In this document: one piece after another, positions 1 through 34,902 of the stretch
Position numbering within the stretch: the stretch's first letter is position 1
Layout: each line of letters starts with the position of its first letter
DNA from: Nitrospirae bacterium RIFCSPHIGHO2_01_FULL_66_17
GTDB lineage: Bacteria > Nitrospirota > Nitrospiria > 2-01-FULL-66-17
DNA: 34,902 nucleotides
Reading direction: 5' to 3'
Assembly: GCA_001803875.1 (NCBI GenBank)
Contig: MHEO01000032.1
Location: 1-34,902 of the forward strand
The notes under the pieces: generated by a model
Databases searched by the model: none
Told to the model about the DNA's origin: nothing
What the model saw: the letters and a program-made list of their open reading frames with translations, nothing else
Position numbers and translations under genes: made by a program

Positions 1-639
1 CAACCGGAGCCGGGTCGTCCGCCACCCGATGTCGGTCACGTACCCCTCCTCCCCGCTCTCGAGGCGGATGAAGTGCCCCACCCGGATCGACCGCTCCATC
101 AGGATGTGAATCCCCGCGAACAGGTTGGAGAGCGTGTCCTGCAGGGCGAGCGCGACCGCGAGCCCGCCGACGCCCAGCGCGGTGAGCAGGGGCGCGATGG
201 ACACGCCGAGCGTGCCCAGCAGGATCAGGACGCCGAGGCTGATCACGAAGCCCTTGAGGACGACGTAGGTCAGCCCGGTGGCGGCCAGGGGCAGGTCGGC
301 GCGCCTGGCGGCGAAGCGCAGCAGGTGTTCCGCGGCGTTGGCCGCGACGAACGTGAACGAGAGGATCACCAGGATGTGCAGGAGCGAGAACGACGCCTGG
401 ATGATCCGCGGCGGGAGGACCGACGTCCCGATGGCGAGGTACAGGCCGAGCGCGATTGCCCAGGTGATCGACGGCCCCCGGATGACGCTCAGCAGGATGT
501 CGTCGATCTCGGTCTCGGTCTTCGCGGCCCAGCGGCGCAGGAGTGAGAGCAGCAGGCGCCGCGCGAACAGCGCCAGGCCGGCCGCCGCGACGAAGATTGC
601 CGAGGAGGACACGAGCTGGCGAAGCAGGGTGGGATCCAT
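1..639 (-). CDS. Mechanosensitive ion channel, MscS family (partial; C-terminal part lies beyond window start)
   Basis: Absent from the ORF track because it runs off the window edge. The reverse complement from ATG (639..637) reads MDPTLLRQLVSSSAIFVAAAGLALF...TALGVGGLAVALALQDTLSNLFAGIHILMERSIRVGHFIRLESGEEGYVTDIGWRTTRLR. It has TM helices followed by the MscS pore-helix/beta-domain signature. The frame is open to position 1. Confidence 0.8.
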   Translation of the reverse strand, partial: MDPTLLRQLVSSSAIFVAAAGLALFARRLLLSLLRRWAAKTETEIDDILLSVIRGPSITWAIALGLYLAIGTSVLPPRIIQASFSLLHILVILSFTFVAANAAEHLLRFAARRADLPLAATGLTYVVLKGFVISLGVLILLGTLGVSIAPLLTALGVGGLAVALALQDTLSNLFAGIHILMERSIRVGHFIRLESGEEGYVTDIGWRTTRLRL

Positions 640-697
640 GCAGGTCTCCGGCTAACGTATCCCGCGCGGCGGAGTCAAACCGCGCGCCCCCACCCAT

Positions 698-718
698 CCC
701 CCCTTTACAAAAGGGGGG
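698..718 (-). terminator. Perfect 9-bp hairpin (CCCCCCTTT-ACA-AAAGGGGGG) downstream of vapC; possible terminator
   Basis: Inverted repeat read directly from the sequence, lying between the vapC stop (815) and the mscS start (639). No clear U-tract on the minus strand, so weak. Confidence 0.3.
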
Positions 719-814
719 CGAGGGGTGATTCTCTGTTCAGGGCGAAAGGGCGGCTGTGTCCAAGAGAGCTTCTTTGCCCTTGTGCGAGCCGTACACAAGA
801 GCTCGTGGCCCAAT

Positions 815-1243
815 TCATGGGCCGATGACCGCCAACCCCGAAATATGGTTGGCAATCCGATGGAATTCCCCCAGATTGCTCGTGACGACTGCGGCGCCGA
901 TCCGGCGCGCCGTCAGTGCAATCAGGATATCGTTCATGAGCCCCAGCCGGTCGCCCCGGACCGTACCATAGAGAGCACGAAAGACGACGCCGGCTTGATC
1001 AAAAGCCCAGACGTCCGGCGCAATGACGCGGCTCGGGGGAAACGCGTCCTTGAGTCGATCGACAGCTTTTTTTCGTCTTGGCGTATCAGCGCCCACATCG
1101 AGCTCTAAGACAACGACTGAGGAGAGAAAGCGGATTGTTTTCCCGACCGGGCCGATCACCCAGTTCGCGTGGAGCCCCGCGCGCAGGTAGTCGATAAAGA
1201 CGTTCGTGTCGAGAACGACTTTGGCCCCTACTGGTAAGGCCAC
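815..1243 (-). CDS. vapC: PIN-domain ribonuclease toxin, VapC family
   Basis: 142 aa with GTG start. N-terminal VVLDTNVFIDYL motif and C-terminal acidic and T/S residues (LMNDILIALTA...VVTSN) typical of PIN. Overlaps the upstream antitoxin gene by 16 nt. Confidence 0.85.
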   Translation of the reverse strand: MALPVGAKVVLDTNVFIDYLRAGLHANWVIGPVGKTIRFLSSVVVLELDVGADTPRRKKAVDRLKDAFPPSRVIAPDVWAFDQAGVVFRALYGTVRGDRLGLMNDILIALTARRIGAAVVTSNLGEFHRIANHISGLAVIGP

Positions 1244-1434
1244 GGCTGTTTGTCGCCTTTGAGAATCCCTTTCAGCGGCTTCATCGCCTTCACGAGGTGC
1301 TCGTCTTCCATGAGCAGCGCAAGCGCCTTGTCGATGGCCTCCCGCTCAGACCGTGCCCCAAAATAACGCTTGGCAAAGTCGATCTTTCGTTGATCAAGTT
1401 TCAGGTGCTTGTGTTTGAGCGCCGGTTCTCCCAT
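1228..1434 (-). CDS. vapB: VapB-type antitoxin (RHH/DUF2191-like)
   Basis: Small ORF directly upstream of and overlapping vapC. Contains KLDQRKIDFAKRYFGARSEREAIDKALALL, which resembles Rv0623-like antitoxins. I place the start at the internal ATG 1434 (MGEPALKH...) because AAGGGGA lies 7 nt upstream and the track start at 1467 would sit inside an operator-like palindrome. Confidence 0.7.
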   Translation of the reverse strand: MGEPALKHKHLKLDQRKIDFAKRYFGARSEREAIDKALALLMEDEHLVKAMKPLKGILKGDKQPWPYQ

Positions 1435-1448
1435 GGAAGGTCCCCTTT

Positions 1449-1467
1449 GTGTACATGCCGTGTACAC
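1449..1467 (-). promoter_or_regulatory. Perfect palindrome GTGTACA-N5-TGTACAC upstream of vapB; candidate VapB(C) autoregulatory operator
   Basis: Inverted repeat read from the sequence, 15 nt upstream of the proposed vapB start. Type II TA operons are typically autoregulated through such palindromes. Confidence 0.45.
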
Positions 1468-1529
1468 ACACTAGCGAATCTCGGCTGAAAAATCAATTGC
1501 CCTGATGTGCTGGGCCTGAGCCGAGACGC

Positions 1530-2663
1530 CTACCCCAGCATCCCCAGCACCGCCTCTCCGTACCGCGCCACCTGCCAGCGGCGGATGCCGGGGACGGCGG
1601 CGAGTTCGTCGGCGGATTTGGGCCACGCTCGCACGATCGTTTTGATCTGGTCGGTCGAGACGATCATGGCGGGCTCGATGCCCTCGGTCTTCGCCTGCTC
1701 GGTGCGCCACGCCCGGAGGCGCGTGAAGAGGCGCTCCTGGGCGGCCGAGAACGGTTCCTGGCGTCCGCCGGATCGCCGCGGGAGCGGCGTGGTATCGGCG
1801 AGGCCCGCGCGGATCGCGTCCAGCCACCGAGGCATGTCCCGCCGGGCCGGCGCCGACGAGGAGGGGAAGAGCGCCTCGATCGCGGCGGGCGTGGCGGGGT
1901 GGTGGACGGCCATCGCGATCAGGTCCTCGCCCGAGATGATCTTGAACGGGGGGCGGTTGGCCCGCTTGGCCAACTGGTCGCGGGCGACCGCCAGCGACCG
2001 CAGGACGCGCTGAGCCGCGGGGGGCAGCACGGTTGCGCCCTTGATCCGCACGTAATCATCCGGCTCGAACGCGTGGCCGGTCCATTCCCGTCGGCCGATC
2101 CACTCCCCCTCTTCCTCGATCTGGGCGAGGCGGCCCTGGGCCTCGACCGCCTTTCGCAGCAGGTCGTACAGCCGCGGCAGATACTGGGTGTCCTTCGCGG
2201 CGTAGGCGAGCAGATCGGCGGAGAGTGGCCGCTTGGACCAGTGGGCCTTCTGGTACTTCTTTTCGAGCGTGACGTCGAAATACCGCTGCAGGAGATCCCC
2301 CAGCGAGTACTTCGGCTCGCCCGCCGCCTGCGCCGCGAGGCACGTGTCGAAGATCGACGCGACGGAGAACCCGAAATCCCGCTTGAGCCCCACCACGTCG
2401 TAGTCCGCGCCGTGGATGACCTTGACGATTGCGGGGTCGGCCAGGATCGGCGCCAGCGGGCTGAGGTCGGCGAGAATCAGCGGATCGATGACGGCGTTGA
2501 GCGTGCTGTCGCTCACCTGGATGAGCGAGACCCGTTCCTGGTAGCAATGGAGCGAGTCCGCCTCGGTGTCCACGCCGATGACCGGCGCGCGCGCGATCGC
2601 GGCGACGACCTCGGCCAGCGCCTTGGGCGTGGTGACGTAGACGTAGTCGGGGGCGAGCGTCAT
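1530..2663 (-). CDS. rnd: Ribonuclease D (DEDDy 3'-5' exonuclease plus HRDC domain)
   Basis: VIGVDTEADSL (ExoI), KVIHGADYDV (ExoII) and LAYAAKDTQYL (ExoIII, Y-type), followed by an HRDC-like C-terminus (FTRLRAWRTEQAKTEGIEPAMIVSTDQI). Start moved to ATG 2663 (MTLAPDYVYV). The track extension to 2837 is Arg/Pro-rich read-through. Confidence 0.85.
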   Translation of the reverse strand: MTLAPDYVYVTTPKALAEVVAAIARAPVIGVDTEADSLHCYQERVSLIQVSDSTLNAVIDPLILADLSPLAPILADPAIVKVIHGADYDVVGLKRDFGFSVASIFDTCLAAQAAGEPKYSLGDLLQRYFDVTLEKKYQKAHWSKRPLSADLLAYAAKDTQYLPRLYDLLRKAVEAQGRLAQIEEEGEWIGRREWTGHAFEPDDYVRIKGATVLPPAAQRVLRSLAVARDQLAKRANRPPFKIISGEDLIAMAVHHPATPAAIEALFPSSSAPARRDMPRWLDAIRAGLADTTPLPRRSGGRQEPFSAAQERLFTRLRAWRTEQAKTEGIEPAMIVSTDQIKTIVRAWPKSADELAAVPGIRRWQVARYGEAVLGMLG

Positions 2664-2841
2664 CGGCGGATGGGGGCCTGCGCGTGTGTGATGCGATGTC
2701 CTCCTCGTTGGCGCGCCCGGGCGCGCGACGCGGCCCCCCTCGGCGGGAGAAACAGGCGCGCCATTATACAGAGATGCACGGGCGCGGGGCAAGCGTGCTG
2801 CGCGGGGCAGCGCGGTGCAGGTTTCCGCCTTGCGCAAACTG

Positions 2842-2850
2842 TGATAGAAT
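2842..2850 (+). promoter_or_regulatory. Possible extended -10 (TGaTAGAAT) for fumC
   Basis: TGATAGAAT lies 34 nt upstream of the fumC ATG, with a weak -35. A 6-bp hairpin (CCGTCC 2851-2856 / GGACGG 2870-2875) follows and overlaps the GGGAGG SD. Confidence 0.3.
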
Positions 2851-2883
2851 CCGTCCCCTCAAACCGTCTGGACGGGAGGCACG

Positions 2884-4314
2884 ATGACCACGCGACGTGA
2901 GGAATCCGGCGCTGTTCGCGTCGAAAAAGACTCGATGGGGGAGATGCGCGTCCCCGCGACGGCCCTGTACGGGGCCCAGACCCAGCGCGCGGTCGAGAAC
3001 TTCCCGATCAGCGACCTCCGCTGGCCGCGCAGCTTCATCCGCGCCCTCGGCCTGGTGAAATGGGCGGCGGCGCAGGCCAACCGCGATCTGGGACTCCTGC
3101 CGGCCGACAAGGCCGACGCCATCAGCCGCGCGGCCCGCGAGGTCATCGAGGGGGCGCTGGATGGTCACTTCGTCGTCGACCTGTTCCAAACCGGTTCGGG
3201 TACCTCCACCAATATGAACGCCAACGAGGTGATCGCCAACCGCGCGACGCAGTTGGTCGGCGGTGCGCTGGGTTCCAAGGCCATTCACCCGAACGATCAC
3301 GTCAATCTGGGCCAGTCGAGTAACGACGTGATCCCGACCGCCATCCACATCGCGGCGCTCGAAACGGTGGATCAAGCGCTGCTTCCGGCGTTGTCGATGC
3401 TCCACGCGACGCTGGTCCAGAAATCGCTCGAGTTTTCGCGTGTGGTCAAGATCGGCCGGACGCACCTCCAAGACGCGACCCCGATCCGACTCGGCCAGGA
3501 GTTCGGAGGCTACGCCCGCCAGATCGAACTCGGCATCCGGCGGGTAGAGAACATGCGCGCGTCGCTGGGCGAACTCGCGCTGGGCGGGACCGCGGTGGGG
3601 ACCGGGATCAACACCCACCCCGACTTCGCCGCGAAGACGATCGCGCTGCTGTCACAGGAAACCGATTGCCCGTTCTTTGTCGAGGCGGCGGATCACTTCG
3701 AGGCGCAGGGCGCGCAGGACTCGCTGGTCGAAGCCAGCGGCGCGCTCAAGACGGTGGCGGTGAGCCTGATGAAGATCGCCAACGATCTCCGGTGGTTGGC
3801 ATCCGGTCCACGCTGTGGATTGGGAGAAATCAACCTGCCGGAGACTCAGCCCGGCTCATCGATCATGCCAGGGAAGGTCAACCCGGTGATCGTCGAATCC
3901 CTGCTCCAGGTCTGCGTCCAGGTCATCGGCAACGACGCCGCCATCACCTTGGGCGGCCAGGCCGGGAATTTCGAACTCAACGTCATGCTGCCGGTGATGG
4001 CCTATAATCTCCTGCAGTCGATCCAGTTGCTGGGCGCGGCGACCCAGAACTTTACCGCCAAGTGCATCGCGGGAGTCACCGCGAACGAGGCGCGGTGCGA
4101 GGCGATGATCGAGCAGAGCCTTGCGATGTGCACGGCGCTCGCGCCGGAGATCGGCTACGACGCGGCGGCGAAGATCGCCAAGGAATCGTACCGAACCGGC
4201 AAAACCGTCCGCGAGGTCGCCCTCGAACAAAAGATCGTCTCCCCCGAGCGGCTCAAGGTCCTCCTCGACCCGCGGCAAATGACCGAGCGGGGGTTTGCGG
4301 GTAAAGGGGAATAG
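2884..4314 (+). CDS. fumC: Class II fumarate hydratase (aspartase/fumarase superfamily)
   Basis: 476 aa. Contains QTGSGTSTNMNANEV, HPNDHVNLGQSSNDVIPTA and the superfamily signature GSSIMPGKVNP. The pattern is closer to FumC than to AspA. Confidence 0.9.
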   Translation: MTTRREESGAVRVEKDSMGEMRVPATALYGAQTQRAVENFPISDLRWPRSFIRALGLVKWAAAQANRDLGLLPADKADAISRAAREVIEGALDGHFVVDLFQTGSGTSTNMNANEVIANRATQLVGGALGSKAIHPNDHVNLGQSSNDVIPTAIHIAALETVDQALLPALSMLHATLVQKSLEFSRVVKIGRTHLQDATPIRLGQEFGGYARQIELGIRRVENMRASLGELALGGTAVGTGINTHPDFAAKTIALLSQETDCPFFVEAADHFEAQGAQDSLVEASGALKTVAVSLMKIANDLRWLASGPRCGLGEINLPETQPGSSIMPGKVNPVIVESLLQVCVQVIGNDAAITLGGQAGNFELNVMLPVMAYNLLQSIQLLGAATQNFTAKCIAGVTANEARCEAMIEQSLAMCTALAPEIGYDAAAKIAKESYRTGKTVREVALEQKIVSPERLKVLLDPRQMTERGFAGKGE

Positions 4315-4316
4315 AC

Positions 4317-4345
4317 CTCGCTGAATCAAGAAAAAAATCAGCGAG
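4317..4345 (+). terminator. Hairpin CTCGCTGA-N13-TCAGCGAG just after the fumC stop
   Basis: Perfect 8-bp inverted repeat with an A-rich loop, followed by TT. Weak intrinsic terminator candidate. Confidence 0.4.
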
Positions 4346-4410
4346 TTGAACACGCAATTGGCAAAATCTCCTTAGATTTTCCACAAAAAACCAACCAGAA
4401 AGTTCTTCAG

Positions 4411-4432
4411 AATCAAACTAAAGGACGATTGT
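4411..4432 (+). promoter_or_regulatory. Conserved upstream motif AATCAAACTAAAGGACGATTGT (copy 1) in the AT-rich leader of cytochrome paralog 1
   Basis: Near-identical 22-mer at 7881..7902 upstream of paralog 2 (2 mismatches). The surrounding upstream sequence is otherwise not alignable by eye. Confidence 0.4.
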
Positions 4433-4623
4433 TTTCTCCATCCGTTGGGTTTATAAGTACCAACGCTGGAAAAGAAGTCACGTGCCACTCGTCTTCCGGC
4501 TCCATGCGGCAGGAGGTCCTCCCCGCGAACCAGAATCGTTAGGATAGAGCGACCGAACAGAACATCCTGAAAACCGGCGTGCAGGCATCCTTGGATCCTT
4601 TGCTGAACATGAAGGAGGAGCGT

Positions 4624-7600
4624 ATGCAAGGCACTCGTTGGTGGTTGGGAAAAGTTTTCGGTTTGACGCTCGTACTCGGTGTCGTGGGCGCGTCATCCGC
4701 GCTGGCTCGTCACGGCGAAGAGGGCTTTCTCGCGAACCGTATCCCCGAACCGGCGCCGTACGTCGTGAGTGAAACGACGTCGGCCGGGGGCGCGTTCGGC
4801 GCCCCGCACACCGGCGCGCCGTTTGAGGACCTCTGGACCAGCGAAAACGACGTCGGTGGCTGCGATGGGTGCCACACCGGGCTCTGGAACCAGTGGAACG
4901 GCGCGATGATGTCGAACGCCTGGCGGGATCCGGGGTGGCGAGGGGCCTTTTTGCTCGTGGCGCGCCTGACTTCGACGGATGGAAATTGCGATATTCCCAA
5001 CCCGCCGGACGGCACAGCGCGGGCCAGCATCAACCCATTTGCGCATCCGACGGCGTGCCAGAGCACGTTTAACAGCGGGACGACCAACGTGACCTACACC
5101 GGGTCGGGGTCGTTGATGGATGATTTTTGCTCGCGGTGCCACATGCCCACGAACTACATCGATGCCGTCACCACGGTCACGAGCGATGCGCCGTCGGGGC
5201 AGGAGCACGGCCGCATCAGCCCCTTGTATTACCCGACGTCGGTGGGCACGGCGCAGGCCACGGACCCCGCCAATGGGCTGCTCACGCTCGAATCGTTCGG
5301 TGAACGGACCTATGTCGATGGGGTGAGTCGAGTGGTCAATAGTAACAGTGGGAAGATCGGGATCATCTGCGAGGTGTGCCATACCAACGTCGAGACGCGC
5401 TACACGCCGTACCACCTCTACAACAAGTCGGGTACGGAATACACCCCGGCGCCTCAGAACACGGGGCGATTCAACCAAGGCTTGGCGGCGGCGCAGCAGG
5501 ACATGCTGACGGTGCCGAACGCGGCGAGCGGCAACCTGGGCTATGCGGTGGCCGCGGGGGCGTTTCGGCTCTCGCCCCACGCGCTCAACCTGCCGGAGCG
5601 GTTCGGGCCCTTGTCGTGGAACGATCCGTGCCTGATCCTGCCGGGTAGTTGTGTGGGCGGACAAGTGTTGGATTCGTACGTGAGCGACGTCTTCACCGGC
5701 GGCACCCGGACGACCAATGTCTACTTTACCCAGGCGAACCCGCCTGGCGCGCACGACACGTTCTACCAGGTCAAGTTCGAGCGGGCCGAGTTCTGCGCGT
5801 CCTGCCACGACGTGACGAACCCGATGACGATCAAGAACGCCGCGGGTTTCTGGGTCGGTGGGTTCCCGATCGAGCGGACGTACACGGAGTGGAGGAACAG
5901 CCGGTACGCCGATCGTCCGGGCAACACCCACTACGATCAGAACTACAAGCGGGACTGCCAGACCTGTCATATGCAGCAGAGCTACGGCGAGCCGGGGACC
6001 GCGCTCACCTTGTACACGGTCAACGGTGGCGTGACGCCGGATGCGCCGATTTTGGAGCCGTCGTGCGATCAGATTACGCACAACCCGGGCTATTCGCACC
6101 ACTTCGTTGGCGGCAACGGCTACATGACGCGGTTGATCGGTGCGGATGTGGATGGTGGGGGCAACGTGCAACCGTACCCGGAGCTCTTGCATACGAGCTT
6201 CTCGTCGGCGGACGCGAACAGCCGGTACCACTATGCCCGGTACGATACCGCAGGCGGGCGGTCGGGACCGGTCGCGACGCAGCACGAGCGCTTCTCGTGG
6301 GATCGTATGCGGAACGTCTTGACGATGACACTCTCCGCTCCCACTGGCACCGTCGCCCCGGGAAGCACGGCGGCGCTGACGATCACCGTCAAAAACGAGG
6401 GCTCGGGGCACGACTTCCCGACCGGTTTCCCCGAGGGCCGTGCCGCCTGGGTGTTGGTCAAGGCGTGGGACACCCGGAATACCGCCGTGACCACCGACGA
6501 CGTCGAATTGACGATTCGTGACAGCCAGAAACCCGCGGGCCAGCAGGATTCGCTGGGCGTGGGCTATCTGACCAGCGCGTCGATGAAACCGGATCCGACC
6601 TACCCGGCGACTTGTCCGGATGCCGAGGGAGTCGGCGGAGGCTGGAAGATTCCAGAGGGATCGATCGATCCGTGGGCTGTGACGTTCAAAGCGATGGCGA
6701 CGGTGGACAAGGTCTGTCCGACGCTCGACCTGCCGTATGCCACGCCCGTGAACCTGGTCGTGAACGCGAGCAACATGCCGACGGACGCCAATGGGGTCGT
6801 GATCGATCGGAACAACCCCACGGGCATCCCCCGGTATTCCGATACCGACGGCGATGGGGACTCGTTCGACGACTCGTTCCTCCGTGATACCCGGTTGCAA
6901 CCGTGCCGGGGCGCGACTTGCAACAACCCCGGGAGCGGCGTAACCGTCACCCGGTATTCGGTCGTGGTGCCGGCGACGGCGGTGGGGCCGATTGCGGTGA
7001 CCTCGGTGGTCTATTATCAGGCGTTCGAGGGCATCGTGGCCAAGAAGTTTCTGGGGAACCTGGCCGACACCGACGACGATGCCCCGCCCACGTTGGAGCC
7101 CTGCGTGCTGAAGGGGCCCTGCGGCCGGGCGGCGAACAACACGGAGTACCGCAACGCGCTCAAATTCGACCCCGTTGCGGTCGAGGGAGCGCCCCCGATG
7201 CCGATGGAAGTACGAAACGCCGTGATCAGGGTGACGGGGACGACCGACACGATCGCTCCGAGGGTGATCATCAACAATTGCAAACCGCCTCGGAAGAATA
7301 ACGTCTGTGTCGGGACCAACCTGACGGCGCCCATCCCGGCCAACGGGCATTGGTCACCGTCGCCCTACGGAGGTCAGAGCGGAAATTTCGCGACCGAGAG
7401 TTATGGCGAACTGAACGTCGCGCACACCCGGATCGTGAAGGTCTCGTTCAGCGAGCCGGTGCAGGAGTGCGACAACGTCGCGGGCCTCGTCAACTGCGGG
7501 CCGCTCTCGGCCAGCACGTATTATCTGACCGATAACGCCGGTGCGGCGGTGACGTTCCTGCAGGACCAGATTGACGATCGGACGTGGGGCCTGTTCCCGT

Positions 7601-7758
7601 ACGTGAGCACCGACTCGGTGTTTCTGGGTGGCGGCGGCTATGTGATACACGTGGCGCCGACGCGCAGCGGTCGGGCGATCAAGGACTCTGCAGGTCTCAC
7701 GCTGGTGGCCGGGCCCGCAACGGGTGGGGAGTACACGTTCGGGTTTAAGGCCCAGTAG
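4624..7758 (+). CDS. Secreted pentaheme c-type cytochrome with large heme-free C-terminal region (paralog 1)
   Basis: SD AAGGAGGA sits 5 nt before ATG 4624. Signal peptide WWLGKVFGLTLVLGVVGASSALA|RHGEE. Five CxxCH motifs: CDGCH 4861-4875, CSRCH 5128-5142, CEVCH 5368-5382, CASCH 5794-5808, CQTCH 5956-5970. Many paired Cys occur downstream. C-terminal Ig-like segment (RIVKVSFSEPV). Followed by a strong terminator. Confidence 0.85.
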   Translation: MQGTRWWLGKVFGLTLVLGVVGASSALARHGEEGFLANRIPEPAPYVVSETTSAGGAFGAPHTGAPFEDLWTSENDVGGCDGCHTGLWNQWNGAMMSNAWRDPGWRGAFLLVARLTSTDGNCDIPNPPDGTARASINPFAHPTACQSTFNSGTTNVTYTGSGSLMDDFCSRCHMPTNYIDAVTTVTSDAPSGQEHGRISPLYYPTSVGTAQATDPANGLLTLESFGERTYVDGVSRVVNSNSGKIGIICEVCHTNVETRYTPYHLYNKSGTEYTPAPQNTGRFNQGLAAAQQDMLTVPNAASGNLGYAVAAGAFRLSPHALNLPERFGPLSWNDPCLILPGSCVGGQVLDSYVSDVFTGGTRTTNVYFTQANPPGAHDTFYQVKFERAEFCASCHDVTNPMTIKNAAGFWVGGFPIERTYTEWRNSRYADRPGNTHYDQNYKRDCQTCHMQQSYGEPGTALTLYTVNGGVTPDAPILEPSCDQITHNPGYSHHFVGGNGYMTRLIGADVDGGGNVQPYPELLHTSFSSADANSRYHYARYDTAGGRSGPVATQHERFSWDRMRNVLTMTLSAPTGTVAPGSTAALTITVKNEGSGHDFPTGFPEGRAAWVLVKAWDTRNTAVTTDDVELTIRDSQKPAGQQDSLGVGYLTSASMKPDPTYPATCPDAEGVGGGWKIPEGSIDPWAVTFKAMATVDKVCPTLDLPYATPVNLVVNASNMPTDANGVVIDRNNPTGIPRYSDTDGDGDSFDDSFLRDTRLQPCRGATCNNPGSGVTVTRYSVVVPATAVGPIAVTSVVYYQAFEGIVAKKFLGNLADTDDDAPPTLEPCVLKGPCGRAANNTEYRNALKFDPVAVEGAPPMPMEVRNAVIRVTGTTDTIAPRVIINNCKPPRKNNVCVGTNLTAPIPANGHWSPSPYGGQSGNFATESYGELNVAHTRIVKVSFSEPVQECDNVAGLVNCGPLSASTYYLTDNAGAAVTFLQDQIDDRTWGLFPYVSTDSVFLGGGGYVIHVAPTRSGRAIKDSAGLTLVAGPATGGEYTFGFKAQ

Positions 7759-7778
7759 AATTCGCTGGTGTGCTGGAA

Positions 7779-7820
7779 AAGAGGGGAGGCCCTTCTAAAT
7801 GGGCCTCCCCTCTTTGTGTA
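7779..7820 (+). terminator. Rho-independent terminator of cytochrome paralog 1
   Basis: AAGAGGGGAGGCCC-TTCTAAAT-GGGCCTCCCCTCTT followed by TGTGT. 14-bp GC-rich stem. Confidence 0.8.
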
Positions 7821-7880
7821 GGGTGTCCTGATAGCAAAAGGTTAAAATACTTCCACCTTTTCCCCTTCACGGCGCTGAAA

Positions 7881-7902
7881 AATCAAACCAAAGGACAATT
7901 GT
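7881..7902 (+). promoter_or_regulatory. Conserved upstream motif AATCAAACCAAAGGACAATTGT (copy 2)
   Basis: Matches 4411..4432. Lies 141 nt upstream of the paralog 2 start codon. Confidence 0.4.
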
Positions 7903-8021
7903 GCAGGCGGTTAGATCTCCTGTATCGTACGCGACAACATTGGCTCGGTTAGTAGCCAACAGTGCCTGGTTTGTTGGCCTATCGTTTTGATTGGGCGGTG
8001 ACCACGGTGAAGGAGGATGGT

Positions 8022-11000
8022 ATGAAGAACGGGAATCTCAGGTGGAAGGGTGTGGTGCTAGGGCTGGCGACGCTCCTCAGCGTTGCCGGCCTCGTGTCCA
8101 CGGCGTTCGCCCGGCACGGGGAGGAGAACCTCCTCACGAATCGTATCCCCGAGCCGGCGCCGTACGTGGTGAGCGAAACGACATCGGCTGGCGGAGCGTT
8201 CGGCGCCCCGCACACCGGTGTGCCGTTTGAGCCCCTCTGGACGACCACCAACAATTCGGGGAGCTGTGATGGGTGCCACACCGGGCTCTGGAACCAGTGG
8301 AATGGCGCCATGATGTCGAACGCCTGGCGCGATCCGGGGTGGCGTGGGGCGTTCTTGCTCGTGGCGCGTCTGACGTCGACCGACGGTGATTGCGACATTC
8401 CCAACCCACCGGACGGGACGGCCAAGGCCCAAATCAACCCATTCGGGATTGCCGGTTGTCAGAGCCGGTTCAATGTGACGCCCGGTACCACGACTCCGTT
8501 CCCGGGTGTGACGCCAGCGCTGTACAGTCAAAGCGGGTCGCTGATGGACGACTTCTGCTCGCGGTGCCACATGCCGACCAATTACATCGACGCGACGACG
8601 AACGTTTACGCCGATAATCAGAGCCCGTACGGAGGCGGGACCTCCACCCAGGAGCACGGCCGCATCAGCCCGTCGTATGACCCGACCGCAGTGGGCACGG
8701 CGCAGGCGACGGACCCGGCCAACGGGCTGCTCACGCTGGAGTCTTTCGGGTCGCGCACGTATGTTGACGGCGTGAGCCGCGTGGTCAACAGCAACAGCGG
8801 CAAGGCCGGGATCACCTGCGAGGTCTGCCACACCAATGTGGATTCTCGGTACACTCCCTATCATCTCTATGGTAAATCGGGGACGGAGTACTACCCGGCG
8901 CCCCAGAACACGGGGCGCTATAACCAGGGCTTGACGCCGGCGCAGCAGGACATGCTGACGGTGCCGGACGCGGCGAGCGGCAACCTGGGCTACGCGGTGG
9001 CCGCGGGAGCGTTTCGGCTCTCGCCCCACGCGCTCAACTTCCCTGAACGGTTCGGTCCCTTGTCGTGGAACGATCCGTGCCTGATCCTGCCTGGGAGCTG
9101 CGTGGGCGGGCAAGTGTTGGACTCGTACGTGAGCGACGTGTTCACGGGCGGCACCCGGACGACCAACGTGTACTTTACCCAGGCGAGTCCGCCGGGTCAG
9201 CACGACACGTACTACCAGGTCAAGTTCGAGCGGGCCGAGTTCTGCGCGTCTTGCCACGACGTGACGAATCCGATGACGATCAAGAACCAGTTCGGCTACT
9301 GGACCGGCGGGTTCCCGATCGAGCGGACATACACCGAGTGGAAGAATAGCCGGTACTCCGATCGGCCGGGCAATGCCTATTACGATGCCAATTACAAGCG
9401 GGACTGCGAAACCTGTCATATGCAGCAGAGCTATGGCGAGCCGGGGACCGCGCTTACGTTATACACGGTCGCCGGCAGCGTCGTCACGCCGGATGCGCCG
9501 CTTCTGGAGCCGTCCTGCGATCGGATCACGCACAACCCGGGCTATTCGCACCACTTCGTGGGCGGGAACGGCTACATGACGCGGCTGATCGGCGCGGATA
9601 TCGACGGCGGGGGCACGGTGCAGCCGTACCCGGAGCTCTTGCACACGAGCTTCTCGTCGGCGGATGCCAACAGCCGGTACCACTACGCCCGGTACGATAC
9701 GGTGGGCACGGTAACGGGCGGCACCACCCAGCACGAACGTTTTGCGTGGGATCGCCTGCGTAATGCGGTGACGATGTCGGTGACCGCGCCGGCCTCGGTC
9801 GTGAGACCGGCCACGGAGACGCTGGCCGCGCTGAACGTGACGGTGAAGAACGAAGGCTCGGGGCACAACTTCCCAACCGGCTTCCCGGAGGGCCGAGCGG
9901 CGTGGGTGGCGGTGAAAGCGTGGGATACCAAGAACACGGCCGCGGTCACGGATGACGTGGAGCTGCAGATTCAGGACAGCGCCAACGGGAATCGCCGATC
10001 GCTCGGGGTGGGATATCTGACCGCCGCTTCGATCAAGCCGGACCCGTCGTATCCGTCGACCTGCCCGGATACGGAAGGGGTGACGGGCGGCTGGAAGCTC
10101 CCGGAGGGCGCGATCGATCCGTACGCCTATACGTTCCGGGCGATGGCGACGCTGGACAAGATCTGTCCCACGCTGGATCTGCCCTACGCGACGCCGGTGA
10201 ACCTGGTGGTCAACGCGAACAACATGCCGACGGATGCCGCCGGGGCGGTGATCGATCGGAACAACCCGAACGGCATTCCTCGGTATACGGACACGAATGC
10301 CAACGGGGATGTCTTCGACAACGCGTTCCTGAGGGATACGCGGCTGCAGCCGTGCCGCAACGTCGGATGCACGAACGCGGGCGCGATGGTCAACCTTACA
10401 CGGTATTCGGTCGTGGTGCCGTCGACGATCGTCGGGCCGATCGCGGTCAGTTCGGTCGTCTACTACCAGTCCTTCGAGGGCATCGTGGCCAAGAAGTTCC
10501 TCGGCAACCTCGCCAACACGGACGACGATACCCCTCCGACGCTGGAGCCCTGCGTTCTGAAGGGGCCCTGCGATCGAGTCGCGACCAATGCCGCGTATCG
10601 GCAGGCTCTGCTGTTCGATCCGGTGGTGGTCGAGGGCGCGCCCCCGGTGCCTTCCGAGGTGCGCAACGCGGTGATCCAGGTGACGGCCACGACGGATAAT
10701 GTGGCGCCCCGCGTAATCATCAACAATTGCAAGCCGCCTCGGAAGGGTGGAACGTGCCCGGGGACCAATCTGACCGCCCCGATCCCGGCGAACAAGCACT
10801 GGTCGCCCTCGCCATATGGTGGAACGACGGGCAACTACGCGACGGAAAGCTACGGCGAACTGAGTGTGGCGCACACCCGGATCGTAAAGGTGTCGTTCAG
10901 CGAGCCGGTGCAGGAGTGCGACAATGTCGCAGGGTTGGTCAACTGCGGGCCTCTGTCGGGCAACACGTATTATCTTACCGACAGTGGCGGTGCAGCGCTG

Positions 11001-11207
11001 ACGTTCCTCCAGGATCAGATCGACGACACCACGTGGGGGTTGTTCCCCTACGTGGGGACCGATTCGGCCTTTGTGGGTGGAGGCGGCCACATCATACACA
11101 TTGCGCCGATCCGCAACAGTCGGGCTATCAAGGACTATGCGGGCAACACGCTGTTTGCGGGCCCCGCAACCGGAGGAGAGTACACCTTCGGATTCAAAGC
11201 GCAGTAA
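8022..11207 (+). CDS. Secreted pentaheme c-type cytochrome with large heme-free C-terminal region (paralog 2)
   Basis: SD GAAGGAGGA before ATG 8022. Signal peptide ending TAFA|RHGEE. The same five CxxCH motifs (CDGCH, CSRCH, CEVCH, CASCH, CETCH) at positions equivalent to paralog 1. Collinear with paralog 1 over the full length and ends in the identical AGPATGGEYTFGFKAQ. Confidence 0.85.
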   Translation: MKNGNLRWKGVVLGLATLLSVAGLVSTAFARHGEENLLTNRIPEPAPYVVSETTSAGGAFGAPHTGVPFEPLWTTTNNSGSCDGCHTGLWNQWNGAMMSNAWRDPGWRGAFLLVARLTSTDGDCDIPNPPDGTAKAQINPFGIAGCQSRFNVTPGTTTPFPGVTPALYSQSGSLMDDFCSRCHMPTNYIDATTNVYADNQSPYGGGTSTQEHGRISPSYDPTAVGTAQATDPANGLLTLESFGSRTYVDGVSRVVNSNSGKAGITCEVCHTNVDSRYTPYHLYGKSGTEYYPAPQNTGRYNQGLTPAQQDMLTVPDAASGNLGYAVAAGAFRLSPHALNFPERFGPLSWNDPCLILPGSCVGGQVLDSYVSDVFTGGTRTTNVYFTQASPPGQHDTYYQVKFERAEFCASCHDVTNPMTIKNQFGYWTGGFPIERTYTEWKNSRYSDRPGNAYYDANYKRDCETCHMQQSYGEPGTALTLYTVAGSVVTPDAPLLEPSCDRITHNPGYSHHFVGGNGYMTRLIGADIDGGGTVQPYPELLHTSFSSADANSRYHYARYDTVGTVTGGTTQHERFAWDRLRNAVTMSVTAPASVVRPATETLAALNVTVKNEGSGHNFPTGFPEGRAAWVAVKAWDTKNTAAVTDDVELQIQDSANGNRRSLGVGYLTAASIKPDPSYPSTCPDTEGVTGGWKLPEGAIDPYAYTFRAMATLDKICPTLDLPYATPVNLVVNANNMPTDAAGAVIDRNNPNGIPRYTDTNANGDVFDNAFLRDTRLQPCRNVGCTNAGAMVNLTRYSVVVPSTIVGPIAVSSVVYYQSFEGIVAKKFLGNLANTDDDTPPTLEPCVLKGPCDRVATNAAYRQALLFDPVVVEGAPPVPSEVRNAVIQVTATTDNVAPRVIINNCKPPRKGGTCPGTNLTAPIPANKHWSPSPYGGTTGNYATESYGELSVAHTRIVKVSFSEPVQECDNVAGLVNCGPLSGNTYYLTDSGGAALTFLQDQIDDTTWGLFPYVGTDSAFVGGGGHIIHIAPIRNSRAIKDYAGNTLFAGPATGGEYTFGFKAQ

Positions 11208-11228
11208 GTCGTGACGTAGCTCCATATG

Positions 11229-11264
11229 GAGGGGAGGCGGTTATCGCGCCTCCCCTCTTTTTTC
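11229..11264 (+). terminator. Rho-independent terminator of cytochrome paralog 2
   Basis: GAGGGGAGGCG-GTTATCG-CGCCTCCCCTC followed by TTTTTT. The stem sequence is related to the terminator at 7779. Confidence 0.85.
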
Positions 11265-11372
11265 CTGCCTTGCTTTGGAGGTGGTGTTTTCTTACAATCG
11301 GCGCCGATGAGTTCGGTTCCCCGCCTGGAAGCTGTTCAACGCCGTTCCGACCCGGACGGAAAAGGAGTCATC

Positions 11373-13703
11373 GTGAATCCTCTACTCGCCTTGATGCGGA
11401 ACCCCGGAGCGCTCGCTCTCGGGGTCTTGTGGCTCAGCCTGTCCTCTTCTCCGGCCATGGCCAAGCCCGCCACCCTCGCGTACATCGCGAACGCCGGGAA
11501 CAACCACGTCCAGATCCTCGACGTGGAGACCGGTCAGACGGTGAACAAGCTGTACACGGGCGCCGCCCCGTGGCGGTTGATCGAATCGCCGGACGAGAAG
11601 CGCCTGCTCGTCCAGCACTGGTATTCCGAGACCACGGCGGTGGTCAACCTGGCCACGAACGAGATCGAAGCGGTGCTGCCGACGCGCGGTCCCGGCGTGT
11701 TCACGCCCAAGGGCGACAAGTTCTGGAGCTACTCGTGGCCGGGATCCTTCCTGCAAGGCTACGACGGCAAGACTTTCAAGGCGACCGACCAGCGGCAGAC
11801 CGAGGACCGCAGCGTCTACGATCTCCTGTTCTGGGGGAAAGACCGGCTGTATCTCGGCCAGTACGACCCGATCAGCAAGGTGGGACGCCAGGTGTTCGAC
11901 TTCGTCATGGCCGCGAAGCTCGATGATCCCAAGCACGTGTCGTCCTCGGTCAAAACCGGCACCAGCCCGGCCAAGCTCGTGCTCGACCCGACCGGCGAGT
12001 TTCTCTTGACCGCCAACGTGGACGACCGGGACGTCACAATGATCAACACGAACGGCGCCACCGCCCGCGTCACGCTCGGGGCGGGACCGCGGGATATTCT
12101 GTTCACACAGGGCGGCAAGCGGATGATCGTCATCTGCTGGAAGCCCGGCGCGCGCCGGAGCGAGGTCTTTACCCTCAGCAGCAACTTCAAGGCCCGACCA
12201 TGGCCCGAGGTGAAGGCCGACAAAACGGCCGAAGTCGAGGGCGGGCTCGTCGCCGCGGCGGTTGGGCCCGGCGGGCGGGTGTTTTACGCCCTCGACCGGC
12301 CGGGCAAGCGCCTGGTGACGCTCGACGCCGAGACGTTGAAGGAGTTGAGCAGCGTTCCCGTCGGCGATGAGCCGACGACGTTCGTGATCCGGCAAGTCTC
12401 GCAGCGGGAGCGCAACCGCCTCGCGCGCAAGACCGAGGCGCGGACGCGGCTCGAAGCGGTGATCGCGACCATGAAGTCCCACGGCGCCCCCTATGCCGAC
12501 GTCGCGTTCACCGAGACGATGACGAGCGAGGTGCCGGACGAAGCGAAAGCCGACGGGAAGGGCGAGGCAGAGGCGAAGCCGGCGACCAAGACCGTGACGT
12601 CGACGCTCAAGACGACGATCAATCTCCCCGACTCTGTTCGACACGAGTTTGCCGATGGTGGCGTGCGCTTGGCCCAAGGTGGCCGCGCGATCTCGATTTC
12701 GAGGGATGGGCGATTCCAGAATACCCCGCGGCAGGACCTGGTGTATCTCTTGTATGCGCTGTACGGTCTTCCAACCGAGGAGGTGGTCCGTCATCTCGCC
12801 GGGGATGTGCCGGGGAGTCCCTATCTGCGGAACGGGATCGCGGTCGACATCGTGCGAACCGTCGAGGAAGAGGGCCACAGGTACCACGCGATCGGCGCGA
12901 TGGGCAGCCACGAAACGGTGTCGCAACTCTGGGTGAGTGCCGAGACAGGATTCCCAGTCAGTGTGGTGGAACAGTTTCCGGTGATGCGGCCGAAAAACCC
13001 GCACGCCCAGGACGAAGGGTTCCGTGGTCTCACCGAGACGAGGGTCACGTATCAGAAGGTGGATGGCGGGTACGTGATCCCGGTCAAGCTCAGCCGGTAT
13101 CTGGATGGAAAAGAGGTCGGGTGGGTCGGCGTGTCCGACATCCGGTTCAATCAACATCCGCCGGCCGAGCGATTCGACCTGGCCCGGCTCGGTGGGGTGC
13201 TCAAGGCCGTGCCCAAGAAGGCCGAGCCGGCCAAGGTCTCGGCCCATGAAGGCCCGGGCCTCGCCGTGGCGAGCCAGGGCAACGAGCACGTGGGGACGCC
13301 CTTCGACGAGCACGGGCCCTACAACAGCAACCCTCCGACCTCCGGGCCCCACACGGCGTACCTGACGGAGTGGGGGGTGCACGCCATTCCCATCCCGCCG
13401 GAAACGCAGGTACACAATCTTGAAGACGGCGGCGTGCTGGTGCAATACTCGTGTCCGACCCCGTGCCCCGACCTGGTCAAGCAACTGGAGGCGGCGGCGA
13501 CCAAGCACGACCGCGTGGTTGTGGCCCCGTATCCGTTGGTGGAGTCCCGCATCGTGTTGACGGCGTGGGAGCGGATCGAGACGCTCAATGAGTTCGACGA
13601 CCACCGGATCGGCGCGTTCATCGAGGCATACGCGGGTAAGGACCACCATCCCGCCAAGGGCGAGGGTTCGTCGGACGCCTCTCGGGAGAAGGAGCAAGAA
13701 TGA
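11373..13703 (+). CDS. Secreted fusion protein: YVTN-type beta-propeller, LolA/RseB-like middle domain, C-terminal DUF3105
   Basis: Start placed at GTG 11373 (SD AAAGGAG 5 nt upstream), because the track start at 11226 overlaps the terminator. Signal peptide ...LWLSLSSSPAMA|KP. YVTN-like repeats (LAYIANAGNNHVQILDVETGQ; LVLDPTGEFLLTANVDDRDVTMIN). The middle part ends in a LolA-like pattern (VTYQKVDGGYVIPVKL...VSDIRFNQHPPAERFDL). The C-terminus matches the DUF3105 pattern (SGPHTAY...VHNLEDGGVLVQYSCP...VVAPYP). Confidence 0.7.
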   Translation: MNPLLALMRNPGALALGVLWLSLSSSPAMAKPATLAYIANAGNNHVQILDVETGQTVNKLYTGAAPWRLIESPDEKRLLVQHWYSETTAVVNLATNEIEAVLPTRGPGVFTPKGDKFWSYSWPGSFLQGYDGKTFKATDQRQTEDRSVYDLLFWGKDRLYLGQYDPISKVGRQVFDFVMAAKLDDPKHVSSSVKTGTSPAKLVLDPTGEFLLTANVDDRDVTMINTNGATARVTLGAGPRDILFTQGGKRMIVICWKPGARRSEVFTLSSNFKARPWPEVKADKTAEVEGGLVAAAVGPGGRVFYALDRPGKRLVTLDAETLKELSSVPVGDEPTTFVIRQVSQRERNRLARKTEARTRLEAVIATMKSHGAPYADVAFTETMTSEVPDEAKADGKGEAEAKPATKTVTSTLKTTINLPDSVRHEFADGGVRLAQGGRAISISRDGRFQNTPRQDLVYLLYALYGLPTEEVVRHLAGDVPGSPYLRNGIAVDIVRTVEEEGHRYHAIGAMGSHETVSQLWVSAETGFPVSVVEQFPVMRPKNPHAQDEGFRGLTETRVTYQKVDGGYVIPVKLSRYLDGKEVGWVGVSDIRFNQHPPAERFDLARLGGVLKAVPKKAEPAKVSAHEGPGLAVASQGNEHVGTPFDEHGPYNSNPPTSGPHTAYLTEWGVHAIPIPPETQVHNLEDGGVLVQYSCPTPCPDLVKQLEAAATKHDRVVVAPYPLVESRIVLTAWERIETLNEFDDHRIGAFIEAYAGKDHHPAKGEGSSDASREKEQE

Positions 13704-14383
13704 CGTCGCGTGGTGCCATGATCGGAGCCCTGGTCCTGGGGCTCATCCTTGTCGCCGCTTGCCAGAAAGACGGAGGCGGCGGGTTACCTGAGCCGGTGGG
13801 GGAGAGCGGGATTCCTATCGCGAGCCCCTCGCCGGATAACCAACTCCCGCCGAATCATCCGGCCATTAATAATCCGCCCGGTTCGACGTCGGACCGCGCG
13901 ACCGATCGCCCGCTGCCGGCGGGGACGCGGAATCCCATGGAGGACGTCATCGCCTTCAAGGCCCGCCTCGACAAGAACCCGAAGGACCTAGAGGCGCTCA
14001 TCTCGCTGGGCAACGCTAATATGATGATTTCGCGCTTCGACGCGGCGCAGGATCTGTACACGCGGGCGCTGGCGATCAACCCCAAGGATCTCGACGTGCG
14101 GACGAACCTGGCGATCGCGTACCAATACGGGGGTAAGCCGGATCGGGCGTTCACCGAACTGAACAAGAACCTCGGCTACGACCCCAAGCACGATCCCACG
14201 ATGTACAATCTCGGCTTCCTCTACTACTACGACAAGAAGGATTCCGCCGCGGCGCTGGACATCTGGAAGCGGTGGCTCGCGCTGTATCCCAACGCGCCGG
14301 CGGCCGGGGACGTGAGCAAGCAGATCGCGAAGATCGAAGCGGAGAAGGGGTCCCAGAAGTCGGCCGGCAAACCGGCATCGTGA
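13700..14383 (+). CDS. TPR-repeat lipoprotein
   Basis: ATGA start/stop overlap with the upstream gene. Lipobox LILVAAC. TPR repeats (ALISLGNANMMISRFDAAQDLYTRALAINPKD...). Paralog of 21129..21743. Confidence 0.8.
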   Translation: MTSRGAMIGALVLGLILVAACQKDGGGGLPEPVGESGIPIASPSPDNQLPPNHPAINNPPGSTSDRATDRPLPAGTRNPMEDVIAFKARLDKNPKDLEALISLGNANMMISRFDAAQDLYTRALAINPKDLDVRTNLAIAYQYGGKPDRAFTELNKNLGYDPKHDPTMYNLGFLYYYDKKDSAAALDIWKRWLALYPNAPAAGDVSKQIAKIEAEKGSQKSAGKPAS

Positions 14384-14387
14384 CGAT

Positions 14388-15203
14388 CTACGACACGGAT
14401 TTCGCGCAGCGAAAGCCGAAATCGGGAAATTTGGCGGTCGGCGCCATCGGGAACCGGTAGGCCGCGCGATAGAACTCGGGGAGCGCGTAGTGGCCGACGC
14501 CTCCCCATCCCCCGCCCTTGAGTACCTTGAACGTTCGGCCGAACGGCGCGAACTCGTACGTGCTGTTCGGATGCGGCAGATACCAATCCGACGTCCATTC
14601 CCAGGCGTTGCCGGCCATGTCGTCCACCCCGTAGGGGCTTCGACCCTCCGGGAAGCTCCCGACCTCCACGAGTCCGCCGCGACCGGCGTCGCCGGTGTTG
14701 GCCTTGTGGCCGTCGTAGTCGTTGCCCCACGGGAATTCGCGGCCGTCGGCGCCCCGCGCCGCTTTTTCCCACTCGGCCTCGGTGGGCAGGCGTGTGCCCC
14801 GCCACTCGCAGTAGCGCTGCGCGTCGTGCCAATTGACGCTGGTCACGGGCAACCGGTGCGTCCCGGACGGCGGGCGGCCGTCGACCCAGTGTTTCGGCGA
14901 GGGCCAGCCGGTCGCCGCGACAAACGTGGCGTATGCTCCCTGAGTGACCTCGTGGCGGTCGATCAGAAAGGCGGGGAGCGTGATCGTCTGTCGGGGGTGC
15001 TCGTCCAGATAGAGGGGCTTGGCGAAGCCGAACTCGTGGGTCTTGCCCTCGGCGTCGACGCGATCGCTGCCCATCAGGAACTCGCCGGCCGGGATGGGGA
15101 TCATGTCCTTGTCCTGGGCGCGCAGCGTCCAGATGGCGAGCCATGTTCCCAAACCGACCACCGCGAGGACGGCCGCGGCGAGCAGGGCACGGCGTTTCGT
15201 CAT
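14388..15203 (-). CDS. FGE-sulfatase (SUMF1/DUF323) fold protein, membrane-anchored, lacking the FGE catalytic Cys pair
   Basis: Start moved to ATG 15203 (MTKRRALLAAAVLAVVGLGTWLAIW), because the track N-terminus to 15362 runs through repeat copy A. Contains DRHEVTQGAY, RLPTEAEWEKAARGADGREFPWGN, AGNAWEWTSDWY and FGFRCA. Confidence 0.85.
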   Translation of the reverse strand: MTKRRALLAAAVLAVVGLGTWLAIWTLRAQDKDMIPIPAGEFLMGSDRVDAEGKTHEFGFAKPLYLDEHPRQTITLPAFLIDRHEVTQGAYATFVAATGWPSPKHWVDGRPPSGTHRLPVTSVNWHDAQRYCEWRGTRLPTEAEWEKAARGADGREFPWGNDYDGHKANTGDAGRGGLVEVGSFPEGRSPYGVDDMAGNAWEWTSDWYLPHPNSTYEFAPFGRTFKVLKGGGWGGVGHYALPEFYRAAYRFPMAPTAKFPDFGFRCAKSVS

Positions 15204-15213
15204 AGCCGGGCCA

Positions 15214-15380
15214 CTAGGAGTATGTCCGAGTGTGGGGGCGTTGGAGCCTGTTCTTGCCCCGCAAAGCGGGCCGCGAAACGAGCGCCCGACTTCCCGGCGC
15301 GAGGCTTCGCAAGGTTCGCAGGAATGCGCCGGATGCACAGCGACAACGCAGCAGATGACCACTCATGGACAGGCTCCTAG
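15214..15380 (-). repeat. Palindromic MITE/REP-like intergenic element, copy A (inverted relative to copies C-E)
   Basis: The reverse complement aligns with copies C/D/E: CTAGGAGCCTGTCCATGAgTGGTCATCTGctGCGTTGTCGCT...GAACAGGCTCCAACGCCC...ACTCGGACAtaCTCCTAG. It fills the gap between the two FGE-like genes. Confidence 0.85.
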
Positions 15381-16177
15381 CGGGCGCACCGGAACCCGAT
15401 ATCGCGGAACCGCCGCTCCGGCGGCTGGTAGAAGCGATAGGCGGCGCGGTAAAAGTGCGGGACGGTGTAGTGGCCGGCCGATCCGCCCCAACTGCTGTTG
15501 CGCACGACCCTGAACCGCTCCCCGAACGCGGGACTCGTGTACGTCGATCCGGGGTAGGGCTGATACCAGTCGGCGACCCACTCGGACACGTTGCCGGCCA
15601 TGTCCTCCACGCCGTAGGGGCTCTTGCCCTCGGGGAAGCTGCCCACCGCAGCCAGCCCCGTGCTGCCGATGTTGCCCTTTTTTTCATCGAACGCGTTGCC
15701 CCACGGGTATTCGCGCCCGTCGGTTCCGCGCGCCGCCTTTTCCCACTCGGCCTCGGTCGGCAATCGCTTCCCGGCCCATCGGCAGAACCGATCGGCCTCG
15801 AACCACGTGATCCCCGTTACGGGCCATCGCCCCTGATCGGCCGGGAAGCGTCCGTCGGGCCAGGTGGGCGGGGCGGCCGCGCGGGTGGCGTCGACGAATT
15901 GCCGGTACTGGTCGTTGGTGGTCTCGTACACGTCGATCTGATAGGTCGGCAGGGTGACGGTGCGCTGCGGGTGCTCGTCCAGAAACCACGGCTTCGCGGT
16001 GCCGAACTCGACCCCCTGTTGGGCGGTGTCGGTCTGATCGCTCCCCATGATGAACTCACCCTGGGGGATGGTGACCATCTGTCCGGGGGAAGGAGCCGTT
16101 CCCCGCGCCCCCCCGGACAAGGGATCGCAGCCGACGATGACGATCAGCGCCAGCGGGAGGACCCGGCGCGGATTCAA
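15377..16177 (-). CDS. FGE-sulfatase fold lipoprotein, lacking the FGE catalytic Cys pair
   Basis: Lipobox LIVIVGC. Contains YETTNDQYRQF, RLPTEAEWEKAARGTDGREYPWGN, AGNVSEWVADWY and IGFRCAR. The stop codon TAG (15379..15377) lies inside the terminal CTAG of repeat copy A. Confidence 0.85.
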   Translation of the reverse strand: MNPRRVLPLALIVIVGCDPLSGGARGTAPSPGQMVTIPQGEFIMGSDQTDTAQQGVEFGTAKPWFLDEHPQRTVTLPTYQIDVYETTNDQYRQFVDATRAAAPPTWPDGRFPADQGRWPVTGITWFEADRFCRWAGKRLPTEAEWEKAARGTDGREYPWGNAFDEKKGNIGSTGLAAVGSFPEGKSPYGVEDMAGNVSEWVADWYQPYPGSTYTSPAFGERFRVVRNSSWGGSAGHYTVPHFYRAAYRFYQPPERRFRDIGFRCAR

Positions 16178-17331
16178 CGCGAAAGGCCCAATCGGTGGAA
16201 GAGGGAGCGCAGCGGCGTCCGGTCGGGGTCGGCGAACCGGCTAACGCCCACCCGCGTGCCGAACCACTTGTTGCCCTCGTCGTCCACGCCGATCGAGTAG
16301 ACGAAGTTGTCGATCAGGCCGTCGCGCGTCGTGTAGGTGCGCCAGCGGGTTCCGTCGAACCAACTGACGCCGCCATCGGTGCCAGCCCACAGAACCCCGT
16401 GGTGATCGACCGCCTGGGAGAAGACGAAGTTGCCTCCGAGCCCGTCGGCTTTGGAGTAGGTCGTCCACGAAGAGCCGTCGAATCGGGAAATCCCGCCGCC
16501 CCAGGTGCCGAACCACTTGTGGTCGCGCCGATCGACCGCGGCCGAGATCACGTAATTGGGGTTGCTCGCGGTGGCCTGTTTCGACGGGTCGATGTGGTGG
16601 GGATTGCCGAACGTGTAGTCCGGGTTCTTGACGACTTGTTCGGTCTCAAGACCGAGGCCGTCGGCGTGGGTGTAGCTCTTCCACGTCGAGCCGTCGAAGC
16701 GCGTGACCCCGCCTTCGGTGCCGAACCACATCACGTTTGCGCGATCGATGGCGATCGCGTACACCCACTTGTCGACCAGGCCCTCGTCCACGGAGTAGGT
16801 CGTAAATCCACGGCCGTCGAACAGGCTCACGCCCTTCCACGTCGCGACCCACATCCGGCCGCGGCGGTCGAAGGCGACGTCGTAGACCCAGAGGTCCCCG
16901 AGGCCCCGGCCGGGCGCGTACGCTGTCCAGGTATTCCGATAATCGGCGGGGGAACCCCATCCGTACGGGGAATACGTCGTCCAGCGGGAGCCGTCGAACT
17001 TGGCCAGGCCGCCCCCGTAGGTGCCGACCCATTTGTCGCCGTCGCGGTCGACCTCGATTGTGTAGACGCCGGTGCTGAGGAGCTGACCGCCGGTGTTCGC
17101 CGGCGTGTAGAGATCGAAGTCCCGCTCGGTGCGGAGGTCGTGGCGCATCACACCGCCGAAGAGCCCGAGCCACACGTCATGGCCCTCGAACGCGATGCTC
17201 ATCACGCGGGCGCGGGTGTTGATGGTCTGCCAGCGGGAGGAGGGGGGCTCGTCGGCGGCGAGCAGACGCAGCGTTGGAACCAGGGCCAGAGCGGCCACCA
17301 TGAGGACGAGCCACGGACGCGGAACGGTCAT
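16174..17331 (-). CDS. Secreted standalone beta-propeller of the two-component-regulator propeller (Reg_prop) type
   Basis: Signal peptide LVLMVAALALVPTLRLLAA|DEP. At least 7 repeats of W(F/V)GTxGG(V/I)(S/T)xFDG..W..Y. 4-nt overlap with the downstream FGE-like gene. No kinase or Y_Y_Y domain attached. Confidence 0.75.
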   Translation of the reverse strand: MTVPRPWLVLMVAALALVPTLRLLAADEPPSSRWQTINTRARVMSIAFEGHDVWLGLFGGVMRHDLRTERDFDLYTPANTGGQLLSTGVYTIEVDRDGDKWVGTYGGGLAKFDGSRWTTYSPYGWGSPADYRNTWTAYAPGRGLGDLWVYDVAFDRRGRMWVATWKGVSLFDGRGFTTYSVDEGLVDKWVYAIAIDRANVMWFGTEGGVTRFDGSTWKSYTHADGLGLETEQVVKNPDYTFGNPHHIDPSKQATASNPNYVISAAVDRRDHKWFGTWGGGISRFDGSSWTTYSKADGLGGNFVFSQAVDHHGVLWAGTDGGVSWFDGTRWRTYTTRDGLIDNFVYSIGVDDEGNKWFGTRVGVSRFADPDRTPLRSLFHRLGLSR

Positions 17332-17394
17332 CGAACGGTCCTGAAAAACGCCTCACTTTAGCAGAAACCCGACGAATGCCTCAAGGCAATCGCC

Positions 17395-17590
17395 CTCGGA
17401 GTGTATTCGAGTGGTGGGGTGGTAGAGCCTGTTCAGGAATGCGCCAGATGCAAGGCGGAGCGAGGAATCCACCCGGAGCGTACTGGGAGGCTCCTGGAGG
17501 TACGAGGCATTCCCGGGGGATTGCGGTCGTACGTGAGGAGGGATTCCGAAGCGACAACGCCGCAGATGGCCATTCATGGACAGGCTCTAG
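17395..17590 (-). repeat. Palindromic MITE/REP-like element, copy B (longest copy, internal expansion)
   Basis: Carries the same GGAGCCTGTYC-type termini and core (…GAATGGCCATCTGCGGCGTTGTCGCTTCGGAATCCCTCCTCACGTACG… on the reverse complement), with about 30 extra internal nt. Lies in the divergent promoter region between the propeller and porin genes. Confidence 0.75.
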
Positions 17591-17623
17591 CGTGGAGGGA
17601 AAAGTCTGCTATTCTTGGCGCGC

Positions 17624-18799
17624 ATGAGACGCGATCATCAGGGCGGATGGCGCGTGAGCGTGACGGGTTTCACCGCAGGATTTGCGTTCGCCTTTCTTCT
17701 CACCCCCGTGTACGGCGAAAGCCCACCCCCACACGACGCGGAAGGTCTCCGGCAGACGATTCGCAGTCTCCAGGACCGCATCGAGCGTCTGGAAGCCGTT
17801 CAATCGCTGCGCGACGTCGAACAGGAACACGAGGAGCTTCGGCCCCGGTTCGGCCTCAACCTCGGGGTGTTCGGGGACCTCAATGCCTCGAGCACGCCCC
17901 GAGGGCAACAGCGGCCCGCGTTCGGACTGGGCGAGGTCGGTCTGTACAGCACCGCCCGATCGGGCGACCGGTTGACGTTCCTGTTCGAGGCTGCGATCGA
18001 GGTGGACGAGGACCCCACTGAGTTCGACCTCGAACGGTATTGGGTGGGCTATGCGTTCAGCGATCGGCTCGTCGTCCGGGCGGGGCGCGTCCATACCGCG
18101 ATCGGGCATTGGAACCGCACCTACCACCACGCCCGGTACTTCTTCCCCACCATCGACCGCCCATTCGTCCTGGCCTACGACTGGGTGCTCCCGACGCACC
18201 TCGTCGGCGTCGAATTCGCCGGGACCCTGAGGCGCGGTCCGACCAGCCTCCAGTACGAACTGGAAATCGGGAACGGTCCGGAGATCGACACCGTGAATCG
18301 GGCGTTGAAGGTGACCGGCGACGTGCAGGATCGCGCGCGATCCAAGCAGGCGGCGCTCCGAATCGTCGGCCGCCACGCCGCCCTGCCCGGCCTGACCGTC
18401 GGCCTCTCGGGAACGACCTACGCGTTCGACGTCCCGTCGCTTCGGGAATCGGTTATCGGGATGGAGGTCGCGCGGTCGGGGGCGCGCGTCGAGTGGATCG
18501 CGGAGGGCTGGCGTCTTGCCAACCCCTCGGCCGTCGCCTGGGCGGGGTATCTGCAAGGGGCCTGGAAACTCCGGGAGGCGACGGCGCCCTTTGCGCGGTT
18601 CGAATGGTTGGAGACGGACGCCGCCGATCCCTACCTGGGCGCGCTGAACGCGGCGGTCGACCGTCACCAACTGATCGCGGGGGTTCGCCACGACGTGGAC
18701 CCGTTGCACAGCGTGGTGAAGGCCCAGTACCGACGGGATTCGCGGGCCGACGACCATATCCGCCACATGGCCGAACTCCAATGGGCATTCGGCTTCTAG
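17624..18799 (+). CDS. Outer-membrane beta-barrel porin (OmpL-like/bbp2 or phosphate-porin-like) with N-terminal coiled coil
   Basis: Signal-like N-terminus FTAGFAFAFLLTPVYG. Coiled coil LRQTIRSLQDRIERLEAVQ. Alternating beta-strand pattern. C-terminal aromatic barrel signature ...AELQWAFGF. Start could be ATG 17624 or TTG 17615. Confidence 0.7.
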   Translation: MRRDHQGGWRVSVTGFTAGFAFAFLLTPVYGESPPPHDAEGLRQTIRSLQDRIERLEAVQSLRDVEQEHEELRPRFGLNLGVFGDLNASSTPRGQQRPAFGLGEVGLYSTARSGDRLTFLFEAAIEVDEDPTEFDLERYWVGYAFSDRLVVRAGRVHTAIGHWNRTYHHARYFFPTIDRPFVLAYDWVLPTHLVGVEFAGTLRRGPTSLQYELEIGNGPEIDTVNRALKVTGDVQDRARSKQAALRIVGRHAALPGLTVGLSGTTYAFDVPSLRESVIGMEVARSGARVEWIAEGWRLANPSAVAWAGYLQGAWKLREATAPFARFEWLETDAADPYLGALNAAVDRHQLIAGVRHDVDPLHSVVKAQYRRDSRADDHIRHMAELQWAFGF

Positions 18800-19290
18800 C
18801 GTTTGCAGTCGTCCGGCGAGTTGATGGCCGCCGAACCGGGGCCGCAGGGTGGCCGGCGGTGGTCGTGCTGTGCCTGCTGGCGGCGCTGGCGGGCGCGGGG
18901 GGCGCGTCCGCGGTGCGGGCCGAAGACCTCGCGGTGATCGTCAACGCCGGCGGTTCCCTGACCTCGCTCACGCTGCCGGATGTCCGCGCGCTGTATCTCG
19001 GCGAGCGACAGTTCGTCGGCCCCGAGCCGGTCGTGGTGCTCCACCTGCCGGAGGGCGACGTGAAGGCGGCGTTTCTGTCCCGTGCTGTCGGTCGGACGCT
19101 CAAGGAGTACAAGCTCCATTGGCTGCAGCGCGTCTTCCAGGAGGGCGCCACCCTGCCCACGGTGGTGGCGGGACCCGAAGCGATGGTCGGCGTGGTGGCG
19201 ACCCGCCGCAACAGCGTGGGATACGTCCCGGCCTCGCTGGTCCGGGATACGCCGGACGTGAAGATCCTCTTCGTGGTGCCCTCGCCGTGA
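18781..19290 (+). CDS. Small periplasmic PstS/PBP-like-2 type substrate-binding domain protein
   Basis: ATG 18781 overlaps the porin stop. Signal peptide ...LCLLAALAGAGGASAVRA|ED. DLAVIVNAGGSLTSLTLPDVRALYLGE...VGYVPASLV resembles the phosphate-binding-protein-like fold. The track start at 18040 is read-through inside the porin gene. Confidence 0.6.
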   Translation: MGIRLLAFAVVRRVDGRRTGAAGWPAVVVLCLLAALAGAGGASAVRAEDLAVIVNAGGSLTSLTLPDVRALYLGERQFVGPEPVVVLHLPEGDVKAAFLSRAVGRTLKEYKLHWLQRVFQEGATLPTVVAGPEAMVGVVATRRNSVGYVPASLVRDTPDVKILFVVPSP

Positions 19291-21077
19291 TCCTGAGCCT
19301 CCGCACCAAGCTCACCGTGGTGTTTCTGGGCGCGGCGATGGTCGCGATAGTCGTCGTCGCCGGCATGATGTTCGTGGTCCGAGATCTGGCGGCGAGCGTC
19401 CACGACATGGAGCGGCTGGCGGCGAGGATCAGCCTGACCGACCGACTTCAGCTCGAATTGAGCCGCCTGCTCGTGCCCCTCAACGACTACCTTCTGACCG
19501 AGGACGTCACGCACCGCGACGCGTTCGACCGGTCGATCACCGACGTCTCCCGGCGGTTGAACGAACTGCAGCATCTCGATGGGGGGATCGAGTGGACCAC
19601 GGTCGCGCGCGAGATCAACGATCGGGTGATCCGGTTGGGGACCATGTCGGTCGACGTGCTCTTCGTCGACCGGCCGGTCGGCAATCCCGACGTGATCCGG
19701 TTGATGCAGGACGTCAATCGTCTGTCCGACGACATCATCGGCCGAGCGTCGCGGCTGCATCGGCTCGCGGCCGACGACATGGCGGGGCGGGAGAAGATCG
19801 CCGCCGCCAACTCGGCCCATGTCGATCGCCTGCTCATCGGCGTGGTGCTCACGGCGCCGCTCTCGTTGATCGCGTTCTACCTCCTCCTCACCCGGTGGGT
19901 GACGAAGCCCCTGCTGACCCTGCATCGGGGCGTGCTCGACTTGAAAGCCGGTCGATCGGCGCGGATCGTGGTTCAGGTTCCGGACGAGATCGGTGAAGTC
20001 GGGCAGGCCTTCAACGATCTGGCCGACCACCTCAGCGCATCGCAGGAGCAGGTGCAGCAGAACACGCGGCAACTCGAAGCGCTCTACACGGCCAGCCGCG
20101 CGCTGAGCAAGGAGAGCTCGCGCGAGGTGCTCTATCAGACGTTGACCGACCTGGCGCGTTCGTTGACGGAGTCCCGCTACGCCGTGCTCGCGCTCTTCAA
20201 CGACGAGGAACGGGTCATCCAGGTGGTCGAGTCCGGCGTCGCGCCGTTCGCCGCCGGGTTGTCGGATGCGGGGATCCGCGAGATGATCGCCAGGCTGCCC
20301 CGGAGCCGCCGTCCGCTTTGTATCGGCGAGGAGGGTGACGACTCGCGGTTGAGAAGTCTGCCGTGCTCCCCCCCGCTGCGCACGCTGCTGGCGGTGCCGC
20401 TGTTTGCGGAAACCGCGTTGCGCGGCGAACTCTACGCGATGCAGAAGATCCATGGTACATATACGACGGCCGATCAGGACCTCGTCGCCACGATTGCCCA
20501 CGACGCCTCGCAATCGCTCAAGGTCATCCGACTGCATGAGGAGGCCGAGCGGCTGGCGACGATCGACGGCTTGACCGGTTTCGCCAACCGCTGGGCGTTC
20601 GAGGACCGCCTGGCGGAGGAATTCATGAAGGCCGGCCGCCACGCGAGACCGTTCGCGCTCATTTTCAGCGATCTGGATCGCTTGAAGGAAATCAACGACC
20701 GCTGCGGCCACGCGACCGGCGACGCGGCGATTCGTCGGTTCTGCGACGCCATCCGCGCGAGCATTCGGACGACGGATATCGTCGGGCGGTATGGCGGCGA
20801 TGAACTCCTCGTGCTCATGCCCGAAGCGGTGCTGGACGACGCCCTGATCGTGGCGGAACGCATCCTCCGGCGCCTGGCGGGCGTGCCCTTCACGGCCGAG
20901 GGCCAGACGATGACCCTGACCGCGAGTCTCGGCGTGGCGGCCTATCCCGAGCACGCCCGGGATAAGGAGGGGCTGTTGCGGGCGGCCGACTACGCCCTCT
21001 ACCAGGCGAAGACCCTGGGACGGTCCCGGGTCCACACGTTTCAGGCGTCCGCCGGAGCGAAGAGTCCCCGGGGCTGA
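19287..21077 (+). CDS. Membrane sensor diguanylate cyclase (2 TM, helical periplasmic region, HAMP, GAF, GGDEF)
   Basis: GTG 19287 overlaps the upstream stop (GTGA). TM1 LTVVFLGAAMVAIVVVAGMMFVV. HAMP (WVTKPLLTLHRGVLDLKAG...EIGEVGQAFNDLADHL). GAF (LLAVPLFAETALRGELYAMQK). GGDEF domain DGLTGFANRWAF...RYGGDELLVLMPE, in which the signature reads GGDEL. The track start at 18849 is read-through. Confidence 0.85.
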   Translation: MILSLRTKLTVVFLGAAMVAIVVVAGMMFVVRDLAASVHDMERLAARISLTDRLQLELSRLLVPLNDYLLTEDVTHRDAFDRSITDVSRRLNELQHLDGGIEWTTVAREINDRVIRLGTMSVDVLFVDRPVGNPDVIRLMQDVNRLSDDIIGRASRLHRLAADDMAGREKIAAANSAHVDRLLIGVVLTAPLSLIAFYLLLTRWVTKPLLTLHRGVLDLKAGRSARIVVQVPDEIGEVGQAFNDLADHLSASQEQVQQNTRQLEALYTASRALSKESSREVLYQTLTDLARSLTESRYAVLALFNDEERVIQVVESGVAPFAAGLSDAGIREMIARLPRSRRPLCIGEEGDDSRLRSLPCSPPLRTLLAVPLFAETALRGELYAMQKIHGTYTTADQDLVATIAHDASQSLKVIRLHEEAERLATIDGLTGFANRWAFEDRLAEEFMKAGRHARPFALIFSDLDRLKEINDRCGHATGDAAIRRFCDAIRASIRTTDIVGRYGGDELLVLMPEAVLDDALIVAERILRRLAGVPFTAEGQTMTLTASLGVAAYPEHARDKEGLLRAADYALYQAKTLGRSRVHTFQASAGAKSPRG

Positions 21078-21128
21078 CGCCCCCTGTCCCAGTTGCCGCC
21101 GACCGCCGGTTGACACACCACGACGCCT

Positions 21129-21743
21129 TTGGCTAGAATCCCCGCCGTGCATCGGTTTCCCCTCAGTCCAAAGCCGTGGTGGTGTCTCGGCCTCGCCCTT
21201 CTCGTCGGCGCCGTCGTCGCGTGTGAAAAAAAAGACAAGCCGCCGGTGTCCGATGCGCCGCCCCCCGCCGCGTCATCGGGAGCGCCGGCCGATCCGAAGA
21301 TGGCGAAGGTCATCGAGGAGATCATCGCTTACAAGGCGAGGGTCGACAAGGATCCGAACGACGTCGAGGCGCTCGCCGCGATGGGCAACGCGAACATGTC
21401 GTTGGGACGCTTCGATCACGCCAAGGACTGGTACGAGCGCGCGCTCAAGATCGATCCGAACCGCACCGCCACCCGGATGGACCTCGCCGTGGCGTTGCGC
21501 TACCTCGGCAAGCCGGACGAGGCGATCGCCGAGCTCAAGCGCGTGCTGGCCAAGGAGCCCAAGAACGCCGGGGCGCTGTACAACCTCGGGGTGGTTCTGC
21601 TGGAGGACAAGCAAGACGCCAAGGGAGCGATCGCGCGGTGGGAGACGCTGATGAAGGCGCACCCCGATCATCCCCAGACGGCCCAGCTCCGGCAAATGGT
21701 CGAGCAGATCAAGCATCCGACCCCGTCCCCGCCCGGCGGGTGA
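21129..21743 (+). CDS. TPR-repeat lipoprotein (paralog of 13700..14383)
   Basis: Lipobox LLVGAVVAC. TPR repeats ALAAMGNANMSLGRFDHAKDWYERALKIDPN..., collinear with the other TPR lipoprotein. Start uncertain (TTG 21129 or downstream GTG). Confidence 0.75.
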   Translation: MARIPAVHRFPLSPKPWWCLGLALLVGAVVACEKKDKPPVSDAPPPAASSGAPADPKMAKVIEEIIAYKARVDKDPNDVEALAAMGNANMSLGRFDHAKDWYERALKIDPNRTATRMDLAVALRYLGKPDEAIAELKRVLAKEPKNAGALYNLGVVLLEDKQDAKGAIARWETLMKAHPDHPQTAQLRQMVEQIKHPTPSPPGG

Positions 21744-21784
21744 TCGACCGGCTGTCCCCGTGGCCAGCCGCCATCCCGCGGCGC

Positions 21785-21868
21785 GCCGGCGTGGCGGAAT
21801 AGGCAGACGCAAGGGACTTAAAATCCCTCGGGGGCAACCCCATCCCGGTTCGACCCCGGGCGCCGGCA
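21785..21868 (+). tRNA. tRNA-Leu (anticodon UAA)
   Basis: Manual cloverleaf. Acceptor GCCGGCG/CGCCGGC plus discriminator A. Anticodon arm AGGGA-CTTAAAA-TCCCT (anticodon TAA). Long variable arm GGGG-CAA-CCCC (class II). T arm CCCGG-TTCGACC-CCGGG. CCA is not fully encoded. Confidence 0.85.
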
Positions 21869-21964
21869 CCCGCAAGAACGCGTCGCCCGACGACGTCCTC
21901 ACGGTCGACCTCCACGTCCGTTCCCCCTCGCGCGGCGCGGATGTCCCTTCGTTCTCGTTTCTCG

Positions 21965-21992
21965 GGAACTTTTTCCAGCCGTATGCGTCTAA
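21965..21992 (+). promoter_or_regulatory. RpoE/AlgU-type ECF promoter GGAACTT-N16-TCTAA
   Basis: Exact match to the ECF sigma-E class consensus layout, 30-40 nt upstream of the ECF sigma gene. Consistent with autoregulation. Confidence 0.65.
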
Positions 21993-22033
21993 GCGGGTGA
22001 GTCCAACGCAGGGGTGCCCCGGTGATCGTGACG

Positions 22034-22657
22034 ATGGACCGCGAGTGGTTTGAGGGCCGGGTGATCGGCCTGCTGGACGAACTGCTGGGGGCGGCGTTGC
22101 GGTTGGCGAAGAACCGGCATGACGCGGAGGATCTGGTGGCCGAGACGGTGACCAAGGCATGGGCGAACCGGCGGTCCCTAAAAGATGCGGAGCGGTTCCG
22201 GCCCTGGATTTTTCGGATCCTGACCAATGCGTTCCTGAGCGAGTGCCGCAAGCGGGCGGCCCGCCCGACGGCCGACGTGGCGGTGGACGACGCCGGGGAG
22301 ACCGACGCGTCGTTCTCGCTGTTTGAGGAACTTCATCAACCGTTCCTGCTGTGGTGGAGCAACCCGGAGAAGGAGTTTCTCAACAAGCTCCTCCGCGAGG
22401 ACCTCGAACGGGCCGTGGACGCCCTTCCGGAAACGTTTCGGACCGTGGTCGTGCTCGCGGAGCTGGAGGGCCTGGCCTACGGAGAGATTGCCGGGATCCT
22501 TGGCGTGCCGGTCGGCACGGTCCGCTCGCGGTTGGCCCGGGCGCGCGGGCAGCTTCAAAAGGCGCTCTGGGTCCACGCTCAGGAGGCCGGGTTGACCAGG
22601 CCGGCGCGCAAACCCGTTGAGGTATCCCATGAAGCCAGTGAAGACGATCGGGTGTGA
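22034..22657 (+). CDS. ECF (group 4) RNA polymerase sigma factor
   Basis: Region 2 (DAEDLVAETVTKAWANRRSLKDAERFRPWIFRILTNAFLSECRK) and region 4 HTH (LPETFRTVVVLAELEGLAYGEIAGILGVPVGTVRSRLARARGQL). Start at ATG 22034 or GTG 22022. Confidence 0.9.
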   Translation: MDREWFEGRVIGLLDELLGAALRLAKNRHDAEDLVAETVTKAWANRRSLKDAERFRPWIFRILTNAFLSECRKRAARPTADVAVDDAGETDASFSLFEELHQPFLLWWSNPEKEFLNKLLREDLERAVDALPETFRTVVVLAELEGLAYGEIAGILGVPVGTVRSRLARARGQLQKALWVHAQEAGLTRPARKPVEVSHEASEDDRV

Positions 22658-22868
22658 CGAGGCGCTCAAGCACCTCCTGGAGTACCTCGACCAGGAGTTG
22701 GGAGCGGCCAAGCACCGCGAGGTCGAGCACCACATCGAGGTCTGCCGGAGTTGCTTCTCGCGCACCGAGTTCGAGCAGCGTCTCAAGAACAGGCTGCGGG
22801 ATGCCGGCCGGGAGTCCTCGGGCGAGTCGTTTGAGGAACGGATCAAGACACTCCTGCGTCGATTCTAA
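22629..22868 (+). CDS. Cytoplasmic zinc-binding anti-sigma factor (ZAS, RsrA-like)
   Basis: About 79 aa with no TM segment. HxxxCxxC motif (HHIEVCRSC) plus an upstream Cys (IGCDEAL). Overlaps the sigma gene 3' end by 29 nt. SD GAGG precedes ATG 22629. Confidence 0.8.
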   Translation: MKPVKTIGCDEALKHLLEYLDQELGAAKHREVEHHIEVCRSCFSRTEFEQRLKNRLRDAGRESSGESFEERIKTLLRRF

Positions 22869-22889
22869 CCGTTTAAAAAGGAGGGAGCC

Positions 22890-23333
22890 ATGCACAGCGC
22901 ATCGTGGTCGAAGGTGGTCGGTTTCGGCATCCTGCTGGCGGCGGTCGGGTGCGGCCGCTACGCGTCAAAACCCGAGCCGTCGCTGTATGATCGGCTGGGC
23001 GGTAAGCCGGCCATCACGGCCGTGGTCGGCGACTTTTTGCAGGCGGTGGGCAACGACGGCCGGGTCCGGCACCAACCCGCCGCGGAGCGGGTGCCGGCGC
23101 TCCGCGGGTTGCTCGTCGATCTCGTCTGTCAGGCCAGCGGCGGGCCGTGTGTCTACGGCGGCCGCGACATGAAGGCCGCCCACGCGGGGATGGGGATCAG
23201 CCAGGCCGAGTTCGAAGCGGTGGTGGATGACCTGGTGAAGACGCTGGATCAGTACAAGGTGCCGAAGCGCGAGAAGCAGGAGCTGCTCGCCCTGCTCGCG
23301 CCGATGCGCAACGACATCGTTGAGGTCCAATAA
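22890..23333 (+). CDS. glbN: Group I truncated hemoglobin (trHbN-like) with signal peptide and probable lipobox
   Basis: Strong SD AAGGAGGGAG. N-terminus MHSASWSKVVGFGILLAAVGC. Globin core SLYDRLGGKPAITAVVGDFLQAV...CVYGGRDMKAAHAGMGISQAEFEAVVDDLVKTL is typical of 2-on-2 globins. Confidence 0.8.
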   Translation: MHSASWSKVVGFGILLAAVGCGRYASKPEPSLYDRLGGKPAITAVVGDFLQAVGNDGRVRHQPAAERVPALRGLLVDLVCQASGGPCVYGGRDMKAAHAGMGISQAEFEAVVDDLVKTLDQYKVPKREKQELLALLAPMRNDIVEVQ

Positions 23334-23336
23334 CCT

Positions 23337-23388
23337 GTAGGGCGGCCCCCCGTGGCCGTCCCGGGCAGGCACAGGGGCCTGCCCCTAC
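23337..23388 (+). repeat. REP-like GC-rich compound hairpin (GTAGGG...CCCTAC) downstream of glbN; likely terminator or mRNA stabiliser
   Basis: Outer GTAGGG/CCCTAC arms enclose CGGCC-N6-GGCCG and GGGCAGGC-N6-GCCTGCCC stems. Same GTAGGGGC-type arm as the hairpin at 31563. Confidence 0.5.
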
Positions 23389-23407
23389 ACCGACGAAGGA
23401 GATCCCC

Positions 23408-24193
23408 ATGGTCGCCATCACCGATACCAAGAAGGACTCGATCTTCAAAGCCGTGTCGCAGATGTACACCGACGTGGCGAGCTGTCCGAGCCGGACGTTC
23501 CACTTCCCGACGGGGCGCGCGGCGTGCGAGTTCGTCGGCTACCCGGCCAAGCAGCTCGACGCCATCCCTCCCACCGCCTCGGAGTCGTTCGCGGGCGTGG
23601 GATATCCTTTCGCCGTGGGCGCGATCCATGCGGGTGACGCCGTGCTCGACATCGGCTCGGGATCCGGCACGGACGTGCTGATCGCGTCGCTGCTCGTCGG
23701 CCCCGGCGGCACGGTCTTCGGCCTGGACATGACGCCGGCGATGCTCGACAAGGCGCGGACCAACGCCGCCAAGATGAACGCCCAGAACGTGAGGCTGATC
23801 GAGGGCAACGCCGAGAAGATCCCGCTGCCCGACGCCTCGGTGGACGTGGTCACCAGCAACGGCGTGCTCAACCTCGTACCGGACAAGCCGCGCTGCTTTG
23901 CCGAGATCTTCCGCGTGCTCAAACCCGGCGGACGGATCCAGATTTCGGACATCGTCCTCGGCAAACCCATCAAGGAATCGTCGCGCGAAAACCCCCAGCT
24001 CTGGGCCGAGTGCATCGTGGGTGCGGTGTTGGAGGACGAATACCTCCGGATGTTCCGCGACGCCGGCTTCCGCGACGTCCAGGCGGTCTCGCACGTCGAC
24101 TACTTCTCGAAGAGCCCCGAGCCCGACACCCGCGAAGTCGCCGCGTCCTACGGGGCGCAGACCGTCGTGCTCAAGGGCGCGAAGCCGCGTTGA
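23408..24193 (+). CDS. SAM-dependent methyltransferase, arsenite methyltransferase (ArsM/AS3MT)-like
   Basis: SD GAAGGAG. N-terminal FHFPTGRAACEFVGYP. SAM motif I VLDIGSGSGTDV. Also FGLDMTPAMLDKAR and LKPGGRIQISDIV. Conserved Cys residues are present, but the arsenic specificity is inferred. Confidence 0.7.
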   Translation: MVAITDTKKDSIFKAVSQMYTDVASCPSRTFHFPTGRAACEFVGYPAKQLDAIPPTASESFAGVGYPFAVGAIHAGDAVLDIGSGSGTDVLIASLLVGPGGTVFGLDMTPAMLDKARTNAAKMNAQNVRLIEGNAEKIPLPDASVDVVTSNGVLNLVPDKPRCFAEIFRVLKPGGRIQISDIVLGKPIKESSRENPQLWAECIVGAVLEDEYLRMFRDAGFRDVQAVSHVDYFSKSPEPDTREVAASYGAQTVVLKGAKPR

Positions 24194-24223
24194 CGCGCCT
24201 CGGCCGCCACGATCTCTCCGCGC

Positions 24224-25036
24224 GTGAACGCGGCTGATCTGGAAGCCCACGTCGGACTGATTCGCTCGCTGGCGGCGTTTGGCGGGCTGGGGCTCCTGCT
24301 CGCGCTCGAAGCGTGGCGGCCGTTTCGCGCGCCCGTGCAGGCCAAGCTCGGCCACGTCGCCGTCAATCTCAGCGTCGCGGGGACGAATGCGGTCGCGGTC
24401 AACCTCGTCTTCGGCGGGCTCCTCTTGCTGTGGGCCGGGCGCGCGTCTGATGCGGGGTGGGGCCTCTTTGCCGCCCTCGGGCTTGGCGGCGCGCCGCGCG
24501 TCGCGGCCTCGATCGTCGCGCTGGACCTGATCTTCTACGGCGTCCACTGGGCGAATCACCGTGTCCCCGTTCTCTGGCGCTTCCACCGGGCGCATCACAG
24601 CGATCTGGATTTCGACGTGACCACCGCGCTCCGCTTCCACCTCGGGGAGGTGCTCGTCTCCACGGGGGTGAAGGCCGCGTGCATTGTCGCGCTCGGCGTG
24701 CCGCCCCTGGGGCTCGCGGTGTTTGAGATGATGTTGCTGGCCGCCGCCCAGTTTCAGCACAGCAACCTGCGCCTGCCGGGACCGTGGGACGCGCGCCTCC
24801 GCGCGCTGATCGTCACGCCCGACATGCACCGCATCCACCACTCGCGGGTGCCCACCGAGCACAACGCCAACTTCGGCACGATCTTCTCGGGCTGGGACCG
24901 CCTGATCGGCACCTACCGGATGGCGGTGCGCCAGGAGGACATCGCGATCGGCCTGGCGTCGTATCCCTCGCTCGACCGGGTGACCTTTCTCTGCTTCTGG
25001 GGTATGCCGTTTGGACCCGGCTGTCGGCAAGGCTAG
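24224..25036 (+). CDS. Fatty acid hydroxylase / sterol desaturase family membrane di-iron enzyme
   Basis: Histidine boxes HWANH, HRAHH and HRIHH plus several TM segments. GTG start. The TAG stop lies inside the first CTAG of repeat copy C. Confidence 0.8.
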   Translation: MNAADLEAHVGLIRSLAAFGGLGLLLALEAWRPFRAPVQAKLGHVAVNLSVAGTNAVAVNLVFGGLLLLWAGRASDAGWGLFAALGLGGAPRVAASIVALDLIFYGVHWANHRVPVLWRFHRAHHSDLDFDVTTALRFHLGEVLVSTGVKAACIVALGVPPLGLAVFEMMLLAAAQFQHSNLRLPGPWDARLRALIVTPDMHRIHHSRVPTEHNANFGTIFSGWDRLIGTYRMAVRQEDIAIGLASYPSLDRVTFLCFWGMPFGPGCRQG

Positions 25037-25210
25037 GAGCCTGTCCATGAAGGGTCATCTGCGGCGTTGTCGCTTCGGAATCCCTCCTCACGTACGAACC
25101 AGTACGCTCCGGGGGGATTCCTCGCTCCGCCTTGCATCTGACCCTTCCTGAACAGGCTCCCGCGAACGGGGGGCAGGCTCAAACGCCCGATGACTCGGAC
25201 GGGCTCCTAG
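25033..25210 (+). repeat. Palindromic MITE/REP-like element, copy C
   Basis: CTAGGAGCCTGTCCATGAAGGGTCATCTGCGGCGTTGTCGCTTCGGAATCCCTCCTCACGTACGAACCAGTACGCTCCGGGGGGATTCCTCGCTCCGCCTTGCATCTGACCCTTCCTGAACAGGCTCC then ...GGGCAGGCTCAAACGCCCGATGACTCGGACGGGCTCCTAG. Long imperfect hairpin plus tail. Confidence 0.85.
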
Positions 25211-25252
25211 GACGCGTCGCCCGTTCGCGGTTCGGCCGGAACCAGGGTTGCC

Positions 25253-25281
25253 TTGCTTTCAGGCGGCCGCTGTGCTATACA
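25253..25281 (+). promoter_or_regulatory. Sigma-70-like promoter for rpsF operon (TTGCTT-N17-TATACA)
   Basis: Hexamers with 17-nt spacing, about 60 nt upstream of the rpsF ATG and just downstream of repeat copy C. Confidence 0.5.
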
Positions 25282-25342
25282 TTCTCCCTTCATTGCGCTC
25301 GCCTCCGGGGTAAGGGCGCCAGAATGGGAAGGAGCAGGTTGC

Positions 25343-25741
25343 ATGACGGTGTATGAGACGATTGTCATTCTCAAGACGTCCCTGACCGATGACGAGATAG
25401 GGAAGGCCATCGGGAAGGTGCGGGGGATCCTCGAAAAGGGCGGCGGCGAGATTCTGAAAACCGAGAATTGGGGCAAGAAGAAGCTGGCGTACGAGGTCCG
25501 CAAGGAGAAGAAGGGCACGTACGTCTTCTTCCGGTTCCGGGGCGCCGGAGGTCTGGTCGCCGAGCTGGAACGGCAATACCGACTCGATGACTCCATCATC
25601 AAGTTCCTGACGGTGACATGCGATCCCAAGTTGCTTGCGGAGGAGACGGCCCGCGAGGCCGCCGCCGCGGCGCATTCGGCCTCCGCGGCACACGCGGCCG
25701 TGGGTGCGGCGGCCGCCACTGAGTCGATCACCGGGGGGTAA
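25343..25741 (+). CDS. rpsF: 30S ribosomal protein S6
   Basis: MTVYETIVILKTSLTDDEI...ENWGKKKLAYEV...GTYVFFRF. SD GGAAGGAG. Ala-rich rather than acidic C-terminal tail. Confidence 0.9.
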   Translation: MTVYETIVILKTSLTDDEIGKAIGKVRGILEKGGGEILKTENWGKKKLAYEVRKEKKGTYVFFRFRGAGGLVAELERQYRLDDSIIKFLTVTCDPKLLAEETAREAAAAAHSASAAHAAVGAAAATESITGG

Positions 25742-25744
25742 GTC

Positions 25745-26188
25745 ATGGTGAGCTTCAACAAAGTCATCCTGATGGGCAACCTCACCAAGGATCCGGAGGT
25801 TCGGTTCACGCCCGGCGGGACGCCGGTCGCCACGCTTGCCCTGGCGGTTAATCGACGGTACAAGCAGGGCGAGGAGCTCAAGGACGAGGTGTGCTACGTC
25901 GACGTGGTCGTGTTCGGCAAGCAGGCGGAGAATTGCGGGCAGTATTTGAGCAAGGGCCACGGCGTGATCATCGACGGCCGATTGCAGCAGCGTCGATGGG
26001 AAACCGACGACGGCCAGAAGCGCAGCAAACACGAGGTCGTCGCCCAGACGGTCAACTTCCTGCCGAAGCGGGATCCCTCGGCTGCCGCAGGCGCGGCGGC
26101 CGCCATGACCGCGACCGGCGCCAAGCCGTCTCTGGCCGTCGACGCGACCCCCGGCGAAGAGTTTGTCGAGAACGACGTGCCGTTTTGA
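25745..26188 (+). CDS. ssb: Single-stranded DNA-binding protein
   Basis: FNKVILMGNLTKDPEVRFTPGG OB-fold N-terminus, flexible Ala/Gly tail and C-terminal acidic tip ENDVPF. Confidence 0.9.
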   Translation: MVSFNKVILMGNLTKDPEVRFTPGGTPVATLALAVNRRYKQGEELKDEVCYVDVVVFGKQAENCGQYLSKGHGVIIDGRLQQRRWETDDGQKRSKHEVVAQTVNFLPKRDPSAAAGAAAAMTATGAKPSLAVDATPGEEFVENDVPF

Positions 26189-26234
26189 TGCGATGAGCGA
26201 TCGCGGCCGTCACCGTTTGTCATAAGGAGTCGAT

Positions 26235-26540
26235 ATGCGACCAACCACCCCCACCTCCTCTTCGTCGTCCCCGGCGCCGGCCGGCGCCAAGGATTCCCGG
26301 AGCGGGCCGGGCCAGGAGCGGAAGTTCTTCAGCCGGCGCAAGGCGTGCCGGTTTTGCACCGACAAGGTCGCCGGCATCAACTACAAGGATGTGCCGACCC
26401 TCCGCAATTTCCTGACGGAGCGCGGCAAGATCATGCCGCGGCGCATCTCCGGCAACTGCGCGATCCATCAGCGGGCGTTGACCACGGCCATCAAGCGGGC
26501 CCGCAACATCGCCATGGTCGCGTTCGCCGAAGAGCGATAG
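26235..26540 (+). CDS. rpsR: 30S ribosomal protein S18 (with Ser/Pro-rich N-terminal extension)
   Basis: [61 protein letters not shown]. Confidence 0.9.
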
Positions 26541-26576
26541 CCCTCGACGGCGGAAGCGGGGTCTTGCGGGAGACCG

Positions 26577-27041
26577 ATGGCCCGGCTTCAGACGAAGACC
26601 CTCTGGCTCATCACCGCGGCCGCTGCGGCGCTCGTCCTCCTGCTGCAGTTCTGTCCCGCCGCTCGCCGTCACAACGTCTTGACGCTCACCCTGTCGCAGG
26701 ACACGCTGGCGATCGACGTGGCCGACTCGCCCGAGCGTCGCTTATTCGCGCTCGGGATGCTCGACCGCTTCCGCCCCGGGCGCGGCCTCCTGCTCGTCTT
26801 CGACGACGGCACCCCGCCCCGCGTCTGGTCGAAGGCGCTCCAGGTGGAGGCGGACCTGCTGTGGCTTGACGAGACGCGGCAGATCGTCGGCCTCGATCTG
26901 AGCGCGCGTCCGTGCACCCAGGATCCCTGCCCAGAATACTCCCCCGAGCGCGGCGCCGTCTCCGTCCTCGTGCTGCCGCCGGGATCCGGGCGGGACGCGG
27001 CGCTGGCGCCGGGTCAGACCGTGTTTCTGCAGCCGGCGTAG
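26577..27041 (+). CDS. DUF192 (COG1430) family protein with signal/anchor
   Basis: N-terminal hydrophobic LWLITAAAAALVLLL. Core LAIDVADSPERRLFALGMLDRFRPGRGLLLVFDD...LLWLDETRQIV resembles the DUF192 pattern. The TAG stop lies inside the start of repeat copy D. Confidence 0.6.
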   Translation: MARLQTKTLWLITAAAAALVLLLQFCPAARRHNVLTLTLSQDTLAIDVADSPERRLFALGMLDRFRPGRGLLLVFDDGTPPRVWSKALQVEADLLWLDETRQIVGLDLSARPCTQDPCPEYSPERGAVSVLVLPPGSGRDAALAPGQTVFLQPA

Positions 27042-27217
27042 GAGCCTGTCCAGGAAGAGCCATCTGCGGCGTTGTCAGTCGGCCTTGCGTGCTCACGTAC
27101 GAACCAGTACGCTCCGCGCGCAAGGCCTCCTTCCGCCTTGCATCTGGCCCTTCCTGAACAGGCTCCCGCGGACGCGGGGGCAGGCTCCAACGCCCGATGA
27201 CTCGGACAGGCTCTTAG
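27038..27217 (+). repeat. Palindromic MITE/REP-like element, copy D
   Basis: TAGGAGCCTGTCCAGGAAGAGCCATCTGCGGCGTTGTCAG...CCTTGCATCTGGCCCTTCCTGAACAGGCTCCCGCGGACGCGGGGGCAGGCTCCAACGCCCGATGACTCGGACAGGCTCTTAG. The core is divergent, while the arms and tail are conserved. Confidence 0.85.
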
Positions 27218-27248
27218 GAGGAGGTCGGCGTTGCGCGGGTTTCGCCCG

Positions 27249-27292
27249 CCGCCTGGCCGAATCTTGCAAGCCAGGCGGCAAGTTGCTATAGT
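27249..27292 (+). promoter_or_regulatory. Near-consensus sigma-70 promoter (TTGCAA 27264-27269, N17, TATAGT 27287-27292) embedded in a 9-bp inverted repeat CCGCCTGGC/GCCAGGCGG
   Basis: Hexamers and spacing read directly from the sequence. The IR arms (27249-27257 and 27270-27278) bracket the -35, suggesting an operator. Lies 25 nt upstream of the PilZ gene start. Confidence 0.6.
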
Positions 27293-27316
27293 GCGACGAT
27301 ACCGAAAGGGGTGAGC

Positions 27317-27907
27317 ATGGCCAAGGCGAAGCCGACGACAACCCGCAGCACGCGACGAACCCCGGCCAAGGGGCGTTCGTCCGCCGCCGGCTCGTCCTCC
27401 GGCACGTCCTCCCCCCCGGCTCGCAAGACCCGCACCCCGGCCCGGATCGGCCGGACCGTATCCCGGACGGCATCGAAGAACGGGGCGCCATCCCGGCGCG
27501 CGAGCCCCCCGAAGCCGAAAGCGGTCCGCCCTCCTTCGGGGCCCGAGCGCCGGGAGAGCGAGCGCTCGCCGATGATGGTCCTGGAGATCAAGGGCAAGCA
27601 CTACGACAAGATCTTCATCGGGTACGCGGATAACATCAGTCGAAGCGGTCTGTGTTTCTCGGCCGCGAACCCCCCCGCCGTGGGGACCACGTTTCCCGTC
27701 GAGTTTGTGTTGCCGGACAACCGGACGATGGTGCAGTGCACGTGCCGCGTGGTCTGGCAGCGTCGGTACGAGACGACCGGTCGGCCGTCGGTCGGGGTGG
27801 GCGTGGAATTCGTGGATCTGGATCAGGCCAAGCGCCAGTTGATCGACCAATGGGTCAAACGCAAAACGCGCCTTCCGCGCGGCGCGTCGCCGGACGCGGG
27901 CGGCTGA
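27317..27907 (+). CDS. PilZ-domain c-di-GMP receptor with long basic, low-complexity N-terminal tail
   Basis: RxxxR-like ERRESER followed by D/NxSxxG (ADNISRSG) and a beta-barrel segment (FPVEFVLPD...CRVVWQRR...GVGVEFVDLD). The N-terminal ~85 aa are rich in K/R/S/T/P/A. Start at ATG 27317 or GTG 27311. Confidence 0.75.
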   Translation: MAKAKPTTTRSTRRTPAKGRSSAAGSSSGTSSPPARKTRTPARIGRTVSRTASKNGAPSRRASPPKPKAVRPPSGPERRESERSPMMVLEIKGKHYDKIFIGYADNISRSGLCFSAANPPAVGTTFPVEFVLPDNRTMVQCTCRVVWQRRYETTGRPSVGVGVEFVDLDQAKRQLIDQWVKRKTRLPRGASPDAGG

Positions 27908-27920
27908 TCGGGGAGCGGGG

Positions 27921-28481
27921 ATGAACCCGACGGCGACGACGAGCCGCCGTGTCGCCGGGCTCCGACGCCACGCTCGGTCCGCGCTGTGGCTGGCGGCGGG
28001 GGCGCTCCTGTATGCGGCGTGGACCCACGCGCCGTGGGCGTACCGTGCCGCGGGATCCGCGGGGGTCGAGGAGGCGCTGGTCTCCCGCGCGATCGACGGC
28101 GACACGATCGAGCTCGCCGACGGCGAGCGGGTCCGGTACATCGGGATCGACACCCCGGAACTCTACCGCCGCTCGGGGTCGGAGTGGGTCTACCGGCCCC
28201 AGCCGCACGCCGAGCAGGCCTGGACCTTCAACCGGCGGGCGGTCGAAGGCCGCACCGTCCGGCTCGAATCCGACGTCGAGCGCCGCGACCGGTTTCAGCG
28301 CCGCCTGGCCTACGTCTACCGGGATGGCCGCCTCGTCAATGCGGATCTGGTGGAACAGGGGTTGGCGAGCGCGATGACGATCCCACCCAACACGCAGCAC
28401 GCCGATCTGTTCCGCCGTCTCGAGCGCGAGGCCCGCGACGCGGGTCGTGGCCTCTGGGCGACCGAGGGGGCTTCACCGTGA
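27921..28481 (+). CDS. Membrane-anchored thermonuclease (staphylococcal nuclease, SNase-like)
   Basis: N-terminal TM SALWLAAGALLYAAW. SNase motifs AIDGDTIELADGERVRYIGIDTPE, then RFQRRLAYVY and NADLVEQGLA...EREARDAGRGLW. Confidence 0.85.
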   Translation: MNPTATTSRRVAGLRRHARSALWLAAGALLYAAWTHAPWAYRAAGSAGVEEALVSRAIDGDTIELADGERVRYIGIDTPELYRRSGSEWVYRPQPHAEQAWTFNRRAVEGRTVRLESDVERRDRFQRRLAYVYRDGRLVNADLVEQGLASAMTIPPNTQHADLFRRLEREARDAGRGLWATEGASP

Positions 28482-29011
28482 TCCGCTTCCCGCGAAGGGT
28501 CCATCGCCGTGCGTCCTTGGCGCAGGCCGGATTGCTACGCGATCCGCAGGGAAGGAGAGGGTTACATTCCGCGCCCTTGGCGCACGCCGGATTGCTGCGC
28601 GATCCGCATGGAAGGAAAGGATTACATTCTGCGCCCGTGGCGCAGCTCGGATTTACATTGATCGAGATCATGATCGTGATGGCGATCATGGGCATTCTCA
28701 TCACGATTGCCGAGCCCTCCTACCGCGCTCAGACCATCAAAGCCCGCGAGACCGCGCTCAAGAAGGATCTGTTCGTGATGCGGGACGTGATCGATCAGTA
28801 CGCAGCCGACCACGCGCGCTATCCCGAGTCGCTCACAACCCTGGTGGACGAGTCCTACCTCCGTGGCCTGCCGGTCGACCCGTTCACCGGCGCCTCGGAT
28901 ACGTGGATCGAGATCCGGGAAGCCGAAGGCGAGGAGCCCGGCGGCGTGTTCGACGTGCACAGCGGGAGCAACCGCGTGGCGCTCAACGGGACGGCATACA
29001 ATGAGTGGTGA
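28478..29011 (+). CDS. GspG/PulG-like major pseudopilin (prepilin-type N-terminal methylation domain) with unusually long repeated leader
   Basis: Mature N-terminus G|FTLIEIMIVMAIMGILITIA, followed by a GspG-like body (KARETALKKDLFVMRDVIDQYAADHARYPESL...YLRGLPVDPFTG). The longest start is GTG 28478 (GTGA overlap with the SNase stop). Alternative starts are TTG 28592 and GTG 28637 (the latter gives MAQLG|FTLIE). Start unresolved. Confidence 0.8.
   Translation: MIRFPRRVHRRASLAQAGLLRDPQGRRGLHSAPLAHAGLLRDPHGRKGLHSAPVAQLGFTLIEIMIVMAIMGILITIAEPSYRAQTIKARETALKKDLFVMRDVIDQYAADHARYPESLTTLVDESYLRGLPVDPFTGASDTWIEIREAEGEEPGGVFDVHSGSNRVALNGTAYNEW
28481..28650 (+). repeat. Tandem 60-bp repeat (about 2.8 units: partial 28481-28530, 28531-28590, 28591-28650) encoding the GLLRDPxGRxGLHSAPxAxxG leader module
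   Basis: Units ATTGCTaCGCGATCCGCAgGGAAGGAgAGGgTTACATTCcGCGCCCtTGGCGCAcgcCGG and ATTGCTgCGCGATCCGCAtGGAAGGAaAGGaTTACATTCtGCGCCCgTGGCGCAgctCGG are in frame with the pseudopilin. A fourth, dispersed unit lies at 29018..29080. Confidence 0.85.
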
Positions 29012-29555
29012 GGGCGGGTTGCTTCGCGATCCGGATGGAAGGAAGAACTGTTTTCATTCTGCGCCGTCGGCGCAGGGCGGATTTTCCTATCTCTTTGCGC
29101 TGTTTGCCATCGTCCTGGTGGGGCTGAGCATGATGGGGGCGAACGCGCAGTGGAAGACGATGATGCAACGGGAGCGCGAGGTGGAACTCCTGTTTCGAGG
29201 CGATCAGTACCGGCGCGCCATCAAAGCCTACGTGGAAGCCGTCTCGGCGGCGAAGCAATATCCCCTCCGCGTCGAGGATCTGCTCAAAGACCCGAGGACG
29301 TCCAAGCGCCACCTCCGCGCGCTGTATCCCGACCCGATGACCGGGGAGGCGCTCGCTCCGGTGCTGTGCGGCAATGGGCGTGTCAAAGGGGTGGCCAGTT
29401 CCAGCGAAGCGGCCACGCTCAAGCGGGACAACTTCCCTCCGGCGTACGCCCAGTTCACCTCCGCCACGACGTACCGGCAATGGATCTTTCAGTACGACCC
29501 GTCGCAGGTTCCCGCGCAGCCGGGTCAACCCCAGCCTCCCCCGCCGCCCTGTTGA
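29001..29555 (+). CDS. Prepilin-type N-terminal domain protein (minor pseudopilin-like, no Glu+5)
   Basis: ATG 29001 overlaps the preceding gene by 11 nt. Leader MSGEGGLLRDPDGRKNCFHSAPSAQGG|FSYLFALFAIVLVGLSMMG. Pro-rich C-terminus. Confidence 0.65.
   Translation: MSGEGGLLRDPDGRKNCFHSAPSAQGGFSYLFALFAIVLVGLSMMGANAQWKTMMQREREVELLFRGDQYRRAIKAYVEAVSAAKQYPLRVEDLLKDPRTSKRHLRALYPDPMTGEALAPVLCGNGRVKGVASSSEAATLKRDNFPPAYAQFTSATTYRQWIFQYDPSQVPAQPGQPQPPPPPC
29018..29080 (+). repeat. Dispersed copy of the 60-bp pseudopilin-leader repeat (63 bp, in-frame 3-nt insertion)
   Basis: GTTGCTTCGCGATCCGGATGGAAGGAAGAACTGTTTTCATTCTGCGCCGTCGGCGCAGGGCGG aligns with the units at 28531-28650. Confidence 0.8.
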
Positions 29556-29558
29556 CCG

Positions 29559-30674
29559 ATGGAGACGCTCTCTGCGTGGCGGCATCACGTGGGCCGCGCG
29601 GCGCGTTCCGCGTGGCGCAGCCCGACGATCCGGCGCTACGCGCCCGCCACGGTGGTCATCCTGGGGATCGCCGCCGCGCCGTTTGCGCTGATCGCCTTGC
29701 TCGGCGAATCGACGACGTCGAGCGTCGCGCCCGAATTGGCGGGTCTCCAGGGATGGATCTCGTCCGAGCCGGTGACGCTCGCGGCGCTGCGGGGCAAGGT
29801 CGTGATCGTCGACTTCTGGACCTATAGCTGCATTAACTGTCTGCGGACGATCCCATACTTAAACGCCTGGGACGAACGCTACCGCGATGACGGCCTGGTG
29901 ATCATCGGTGTGCACAGCCCCGAATTTGCCTTCGAGCGGGACCCGGGGCGCGTGGAGCGCGCGGTGCGGCGCCTCCAGATCCGCTATCCGGTGGCGATCG
30001 ACAGCGACAAGCGCACGTGGCGCGCGTACGCCAATCAATACTGGCCCCACAAGTACCTGATCGACCGCGGGGGCAACATCCGCTACGAGCAGATCGGGGA
30101 GGGGGGGTACCGGGAGACGGAGCAACACATCCGTGAATTGTTAGCCGAGGACGGCCGCGATCCCGGCCCGGCGTCCGCCGAGGTCCAGCCGGAGGCCGTG
30201 GACATCAAGGCGATCGCCACGCCCGAGATCTACCTGGGAACCTATTTCGGCCAATTCCTGGGCAACCCGCTGGGGCTGCGTGGGATGCGCGCGGCGGTCT
30301 ACGACGAGCCCGAGACGATCGAACCGAACCTGTTCTACCTGGTCGGCCGGTGGGCCGCCGGCGAGGAGGCGATCGCCTCGGTGGGGTCGGGGGACCACAA
30401 GATTATCCTTCGGTATACCTCCCGGGCGGTCAATCTTGTGGCGGGCGCGCCCGGGCGGGAGCTCGATGTGGAGGTCCTGCGGGACGGCCGGCCGCTGACG
30501 GTCGAGACCAAAGGGGCCGACGTCGTGATCGACGCGCGCGGCCGGGCCGTCATCCGAGTGGGCGAGGAGCGGCTGTACCGGCTCATCGACGACCGGGCCG
30601 GTTACGGGACGCACACGGTGACGGTGATCGTCGACCGGCCGGGCCTGGAAGCGTACACGTTCACATTCGGATAG
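29559..30674 (+). CDS. Membrane-anchored thioredoxin-fold protein, DipZ C-terminal-domain-like (CxxC = CINC) with C-terminal beta-sandwich
   Basis: TM VVILGIAAAPFALIALL. VVIVDFWTYSCINCLRTIPYLNAWDERY...GVHSPEFAFE...WPHKYLIDRGGNIRY matches the DipZ/redoxin pattern. The ~170-aa C-terminal domain ends ...LEAYTFTFG. The TAG stop lies inside repeat copy E. Confidence 0.75.
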   Translation: METLSAWRHHVGRAARSAWRSPTIRRYAPATVVILGIAAAPFALIALLGESTTSSVAPELAGLQGWISSEPVTLAALRGKVVIVDFWTYSCINCLRTIPYLNAWDERYRDDGLVIIGVHSPEFAFERDPGRVERAVRRLQIRYPVAIDSDKRTWRAYANQYWPHKYLIDRGGNIRYEQIGEGGYRETEQHIRELLAEDGRDPGPASAEVQPEAVDIKAIATPEIYLGTYFGQFLGNPLGLRGMRAAVYDEPETIEPNLFYLVGRWAAGEEAIASVGSGDHKIILRYTSRAVNLVAGAPGRELDVEVLRDGRPLTVETKGADVVIDARGRAVIRVGEERLYRLIDDRAGYGTHTVTVIVDRPGLEAYTFTFG

Positions 30675-30827
30675 GAGCCTGTCCATGAATGGTCATCTGT
30701 TGCGTTGTCGCTTCGGAATCCCTCCTCACGTACGACCAAGTACGCTCCGGGGGGATTCCTCACTCCGCCTGGCATCTGACCATTCCTGAACAGGCTCCAC
30801 CACCCCAATACTCGGACACACTCCTAG
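30672..30827 (+). repeat. Palindromic MITE/REP-like element, copy E (shortest; tail partly deleted)
   Basis: TAGGAGCCTGTCCATGAATGGTCATCTGTTGCGTTGTCGCTTCGGAATCCCTCCTCACGTACGACCAAGTACGCTCCGGGGGGATTCCTCACTCCGCCTGGCATCTGACCATTCCTGAACAGGCTCCACCACCCCAATACTCGGACACACTCCTAG. Exactly intercistronic. Confidence 0.85.
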
Positions 30828-30835
30828 GAGCGCCG

Positions 30836-31558
30836 ATGACCGCATGGTTGAAACAGCCCGGATTTCTGAGCCCCTACGGGACGCTGGGCGCGGATATGAG
30901 TTACGTCCTTGCCGTGGCGTTCACGGTGCTGTTCCTGGTCGGGTGGCGGTTCGCCAGGCGACGACGCGGCCAGGCGCACCACGTCGTGACGCTGTCCGCC
31001 ATGGCGGCGATGCTCGCGTATTTCGTCGCGTACTACGTCAACCGCGGGCTGGGCGCCCTGGCGTTCGAGGGCGAGGAGGGGTTCGGCGGACCGCCGGAGC
31101 TGTATGAGTCGTTGTTCCGCCCGCTCCTGACCTTCCATATCCTCGTTGTCACGATCGGCCTGATCCTCGCCGTGTACATGATCGTCCTGGGGTTTCGGAC
31201 GTCGGTCAAGCGCGGCGAGGAGCGGGGACTGGTGGCCGGTTCACCCCGAGGGACCGCGCTGAGGTTCACCGGCTGGGCGTTGCTCGCGTCGGTCGTCCTG
31301 CCGATGGCCCTCTTCGGTGTGCGGGTGCTGTTCACCAACCCGACGATCGGAAAATTCCTGGGGTGGCTCATCAGCGGCGTGTTGGTGGGGCTCGGCGTGA
31401 TCGCGATCGAATGGGTGGGACGGGCGATCTACCCCGACGGCGAGCGCCGGCACCGCGCCCTCGGGACCTTCACCATGATCCTCTACGTGCTCGCGCTGCT
31501 GACCAGCACGGCGACGTACGTCCTGCTCTACGTGATCTGGCCGCCCCTGATCGGCTGA
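30836..31558 (+). CDS. Polytopic membrane protein, DUF420-like
   Basis: Start moved to ATG 30836 (MTAWLKQPG...), because the track N-terminus translates repeat copy E. 5-6 TM helices. Motifs WRFARRRRGQAHHVVTLSAMAAMLAYFVAYY and ERRHRALGTFTMILYVLALLTS resemble DUF420. The AGGAG supplied by the repeat end sits 5 nt upstream. Confidence 0.5.
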   Translation: MTAWLKQPGFLSPYGTLGADMSYVLAVAFTVLFLVGWRFARRRRGQAHHVVTLSAMAAMLAYFVAYYVNRGLGALAFEGEEGFGGPPELYESLFRPLLTFHILVVTIGLILAVYMIVLGFRTSVKRGEERGLVAGSPRGTALRFTGWALLASVVLPMALFGVRVLFTNPTIGKFLGWLISGVLVGLGVIAIEWVGRAIYPDGERRHRALGTFTMILYVLALLTSTATYVLLYVIWPPLIG

Positions 31559-31562
31559 ACTC

Positions 31563-31590
31563 GTAGGGGCGGTTCGCGAACCGCCTCTAC
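31563..31590. terminator. Bidirectional REP-like hairpin GTAGGGGCGGTTCG/CGAACCGCCTCTAC between convergent genes
   Basis: 14-bp arms with one mismatch and no loop spacer, filling nearly the entire 34-nt gap between the stops at 31558 (+) and 31593 (-). Confidence 0.6.
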
Positions 31591-31592
31591 AG

Positions 31593-32105
31593 CTACGGCA
31601 GGGCCTTGACCCGATCCCAGCGCTCTCGGGCTCGGGCGAGCTGTGCGCGGATGTCCTCCTGCGATGGATCGATGTCGAGCGACCGCGTCATGTCGGCGAT
31701 GGCCTCCTGGATCCGATCGGCGCCGTACCGGACCAGTGCGCGGCGATTGTAGGCGTCCCGCAGGAGCCGAGCCGCCTTGGGGTTGGCGTGGTCGCCGCGG
31801 GACGCGGGTTCGAGGAGCGTAATCGCTTCGTCCAATCGCCCGGCACTGAGATGGTCTTCGGCCTCGGTGAGCGATACGGGGGGCGGTTTCGGCGGCGCCG
31901 GTTTGCGTGGCGCGTCGGGTGCCGGGGCGGAAGGTTTCGGCGGGACGGCGTCCGGCGACGGCCGAGCCGACTCGCGGGCCGCGGGCTTCGGGCCGTCGCG
32001 GTCCGGGACGGTGACGATCTGCATCCCGCACCCCACGCACCCGATCAGCGCGAGGCATGCCGACACGCCCCGGCGGACCGTCGTGGCGCTACGCGTTGGT
32101 CGCAC
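31593..32105 (-). CDS. Lipoprotein with Pro-rich linker and TPR-like helical C-terminal domain
   Basis: Lipobox CLALIGC. Linker PKPSAPAPDAPRKPAPPKPPP. Helical repeat region (GRLDEAITLLE...AARLLRDAYNRRALVRY...IQEAIADMTRSLDIDPS). Overlaps the upstream HD-GYP gene by 17 nt. Confidence 0.65.
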   Translation of the reverse strand: MRPTRSATTVRRGVSACLALIGCVGCGMQIVTVPDRDGPKPAARESARPSPDAVPPKPSAPAPDAPRKPAPPKPPPVSLTEAEDHLSAGRLDEAITLLEPASRGDHANPKAARLLRDAYNRRALVRYGADRIQEAIADMTRSLDIDPSQEDIRAQLARARERWDRVKALP

Positions 32106-33378
32106 GTTTGATCCGTTCGATCACCCCGGTGTCGTACAGTTCGAAGAAGATCGAGATGATCTGCGGGTCGAACTGGGTTCCCGCCTTTGTCCGCAACCGG
32201 GTGAGGCTCTCCTCTTCCGGAAGGGTCTCGCGGTAGGGGCGCCGGCTCGACATCGAGTCGTAGGCGTCTGCCACGCTGATGATCCGCGCGATCAAGGGGA
32301 TCTCCTCGCCGCGCGCGCCGTGGGGATACCCCTTGCCGTCGTAGTGTTCGTGGTGATAAACGATGTACGACGCGACCAGGTGGAGCGGTTCGACCGACCG
32401 CAAAATCCGTTCGCCGATGACCGGGTGTTCGTGCATGGCCTGCATTTCCTCGAACGTCAGCCGGGTCGGCTTCCGGAGGATGGCCTCGTCGATGCCGATC
32501 TTCCCAATGTCGTGGAGGATCGCGGCCAGTTCCAGGTCGCGCATCGTGTGATCGGGCAGCGCCAGCCGCGTGCCGATCTCGACGGCGTAGGCGCTCACGC
32601 GCTGACAATGGCCCCGCGTGTACTCGTCCTTGGCTTCGATCGCCGCCGCCAACGCGATCGTCATGTCGAGATACCCTCTCTGGATGCTGTCGGTGGCCAC
32701 CCGGAGGTCGGCGATCATCGTGTTGAATGACTCCGCCAGCGCGCCGATCTCGTCCCGGCGGTGGACGGGGACTTGGATGTCGAGGTTGCCTTTCGCGGCC
32801 TCGTGGGTGGCTGCGACAAGGAGATCCACCGGTTTGACGAAGAACCGGGCCAGGGCGAAGGTGCCCGCCATGCCGATCATCAGACCGAACACCATGGTGC
32901 GGATAACGTGCCGACGGGTCTGCGCGAGCGCTCGATCCGCGTGGGCCATCCCCATGCCGACGTGGACCGAGCCGATCGTCCGCGGCCCGTACGTGACGGG
33001 GGCCGAGAACACCATCACGTCATCGCGCGAGGGTTCGCCGCGGGCCGCGGTCAGCCCGGCTGCCCGGGGTCCGGGTTCGGCGTCCGACCGGATCACGACG
33101 GCGCCCTGGTGGTCGAGGATCCAGGCGGAGGCCACGTCGGGCTCTCGTCGAATCGCCTCGACGGCCGACGCCAGGCTCAAGAGGTCCCGCGCCAACAGCG
33201 GTTCCTTGACGCTGATCAACAGGCTCTTGGCCAGCAACTCGCCGCGCTTGGACGTTTCCGCAACGAGGAAGTTGAGCTGAAACGCGAACGAGGCCATGGC
33301 CATGGCCCCTACCGCCACGACGAACAGCAGGGAGAAGAGCACGACCAGTCGTCCCTTGATGCCGAACCTGAACGTCAC
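32089..33378 (-). CDS. Membrane sensor HD-GYP phosphodiesterase (2 TM, periplasmic domain, HAMP, HD-GYP)
   Basis: TM1 LVVLFSLLFVVAVGAMAMASFAF. HAMP (FFVKPVDLLVAATHEAAKGNLDIQV...EIGALAESFNTM). HD-GYP motifs HCQRVSAYA, AAILHDIGKIGI and YHHEHYDGKGYPHG. Confidence 0.85.
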   Translation of the reverse strand: MTFRFGIKGRLVVLFSLLFVVAVGAMAMASFAFQLNFLVAETSKRGELLAKSLLISVKEPLLARDLLSLASAVEAIRREPDVASAWILDHQGAVVIRSDAEPGPRAAGLTAARGEPSRDDVMVFSAPVTYGPRTIGSVHVGMGMAHADRALAQTRRHVIRTMVFGLMIGMAGTFALARFFVKPVDLLVAATHEAAKGNLDIQVPVHRRDEIGALAESFNTMIADLRVATDSIQRGYLDMTIALAAAIEAKDEYTRGHCQRVSAYAVEIGTRLALPDHTMRDLELAAILHDIGKIGIDEAILRKPTRLTFEEMQAMHEHPVIGERILRSVEPLHLVASYIVYHHEHYDGKGYPHGARGEEIPLIARIISVADAYDSMSSRRPYRETLPEEESLTRLRTKAGTQFDPQIISIFFELYDTGVIERIKRATNA

Positions 33379-33498
33379 GCGCGGCCGGCGGGCGAGGGGG
33401 AATCAACAGTGACCATCAACGGGCATCCTCCGAGTCAGGCAGAGTCTAGCAAGATTTTGCTAAAAGGTACAATCCGTGCCCCTCCCTGTCAAGCCATT

Positions 33499-34902
33499 TA
33501 AAAAGGTAACCGTAGAGCAGATCATCGAGACATTCAAAAGGTAACCGAGCCGGGGTGGGGAAACTGGGGCCTCCTGGTGGGTTCGCCTTGTGGGGGACCT
33601 CGCCATTTGCCCCAGGATCGACGACCGTCATGACGACCGACCCGGAGGAGCCGCCTCAAGGCGGGCGTGGGGTCGGTGGATCTCGTGCTGGGGTTGGGCC
33701 GTTGGGCGATGGCGGCGATTGGCCATAGCCCAGATCGTTTCCAGTTTCCGCTCGATCGTGGTGGAGAGCTGAAACGGATCGAGGGTGGCTCGTAACAGCG
33801 TGAGCGCGGCGATCCGGTCGGGGGTGCCCGCGCCGGAGTCTAAGACGCGCTGGAACGGGGTCTGGGGGACATCGTACACCCGGATCAGCTTGGAGCCGAC
33901 GCGTTTTTTGCCCTTCAACTTGACCGAAGGCAGAAACAGGTTGAGATAGACGCGCAGTTCGTTCTGGTAGAGGTCGTTGAGGGCGGCCACGGCGGCGGGC
34001 GTGTCGTAGCGGTCCCAGCCCACGAGCTTGCGGACATGCGTCCAGTTCTTCTGTTCGATATGGGCGTTGTCGTCTTTCTTGTAGGGCCGACTACGGGACG
34101 GTTGGATGTGGTGGCGCTGGCAGTAGCGGAACAGATGCCAGTTGATGAACTCGCTCCCATTGTCGGAATCGAGACCCTTGAGGACAAACGGGAGGGCCTG
34201 GGCCATGCCCTCCAGCGCGGCGACCACCCCGGCTTCGCCTTTGCCCAACACGGCGCGGGACTCGACCCAGGTGGTCAGGATATCGGTCTGATTGACGGTG
34301 TAGGCGAAGAGGCCGTCGGCACTGTTACCGGAATGGGACACGGTATCGACCTCCGTAAACCCGGGCGTGGTCACGTCCCAGTGGTCGGTGCGGATCGGGA
34401 TCTGGTGCTTGAGCAGGGTCCCGGGCTTGGTGCGCCCGTAGAGTCGTTTCTTCAAGCGGGTCTTCGTGGGACCGAGTCGGCGATCGATCTGCCGGGCACT
34501 GATGGCGCGGAGCTGCCGCTCCAGGTCGGCCGACAGCGCAAAGCGGGGCTTGATCCAGGGCATCCAGTCGACCACCAGGGCCTTGAGCCGGACGGACCAC
34601 GGATAGCCCGCGGCCTCCCACACCGCCTGCAGGATCCGCAGCATCGCAGGGCTGTAGACAACCGGCTTCCGGCGCAGACGGCGGGGCGGTTTGGCCGGGG
34701 GTGGCGGCCCGGCCAGCTTGCGAATCGCATACTTCCGGTGGTACCCGCAGACCCGGCAGAACTCGTCGAGGATCGTCGCCTTCACGGCTTTGGGGGCCGT
34801 CTGATACCGAGGATAGATCGCTTTGAAATAGTCCCATTGGGATCGTCCGCTCATGCTGTAACCCTCCTGAGGCCCATTCTGGCAGGGTTACCTTTGAGAT
34901 GA
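33499..34902 (-). mobile_element. Insertion sequence (boundaries unresolved; right end may run off the window)
   Basis: The transposase CDS is flanked by inverted AAAGGTAACC motifs. CAAAAGGTAACC at 33535-33546 and AAAAAGGTAACC at 33499-33511 face GGTTACCTTTG at 34886-34896. A third, degenerate AAAAGGTAC lies at 33462-33470. Confidence 0.55.
33628..34854 (-). CDS. DDE transposase with integrase-core (rve) domain
   Basis: 408 aa. SD AGGAGGG. N-terminal HTH-like region (ILDEFCRVCGYHRKYAIRKL). DDE candidates TEVDTVSH, GLDSDNGSEFIN and AHIEQKNW. IS family not assigned (IS481/ISNCY-like by architecture). Confidence 0.8.
   Translation of the reverse strand: MSGRSQWDYFKAIYPRYQTAPKAVKATILDEFCRVCGYHRKYAIRKLAGPPPPAKPPRRLRRKPVVYSPAMLRILQAVWEAAGYPWSVRLKALVVDWMPWIKPRFALSADLERQLRAISARQIDRRLGPTKTRLKKRLYGRTKPGTLLKHQIPIRTDHWDVTTPGFTEVDTVSHSGNSADGLFAYTVNQTDILTTWVESRAVLGKGEAGVVAALEGMAQALPFVLKGLDSDNGSEFINWHLFRYCQRHHIQPSRSRPYKKDDNAHIEQKNWTHVRKLVGWDRYDTPAAVAALNDLYQNELRVYLNLFLPSVKLKGKKRVGSKLIRVYDVPQTPFQRVLDSGAGTPDRIAALTLLRATLDPFQLSTTIERKLETIWAMANRRHRPTAQPQHEIHRPHARLEAAPPGRSS

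Follow-up and report, generated by a model that had tools for sequence, protein, structure and literature searches.

A tandem pair of pentaheme cytochromes from uncultured Nitrospirota is distantly related to the PHC fold and may be a periplasmic redox enzyme

Two tandem genes in the window (the whole 34,902-nucleotide stretch of Nitrospirae bacterium RIFCSPHIGHO2_01_FULL_66_17 DNA analysed here) encode members of a previously uncharacterised protein family that is found only in uncultured organisms. Residues ~30–870 of these proteins are a remote, much-expanded homologue of the PHC fold (a pentaheme cap joined to an Ig-like stem; family concept in PMC11976967), in which, by alignment, the catalytic selenocysteine of the relative MccSep is replaced by phenylalanine. 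Our preferred explanation, which we hold with modest confidence, is that the proteins derive from the PHC fold and act in the periplasm, as a redox enzyme or a terminal module whose active-site chemistry is new. The features on which the analysis draws are listed in Table 1.

Table 1. Positions of the cytochrome genes, their signals and the neighbouring genes in the window
Feature	Position	Strand	Details
22-nt upstream cis element, copy A, AATCAAACTAAAGGACGATTGT	4411..4432	+	likely promoter or regulator site
Paralogue A	4624..7758	+	ATG start; 1044 aa; signal peptide aa 1-28; expanded PHC-type pentaheme domain ~29-555; Ig-like stem ~560-870; Big_5/CopC-like Ig ~925-1044
Invariant loop N591..W609, NEGSGHDFPTGFPEGRAAW	6394..6450	+	aligned to 5ZE8 and MccSep-like proteins; Phe602 at Sec position
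Intrinsic-terminator-like hairpin 3' of paralogue A	7781..7815	+	-35.1 kcal/mol, z-score -5.8
22-nt upstream cis element, copy B	7881..7902	+	motif match
Paralogue B	8022..11207	+	ATG start; 1061 aa; architecture as in A
Intrinsic terminator 3' of paralogue B	11228..11258	+	-28.8 kcal/mol, z-score -3.9; terminator scan
Propeller-DUF3105 partner	11373..13703	+	secreted 7-bladed YVTN beta-propeller, middle beta domain, C-terminal DUF3105 with invariant C-P-x-x-C-P
TPR lipoprotein, CcmH/CycH (apocytochrome-chaperone) type	13700..14383	+	TPR_CcmH_CycH matches
FGE-sulfatase-family protein 1, membrane-anchored or secreted	14388..15203	-	kept beside cluster in L001
FGE-sulfatase-family protein 2, lipoprotein	15377..16177	-	domain and export-signal prediction
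Secreted Reg_prop beta-propeller protein	16174..17331	-	kept in L001, L007, L008

The two paralogues are collinear and 79.5% identical over their full length. Our check of open reading frames and motifs confirmed what the sequence-only reading had reported, namely that each carries exactly five CxxCH sites (residues 80, 169, 249, 391 and 445 in A; 82, 179, 266, 408 and 462 in B) and that neither contains CxxCK. Each protein has 25 cysteines, and the Sec signal peptides noted earlier are present in both, ending in ALA in one and AFA in the other, directly before RHGEE. The Shine–Dalgarno sequence AAGGAGG lies 5–6 nt 5' of each ATG. The 22-nt motif AATCAAACYAAAGGACRATTGT has only its two upstream matches in the window, for a chance expectation of 0, and also lies 5' of both paralogues in a related Nitrospirota MAG (locus L001). 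Both genes are followed by a GAGGGGAGGC hairpin; a simple terminator scan was passed by the second only, and an Rfam search of the window returned no RNA family. The presence of all three signals at each gene is as first described, and supports the proposal of a tandem duplication that took in the entire transcription unit.

Between A and B, dS is 0.86 and dN is 0.13, giving a dN/dS of 0.15, and the ratio lies between 0.02 and 0.24 in every 60-codon window. The orthologues of A and B form separate clades, and one related contig bears both an A-type and a B-type copy; the duplication is older than the split of several related lineages. Because of this age and the low dN/dS, we conclude that both copies of this ancient duplication are maintained; they are under purifying selection and independently transcribed. 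Decay of one copy, for which this ratio had been named beforehand as the check, is thereby ruled out. Indels and low-identity patches (A residues ~141–196, 540–600 and 637–638) are those listed earlier, when loop diversification was proposed, and the divergence is indeed concentrated in a few loop patches.

As the sequence-only reading had anticipated, no full-length match to a characterised family was found: searches of Pfam and NCBIfam with both proteins gave only sub-threshold heme-motif matches, no entry in Pfam, NCBIfam or the PDB sequences covered the protein, and nothing relevant was returned from the PDB either by sequence search with the whole protein and two segments or by phmmer with single segments; looked up by its exact sequence, paralogue A matched no record of the assembly index. 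The architecture is nevertheless placeable, contrary to that reading. An AF2 model (pLDDT 87, pTM 0.89), in which beta strands start at residue 566, has as its best Foldseek match 5ZE8 (E 6.3e-9, probability 1.0, target-normalised TM 0.60), the low-potential pentaheme cytochrome c552 of Thermochromatium tepidum, which has no assigned function (PMC11976967). The family profile aligned with 5ZE8 in HMMER over the Ig loop and the sites of hemes 1, 3 and 5, and hhalign against 64 Sec-type MccSep-like proteins (E 5e-5, probability 67%, default-confidence core of 37 columns; reversed control E 0.48) matched all five CxxCH in order, from 58/118/170/221/259 to 80/169/249/391/445. This closest structural match shares with our proteins the order of the five sites, the Ig-like domain that follows them, and motifs at heme 1 (C..CH...W.GSM), heme 5 (CQTCHM) and the loop (H.(M/F)PTG.P). 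It differs in size (385–435 aa versus ~1,050 aa here) and in having His in place of Met96 and Ala in place of Phe602. What has been added to the PHC fold amounts to ~250 residues of heme-domain insertions, a ~130-residue stem insertion and the terminal Big_5-like Ig domain.

This placement revises the earlier view of the heme-free, disulfide-rich C-terminal half. Its first ~300 residues belong with the heme domain to the c552/MccSep/ExtKL homology and, since the two together constitute the PHC homologue, the NEGSGH...FPEGR motif noted earlier in that half is part of the catalytic unit and not of a separate C-terminal module. Of the cysteine pairs listed earlier, only C664/C698 and C827/C833 are conserved across the family, the others being specific to the Nitrospirota subgroup; disulfide richness is largely a trait of that subgroup. 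The heme spacing had been thought to set the proteins apart from NrfA, but at ~100 residues per heme it resembles that of NrfA-like enzymes and is therefore ordinary for a multiheme enzyme.

MccSep of Geobacter sulfurreducens (ExtKL, GSU2937/2936, PDB 9WT8) is a homotetrameric selenocysteine polysulfide reductase with a substrate channel, in which Sec325 is essential (replacing it with Ala or Cys, as in U325A and U325C, abolishes nearly all activity), Cys239 is the distal heme-2 ligand, and Arg83 and Lys372 assist catalysis (PMC13510729). It resembles the proteins described here in its pentaheme cap and Ig-like stem, its loop GH-x-(I/F)-P-(D/T)-G-X-P, a basic residue within the heme-2 CxxCH and a periplasmic location, which is predicted here. 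In alignments to 5ZE8 and MccSep-like proteins, NEGSGH(D/N)FPTGFPEGR is the counterpart of the loop bearing the catalytic selenocysteine, and GHxFP(T/S)GFP is present in 120/120 family matches listed. Several MccSep residues have conserved equivalents (K120 in R171, Y250 in Y428, M264 in M450 and H319 in H596), and Arg83 aligns with Arg114, which is invariant in the family. Others are replaced. U325 corresponds to Phe602 (Phe in 70/70 aligned sequences and in 120/120 matches listed), the distal H74 to Met96 (Met in 99%), and C239 to Ile403 (86% Ile, others mostly Val), the last in a low-confidence alignment; the family alignment lacks a conserved Cys in the stretch from heme 4 to heme 5. K372 falls on a gap, in a low-confidence region, and is unalignable. 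Our proteins are also ~600 residues longer than MccSep, and genes of the family adjoin Alternative Complex III (ACIII) or DUF3105 genes rather than the ext porin-cytochrome cluster (PMC11976967). Because phenylalanine occupies the Sec position, isoleucine aligns with the heme-2 Cys and methionine with one distal His, the protein, judged by its residues, is not an MccSep-type enzyme, and MccSep membership is rejected.

NrfA has in common with these proteins five hemes in ~450–500 residues, supply from the quinol pool (proposed for our family) and a dedicated TPR protein in the operon, which for NrfA is the TPR/CcmI-like NrfG and here is a protein with TPR_CcmH_CycH matches. Membership is rejected for the absence of CxxCK and of any match, even at E<=1, to the Cytochrom_C552/NrfA models of Pfam and NCBIfam in either protein, and the fold assignment is different. 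Membership of the MtrC–OmcA-type conduits was likewise rejected, as the MtrC/MtrF model PF22113 reaches 20 bits, below its cutoff of 30, and does so over only ~70 residues around hemes 4–5, and no porin gene is conserved nearby. The PHC members lPHC (GSU2801; lPHCtX of cable bacteria) and PtdA have a larger cytochrome domain, additional fused domains or both, and were proposed to be catalytic (PMC11976967; bioRxiv 10.1101/2023.11.21.568154); compared by description, they differ in their fused truncated hemoglobins and porin-cluster context, neither of which occurs here. The porin-cytochrome electron-transfer clusters of peat (bioRxiv 10.64898/2026.05.27.727921) are a different system. Two 'putative pentaheme cytochromes' lie in the NXR cluster of Nitrospira moscoviensis (PMC12342949), and because no Nitrospira genome is among the 79 loci kept in our survey, we do not equate the family with them.

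A scan of one genome per species identified 142 stretches encoding the family, and all 79 of the 79 kept loci come from MAGs or uncultured candidate taxa, mostly of aerobic soil lineages. The 573 matches of a protein search are all labelled 'hypothetical' or 'Ig-like domain-containing', and shorter 'remote relatives' in a representative search proved to be fragments of the same family. Gene neighbourhoods link the family to membrane modules. In 42/82 related loci, from Acidobacteriota and Myxococcota, actABCDEF lies directly upstream and the cytochrome gene comes right after actF, with a median gap of -1 nt from the actF stop to the cytochrome start codon. A divergent ACIII is present in 9 further loci of the 82, and NarI with a diheme c in 5. 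The ACIII-linked subfamily is 42–47% identical to the window proteins. No act or NarI-like gene is found in the window, and the window's own subfamily has no quinol module within the 35 kb. Single loci adjoin feoAB and DHOR genes or, among those linked to ACIII, contain caa3 oxidase genes.

The dedicated partners of the window's subfamily are instead the propeller-DUF3105 protein, whose gene adjoins the cytochrome in 12/82 loci, and the CcmH-type TPR lipoprotein, possibly a maturation chaperone by its domain type. The true start of the propeller gene is probably near 11373, because the open reading frame start at 11226 overlaps the terminator. Export signals are predicted on all cluster proteins. 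The propeller-DUF3105 family has only 62 homologues, many of them on contigs equal in length to contigs that bear the cytochrome; Pfam searches with the isolated DUF3105 and middle domains gave no tie to Sco or thioredoxin families, Foldseek matches to the partner are dominated by generic propellers, none placing the DUF3105 fold, and we found no study of DUF3105 in the literature.

From these data we infer a mechanism for the proteins, which would be Sec-exported to the periplasm and in which the five hemes in PHC order are followed by a beta-sandwich whose loop GxGHxFPTGFPEGR corresponds to the one that positions the MccSep selenocysteine over heme 2. Electrons would enter through the heme chain and the reaction would occur at heme 2, whose distal pocket appears remodelled, with Ile403/Lys404 in place of the ligating Cys and Phe602 in place of Sec, while Arg114 and the basic residue within the heme-2 CxxCH are retained. 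One bis-His heme is probably now His/Met, with Met96 as the new ligand, and its potential would be higher as a result. Because the Cys and Sec of the pocket are replaced, the chemistry would be other than the Se/S-based polysulfide reduction of MccSep. The protein would most likely be a terminal oxidoreductase of the periplasm, connected to membrane modules that oxidise quinol. In Acidobacteriota and Myxococcota its gene is translationally coupled to actF of ACIII or to genes for a NarI-like cytochrome b and a diheme cytochrome c, whereas in the window's subfamily the propeller-DUF3105 protein and TPR lipoprotein are the partners instead. Counting against this explanation, Ig domains like those at the C-terminus are commonly a mark of surface or adhesive proteins, and the tie to ACIII is known from a subfamily other than that of the window.

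The proteins could instead be non-catalytic and purely electron-transferring, a periplasmic or surface wire or a nanowire-like polymer through which electrons flow from ACIII or another donor to an acceptor that is insoluble or lies outside the cell. AvECN, an archaeal cytochrome nanowire, is a relative of the PHC fold (PMC11976967), the two C-terminal Ig-like domains resemble modules of surface proteins, and feoAB and DHOR genes adjoin one locus. The seven further His conserved in the family alignment could, with Met, suffice to give every one of the five hemes a sixth ligand, as would be expected of a pure carrier, and this speaks against an enzyme. However, a wire would need less constraint than is seen in a loop invariant in 120/120 matches listed and in the invariant Arg114, a conduit with five hemes over ~520 residues would be sparsely filled, and genes for porins, outer-membrane proteins or secretion are not conserved beside the gene across related loci. 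We regard a wire as unlikely; the earlier suggestion of an enzyme rather than a simple carrier is plausible, given that the active-site-type loop is invariant and the operon links are tight.

A second alternative, to which we also attach a low probability, is an enzyme that oxidises a substrate (such as a nitrogen, sulfur or metal compound in reduced form) and passes the electrons to a high-potential aerobic chain of cytochrome c and caa3 oxidase. The His-to-Met replacement at 96 suggests a high-potential heme, and both the caa3 oxidase genes in one ACIII-linked locus and the mostly aerobic soil hosts are consistent with such a chain. However, ACIII normally transfers electrons from quinol to cytochrome c (PMC5928083), and a gene coupled to actF therefore better fits an electron acceptor; the NarI-like and diheme-c modules resemble quinol dehydrogenases, and the window holds no hint of a donor substrate. 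Very improbable is an orthodox but highly divergent MccSep-type polysulfide/selenite reductase or NrfA-type nitrite reductase: although the heme order and Ig-loop homology recall MccSep, and the five PHC hemes superimpose on the core five of other multiheme enzymes, nitrite reductase among those cited (PMC13510729), the essential Sec/Cys325 is Phe in every member, the Cys239 position is Ile or Val, CxxCK and an NrfA Pfam match at E<=1 are absent, and electrons at the level of ACIII would probably be too oxidising for polysulfide reduction.

Returning to the preferred reading of a PHC-derived redox enzyme, its broadest form is tentative: the family may be an overlooked terminal respiratory enzyme of uncultured soil and groundwater bacteria, in which the Cys/Sec site at heme 2 was rebuilt as a hydrophobic, Ile/Phe-capped one and which serves ACIII as a dedicated acceptor, a seventh component, in Acidobacteriota and Myxococcota. 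If this is true, annotation has missed a respiratory reaction that is widespread and whose substrate is of high potential or a gas (NO, O2 or a peroxide, for example), and the Nitrospirota version recruited the propeller-DUF3105 partner instead. The family also illustrates how the MccSep/c552 pentaheme scaffold can be adapted, with the Se/S catalytic pair exchanged, one heme ligand altered and further domains appended; the neighbourhood in the window now ties DUF3105 to a defined redox partner. As the gene is translationally coupled to ACIII in many dominant soil lineages, its substrate would define a missing branch of respiration.

Paralogs A and B, the two tandem pentaheme cytochrome genes proposed in the sequence-only reading, are real open reading frames whose collinear products are 79.5% identical over their whole length. 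Each protein has 25 cysteines and exactly five CxxCH sites (at residues 80, 169, 249, 391 and 445 in A and at 82, 179, 266, 408 and 462 in B), and a motif count found no CxxCK in either. As that reading had described, both have typical Sec-type signal peptides, ending in ALA or AFA ahead of RHGEE, and each gene has its own AAGGAGG Shine-Dalgarno (ribosome-binding) site. The shared upstream 22-nt motif, AATCAAACYAAAGGACRATTGT, occurs in the window only at the two expected places, with 0 expected by chance. A related Nitrospirota MAG carries it too, with 2 to 5 substitutions, 5′ of each paralog, and it is therefore a conserved cis element. A terminator had been assigned to each copy; GAGGGGAGGC hairpins do follow both genes (folding energies of -35.1 kcal/mol for A and -28.8 kcal/mol for B), but only that of paralog B passes a simple terminator scan.

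Coordinates of features in the window and, for the cytochrome b gene, in related locus L205
Feature	Position	Strand	Remarks
Paralog A	ATG 4624 to 7758		1044 aa; collinear with paralog B
Paralog B	ATG 8022 to 11207		1061 aa; collinear with paralog A
22-nt motif	4411-4432, 7881-7902		
Low-dS stretch	5437-6155 (A), 8886-9605 (B)		A residues ~272-510
Mechanical DUF3105 ORF start	ATG 11226		within paralog B terminator hairpin; stretch concerned, 11226-11372
C-P-x-x-C-P	13448-13465		partner residues 692-697, numbered from 11373
Dispersed repeat copies	15214-15381, 17394-17587, 25031-25212, 27036-27219, 30669-30829		
Diguanylate cyclase / phosphodiesterase / rve ORF region	18849-21077, 32089-33378, 33628-34854		
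Second TPR lipoprotein / ECF sigma factor region	21129-21743 and 22022-22657		
tRNA-Leu(TAA)	21785-21870		
NarI-like cytochrome b	L205 7615-8829	-	also in L064 and ~40 further loci; ~7.5 kb upstream of cytochrome

Comparison of A with B by the Nei-Gojobori method gave a dS of 0.86, a dN of 0.13 and a dN/dS of 0.15, with no 60-codon window below 0.02 or above 0.24. An alignment of 70 sequences shows all five heme sites to be invariant, and indels and low-identity stretches fall where patches of divergence had been reported. In a neighbour-joining tree the A clade stands apart from the B clade, and one related contig bears one A-type and one B-type copy. The duplication therefore predates several Nitrospiria lineages, and both copies have been kept. 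In the middle of the heme domain dS dips to 0.28-0.52, compared with 0.8-3.7 elsewhere, which suggests either that gene conversion once acted on this tract or that its codons are under unusually strong constraint.

Searches of Pfam, NCBIfam and PDB sequences returned nothing above threshold. An AlphaFold2 model built from the family alignment was confident (pLDDT 87, pTM 0.89), and its top PDB structural match was 5ZE8 (E 6.3e-9, probability 1.0, target-normalised TM 0.60), Thermochromatium tepidum's pentaheme cytochrome c552, in which a five-heme domain is followed by an Ig-like domain. The family profile meets 5ZE8 at hemes 1, 3 and 5 and at a loop, where IRNL-QPHAMPTGAPF-RN of 5ZE8 aligns with VKNEGSGHDFPTGFPEGR of the family. 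Cytochrome c552 has its cap-plus-stem architecture in common with MccSep, a Geobacter selenoprotein shown in a 2026 paper to be a polysulfide reductase (PMC13510729) and listed among the PDB sequences as 9WT8. The catalytic Sec325 of MccSep, within ...NHAGHSIPDGUPTPNR, projects from the Ig-like stem over heme 2, which is ligated by His/Cys239 (PMC13510729). A paper in EMBO Reports places c552 and ExtKL, together with larger relatives, in one family termed 'PHC' (PMC11976967); the gene numbers GSU2937/2936 identify ExtKL as MccSep. A degenerate pattern for GHSIPDGUP, run against metagenome contigs, yielded a MccSep-like set of ~70 full-length Sec-type genes. Profile-profile alignment of the family with this set gave an E of 5e-5 and a probability of 67% (E 0.48 for a reversed-template control), with the five heme sites and the loop in the same order in both profiles.

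A remote and heavily expanded PHC module spans residues ~29-870, the NEGSGH...FPEGR motif of the half previously described as heme-free is the PHC active-site loop, and the last ~120 residues are a Big_5/CopC-like Ig domain. The sequence-only interpretation of a periplasmic or surface redox enzyme of unplaceable architecture holds in part: the structural match to 5ZE8 and the profile alignment to the MccSep-like set place that architecture in the PHC family.

We mapped conserved MccSep-family residues onto the large pentaheme proteins, which are ~2.3 times the length of known PHC members, by alignment. Compared with those members, the catalytic pair is replaced, new domains are present and a ligand has probably been switched. 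The alignment suggests that the distal pocket of heme 2 has been remodelled and become more hydrophobic, and that one heme would be His/Met-ligated. Three features that mark MccSep membership are absent or ambiguous: Sec325 and Cys239 are replaced, and of Arg83 and Lys372 only Arg83 has an aligned counterpart. The family is therefore no MccSep-type polysulfide reductase. NrfA was rejected for want of a CxxCK site and of a match to the NrfA model.

Conserved MccSep residues and their counterparts in the large pentaheme family
MccSep	Large pentaheme family	Outcome
Five CxxCH sites	Five CxxCH sites	retained
Lys120, inside heme-2 motif	Arg171 (96%)	retained as basic
Tyr194	Tyr273	retained
Tyr250	Tyr428	retained
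Met264	Met450	retained
His319	His596	retained
Arg83 (substrate-binding)	Arg114 (invariant)	aligned
Sec325	Phe602 (120/120 sequences)	lost
Cys239	Ile403, adjoining Lys404 (89%)	lost
Lys372	gap	lost
His74 (conserved; also His in c552)	Met96 (99%)	changed

The family is large: a word-indexed protein search returned 573 matches, every one named 'hypothetical' or 'Ig-like domain-containing', and we found no literature on the large pentaheme family. The closest named relative, from a Nitrospiria bacterium, is 85% identical, and clustering at 50% leaves only about four full-length clusters. A scan of one genome per species identified 142 encoding stretches; all 79 of the 79 loci kept come from MAGs or uncultured candidate taxa, with Acidobacteriota the most frequent, followed by Myxococcota, Gammaproteobacteria, Nitrospirota and Candidatus Entotheonella. 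In the acidobacterial proteins P0065, P0070, P0073, P0078, P0097 and P0100 the heme-1 site is C-G-C-H or C-S-C-H, its cysteines being separated by a single residue and not two, and the remaining four sites are canonical; P0117 shows CRNCP, without the His. Either heme is attached here through a highly unusual motif or a sub-clade has lost heme 1.

We surveyed genomic context at 82 non-redundant loci. The Alternative Complex III (ACIII) operon actABCDEF lies directly upstream on the same strand in 42/82 (42-47% identity to paralog A), with a median gap of -1 nt between the actF stop and the cytochrome start codon. ACIII is divergent in 9/82 (45-47%), and 5/82 have only a NarI-like cytochrome b and a diheme cytochrome c (45-46%). 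The propeller-DUF3105 gene found downstream of paralog B is adjacent in 12/82 (48-63%), and 14/82, mostly truncated contigs, have none of these contexts (44-68%). ACIII- or NarI-linked and DUF3105-linked contexts never occur together among the 82 loci, so the family comprises two subfamilies. In family-linked ACIII operons a NarI-like (Nitrate_red_gam) cytochrome b lies just 5′ of ActA or is fused to it. In one database entry, P0125, NarI and the pentaheme cytochrome are fused; a frameshift could have produced this entry artificially, given that the corresponding genes of locus L003 share a 1-nt overlap.

In Nitrospirota and Gammaproteobacteria the cluster consists of one or two cytochrome genes, a ~780-aa DUF3105 protein and a TPR protein that matches the CcmH/CycH apocytochrome-chaperone TPR model, with two FGE-sulfatase-family genes and a Reg_prop propeller gene on the opposite strand; every product has a signal peptide or lipobox. 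The DUF3105 partner has only 62 homologs, many of them on contigs equal in length to contigs that bear the cytochrome; the homologs indicate a gene start near 11373 that would yield a normal signal peptide. Three parts make up its AlphaFold2 model (pLDDT 89): a YVTN propeller of seven blades, a beta domain in the middle and an alpha/beta DUF3105 domain, which bears an invariant C-P-x-x-C-P. This motif, at a strand-to-helix junction in a predicted beta-alpha-beta-alpha-beta-beta-alpha unit, calls to mind the CxxxC site that binds copper or serves as a thiol site in Sco/thioredoxin proteins; we found no sequence link of the domain to those families.

Elsewhere in the window, a second TPR lipoprotein, 39% identical to that of the cluster, lies beside tRNA-Leu(TAA) and an ECF sigma factor gene. 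A dispersed ~130-190-nt repeat, possibly a REP-like or miniature mobile element, is present in five copies that are 63-98% similar, lie mostly between genes and occur in both orientations; two of them flank the FGE/Reg_prop genes. Downstream of the cluster are genes for a HAMP-GAF-GGDEF diguanylate cyclase and a HAMP-HD-GYP-type phosphodiesterase, and a weak integrase-core (rve) ORF.

Translational coupling to actF argues that the cytochrome is the dedicated redox partner of ACIII, most simply a terminal reductase that accepts electrons from the complex. This role may extend to the subfamily of the window, because all key residues are invariant across both subfamilies. On balance, the family probably represents a redox enzyme or terminal module, PHC-derived and periplasmic, that acts on a substrate other than polysulfide. 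Quinol-oxidising membrane modules would supply electrons to the periplasmic pentaheme protein, and catalysis would occur at the remodelled heme 2, beneath the invariant loop. The protein could instead be a non-catalytic electron wire or conduit, which we consider unlikely, and it is just as doubtful that the protein is a substrate oxidase feeding an aerobic chain. A cryptic MccSep or NrfA is highly improbable given Phe602 in place of Sec325 throughout and the missing NrfA hallmarks. The fold family is a known one with one characterised member; the large pentaheme family is a distinct large variant rather than categorically new, and it has two new, tight genomic partnerships.

Follow-up and report, generated by a model that had tools for sequence, protein, structure and literature searches.

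A high-copy, hairpin-forming element of Nitrospirota, classed as an IS5-superfamily-type MITE and co-oriented at stop codons

The IS5 group of the IS5 family duplicates a 4-bp target, YTAR (CTAG). Correia/NEMIS of Neisseria, ERIC of enterobacteria and RUP of S. pneumoniae are non-coding elements of 100–200 bp with terminal inverted repeats (TIRs) and a TA in the duplicated target, present in tens to hundreds of copies, and their strong stem-loop is co-transcribed with the neighbouring genes (PMC2229807, PMC3733652). RUP is mobilised by IS630-Spn1 via shared TIRs and TA targets (PMC2229807). GTAG REPs and REPINs have a hairpin, kept by compensatory change, with a head containing TAG immediately 5' of it; they are present in high copy number and lie downstream of ORFs, where the head is often the TAG stop itself (PMC3733652). 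Ribosome stalling is reported for REPs that lie no more than 15 nt from a stop codon (PMC12306157).

The element examined here was found in a window of 34,902 nt from Nitrospirae bacterium RIFCSPHIGHO2_01_FULL_66_17 (GenBank accession number MHEO01000032.1; coordinates 1 to 34902). It resembles Correia/NEMIS, ERIC and RUP in the above respects, with co-transcription as a probable further likeness, and, as for RUP and IS630-Spn1 (PMC2229807), shared TIRs led to a partner IS, here for a sister subfamily. It differs from them in having asymmetric ends (a single box at the left end but two or three at the right), a hairpin closed by an internal box rather than by two transposon ends, a related IS of the IS5 family, a core that is more conserved than the TIRs, and ~78% of its copies in a single orientation at a stop codon or no more than 9 nt from one. 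A TAG in the target is shared with IS5-family ISs that use CTAG/YTAR targets (loci L096 and L098–L105). However, the element lacks a transposase gene and these ISs lack the hairpin core, the ends of the window's subfamily (A) begin GAGCC whereas the IS ends begin CAGG, and TA or TAR (2–3 bp) is duplicated where the ISs duplicate CTAG (4 bp). The likeness to GTAG REPs and REPINs extends to the position and sequence of the head, the compensated hairpin and the copy number, but the unit is 124 nt and not a 20–40-nt palindrome with an unpaired GTAG head, it has true TIRs and a TA(G) repeated at each end, the vicinity of 110 copies yielded no RAYT, and a sister subfamily has ends in common with a DDE element.

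A sequence-only reading of the window had placed five copies in it, and all five were confirmed: A (15214–15380, reverse strand), B (17395–17590, reverse), C (25033–25210, forward), D (27038–27217, forward) and E (30672–30827, forward). A 20-base core pattern, GAGCCTGTCCANGANNNGNCATCTG, has exactly five matches in the window and none in 100 shuffles. The common architecture that was described holds, with a terminal (N)TAGGAGCCTGTCC, arms of ~27 nt and a tail ending in CTCCTAG, as do the nested stems (GGAATCCC/GGGATTCC and CGTAC/GTACG). The box said to occur up to four times per element does so in C and D, where an extra tail insert of ~22 nt, also carried by the allele of D in locus L040, is the source of the fourth box. 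Copy E had been thought to have lost part of its tail, which is wrong, as A, B and E have the canonical family tail. The expansion noted in copy B is a 40-nt insert in the apical loop that was found again in L040, and the recurrent peptides ascribed to the elements are indeed artefacts of the ORF track, exemplified by the ORF at 30689–31558 that starts at an ATG inside copy E.

The TAG of copy C (25034–25036) is the stop codon of a fatty-acid hydroxylase gene (24224–25036). Its hairpin core (25036–25160) has the inner stem type GGAATCCC, and its tail, with the extra box, ends in CTCCTAG at 25210 and is followed by rpsF. In copy D, the TAG (27039–27041) is the stop of a DUF192 gene (26577–27041), the inner stem of the hairpin core (27041–27166) is of type GGCCTTGCG, which is compensatory relative to C and E, and the tail, also with the extra box, ends in CTCTTAG. 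Copy E starts on the TAG stop (30672–30674) of a thioredoxin-like gene (29559–30674) and has its hairpin core at 30674–30798 and a canonical tail ending in CTCCTAG at 30827, which is followed by GAGCGCCG and the ATG of a DUF420 gene (30836). Copy A is rearranged. Its TAG (15377–15379) is the stop of an FGE-sulfatase gene (15377–16177, reverse strand), and it retains an intact left arm, GAGCCTGTCCATGAGTGGTCATCTG, the closing box AGAACAGGCTCC and a tail ending in CTCCTAG (15214–15220); the interior has been replaced and does not fold into the family hairpin any more, and the copy was missed by the covariance model. The next FGE-sulfatase gene has its start codon (15203) 10 nt beyond it. Copy B, with its hairpin core at 17424–17588, is located in a divergent intergenic region (17332–17653) away from any stop codon, and has a left junction CTA/GAGCC, with one G missing, and a tail end CTCCGAG.

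Read 5' to 3', the element of 150–200 bp consists of TAG, an imperfect hairpin of ~124 nt, a 30–50-nt tail, a terminal box with the inverted sequence of the 5' end, and TAG. In a full element TA(G) is followed by the left inverted repeat (GAGCCTGTCC...) and the hairpin, which is closed by an internal inverted copy of the left repeat (GAACAGGCTCC), then by a spacer of 13–40 nt, the right inverted repeat (GGACAnnCTCC) and TA(G). There is therefore one box at the left end and two or three at the right. In copies A–E and most JACQCD copies, the left terminal repeat (GAGCCTGTCC) is the inverse of the right one, GGACA(G/C)(G/A)CTC, over 10–11 nt. The hairpin is 122–126 nt long in 72 of 97 copies and is followed by AACACCCC..., without T runs. 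The base preceding TAG in the NTAG head is C in 25 copies, G in 20, T in seven and A in three, and in full copies the head pairs with the far right end. The right repeat is not recognisable in many copies of more distant MAGs, and the hairpin is still intact in copies in which this repeat has decayed.

Further copies were found, more than 110 in 0.64 Mb from five Nitrospirota MAGs. The covariance model identified 111 distinct copies in 637 kb, and there were 126 nhmmer matches, the copies occupying more than 85 loci in these MAGs. They are scattered on both strands beside housekeeping genes, including those between oppositely oriented copies, and the flanking genes have unrelated functions. 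DNA read depth was 276–1217 at element positions and 5–10 in the flanks, and this ratio suggests ~50–130 copies per genome-equivalent.

The proposal that this is a non-autonomous mobile element (MITE/REP-like) or a structure-selected RNA was supported: further copies and compensatory changes were found and a match to a catalogued family was not, the three points on which it could have failed. Mobility is seen directly in empty-site alleles of related strains. Copy E is precisely absent (153 nt) from contigs of DNA runs X2 and X5, where TAGGAGC fits both sides, and copy D is absent from one RNA contig, one DNA contig and a second copy of the locus in L040, so that presence or absence is polymorphic within populations. 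Orthologous empty sites in other species have ...TAG... in five of eight cases, and seven such sites were found in addition to the empty alleles of D. The target is TAG or, more rarely, TAA; after insertion TA(G/A) flanks the element on each side, with agreement between the left and right trinucleotides (~30 TAG/TAG and three TAA/TAA pairs). As the base before the trinucleotide differs between the two sides, the duplication is 2–3 bp and not 4 bp; the recent copy E, for example, has ATAG on the left and CTAG on the right, unlike the 4-bp YTAR (CTAG) duplication of the IS5 group. Some IS5-family groups use 3-nt targets (PMC2516522). REPs and REPINs make no duplication, whereas here TA(G/A) is on both sides and co-varies, and a TA(G) repeated on either side of the element favours the DDE type over a REP/RAYT one. 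Terminal inverted repeats, a target duplication visible in filled versus empty sites, small size, high copy number and no coding capacity are all features of a MITE, and the element has each of them. The mini-ORF that starts at the internal ATG is not conserved; its length ranges between 18 and more than 70 codons, and 10 copies lack this ATG.

The link to a transposase was provided by a sister subfamily. Locus L096 carries an IS of 1.3 kb that encodes a 366-aa transposase (DUF772 and DDE_Tnp_1), has the TIR CAGGGTGCTGAAAAAGTC and is flanked by CTAG, and its relatives in L098–L105 have identical ends and a CTAG/CTAG duplication; one of them (L104) is also on a TAG stop codon. Subfamily B hairpins have outer arms, CAGGCTGCTGAAAAAGTC, around a core common with subfamily A, and these arms are the TIRs of an IS5-family IS (CAGGnTGCTGAAAAAGTC) from the same population. 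The box layout of subfamily B (left, internal, right) is that of subfamily A, and one copy (L069) has a CTAA/CTAA duplication. The arms of A, C and B form alignable intermediates of one another, through which the subfamily A arms can be aligned to the IS TIRs. The element is therefore classed as an IS5-superfamily-type MITE, because a sister subfamily with the same core has IS5-family TIRs as its outer arms. An autonomous IS with GAGCCTGTCC ends was not found in 85 loci, and a metagenome scan for the arm joined to non-hairpin sequence gave seven matches, all MITE copies, with no autonomous subfamily A IS. No RAYT/Y1 partner, which the sequence-only reading had named as one thing to look for, was found in 0.66 Mb around 110 copies, where no ORF with an HUH...Y motif was seen and a tblastn search, using an approximate E. 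coli YafM query, gave no RAYT match at E<0.7. An IS5 control query in tblastn did recover the L096 transposase.

Other classes of element were also considered. Integron attC sites lie in a cassette array in one orientation and have R''/R' core sites (RYYYAAC / GTTRRRY). This class was rejected, as the copies are dispersed on both strands next to housekeeping genes and inspection of the alignment showed no GTTRRRY core at the hairpin base. An intrinsic terminator (a GC-rich stem with a U run after it) was likewise rejected, as the U run is missing and no terminator-like site is present inside the five copies on either strand. A search against Rfam 15 at the gathering score gave no matches in the window, L060 or L012; around copy C, only one chance match of 5.4 bits was seen at E<=10. 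Classical GTAG-headed REP palindromes of 28 nt were observed in the same genomes, and these insert into the apical loop of the element.

The most distinctive property of the element is its position. In 73 of 94 copies (~78%) its start falls –1 to +9 nt past the stop codon of an upstream gene in the same orientation, against 2.4% under random intergenic placement (p about 2e-98). The stop codons at these junctions are TAG in 55 cases, TAA in 10 and TGA in eight, compared with a background of 250 TGA, 168 TAG and 114 TAA, and there is an offset of 1–8 nt in 27 of the 73, which have no TAG of their own. The TAG stop is often provided by the termini of GTAG REPs as well (PMC3733652). The orientation bias is roughly 10:1, and between convergent genes the hairpin end is at a stop codon in 20 copies and the tail end alone in 0–2. 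As 144 unoccupied TAGs are at stop codons and 774 are intergenic, target availability alone predicts ~20% of copies at stops, not 78%.

The hairpin is also under an unusual pattern of conservation. Compensatory changes, which had been proposed as a check on the stems, were found in 30 of 46 hairpin pairs, the observed values being reached in none of 500 shuffles, and 96% of cells in the hairpin alignment are paired. The earlier view that the arms are conserved and the interior varies holds within the window's subfamily but not across subfamilies, where the arms vary and the core sequence, including the letters of its internal loops, is conserved in A–D despite their different ends. For a MITE it is unusual that the core should be better conserved than the transposon ends, and this suggests some constraint besides transposase binding. 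It is possible, though on balance unlikely, that the element is a host-serving cis-acting RNA module for which mobility is the means of spread. The stem-loop at the stop codon would then control termination or ribosome rescue, block 3' exonucleases or Rho loading, or bind a protein, and selection on the core would create the stop-codon and orientation rule. The conserved, compensated core, its survival where the right repeat has decayed, a position rule far above that predicted from target availability and the ribosome stalling reported for REPs within 15 nt of stops (PMC12306157) are consistent with this. Copies are also found at orthologous sites in species with flanks just 71–86% identical, but their hairpins are conserved no better than the flanks and often differ in inner stem type, which looks like replacement or gene conversion and not like conservation of a copy where it sits. 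Similarly, the element is present in metatranscriptome assemblies, but its RNA element-to-flank depth ratio (~37–370) is within the range of the DNA copy-number ratio and so gives no sign of a stable, separately accumulated RNA. The unrelated functions of the flanking genes, and the fact that the better-paired strand is the antisense strand and not the mRNA, also argue against such a role. A bolder version, which we regard as doubtful, is that the element homes to stop codons in fixed orientation by sensing the gene end and not a DNA word, the ~85-nt core common to several subfamilies with different ends acting as a mobile cis-regulatory module through which termination, ribosome rescue or the fate of the mRNA is determined at ~100 genes per genome.

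Pairing is better on the strand antisense to the upstream gene. In 91 of 97 copies this strand has the greater stability, the mean difference being 9.9 kcal/mol, and C.A and U.C/C.U on the sense strand correspond to fixed G.U pairs and tandem G.A/A.G mismatches on the antisense strand. Together with compensatory change, this asymmetry is expected of a single-stranded intermediate, as would occur if the element were REPIN-like and a Y1 (HUH) transposase of RAYT/TIRYT type moved it as single-stranded DNA. The (N)TAG 5' of the hairpin foot would then be equivalent to the GTAG head, insertion would be strand-specific and 3' of TAG, and the right-end TAG would be part of the element and not a duplication. 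The TAG head does abut the hairpin foot and the element does lie 3' of ORFs and supply their stop, as for GTAG REPs (PMC3733652), its orientation specificity is strong, a parent IS with the same ends was not found, and the REPs in the apical loop indicate that a hairpin-loop-targeting activity exists in these genomes. However, the exact TIRs of a DDE IS5-family element in subfamily B, the presence of true terminal inverted repeats, the co-variation between the trinucleotides on the two sides (TAA with TAA) expected of a duplication, the 0.66 Mb with neither an HUH-motif ORF nor a RAYT match, and the length of the unit (124 nt versus a 20–40-nt palindrome) make this improbable. The same strand asymmetry could reflect a family of antisense small RNA genes, with the strand that folds better as the product, transcribed antisense to the upstream gene's 3' end, but this is very improbable, as ~100 copies would each require a promoter, no promoter-like or terminator-like sites are present in or beside the elements on either strand, no Rfam family is matched, the RNA contigs carry no direction, and a single-stranded DNA form equally explains a pairing advantage of one strand.

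An IS5-type MITE that is moved in trans by a DDE transposase, with a hairpin derived from a palindromised end and a stop-codon placement that has two causes, is the probable explanation overall. The window's subfamily would be moved by a related DDE transposase with matching ends. The hairpin may have arisen as a palindromised IS end and been maintained as a single-stranded structure. Placement at stop codons would arise firstly because the asymmetric ends fit the non-palindromic TAR target in one orientation, and secondly because the only insertions to survive are those that spare genes and promoters, genes surviving an insertion at the stop because the duplication regenerates the stop codon. 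Once in place, the element would be co-transcribed as a very stable stem-loop right after the stop codon, and by analogy with REPs within 15 nt of stops this should affect termination and mRNA fate. Several findings stand against this explanation. The IS relatives duplicate 4 bp (CTAG) and the window's subfamily TA or TAR, an autonomous IS with GAGCCTGTCC ends turned up neither in the 85 loci nor in the metagenome scan, and DDE cut-and-paste gives no ready reason for an orientation bias of ~10:1. The share of copies at stops in excess of that predicted from target availability, the 27 offset copies with no TAG, the many copies in more distant MAGs whose right repeat is not recognisable, and a core better conserved than the ends also count against it.

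The element is thus of an ordinary kind with one unusual habit, its co-oriented seat at stop codons. To our knowledge, no such MITE superfamily has been described in Nitrospirota, to which a well-characterised, high-copy one is now added. Spurious ORFs and breaks in metagenome assemblies result from these elements, and short contigs bearing them seem to be placed in the wrong bins (L040 and L085), hence recognising them helps annotation and binning; their copies can also serve as presence/absence markers in strain tracking. Stop-codon placement and a core that outlasts the ends make this a natural system for studying how a DNA transposon picks gene ends, and how a very stable stem-loop after a stop codon affects translation and mRNA decay. 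If the stop-codon rule is mechanistic, it would represent a new kind of target selection, and if it is selective, it would be a measure of how tightly compact genomes filter insertions.

The five copies of the element were confirmed in the window at 15214-15380 (-; copy A), 17395-17590 (-; B), 25033-25210 (+; C), 27038-27217 (+; D) and 30672-30827 (+; E), and a 20-base core pattern gave five exact matches in this 65.7% G+C sequence but none in 100 shuffles. When the copies are co-oriented, the common reading is (N)TAG-GAGCCTGTCCATGA..CATCTG..., a long imperfect hairpin, then ...CATCTG..CCTGAACAGGCTCC, and the tail closes with ACTCGGACAnnCTCC-TAG. One hairpin of ~125 nt (z -5 to -7; -70 to -111 kcal/mol) is formed by each of copies C, D and E; the interior of copy A is rearranged, and the apical loop of copy B is enlarged by a 40-nt insert. 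The description given in the sequence-only reading was accurate overall, with the direction of one tail change reversed: nothing has been lost from copy E, said there to lack part of the tail, and copies C and D have gained an extra box-bearing insert of ~22 nt.

The 40-nt insert of copy B (CGCAATCCCCCGGGAATGCCTCGTACCTCCAGGAGCCTCC; window 17470-17510) is identical to one in the apical loop of a copy in another locus, L040 (about 2105-2145), and was also seen in RNA contigs. Further nested inserts recur, one kind (CGACCCACCTTCAAAAATCGAAATG..GGAAGTCCCCGAAGGGGGC) within the 3' arm and another (GGAAGCAACATTCGTCCGTCACGCTAGA) outside it, and the hairpin is either a target of small insertions or a gene-conversion donor. 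Classical REP-like units, perfect palindromes of 28 nt headed by GTAG (GTAGGGGCRYR....YRYGCCCCTAC), form a separate family that was found in loci from other genomes (L013 at 3800, L018 at 5102, L027 at 6203, L031 at 5838, L033 at 3932, L041 at 1482, L047 at 5644, L055 at 2736 and 4487, L062 at 6409 and L081 at 7821), and several of these palindromes are nested within, or substitute for, the apical loop of the hairpin element.

The hairpin element is mobile. In contigs from the metagenome DNA runs X2 and X5, position 30671 is joined directly to 30825 and copy E is exactly absent (153 nt), with TAGGAGC fitting either side. Copy D is missing from one RNA contig, from one DNA contig and, in L040, from the second copy of the locus, which is inverted, and the orthologous sites of seven more copies are empty in other species. 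The empty orthologue of the copy E site reads GGATAGGAGGGGCGGATG and the filled site GGA-TAG-[GAGCC...ACTCC]-TAG-GAGCGCCGATG. Across the copies, the trinucleotide on the left matches that following the right repeat (TAG/TAG in about 30, TAA/TAA in 3), whereas the base preceding these trinucleotides shows no agreement between the two sides, hence the element duplicates TA or TAR and not four bases. A 4-bp CTAG duplication was rejected for subfamily A, the type found in the window, as the base before TAG differs between sides.

A scan with the exact pattern, using one genome per species, found at least 85 loci, nearly all in five Nitrospirota MAGs (JACQCD01, CAZMYW01, JBMOMC01, JBMOMD01 and JBDSOK01). 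Searches with nhmmer gave 126 hits, and a covariance model identified 111 distinct copies in 637 kb. The window itself was detected in groundwater and soil metagenomes, and in four metagenome DNA runs the depth was 276-1217 at element positions versus 5-10 in the flanks, which suggests roughly 50-130 copies per genome-equivalent, an upper estimate as related populations contribute depth. A further high-depth bin at 21785-21870 is due to a tRNA-Leu gene (anticodon TAA) located there. The element was also found on contigs of ~3 kb labelled Thermoplasmatota (L040; DATEUP010000029) and Rokubacteria (L085; JAHFDK010000474), both of which are probably mis-binned. L040 shares 93-94% identity with the window around copy D and includes filled and empty alleles in inverted order; the element repeat has probably made it a chimeric assembly.

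A link to a transposase was found in L096, a strain variant of the window locus, which carries a 1.3-kb IS (3734-5036) directly after the right-hand CTAG of copy E. This IS encodes a 366-aa DUF772 + DDE_Tnp_1 (IS5-family) transposase, and has TIRs CAGGGTGCTGAAAAAGTC and duplicated CTAG flanks; an inverted second element comes after it. Its relatives (L098-L105) share 73-83% protein identity, have identical ends and are bounded by CTAG on both sides, and the one in L104 occupies the TAG stop codon of the gene upstream. The CTCCTAGG ends of the hairpin element create CTAG targets, which are otherwise rare in this GC-rich genome.

The TIRs of the L096 IS are also the outer arms of hairpins in the same MAGs that form a sister subfamily, B (CAGGCTGCTGAAAAAGTC-CATCTGCTGCGTT...CACGTACG...GCATCTGGAGCTTTTTGAGCAGCCTG). 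Subfamily B shares its core with the window's element, as well as the order of its parts (left box, internal inverted box, spacer, right box), and one of its copies is flanked by a CTAA/CTAA duplication. The arm of subfamily C (TGAGGCTGCTGATGAACGGCCATCTG) is intermediate between the arms of B and A, and subfamily D has different arms again (CTGGCCGCCGAGAAG-type) around the same core. Copies of the sister subfamilies were located in L012 (2224-2420), L034 (597-719), L064 (3046-3168), L069 (4334-4456), L072 (3063-3185) and L075 (7352-7475), as well as at L074 6406, L076 2138, L028 278, L082 6584 and L058 6692, and none within the window. The shared IS5-type TIRs and core are the strongest evidence that the family consists of IS5-superfamily MITEs.

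The L096 IS was rejected as the direct parent of subfamily A because the TIRs differ, and is instead the partner type of subfamily B. An autonomous IS with subfamily A ends (GAGCCTGTCC...) was not found in the loci; a scan of the loci for stray TIRs using the 27-nt arm recovered one rearranged MITE, in L073, and a metagenome scan for the 27-nt arm joined to non-hairpin sequence gave seven matches, all of them mutated MITEs. Neither a motif scan nor tblastn with an approximate RAYT query identified a RAYT (Y1/HUH) partner in the loci around the copies, and the genes flanked by oppositely oriented copies are housekeeping genes.

Compensatory change in the hairpin was assessed in an alignment of 86 copies that was fitted to the model and thus leans towards it. 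Standard pairs occupy 96.1% of cells, versus 83.5% in shuffles and 27-38% in slid controls. Changes on both sides were seen in 30 of 46 pairs (459 cells), and none of 500 shuffles reached the observed value of any measure. Despite the lean of the alignment, pairs such as one with CG 23, GC 19, UA 18, UG 12 and AU 10 are unambiguous. Three or more types of inner stem replace each other (GGAATCCC, GGCCTTGCG and GCGCTTCCGG), and the core letters CATCTGCNGCGTTG, CTCACGTACGANCCAGTACGCT and CGCCTTGCATCTG are common to subfamilies with differing arms. In two pairs of loci from sister species (L059/L065 and L063/L075), the tails and flanks are orthologous and the inner-stem types differ. The hairpins of orthologous copies are 80-82% identical, no higher than their flanks, a pattern that resembles copies replacing or converting one another more than conservation in place.

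The strand antisense to the upstream gene is predicted to be the more stable in 91 of 97 copies using RNA parameters (mean 9.9 kcal/mol) and in 94 of 97 using DNA parameters, with 95.8% of its cells paired versus 90.3% for the sense strand. The antisense strand includes fixed U.G/G.U pairs and tandem G.A/A.G mismatches, the sense counterparts of which are C.A and U.C/C.U. Mutational bias was rejected by argument as the source of the antisense G.U pairs: C-to-T change linked to transcription or replication, acting on the sense strand, would create wobbles on that same strand, the opposite of what was observed. The better antisense pairing in these predicted folds suggests that a single strand of antisense polarity, whether DNA or RNA, is the form that folds.

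The genes around the window copies were mapped using G+C by codon position, supported by Pfam. In four of the five copies, the terminal TAG serves as stop codon for the gene upstream, which encodes an FGE-sulfatase (15377-16177, - strand) for copy A, a fatty-acid hydroxylase (24224-25036) for C, a DUF192 protein (26577-27041) for D and a thioredoxin-like protein (29559-30674) for E. Copy B is located between divergent genes, and the downstream gene is co-directional with the element in all five cases. Copy A is all that separates two adjacent FGE-sulfatase paralogues (14388-15203 and 15377-16177; ~71% identity over stretches, signal peptides in both): it touches the stop of one, and the other starts 10 nt away. 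A promoter-like site (TTGCAA-17-TATAGT with TG upstream; 27264-27292) is found 47 nt past copy D and before a PilZ gene, placing copy D between a stop codon and the next promoter.

Other repeats were noted in the window. Two tandem paralogous genes (4579-7758 and 7962-11207; about 1,050-1,080 aa, 76-89% DNA identity) have weak Pfam matches of multihaem-cytochrome type (Cytochrome_C7, MtrC/MtrF domain and PSCyt3). A 60-nt tandem repeat at 28511-28653 (2.4 copies, 86% matches), with a third partial copy 430 nt downstream (29045-29084), surrounds a small gene (28637-29011) with a prepilin-type N-terminal methylation motif, and every repeat unit includes the palindrome GCGCC..TGGCGC.

Placement at stop codons extends to the family. 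Among 94 copies with a called upstream neighbour, this gene was co-oriented in 76, and in 73 of these GAGCC begins -1 to +9 nt after the end of the stop codon (directly adjacent in 46), against 2.4% expected from random intergenic placement (p about 2e-98). The gene downstream of the 73 stop-adjacent copies is co-oriented in 49, convergent in 20 and off the locus in four, indicating that the rule applies to the stop codon upstream. Where the neighbouring genes converge, the stop is always touched by the hairpin end and not by the tail end, and a stop codon at the tail end only was seen in about five to seven copies. The junction stops are TAG 55, TAA 10 and TGA 8, versus a background of TGA 250, TAG 168 and TAA 114, and at eight empty sites the stop is TAG in five, TAA in one and TGA in two (background TAG 25-30%).

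Extended target words (CTAG, TAGG, TAGGA and TAGGAG) were rejected as the cause of this preference, as each has too small an effect on the stop-to-intergenic ratio. There are 144 unoccupied TAGs at stops versus 774 in intergenic sequence, and TAG availability together with loss of genic insertions predicts about 20% of copies at stops, not 78%. In 27 stop-adjacent copies, the stop is offset by 1-8 nt and the element lacks its own TAG. The preferred reading would combine fit and survival: the non-palindromic TAR target may accept the asymmetric ends (one box versus two or three) in one orientation, and the survivors would be only those at sites where the duplication restored the stop codon and no promoter was hit.

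In metatranscriptome assemblies, element depth was 37-370x that of the flanks, within the range of the DNA copy-number ratio, and one RNA contig spans the empty D site. These observations, made on undirected contigs in every RNA run with the locus, fit co-transcription with neighbouring genes. The element had no match to a catalogued RNA family in Rfam, either at the gathering score or at E<=10, and promoter and terminator scans found nothing inside the elements. A conserved mini-ORF, opening with GGAG-N7-ATG in the left arm and reading across the hairpin as a translational bridge, was rejected because ORF length and frame differ among copies and 10 copies have no such ATG.

An attC/integron reading was rejected on layout. 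The non-autonomous mobile element (MITE) proposed from sequence alone is supported by the copy number, the empty sites and the IS5-type TIRs of a sister subfamily, and, on the tests run, the element is a hairpin-forming bacterial MITE, probably derived from the IS5 superfamily, working in the manner of Correia/NEMIS, ERIC and RUP (PMC2229807, PMC3733652). Like GTAG-headed REP/REPINs, it supplies TAG stops and is positioned downstream of ORFs (PMC3733652), but it departs from the REP definition in unit size, the presence of TIRs and target duplication. The analogy with REPs located no more than 15 nt from a stop codon (PMC12306157) suggests that the element should influence termination. The class of the element is ordinary. 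Known explanations for MITEs do not cover the rule on stop codons and orientation, the antisense bias in pairing or a core more conserved than the ends.

Follow-up and report, generated by a model that had tools for sequence, protein, structure and literature searches.

In a class III signal peptide the leader ends in Gly or Ala, a hydrophobic stretch of about 20 residues comes next, and position +5 is often Glu; the long leaders known in this class have unique sequences of roughly 15-30 residues (PMC10191384). Among repeats that lie inside protein genes, the Rickettsia palindromic elements (RPEs) are described as Rickettsia-specific units of about 100-150 bp that occur at varied positions within mature enzymes (Ogata et al. 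2000/2002, via PMC10969869). A literature search on repeats within prepilin leaders yielded no relevant paper. REP elements are extragenic by definition. By comparison, two adjacent orphan pseudopilin genes in the window (the whole 34,902-nt stretch of DNA analysed here) have predicted leaders of 58 codons, if gene 1 starts at GTG 28478, and of 27 codons, counted for gene 2 from ATG 29001, and both leaders contain copies of a repeat unit that also occurs elsewhere in related genomes.

Repeat units in two orphan pseudopilin genes

The earlier note on this DNA described a tandem 60-nt unit with a dispersed copy in the next gene, and this arrangement is borne out: upstream of its G|F site, gene 1 has two full 60-nt units and a degenerate one, and gene 2 has a single 63-nt unit (Table 1). 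Tandem Repeats Finder reported 28511-28653 with a period of 60 (2.4 copies, 86% matches, score 216), while motif searches located GGATTGCTNCGCGATCCG at 28529, 28589 and 29016, with 0.35 occurrences expected, and CATTCYGCGCC-N3-GGCGCAG at 28565, 28625 and 29055, a count that was matched in no shuffle. Units 1 and 2 are only 85% identical to each other, and unit 2 is 93% identical to the orthologous unit in L123. The degenerate unit 0 gave a partial nhmmer match (28509-28533, E=0.043) and is kept in L122 and L123. The claim that every copy is in frame holds for the full units, the terminal ones of which abut GGA TTT, but not for the 5' half of unit 0, which lies in another reading frame. The synonymous differences cited in favour of translation exist, but of the 9 differences that separate units 1 and 2, only 3 are of this kind.

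Table 1. Coordinates of host genes, repeat units and target sites in the window.
Feature	Position	Strand	Basis or remark
Gene 1, GspG-like orphan pseudopilin	28478..29011	+	ORF; Pfam N_methyl PF07963, E=6.2e-07
Gene 2, second orphan pseudopilin-like protein	29001..29555	+	ORF
Degenerate unit 0	28481..28528	+	Remaining: GATCCG motif, second hairpin (TGCGTCC-TTG-GCGCAG, about 28510-28525), GCC
Full unit 1, 60 nt	28529..28588	+	Covariance-model match 28529-28594, E=4e-15
Full unit 2, 60 nt	28589..28648	+	Covariance-model match 28589-28654, E=4.5e-17
Gene 2 single unit, 63 nt	29016..29078	+	Covariance-model match 29016-29084
GGA TTT, Gly(-1)/Phe(+1) codons, gene 1	28649..28654	+	Sequence; pilin census
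GGA TTT, Gly(-1)/Phe(+1) codons, gene 2	29079-29084		Directly 3' of 63-nt unit
Empty site, promoter-like GGTTGACA-N17-TAGAAT	21108..21139	+	L072-window alignment

The units lie immediately upstream of G|FTLIE at 28652 in gene 1, where the mature part begins with F, and of G|FSYLF at 29082 in gene 2. In gene 1 the 3' terminus of the element (CGGATT) is itself the prepilin cleavage site, and the surrounding region (...AQLG|FTLIEIMIVMAIMGIL) has the features of a class III (prepilin) signal peptide. The corresponding region of gene 2 (...AQGG|FSYLFALFAIVLVGL) has the hydrophobic stretch and lacks the Glu at +5, and a Pfam search with gene 2 gave zero matches. Both starts had been taken to overlap the upstream stop. 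The GTG of gene 1 overlaps the SNase stop codon (GTGA), and the orthologs P0002 and P0003 have their start called at the same position, with ATG in L123; the ATG of gene 2 lies 11 nt inside gene 1. Each of the seven family genomes has one Peptidase_A24 match (C50:21410-21733 in the window's own genome). Copy number, which the earlier note proposed to compare among homologs, does vary, from 1 to 4.3 units among orthologs, and gene callers and Pfam accept the long-leader forms up to 4.3 units, that is, a leader of about 107 residues.

Dispersal, insertion sites and folding of the unit

Confined to one Nitrospirota family, the 60-nt unit is a short non-coding repeat that is mobile or, at the least, polymorphic for insertion. 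A covariance model gave 11, 70, 2, 32, 25, 47 and 17 matches in the seven genomes of this family and zero matches in 74 genomes from 16 other (sister) families of the same class, and a GTDB-wide scan with an exact pattern returned more than one match only in four Nitrospirota MAGs. The translated module, compared with 5.8 billion proteins, gave only 3 matches, all of them gene 1 orthologs, and Rfam gave no match at the gathering threshold over the window, nor at E<=1 over 28400-29150. Some copies lie in pseudopilin leaders, others in intergenic DNA adjoining promoter -35 boxes, and others still are nested within a repeat of larger size. A seeming in-frame insertion within another gene (L073) turned out to be intergenic.

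Five filled/empty pairs of orthologous sites have exact boundaries and reveal exact 60/63-nt insertions directly 3' of (G)GNTT. L104 carries a 60-nt insert with GTT on its flanks relative to contig C9 of the window's own genome, L085 carries two units following GTGCGGGTT relative to C33, and in the sister genome G001 the L072 array, of two units, is joined to GGTT|GACA, the same -35 box that the window has as an empty site at 21108. The host genes behave in the same way. The gene 2 ortholog in L123 is unit-free (ATG AGT GGT GAG GGC GGT|TTT TCC, MSGEGG|FSYLF), with the same ATG as window gene 2, that in L122 has the 60-nt form of the unit, and unit 1 of gene 1 corresponds to an exact 60-nt gap in the two closest relatives, L122 and L123. 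Similarly, gspG reads MTREHG|F in the window's own genome and MTREDG-(28 codons)-A|F in G001, where the unit follows codon 6. The flanking direct repeats are GTT (L104), GTGCGRRTT (L085) and AGGGCGGNTT (gene 2), but the 3' copy of each belongs to the element consensus, such that they do not amount to a clean duplication of the target. The TT at the junction belongs to the TTGACA -35 box in intergenic DNA and to GGN TTY, the Gly(-1)-Phe(+1) codons, in prepilin genes. Because the element inserts after (G)GNTT and has CGGRTT at its own end, any sequence that started with TT at the junction is restored, and the Gly-Phe codons are thereby rebuilt after insertion.

In an alignment of 99 unique copies, made by sequence only, covariation supports two stems, and the unit folds into an outer stem and an inner hairpin, as RNA or as single-stranded DNA. 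In the outer stem P1, GAYCYG close to the 5' end pairs with CRGRT at the 3' end of the same unit, forming a subterminal inverted repeat of 5 bp that covaries (pair 15-63: TA 43, CG 35, TG 5, AT 3; pair 17-61: CG 78, TA 12). The inner hairpin P2 is GC-rich, has 7 bp and the consensus CTGCGCC-N3-GGCGCAG, and includes three pairs with 3-4 pair types each that are 89-96% paired. In the window, P1 pairs 28541-28546 with 28588-28593 in unit 1, 28601-28606 with 28648-28653 in unit 2 and 29028-29033 with 29078-29083 in the gene 2 unit, and P2 occupies 28569-28585, 28629-28645 and 29059-29075, respectively. Of the two hairpins suggested previously, CTGCGCC-N3-GGCGCAG is therefore upheld by covariation, whereas GGATTGC/GCGATCC lacks compensatory pairs and has 15 and 12 unpaired cells at two positions; the partner of GATCCG is the unit's own 3' CGGATT in place of GGATTGC. 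Folding energy was unremarkable and uninformative (z = -0.88).

Reading frame and competing explanations

All 39 units in pilin contexts have lengths divisible by 3, compared with 11 of 24 intergenic ones (Fisher p=2e-7, although the copies are related by descent and p-values overstate the evidence), and frame-0 stops are found in none of the 39 pilin units, in 8 of 24 intergenic units and in 7 of 20 nested units. As the sequence is GC-rich, the other two frames of the pilin units contain stops in only 4-5 of 39 units, so that stop counts in pilin units alone have low power and the contrast with the intergenic copies carries the argument. Furthermore, a 60-nt tandem duplication keeps the frame without any selection, and hence the frame argument rests on the terminal units, on the -3/+3/+24/-30 variants and on the intergenic contrast. 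The earlier proposal that the units are translated very probably applies, judging from this comparison of sequences: the units in pilin contexts are in frame, stop-free and multiples of 3 in length, and native starts are kept in relatives, including the unit-free gene 2 ortholog.

The same proposal saw in the unit a conserved pseudopilin leader module (LLRDPxGRxxxHSAPxAQxG), which would be needed by the pseudopilins, for example for targeting, cleavage timing or chaperoning, and whose copy number would tune function. That the unit in pilin genes is always in frame and stop-free, that gspG, H, I and J carry it, as do both orphan pseudopilins, across six genomes, and that it is net positively charged, as class III leaders are, would all agree with such a role. 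We nevertheless regard this as very unlikely, and the module claim gives way to a unit that is dispersed genome-wide, insertion-polymorphic and dispensable in orthologs. Short canonical leaders of 6 residues without the repeat occur in close orthologs (gene 2 in L123 and gspG of the window's own genome), G002, a genome of the same genus, is almost unit-free, the pilin census found no unit in the type IV pilins of the window's own genome, and the element is also abundant between genes, where stops and lengths not divisible by 3 occur. Codon-level conservation likewise went against the module, with no third-position excess in the leader: differences by codon position number 7-11, 1-3 and 2-8 of 38 in the leader and 3-5, 2-3 and 14-18 of 120 in the mature part. 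Nucleotide changes that come in pairs affect the amino acids of both arms, and in the middle of the unit the reading frame differs between copies through compensated +1/-1 shifts, which change the peptide (ERLSPAP versus GDFHSAP) and retain the DNA motif GATT. The unit peptide itself is under no selection.

Covariation in two stems would also be expected if the units formed a structured 5' UTR or cis-regulatory RNA, with translation starting at a GTG or TTG in the last hairpin loop (MAQxG|F), the GGAAGG box serving this start and the stems controlling initiation. The GTG at 28637 that had been put forward as an internal start is present, in the P2 loop of unit 2, and is possible for gene 1, where it would give MAQLG|FTLIE, and G001 copies have GGAGG-N7-TTG at -10; an internal start at -5 does not generalise, however, since GTG or TTG at -5 occurs in 7 of 16 module-bearing genes and is absent from the other 9, gene 2 being among those without it, and no in-frame start codon follows the TTG at -20/-21 in gene 2 or gspI. 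Upstream starts, on the other hand, are retained: the empty-site ortholog uses the upstream ATG, and in G001 gspG the ATG and the Shine-Dalgarno sequence are still those seen in the unit-free gspG of the window's own genome. Conservation of the GGAAGG box is just as strong in intergenic copies upstream of promoters, a UTR would need neither a length that is a multiple of 3 nor the absence of stops, and neither Rfam nor the folding z-score lends support, all of which makes a UTR role unlikely. Alternatively, the units may be DNA-level regulatory sites upstream of promoters, such as arrays bound by a dimeric regulator or UP-like elements, the pilin copies being internal operon control sites. P2 is palindromic, and of 18 intergenic array ends, 7 run directly into TTGxxx-N16-18-TAnnnT, compared with 1.6% of TT positions in the background. 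But the palindrome covaries instead of being conserved base by base, which argues for base pairing and not for protein recognition; the promoter at 21108-21139 is conserved without any array and hence predates the element; pilin copies lack a -10 box at the right distance; and copy number varies between near-identical relatives. We consider such a function highly improbable.

A probable disposable leader and its relation to known systems

We believe that the unit is probably a selfish hairpin-forming repeat that sits in frame at the Gly-Phe codons of pseudopilin genes and is translated as a disposable leader. The version in pilin genes would have exactly 20 codons (or 19 or 21) and no stops in the gene frame, and consequently translation would run from the native start (GTG 28478 in gene 1, ATG 29001 in gene 2) through the unit or units into an intact G|F site downstream. 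The extended leader would remain cytoplasmic and be cut off by the one prepilin peptidase that the genome encodes, so that the mature pseudopilin would stay the same, and selfish DNA may in this way find a safe harbour in the leader. Copies that have an unsuitable length or contain stops would be purged from leaders but persist between genes, and tandem arrays could expand either by re-creation of the target at the 3' end of each copy or by unequal recombination. In gene 1, the in-frame GTG at -5 or a conserved TTG at -20 could be the start, in which case the upstream units would be 5' UTR, and the units may confer a regulatory benefit.

Far more tentatively, and with considerable doubt, we suggest that the element is a homing mini-transposon, akin to the single-strand elements of the IS200/IS605 type, in which the internal guide GAYCYG pairs with the element's own 3' end and with CGGNTT-like targets, and of which a 20-codon, stop-free subfamily has specialised on prepilin Gly-Phe codons, with the host leader peptidase erasing the element from the protein. 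Such guide pairing would explain site specificity, head-to-tail arrays and target regeneration. If so, the element would represent, at the level of the protein, an equivalent of introns and inteins, and no known class III leader would be longer than those that it yields, which reach about 107 residues. Candidate mobilising genes were sought in the family genomes. RAYT-like Y1_Tnp genes are present in all seven, but nhmmer found no unit in their flanks; small GIY-YIG genes, present in five, are ordinary and single-copy and also have no unit in their flanks. Links to either enzyme were therefore dropped, and no related autonomous IS with the same ends was found in these flanks.

A selfish repeat that occupies and rebuilds a discarded signal peptide would live inside genes at almost no cost and would account for the puzzling, very long and repetitive N-termini of pseudopilin genes in this lineage, which annotation should neither trim nor distrust. 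Should the long leaders prove to be synthesised and cleaved, they would raise the known limit of what prepilin peptidases accept, and the natural series, in which one mature protein carries 0, 1, 2, 3 or 4 units, could serve studies of leader recognition. Moreover, the strict (G)GNTT target, the regeneration of the junction and the covariation between an internal segment and the end offer a testable handle on the mobilisation mechanism.

Compared with known systems, the element resembles RPEs in being a small palindromic selfish repeat with many copies per genome, inserted in frame into protein genes, where RPEs are, and the present units would be, tolerated as a translated extra peptide; all 39 pilin-context units are stop-free, in-frame palindromic repeats within ORFs. 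It differs in its length of 60 nt, its unrelated sequence and its direct tandem arrays, in its single position at Gly-Phe codons within a protein part that is cleaved off, and in also targeting promoter -35 boxes. With REP/BIME elements and REPINs, mobilised by RAYTs (Y1/HUH), it shares short GC-rich hairpins and tens of dispersed, sometimes arrayed copies, but many of its copies are intragenic, in pilin leaders, it lacks a GTAG-type head, and the RAYT-like genes are not flanked by units. As in IS200/IS605, insertion occurs 3' of a short specific motif with no obvious classical duplication, and GAYCYG, by pairing with the end of the element itself, may parallel the guide/cleavage-site pairing of IS608. 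Like bacterial MITEs (ERIC, Correia/NEMIS, BOX; PMC10969869), which are non-autonomous, below 300 bp, equipped with inverted repeats, polymorphic in presence or absence and occasionally intragenic as in-frame fusions, the unit is short and non-coding, with many dispersed copies and presence/absence polymorphism at orthologous sites; its inverted repeat, however, is only 5 bp and subterminal, its flanking direct repeat of 3-10 nt is part of the consensus, no parent IS was found in the flanks of the Y1_Tnp and GIY-YIG genes, and it forms head-to-tail arrays. Finally, the leaders themselves recall the long class III leaders of type IVb pilins and of the type IVa pilins of Streptococcus sanguinis (PMC10191384), which are likewise hydrophilic, cytoplasmic, variable in length and end in Gly or Ala, with removal by prepilin peptidase being predicted here. 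In contrast to these, the predicted leaders of 27-107 residues consist of repeated copies of a mobile element and vary in length between near-identical strains.

A tandem structured repeat at the prepilin cleavage codons

The tandem 60-nt repeat that the earlier note had described immediately before the cleavage sites of two pseudopilin genes was confirmed by Tandem Repeats Finder (period 60 nt at 28511-28653, 2.4 copies, 86% matches), by the positions of the unit motifs and by the junctions with the codons GGA TTT. Within the window, both conserved motifs of the unit are confined to 28529, 28589 and 29016, far above shuffled expectation in the motif search, and the terminal units directly adjoin GGA TTT, which specifies Gly(-1)/Phe(+1) in the two pilin-like genes. 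Gene 1 (28478-29011), a GspG-like orphan pseudopilin, matches Pfam N_methyl; gene 2 (29001-29555) has a hydrophobic segment and no Pfam match. Neighbouring genes encode a PilZ protein, an SNase-like nuclease and a thioredoxin-like protein.

Positions of repeat units and other repeats in the window and elsewhere in its own genome
Feature	Location	Strand	Length	Remark
Degenerate unit, gene 1	window, ends at 28528			reading-frame phase
Full unit (unit 1), gene 1	window 28529-28588		60 nt	reading-frame phase
Full unit (unit 2), gene 1	window 28589-28648		60 nt	reading-frame phase
Leader unit, gene 2	window 29016-29078		63 nt	reading-frame phase
Larger dispersed element	window 25034-25215, 27039-27222, 30672-30838		~175 nt	unit-free copies
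Decayed 1.5-unit copy	contig C41:6917-7019	minus		ends in GGCTT
G/C-tract repeat unrelated to the unit	contig C39:33950-33790	minus		upstream of gspH; translated ...PPPLLQRGARGDF...

Structure was assessed on 99 unique copies that had been aligned by sequence only. The GC hairpin proposed previously (CTGCGCC-N3-GGCGCAG), here termed P2, is 89-97% paired across these copies and covaries at three positions (CG 60/TA 14/GC 10; TA 55/CG 37; GC 73/TA 11/CG 7/AT 3). In addition, an outer stem, P1, forms between GAYCYG (model positions 14-18) and the CRGRT at the 3' end of the same unit (60-64), with pair 15-63 occurring as TA 43/CG 35/TG 5/AT 3 and pair 17-61 as CG 78/TA 12. The other proposed hairpin, between the 5' flank GGATTGC and GCGATCC, did not hold up, showing many mismatches and no compensatory change. 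Folding energy is unexceptional (z = -0.88), and there is no Rfam match.

Dispersal within one family and exact insertion

The window's own genome, a 1.4-Mb MAG (65% complete, 66% G+C), yielded three further copies by BLAST, all on contig C39 and all directly 5' of G|FTL(I/L)E in the gspH-, gspI- and gspJ-like genes of a T2SS-type operon, in which gspG reads MTREHG|FTLIE without a unit. A pattern search detected the unit in five of the six other genomes of this Nitrospirota family, with all 34 genomes from outside the family negative, and a GTDB-wide exact scan gave more than one match in four Nitrospirota MAGs only. A covariance model built from 37 units matched the seven family genomes 11, 70, 2, 32, 25, 47 and 17 times and, at E<=1e-5, none of 74 genomes from 16 other families of the class, which identifies the unit as a lineage-specific repeat dispersed genome-wide. 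In G002, a genome of the same genus with just 2 model matches, the gspG leader MTRDRNHAPSAAG|F and the gspJ leader …PSAPSAQGA|F with intact hairpin (L035/L039) look like decayed in-frame remnants of the unit.

Inspection of 40 further loci revealed three contexts. In pseudopilin genes, units lie in frame 5' of G|F, either alone or in arrays that reach 3.5 units, and a database protein (P0001) has a 4.3-unit form with a leader of ~107 residues. In intergenic arrays, units measure 61-64 nt and the final GGNTT runs directly into a -35-like TTGACA that is followed, 16-18 nt further on, by a -10 box; such fusions occur at 7 of 18 array ends compared with 1.6% of background TT positions. Finally, in relatives (for example L074, L076 and L091) units are nested at GCGTT|G within the ~175-nt element, which occupies gene boundaries, carries inverted repeats at its termini (TAGGAGCCTGTCCA...GGACRGGCTCCTAGGA) and contains a CGTACGA-N-GTACG hairpin. 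A dedicated pilin leader module, as first envisaged, is thus not borne out, the unit being dispersed genome-wide and outside pilin genes too.

The decayed copy on C41 ends at the Gly-Phe of a membrane protein of the RDD family (MEKLINYSSSTPLARAGFWRRAVAAIVD...). The coding sequence of this protein opens within the unit, its ATG and first 16 codons being read in another frame; judged by this overlap, the element may have donated the protein's N-terminus. On C39, the unrelated G/C-tract repeat sits in the open frame preceding the gspH unit, and the sequence is broken by 25 N. In another genome (G004), the leader region of gspH contains a similar 'PPLSKGE' repeat in place of the 60-nt unit.

Comparison of filled and empty sites located the insertions exactly. 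A 60-nt insert flanked by GTT in the sister genome G001 (L104) corresponds to a single GTT without insert on the own contig C9, and two units following GTGCGAATT at L085 correspond to an uninterrupted GTGCGGGTT|CGAGC on C33. The promoter-like GGTTGACA-N17-TAGAAT at window 21108-21139, downstream of a GGDEF gene and without an array, is conserved in G001, which has a two-unit array (L072) inserted exactly at GGTT|GACA. The most telling comparison is with two contigs ~95% identical to the window (L122 and L123). Gene 1 in both lacks exactly the 60 nt of unit 1, showing that copy number does vary among orthologs. In L122, gene 2 has the window's 63-nt unit in a 60-nt form; in L123 it is an empty site, ATG AGT GGT GAG GGC GGT|TTT TCC (MSGEGG|FSYLF), with a canonical 6-residue leader starting at the ATG equivalent to window 29001; an ortholog of this kind, unit-free with a short canonical leader, is what the earlier note had set against its own reading. 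L122 (a contig of GCA_040961595.1) also has an extra 45-nt G-rich insertion at ~1975-2020, between the gene 1 stop and the gene 2 unit, which is absent from the window and L123 and alters the gene 2 overlap and start context.

Moreover, gspG of G001 shares its Shine-Dalgarno sequence, ATG and first five codons with the window genome's unit-free gspG, after which 84 nt, made up of one unit and a 24-nt fragment, precede A|FTLIE. At this locus (L008, contig C21) Ala, not Gly, precedes Phe+1 after insertion (…HAEGA|FTLIE); Ala is permitted there in class III leaders and is unusual for GspG. At every filled site the insert follows closely on (G)GNTT and has CGGRTT as its own 3' end, so that the junction sequence is rebuilt. 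Read from these alignments, the unit is an insertion, and we consider it almost certainly a dispersed, insertion-polymorphic repeat.

Frame constraint and selection in pilin leaders

All 39 distinct pilin-context units have lengths that are multiples of 3 (60 nt in 37 units, 57 nt and 63 nt in one each), as are the array-level variants of +24 and -30 nt, versus 11 of 24 intergenic units (Fisher p=2e-7). In-frame stops are found in none of the 39 pilin units in the gene's frame, in 8 of 24 intergenic and in 7 of 20 nested units. Gene 1 could instead be initiated at GTG 28637 or at TTG codons; a GTG or TTG at -5 is present in only 7 of 16 module-bearing genes, and some, gene 2 and gspI among them, lack any in-frame start 3' of the TTG at -20/-21. 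The native starts are conserved: gene 1 begins with ATG in L123 and with GTG in L122 and the window, the start and the SNase stop codon overlapping throughout, and the empty-site ortholog of gene 2 begins at the same ATG. From unit lengths, stops, start codons and native starts taken together, it is very likely that translation of the pilin genes runs through the terminal unit at least. Translation of the upstream gene 1 units is likely; a 60-nt tandem duplication would preserve frame by itself.

When the window is compared with its two close relatives, the mature part differs at 3-5, 2-3 and 14-18 of every 120 sites in the first, second and third codon position, the third-position excess being the classic pattern, and the leader at 7-11, 1-3 and 2-8 of 38. 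Among copies, compensating +1/-1 shifts keep the GATT motif and the 60-nt total and alter the encoded middle segment. The synonymous differences cited in favour of translation do exist, but account for three of the nine positions at which the two window units differ. The leader peptide itself is thus not under selection; conservation applies to the nucleic acid and to an open frame. The proposal that the unit is translated, rather than being only a DNA or RNA element, therefore stands in part: the unit is probably translated, as an unselected peptide.

A probable disposable leader and comparison with known systems

Our data establish a structured 60-nt repeat with exact insertion polymorphism, a (G)GNTT target, junction regeneration and a frame constraint in pilin genes only. 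We think it fairly likely that the unit is a selfish repeat, translated as a disposable prepilin leader and then cut off. Class III leaders remain cytoplasmic (PMC10191384); a leader with extra 20-codon blocks would likewise be made, stay in the cytoplasm and be removed, leaving the mature pseudopilin unaffected and the insertion nearly neutral. Each of the seven family genomes has one Peptidase_A24 gene. Arrays may grow as each copy recreates the target at its own 3' end. Unit 1 shares only 85% identity with unit 2, versus 93% between unit 2 and its own ortholog, so unit 1 is no recent local duplicate. Y1_Tnp genes occur in 7/7 family genomes and small GIY-YIG genes in five, none of them flanked by the unit.

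A literature search found no paper on repeats in prepilin leaders. We rejected identity with REP sequences, as the copies are intragenic with no linked RAYT gene, and the element fits the definition of a MITE only in part. The closest published counterpart is the Rickettsia palindromic elements, selfish palindromes found in frame within protein-coding genes (PMC10969869). The present element differs from these in its size, its direct arrays, its defined target that is rebuilt on insertion and its location in a segment that is cleaved off, and is a variant of the known selfish palindromic repeats tolerated in frame.
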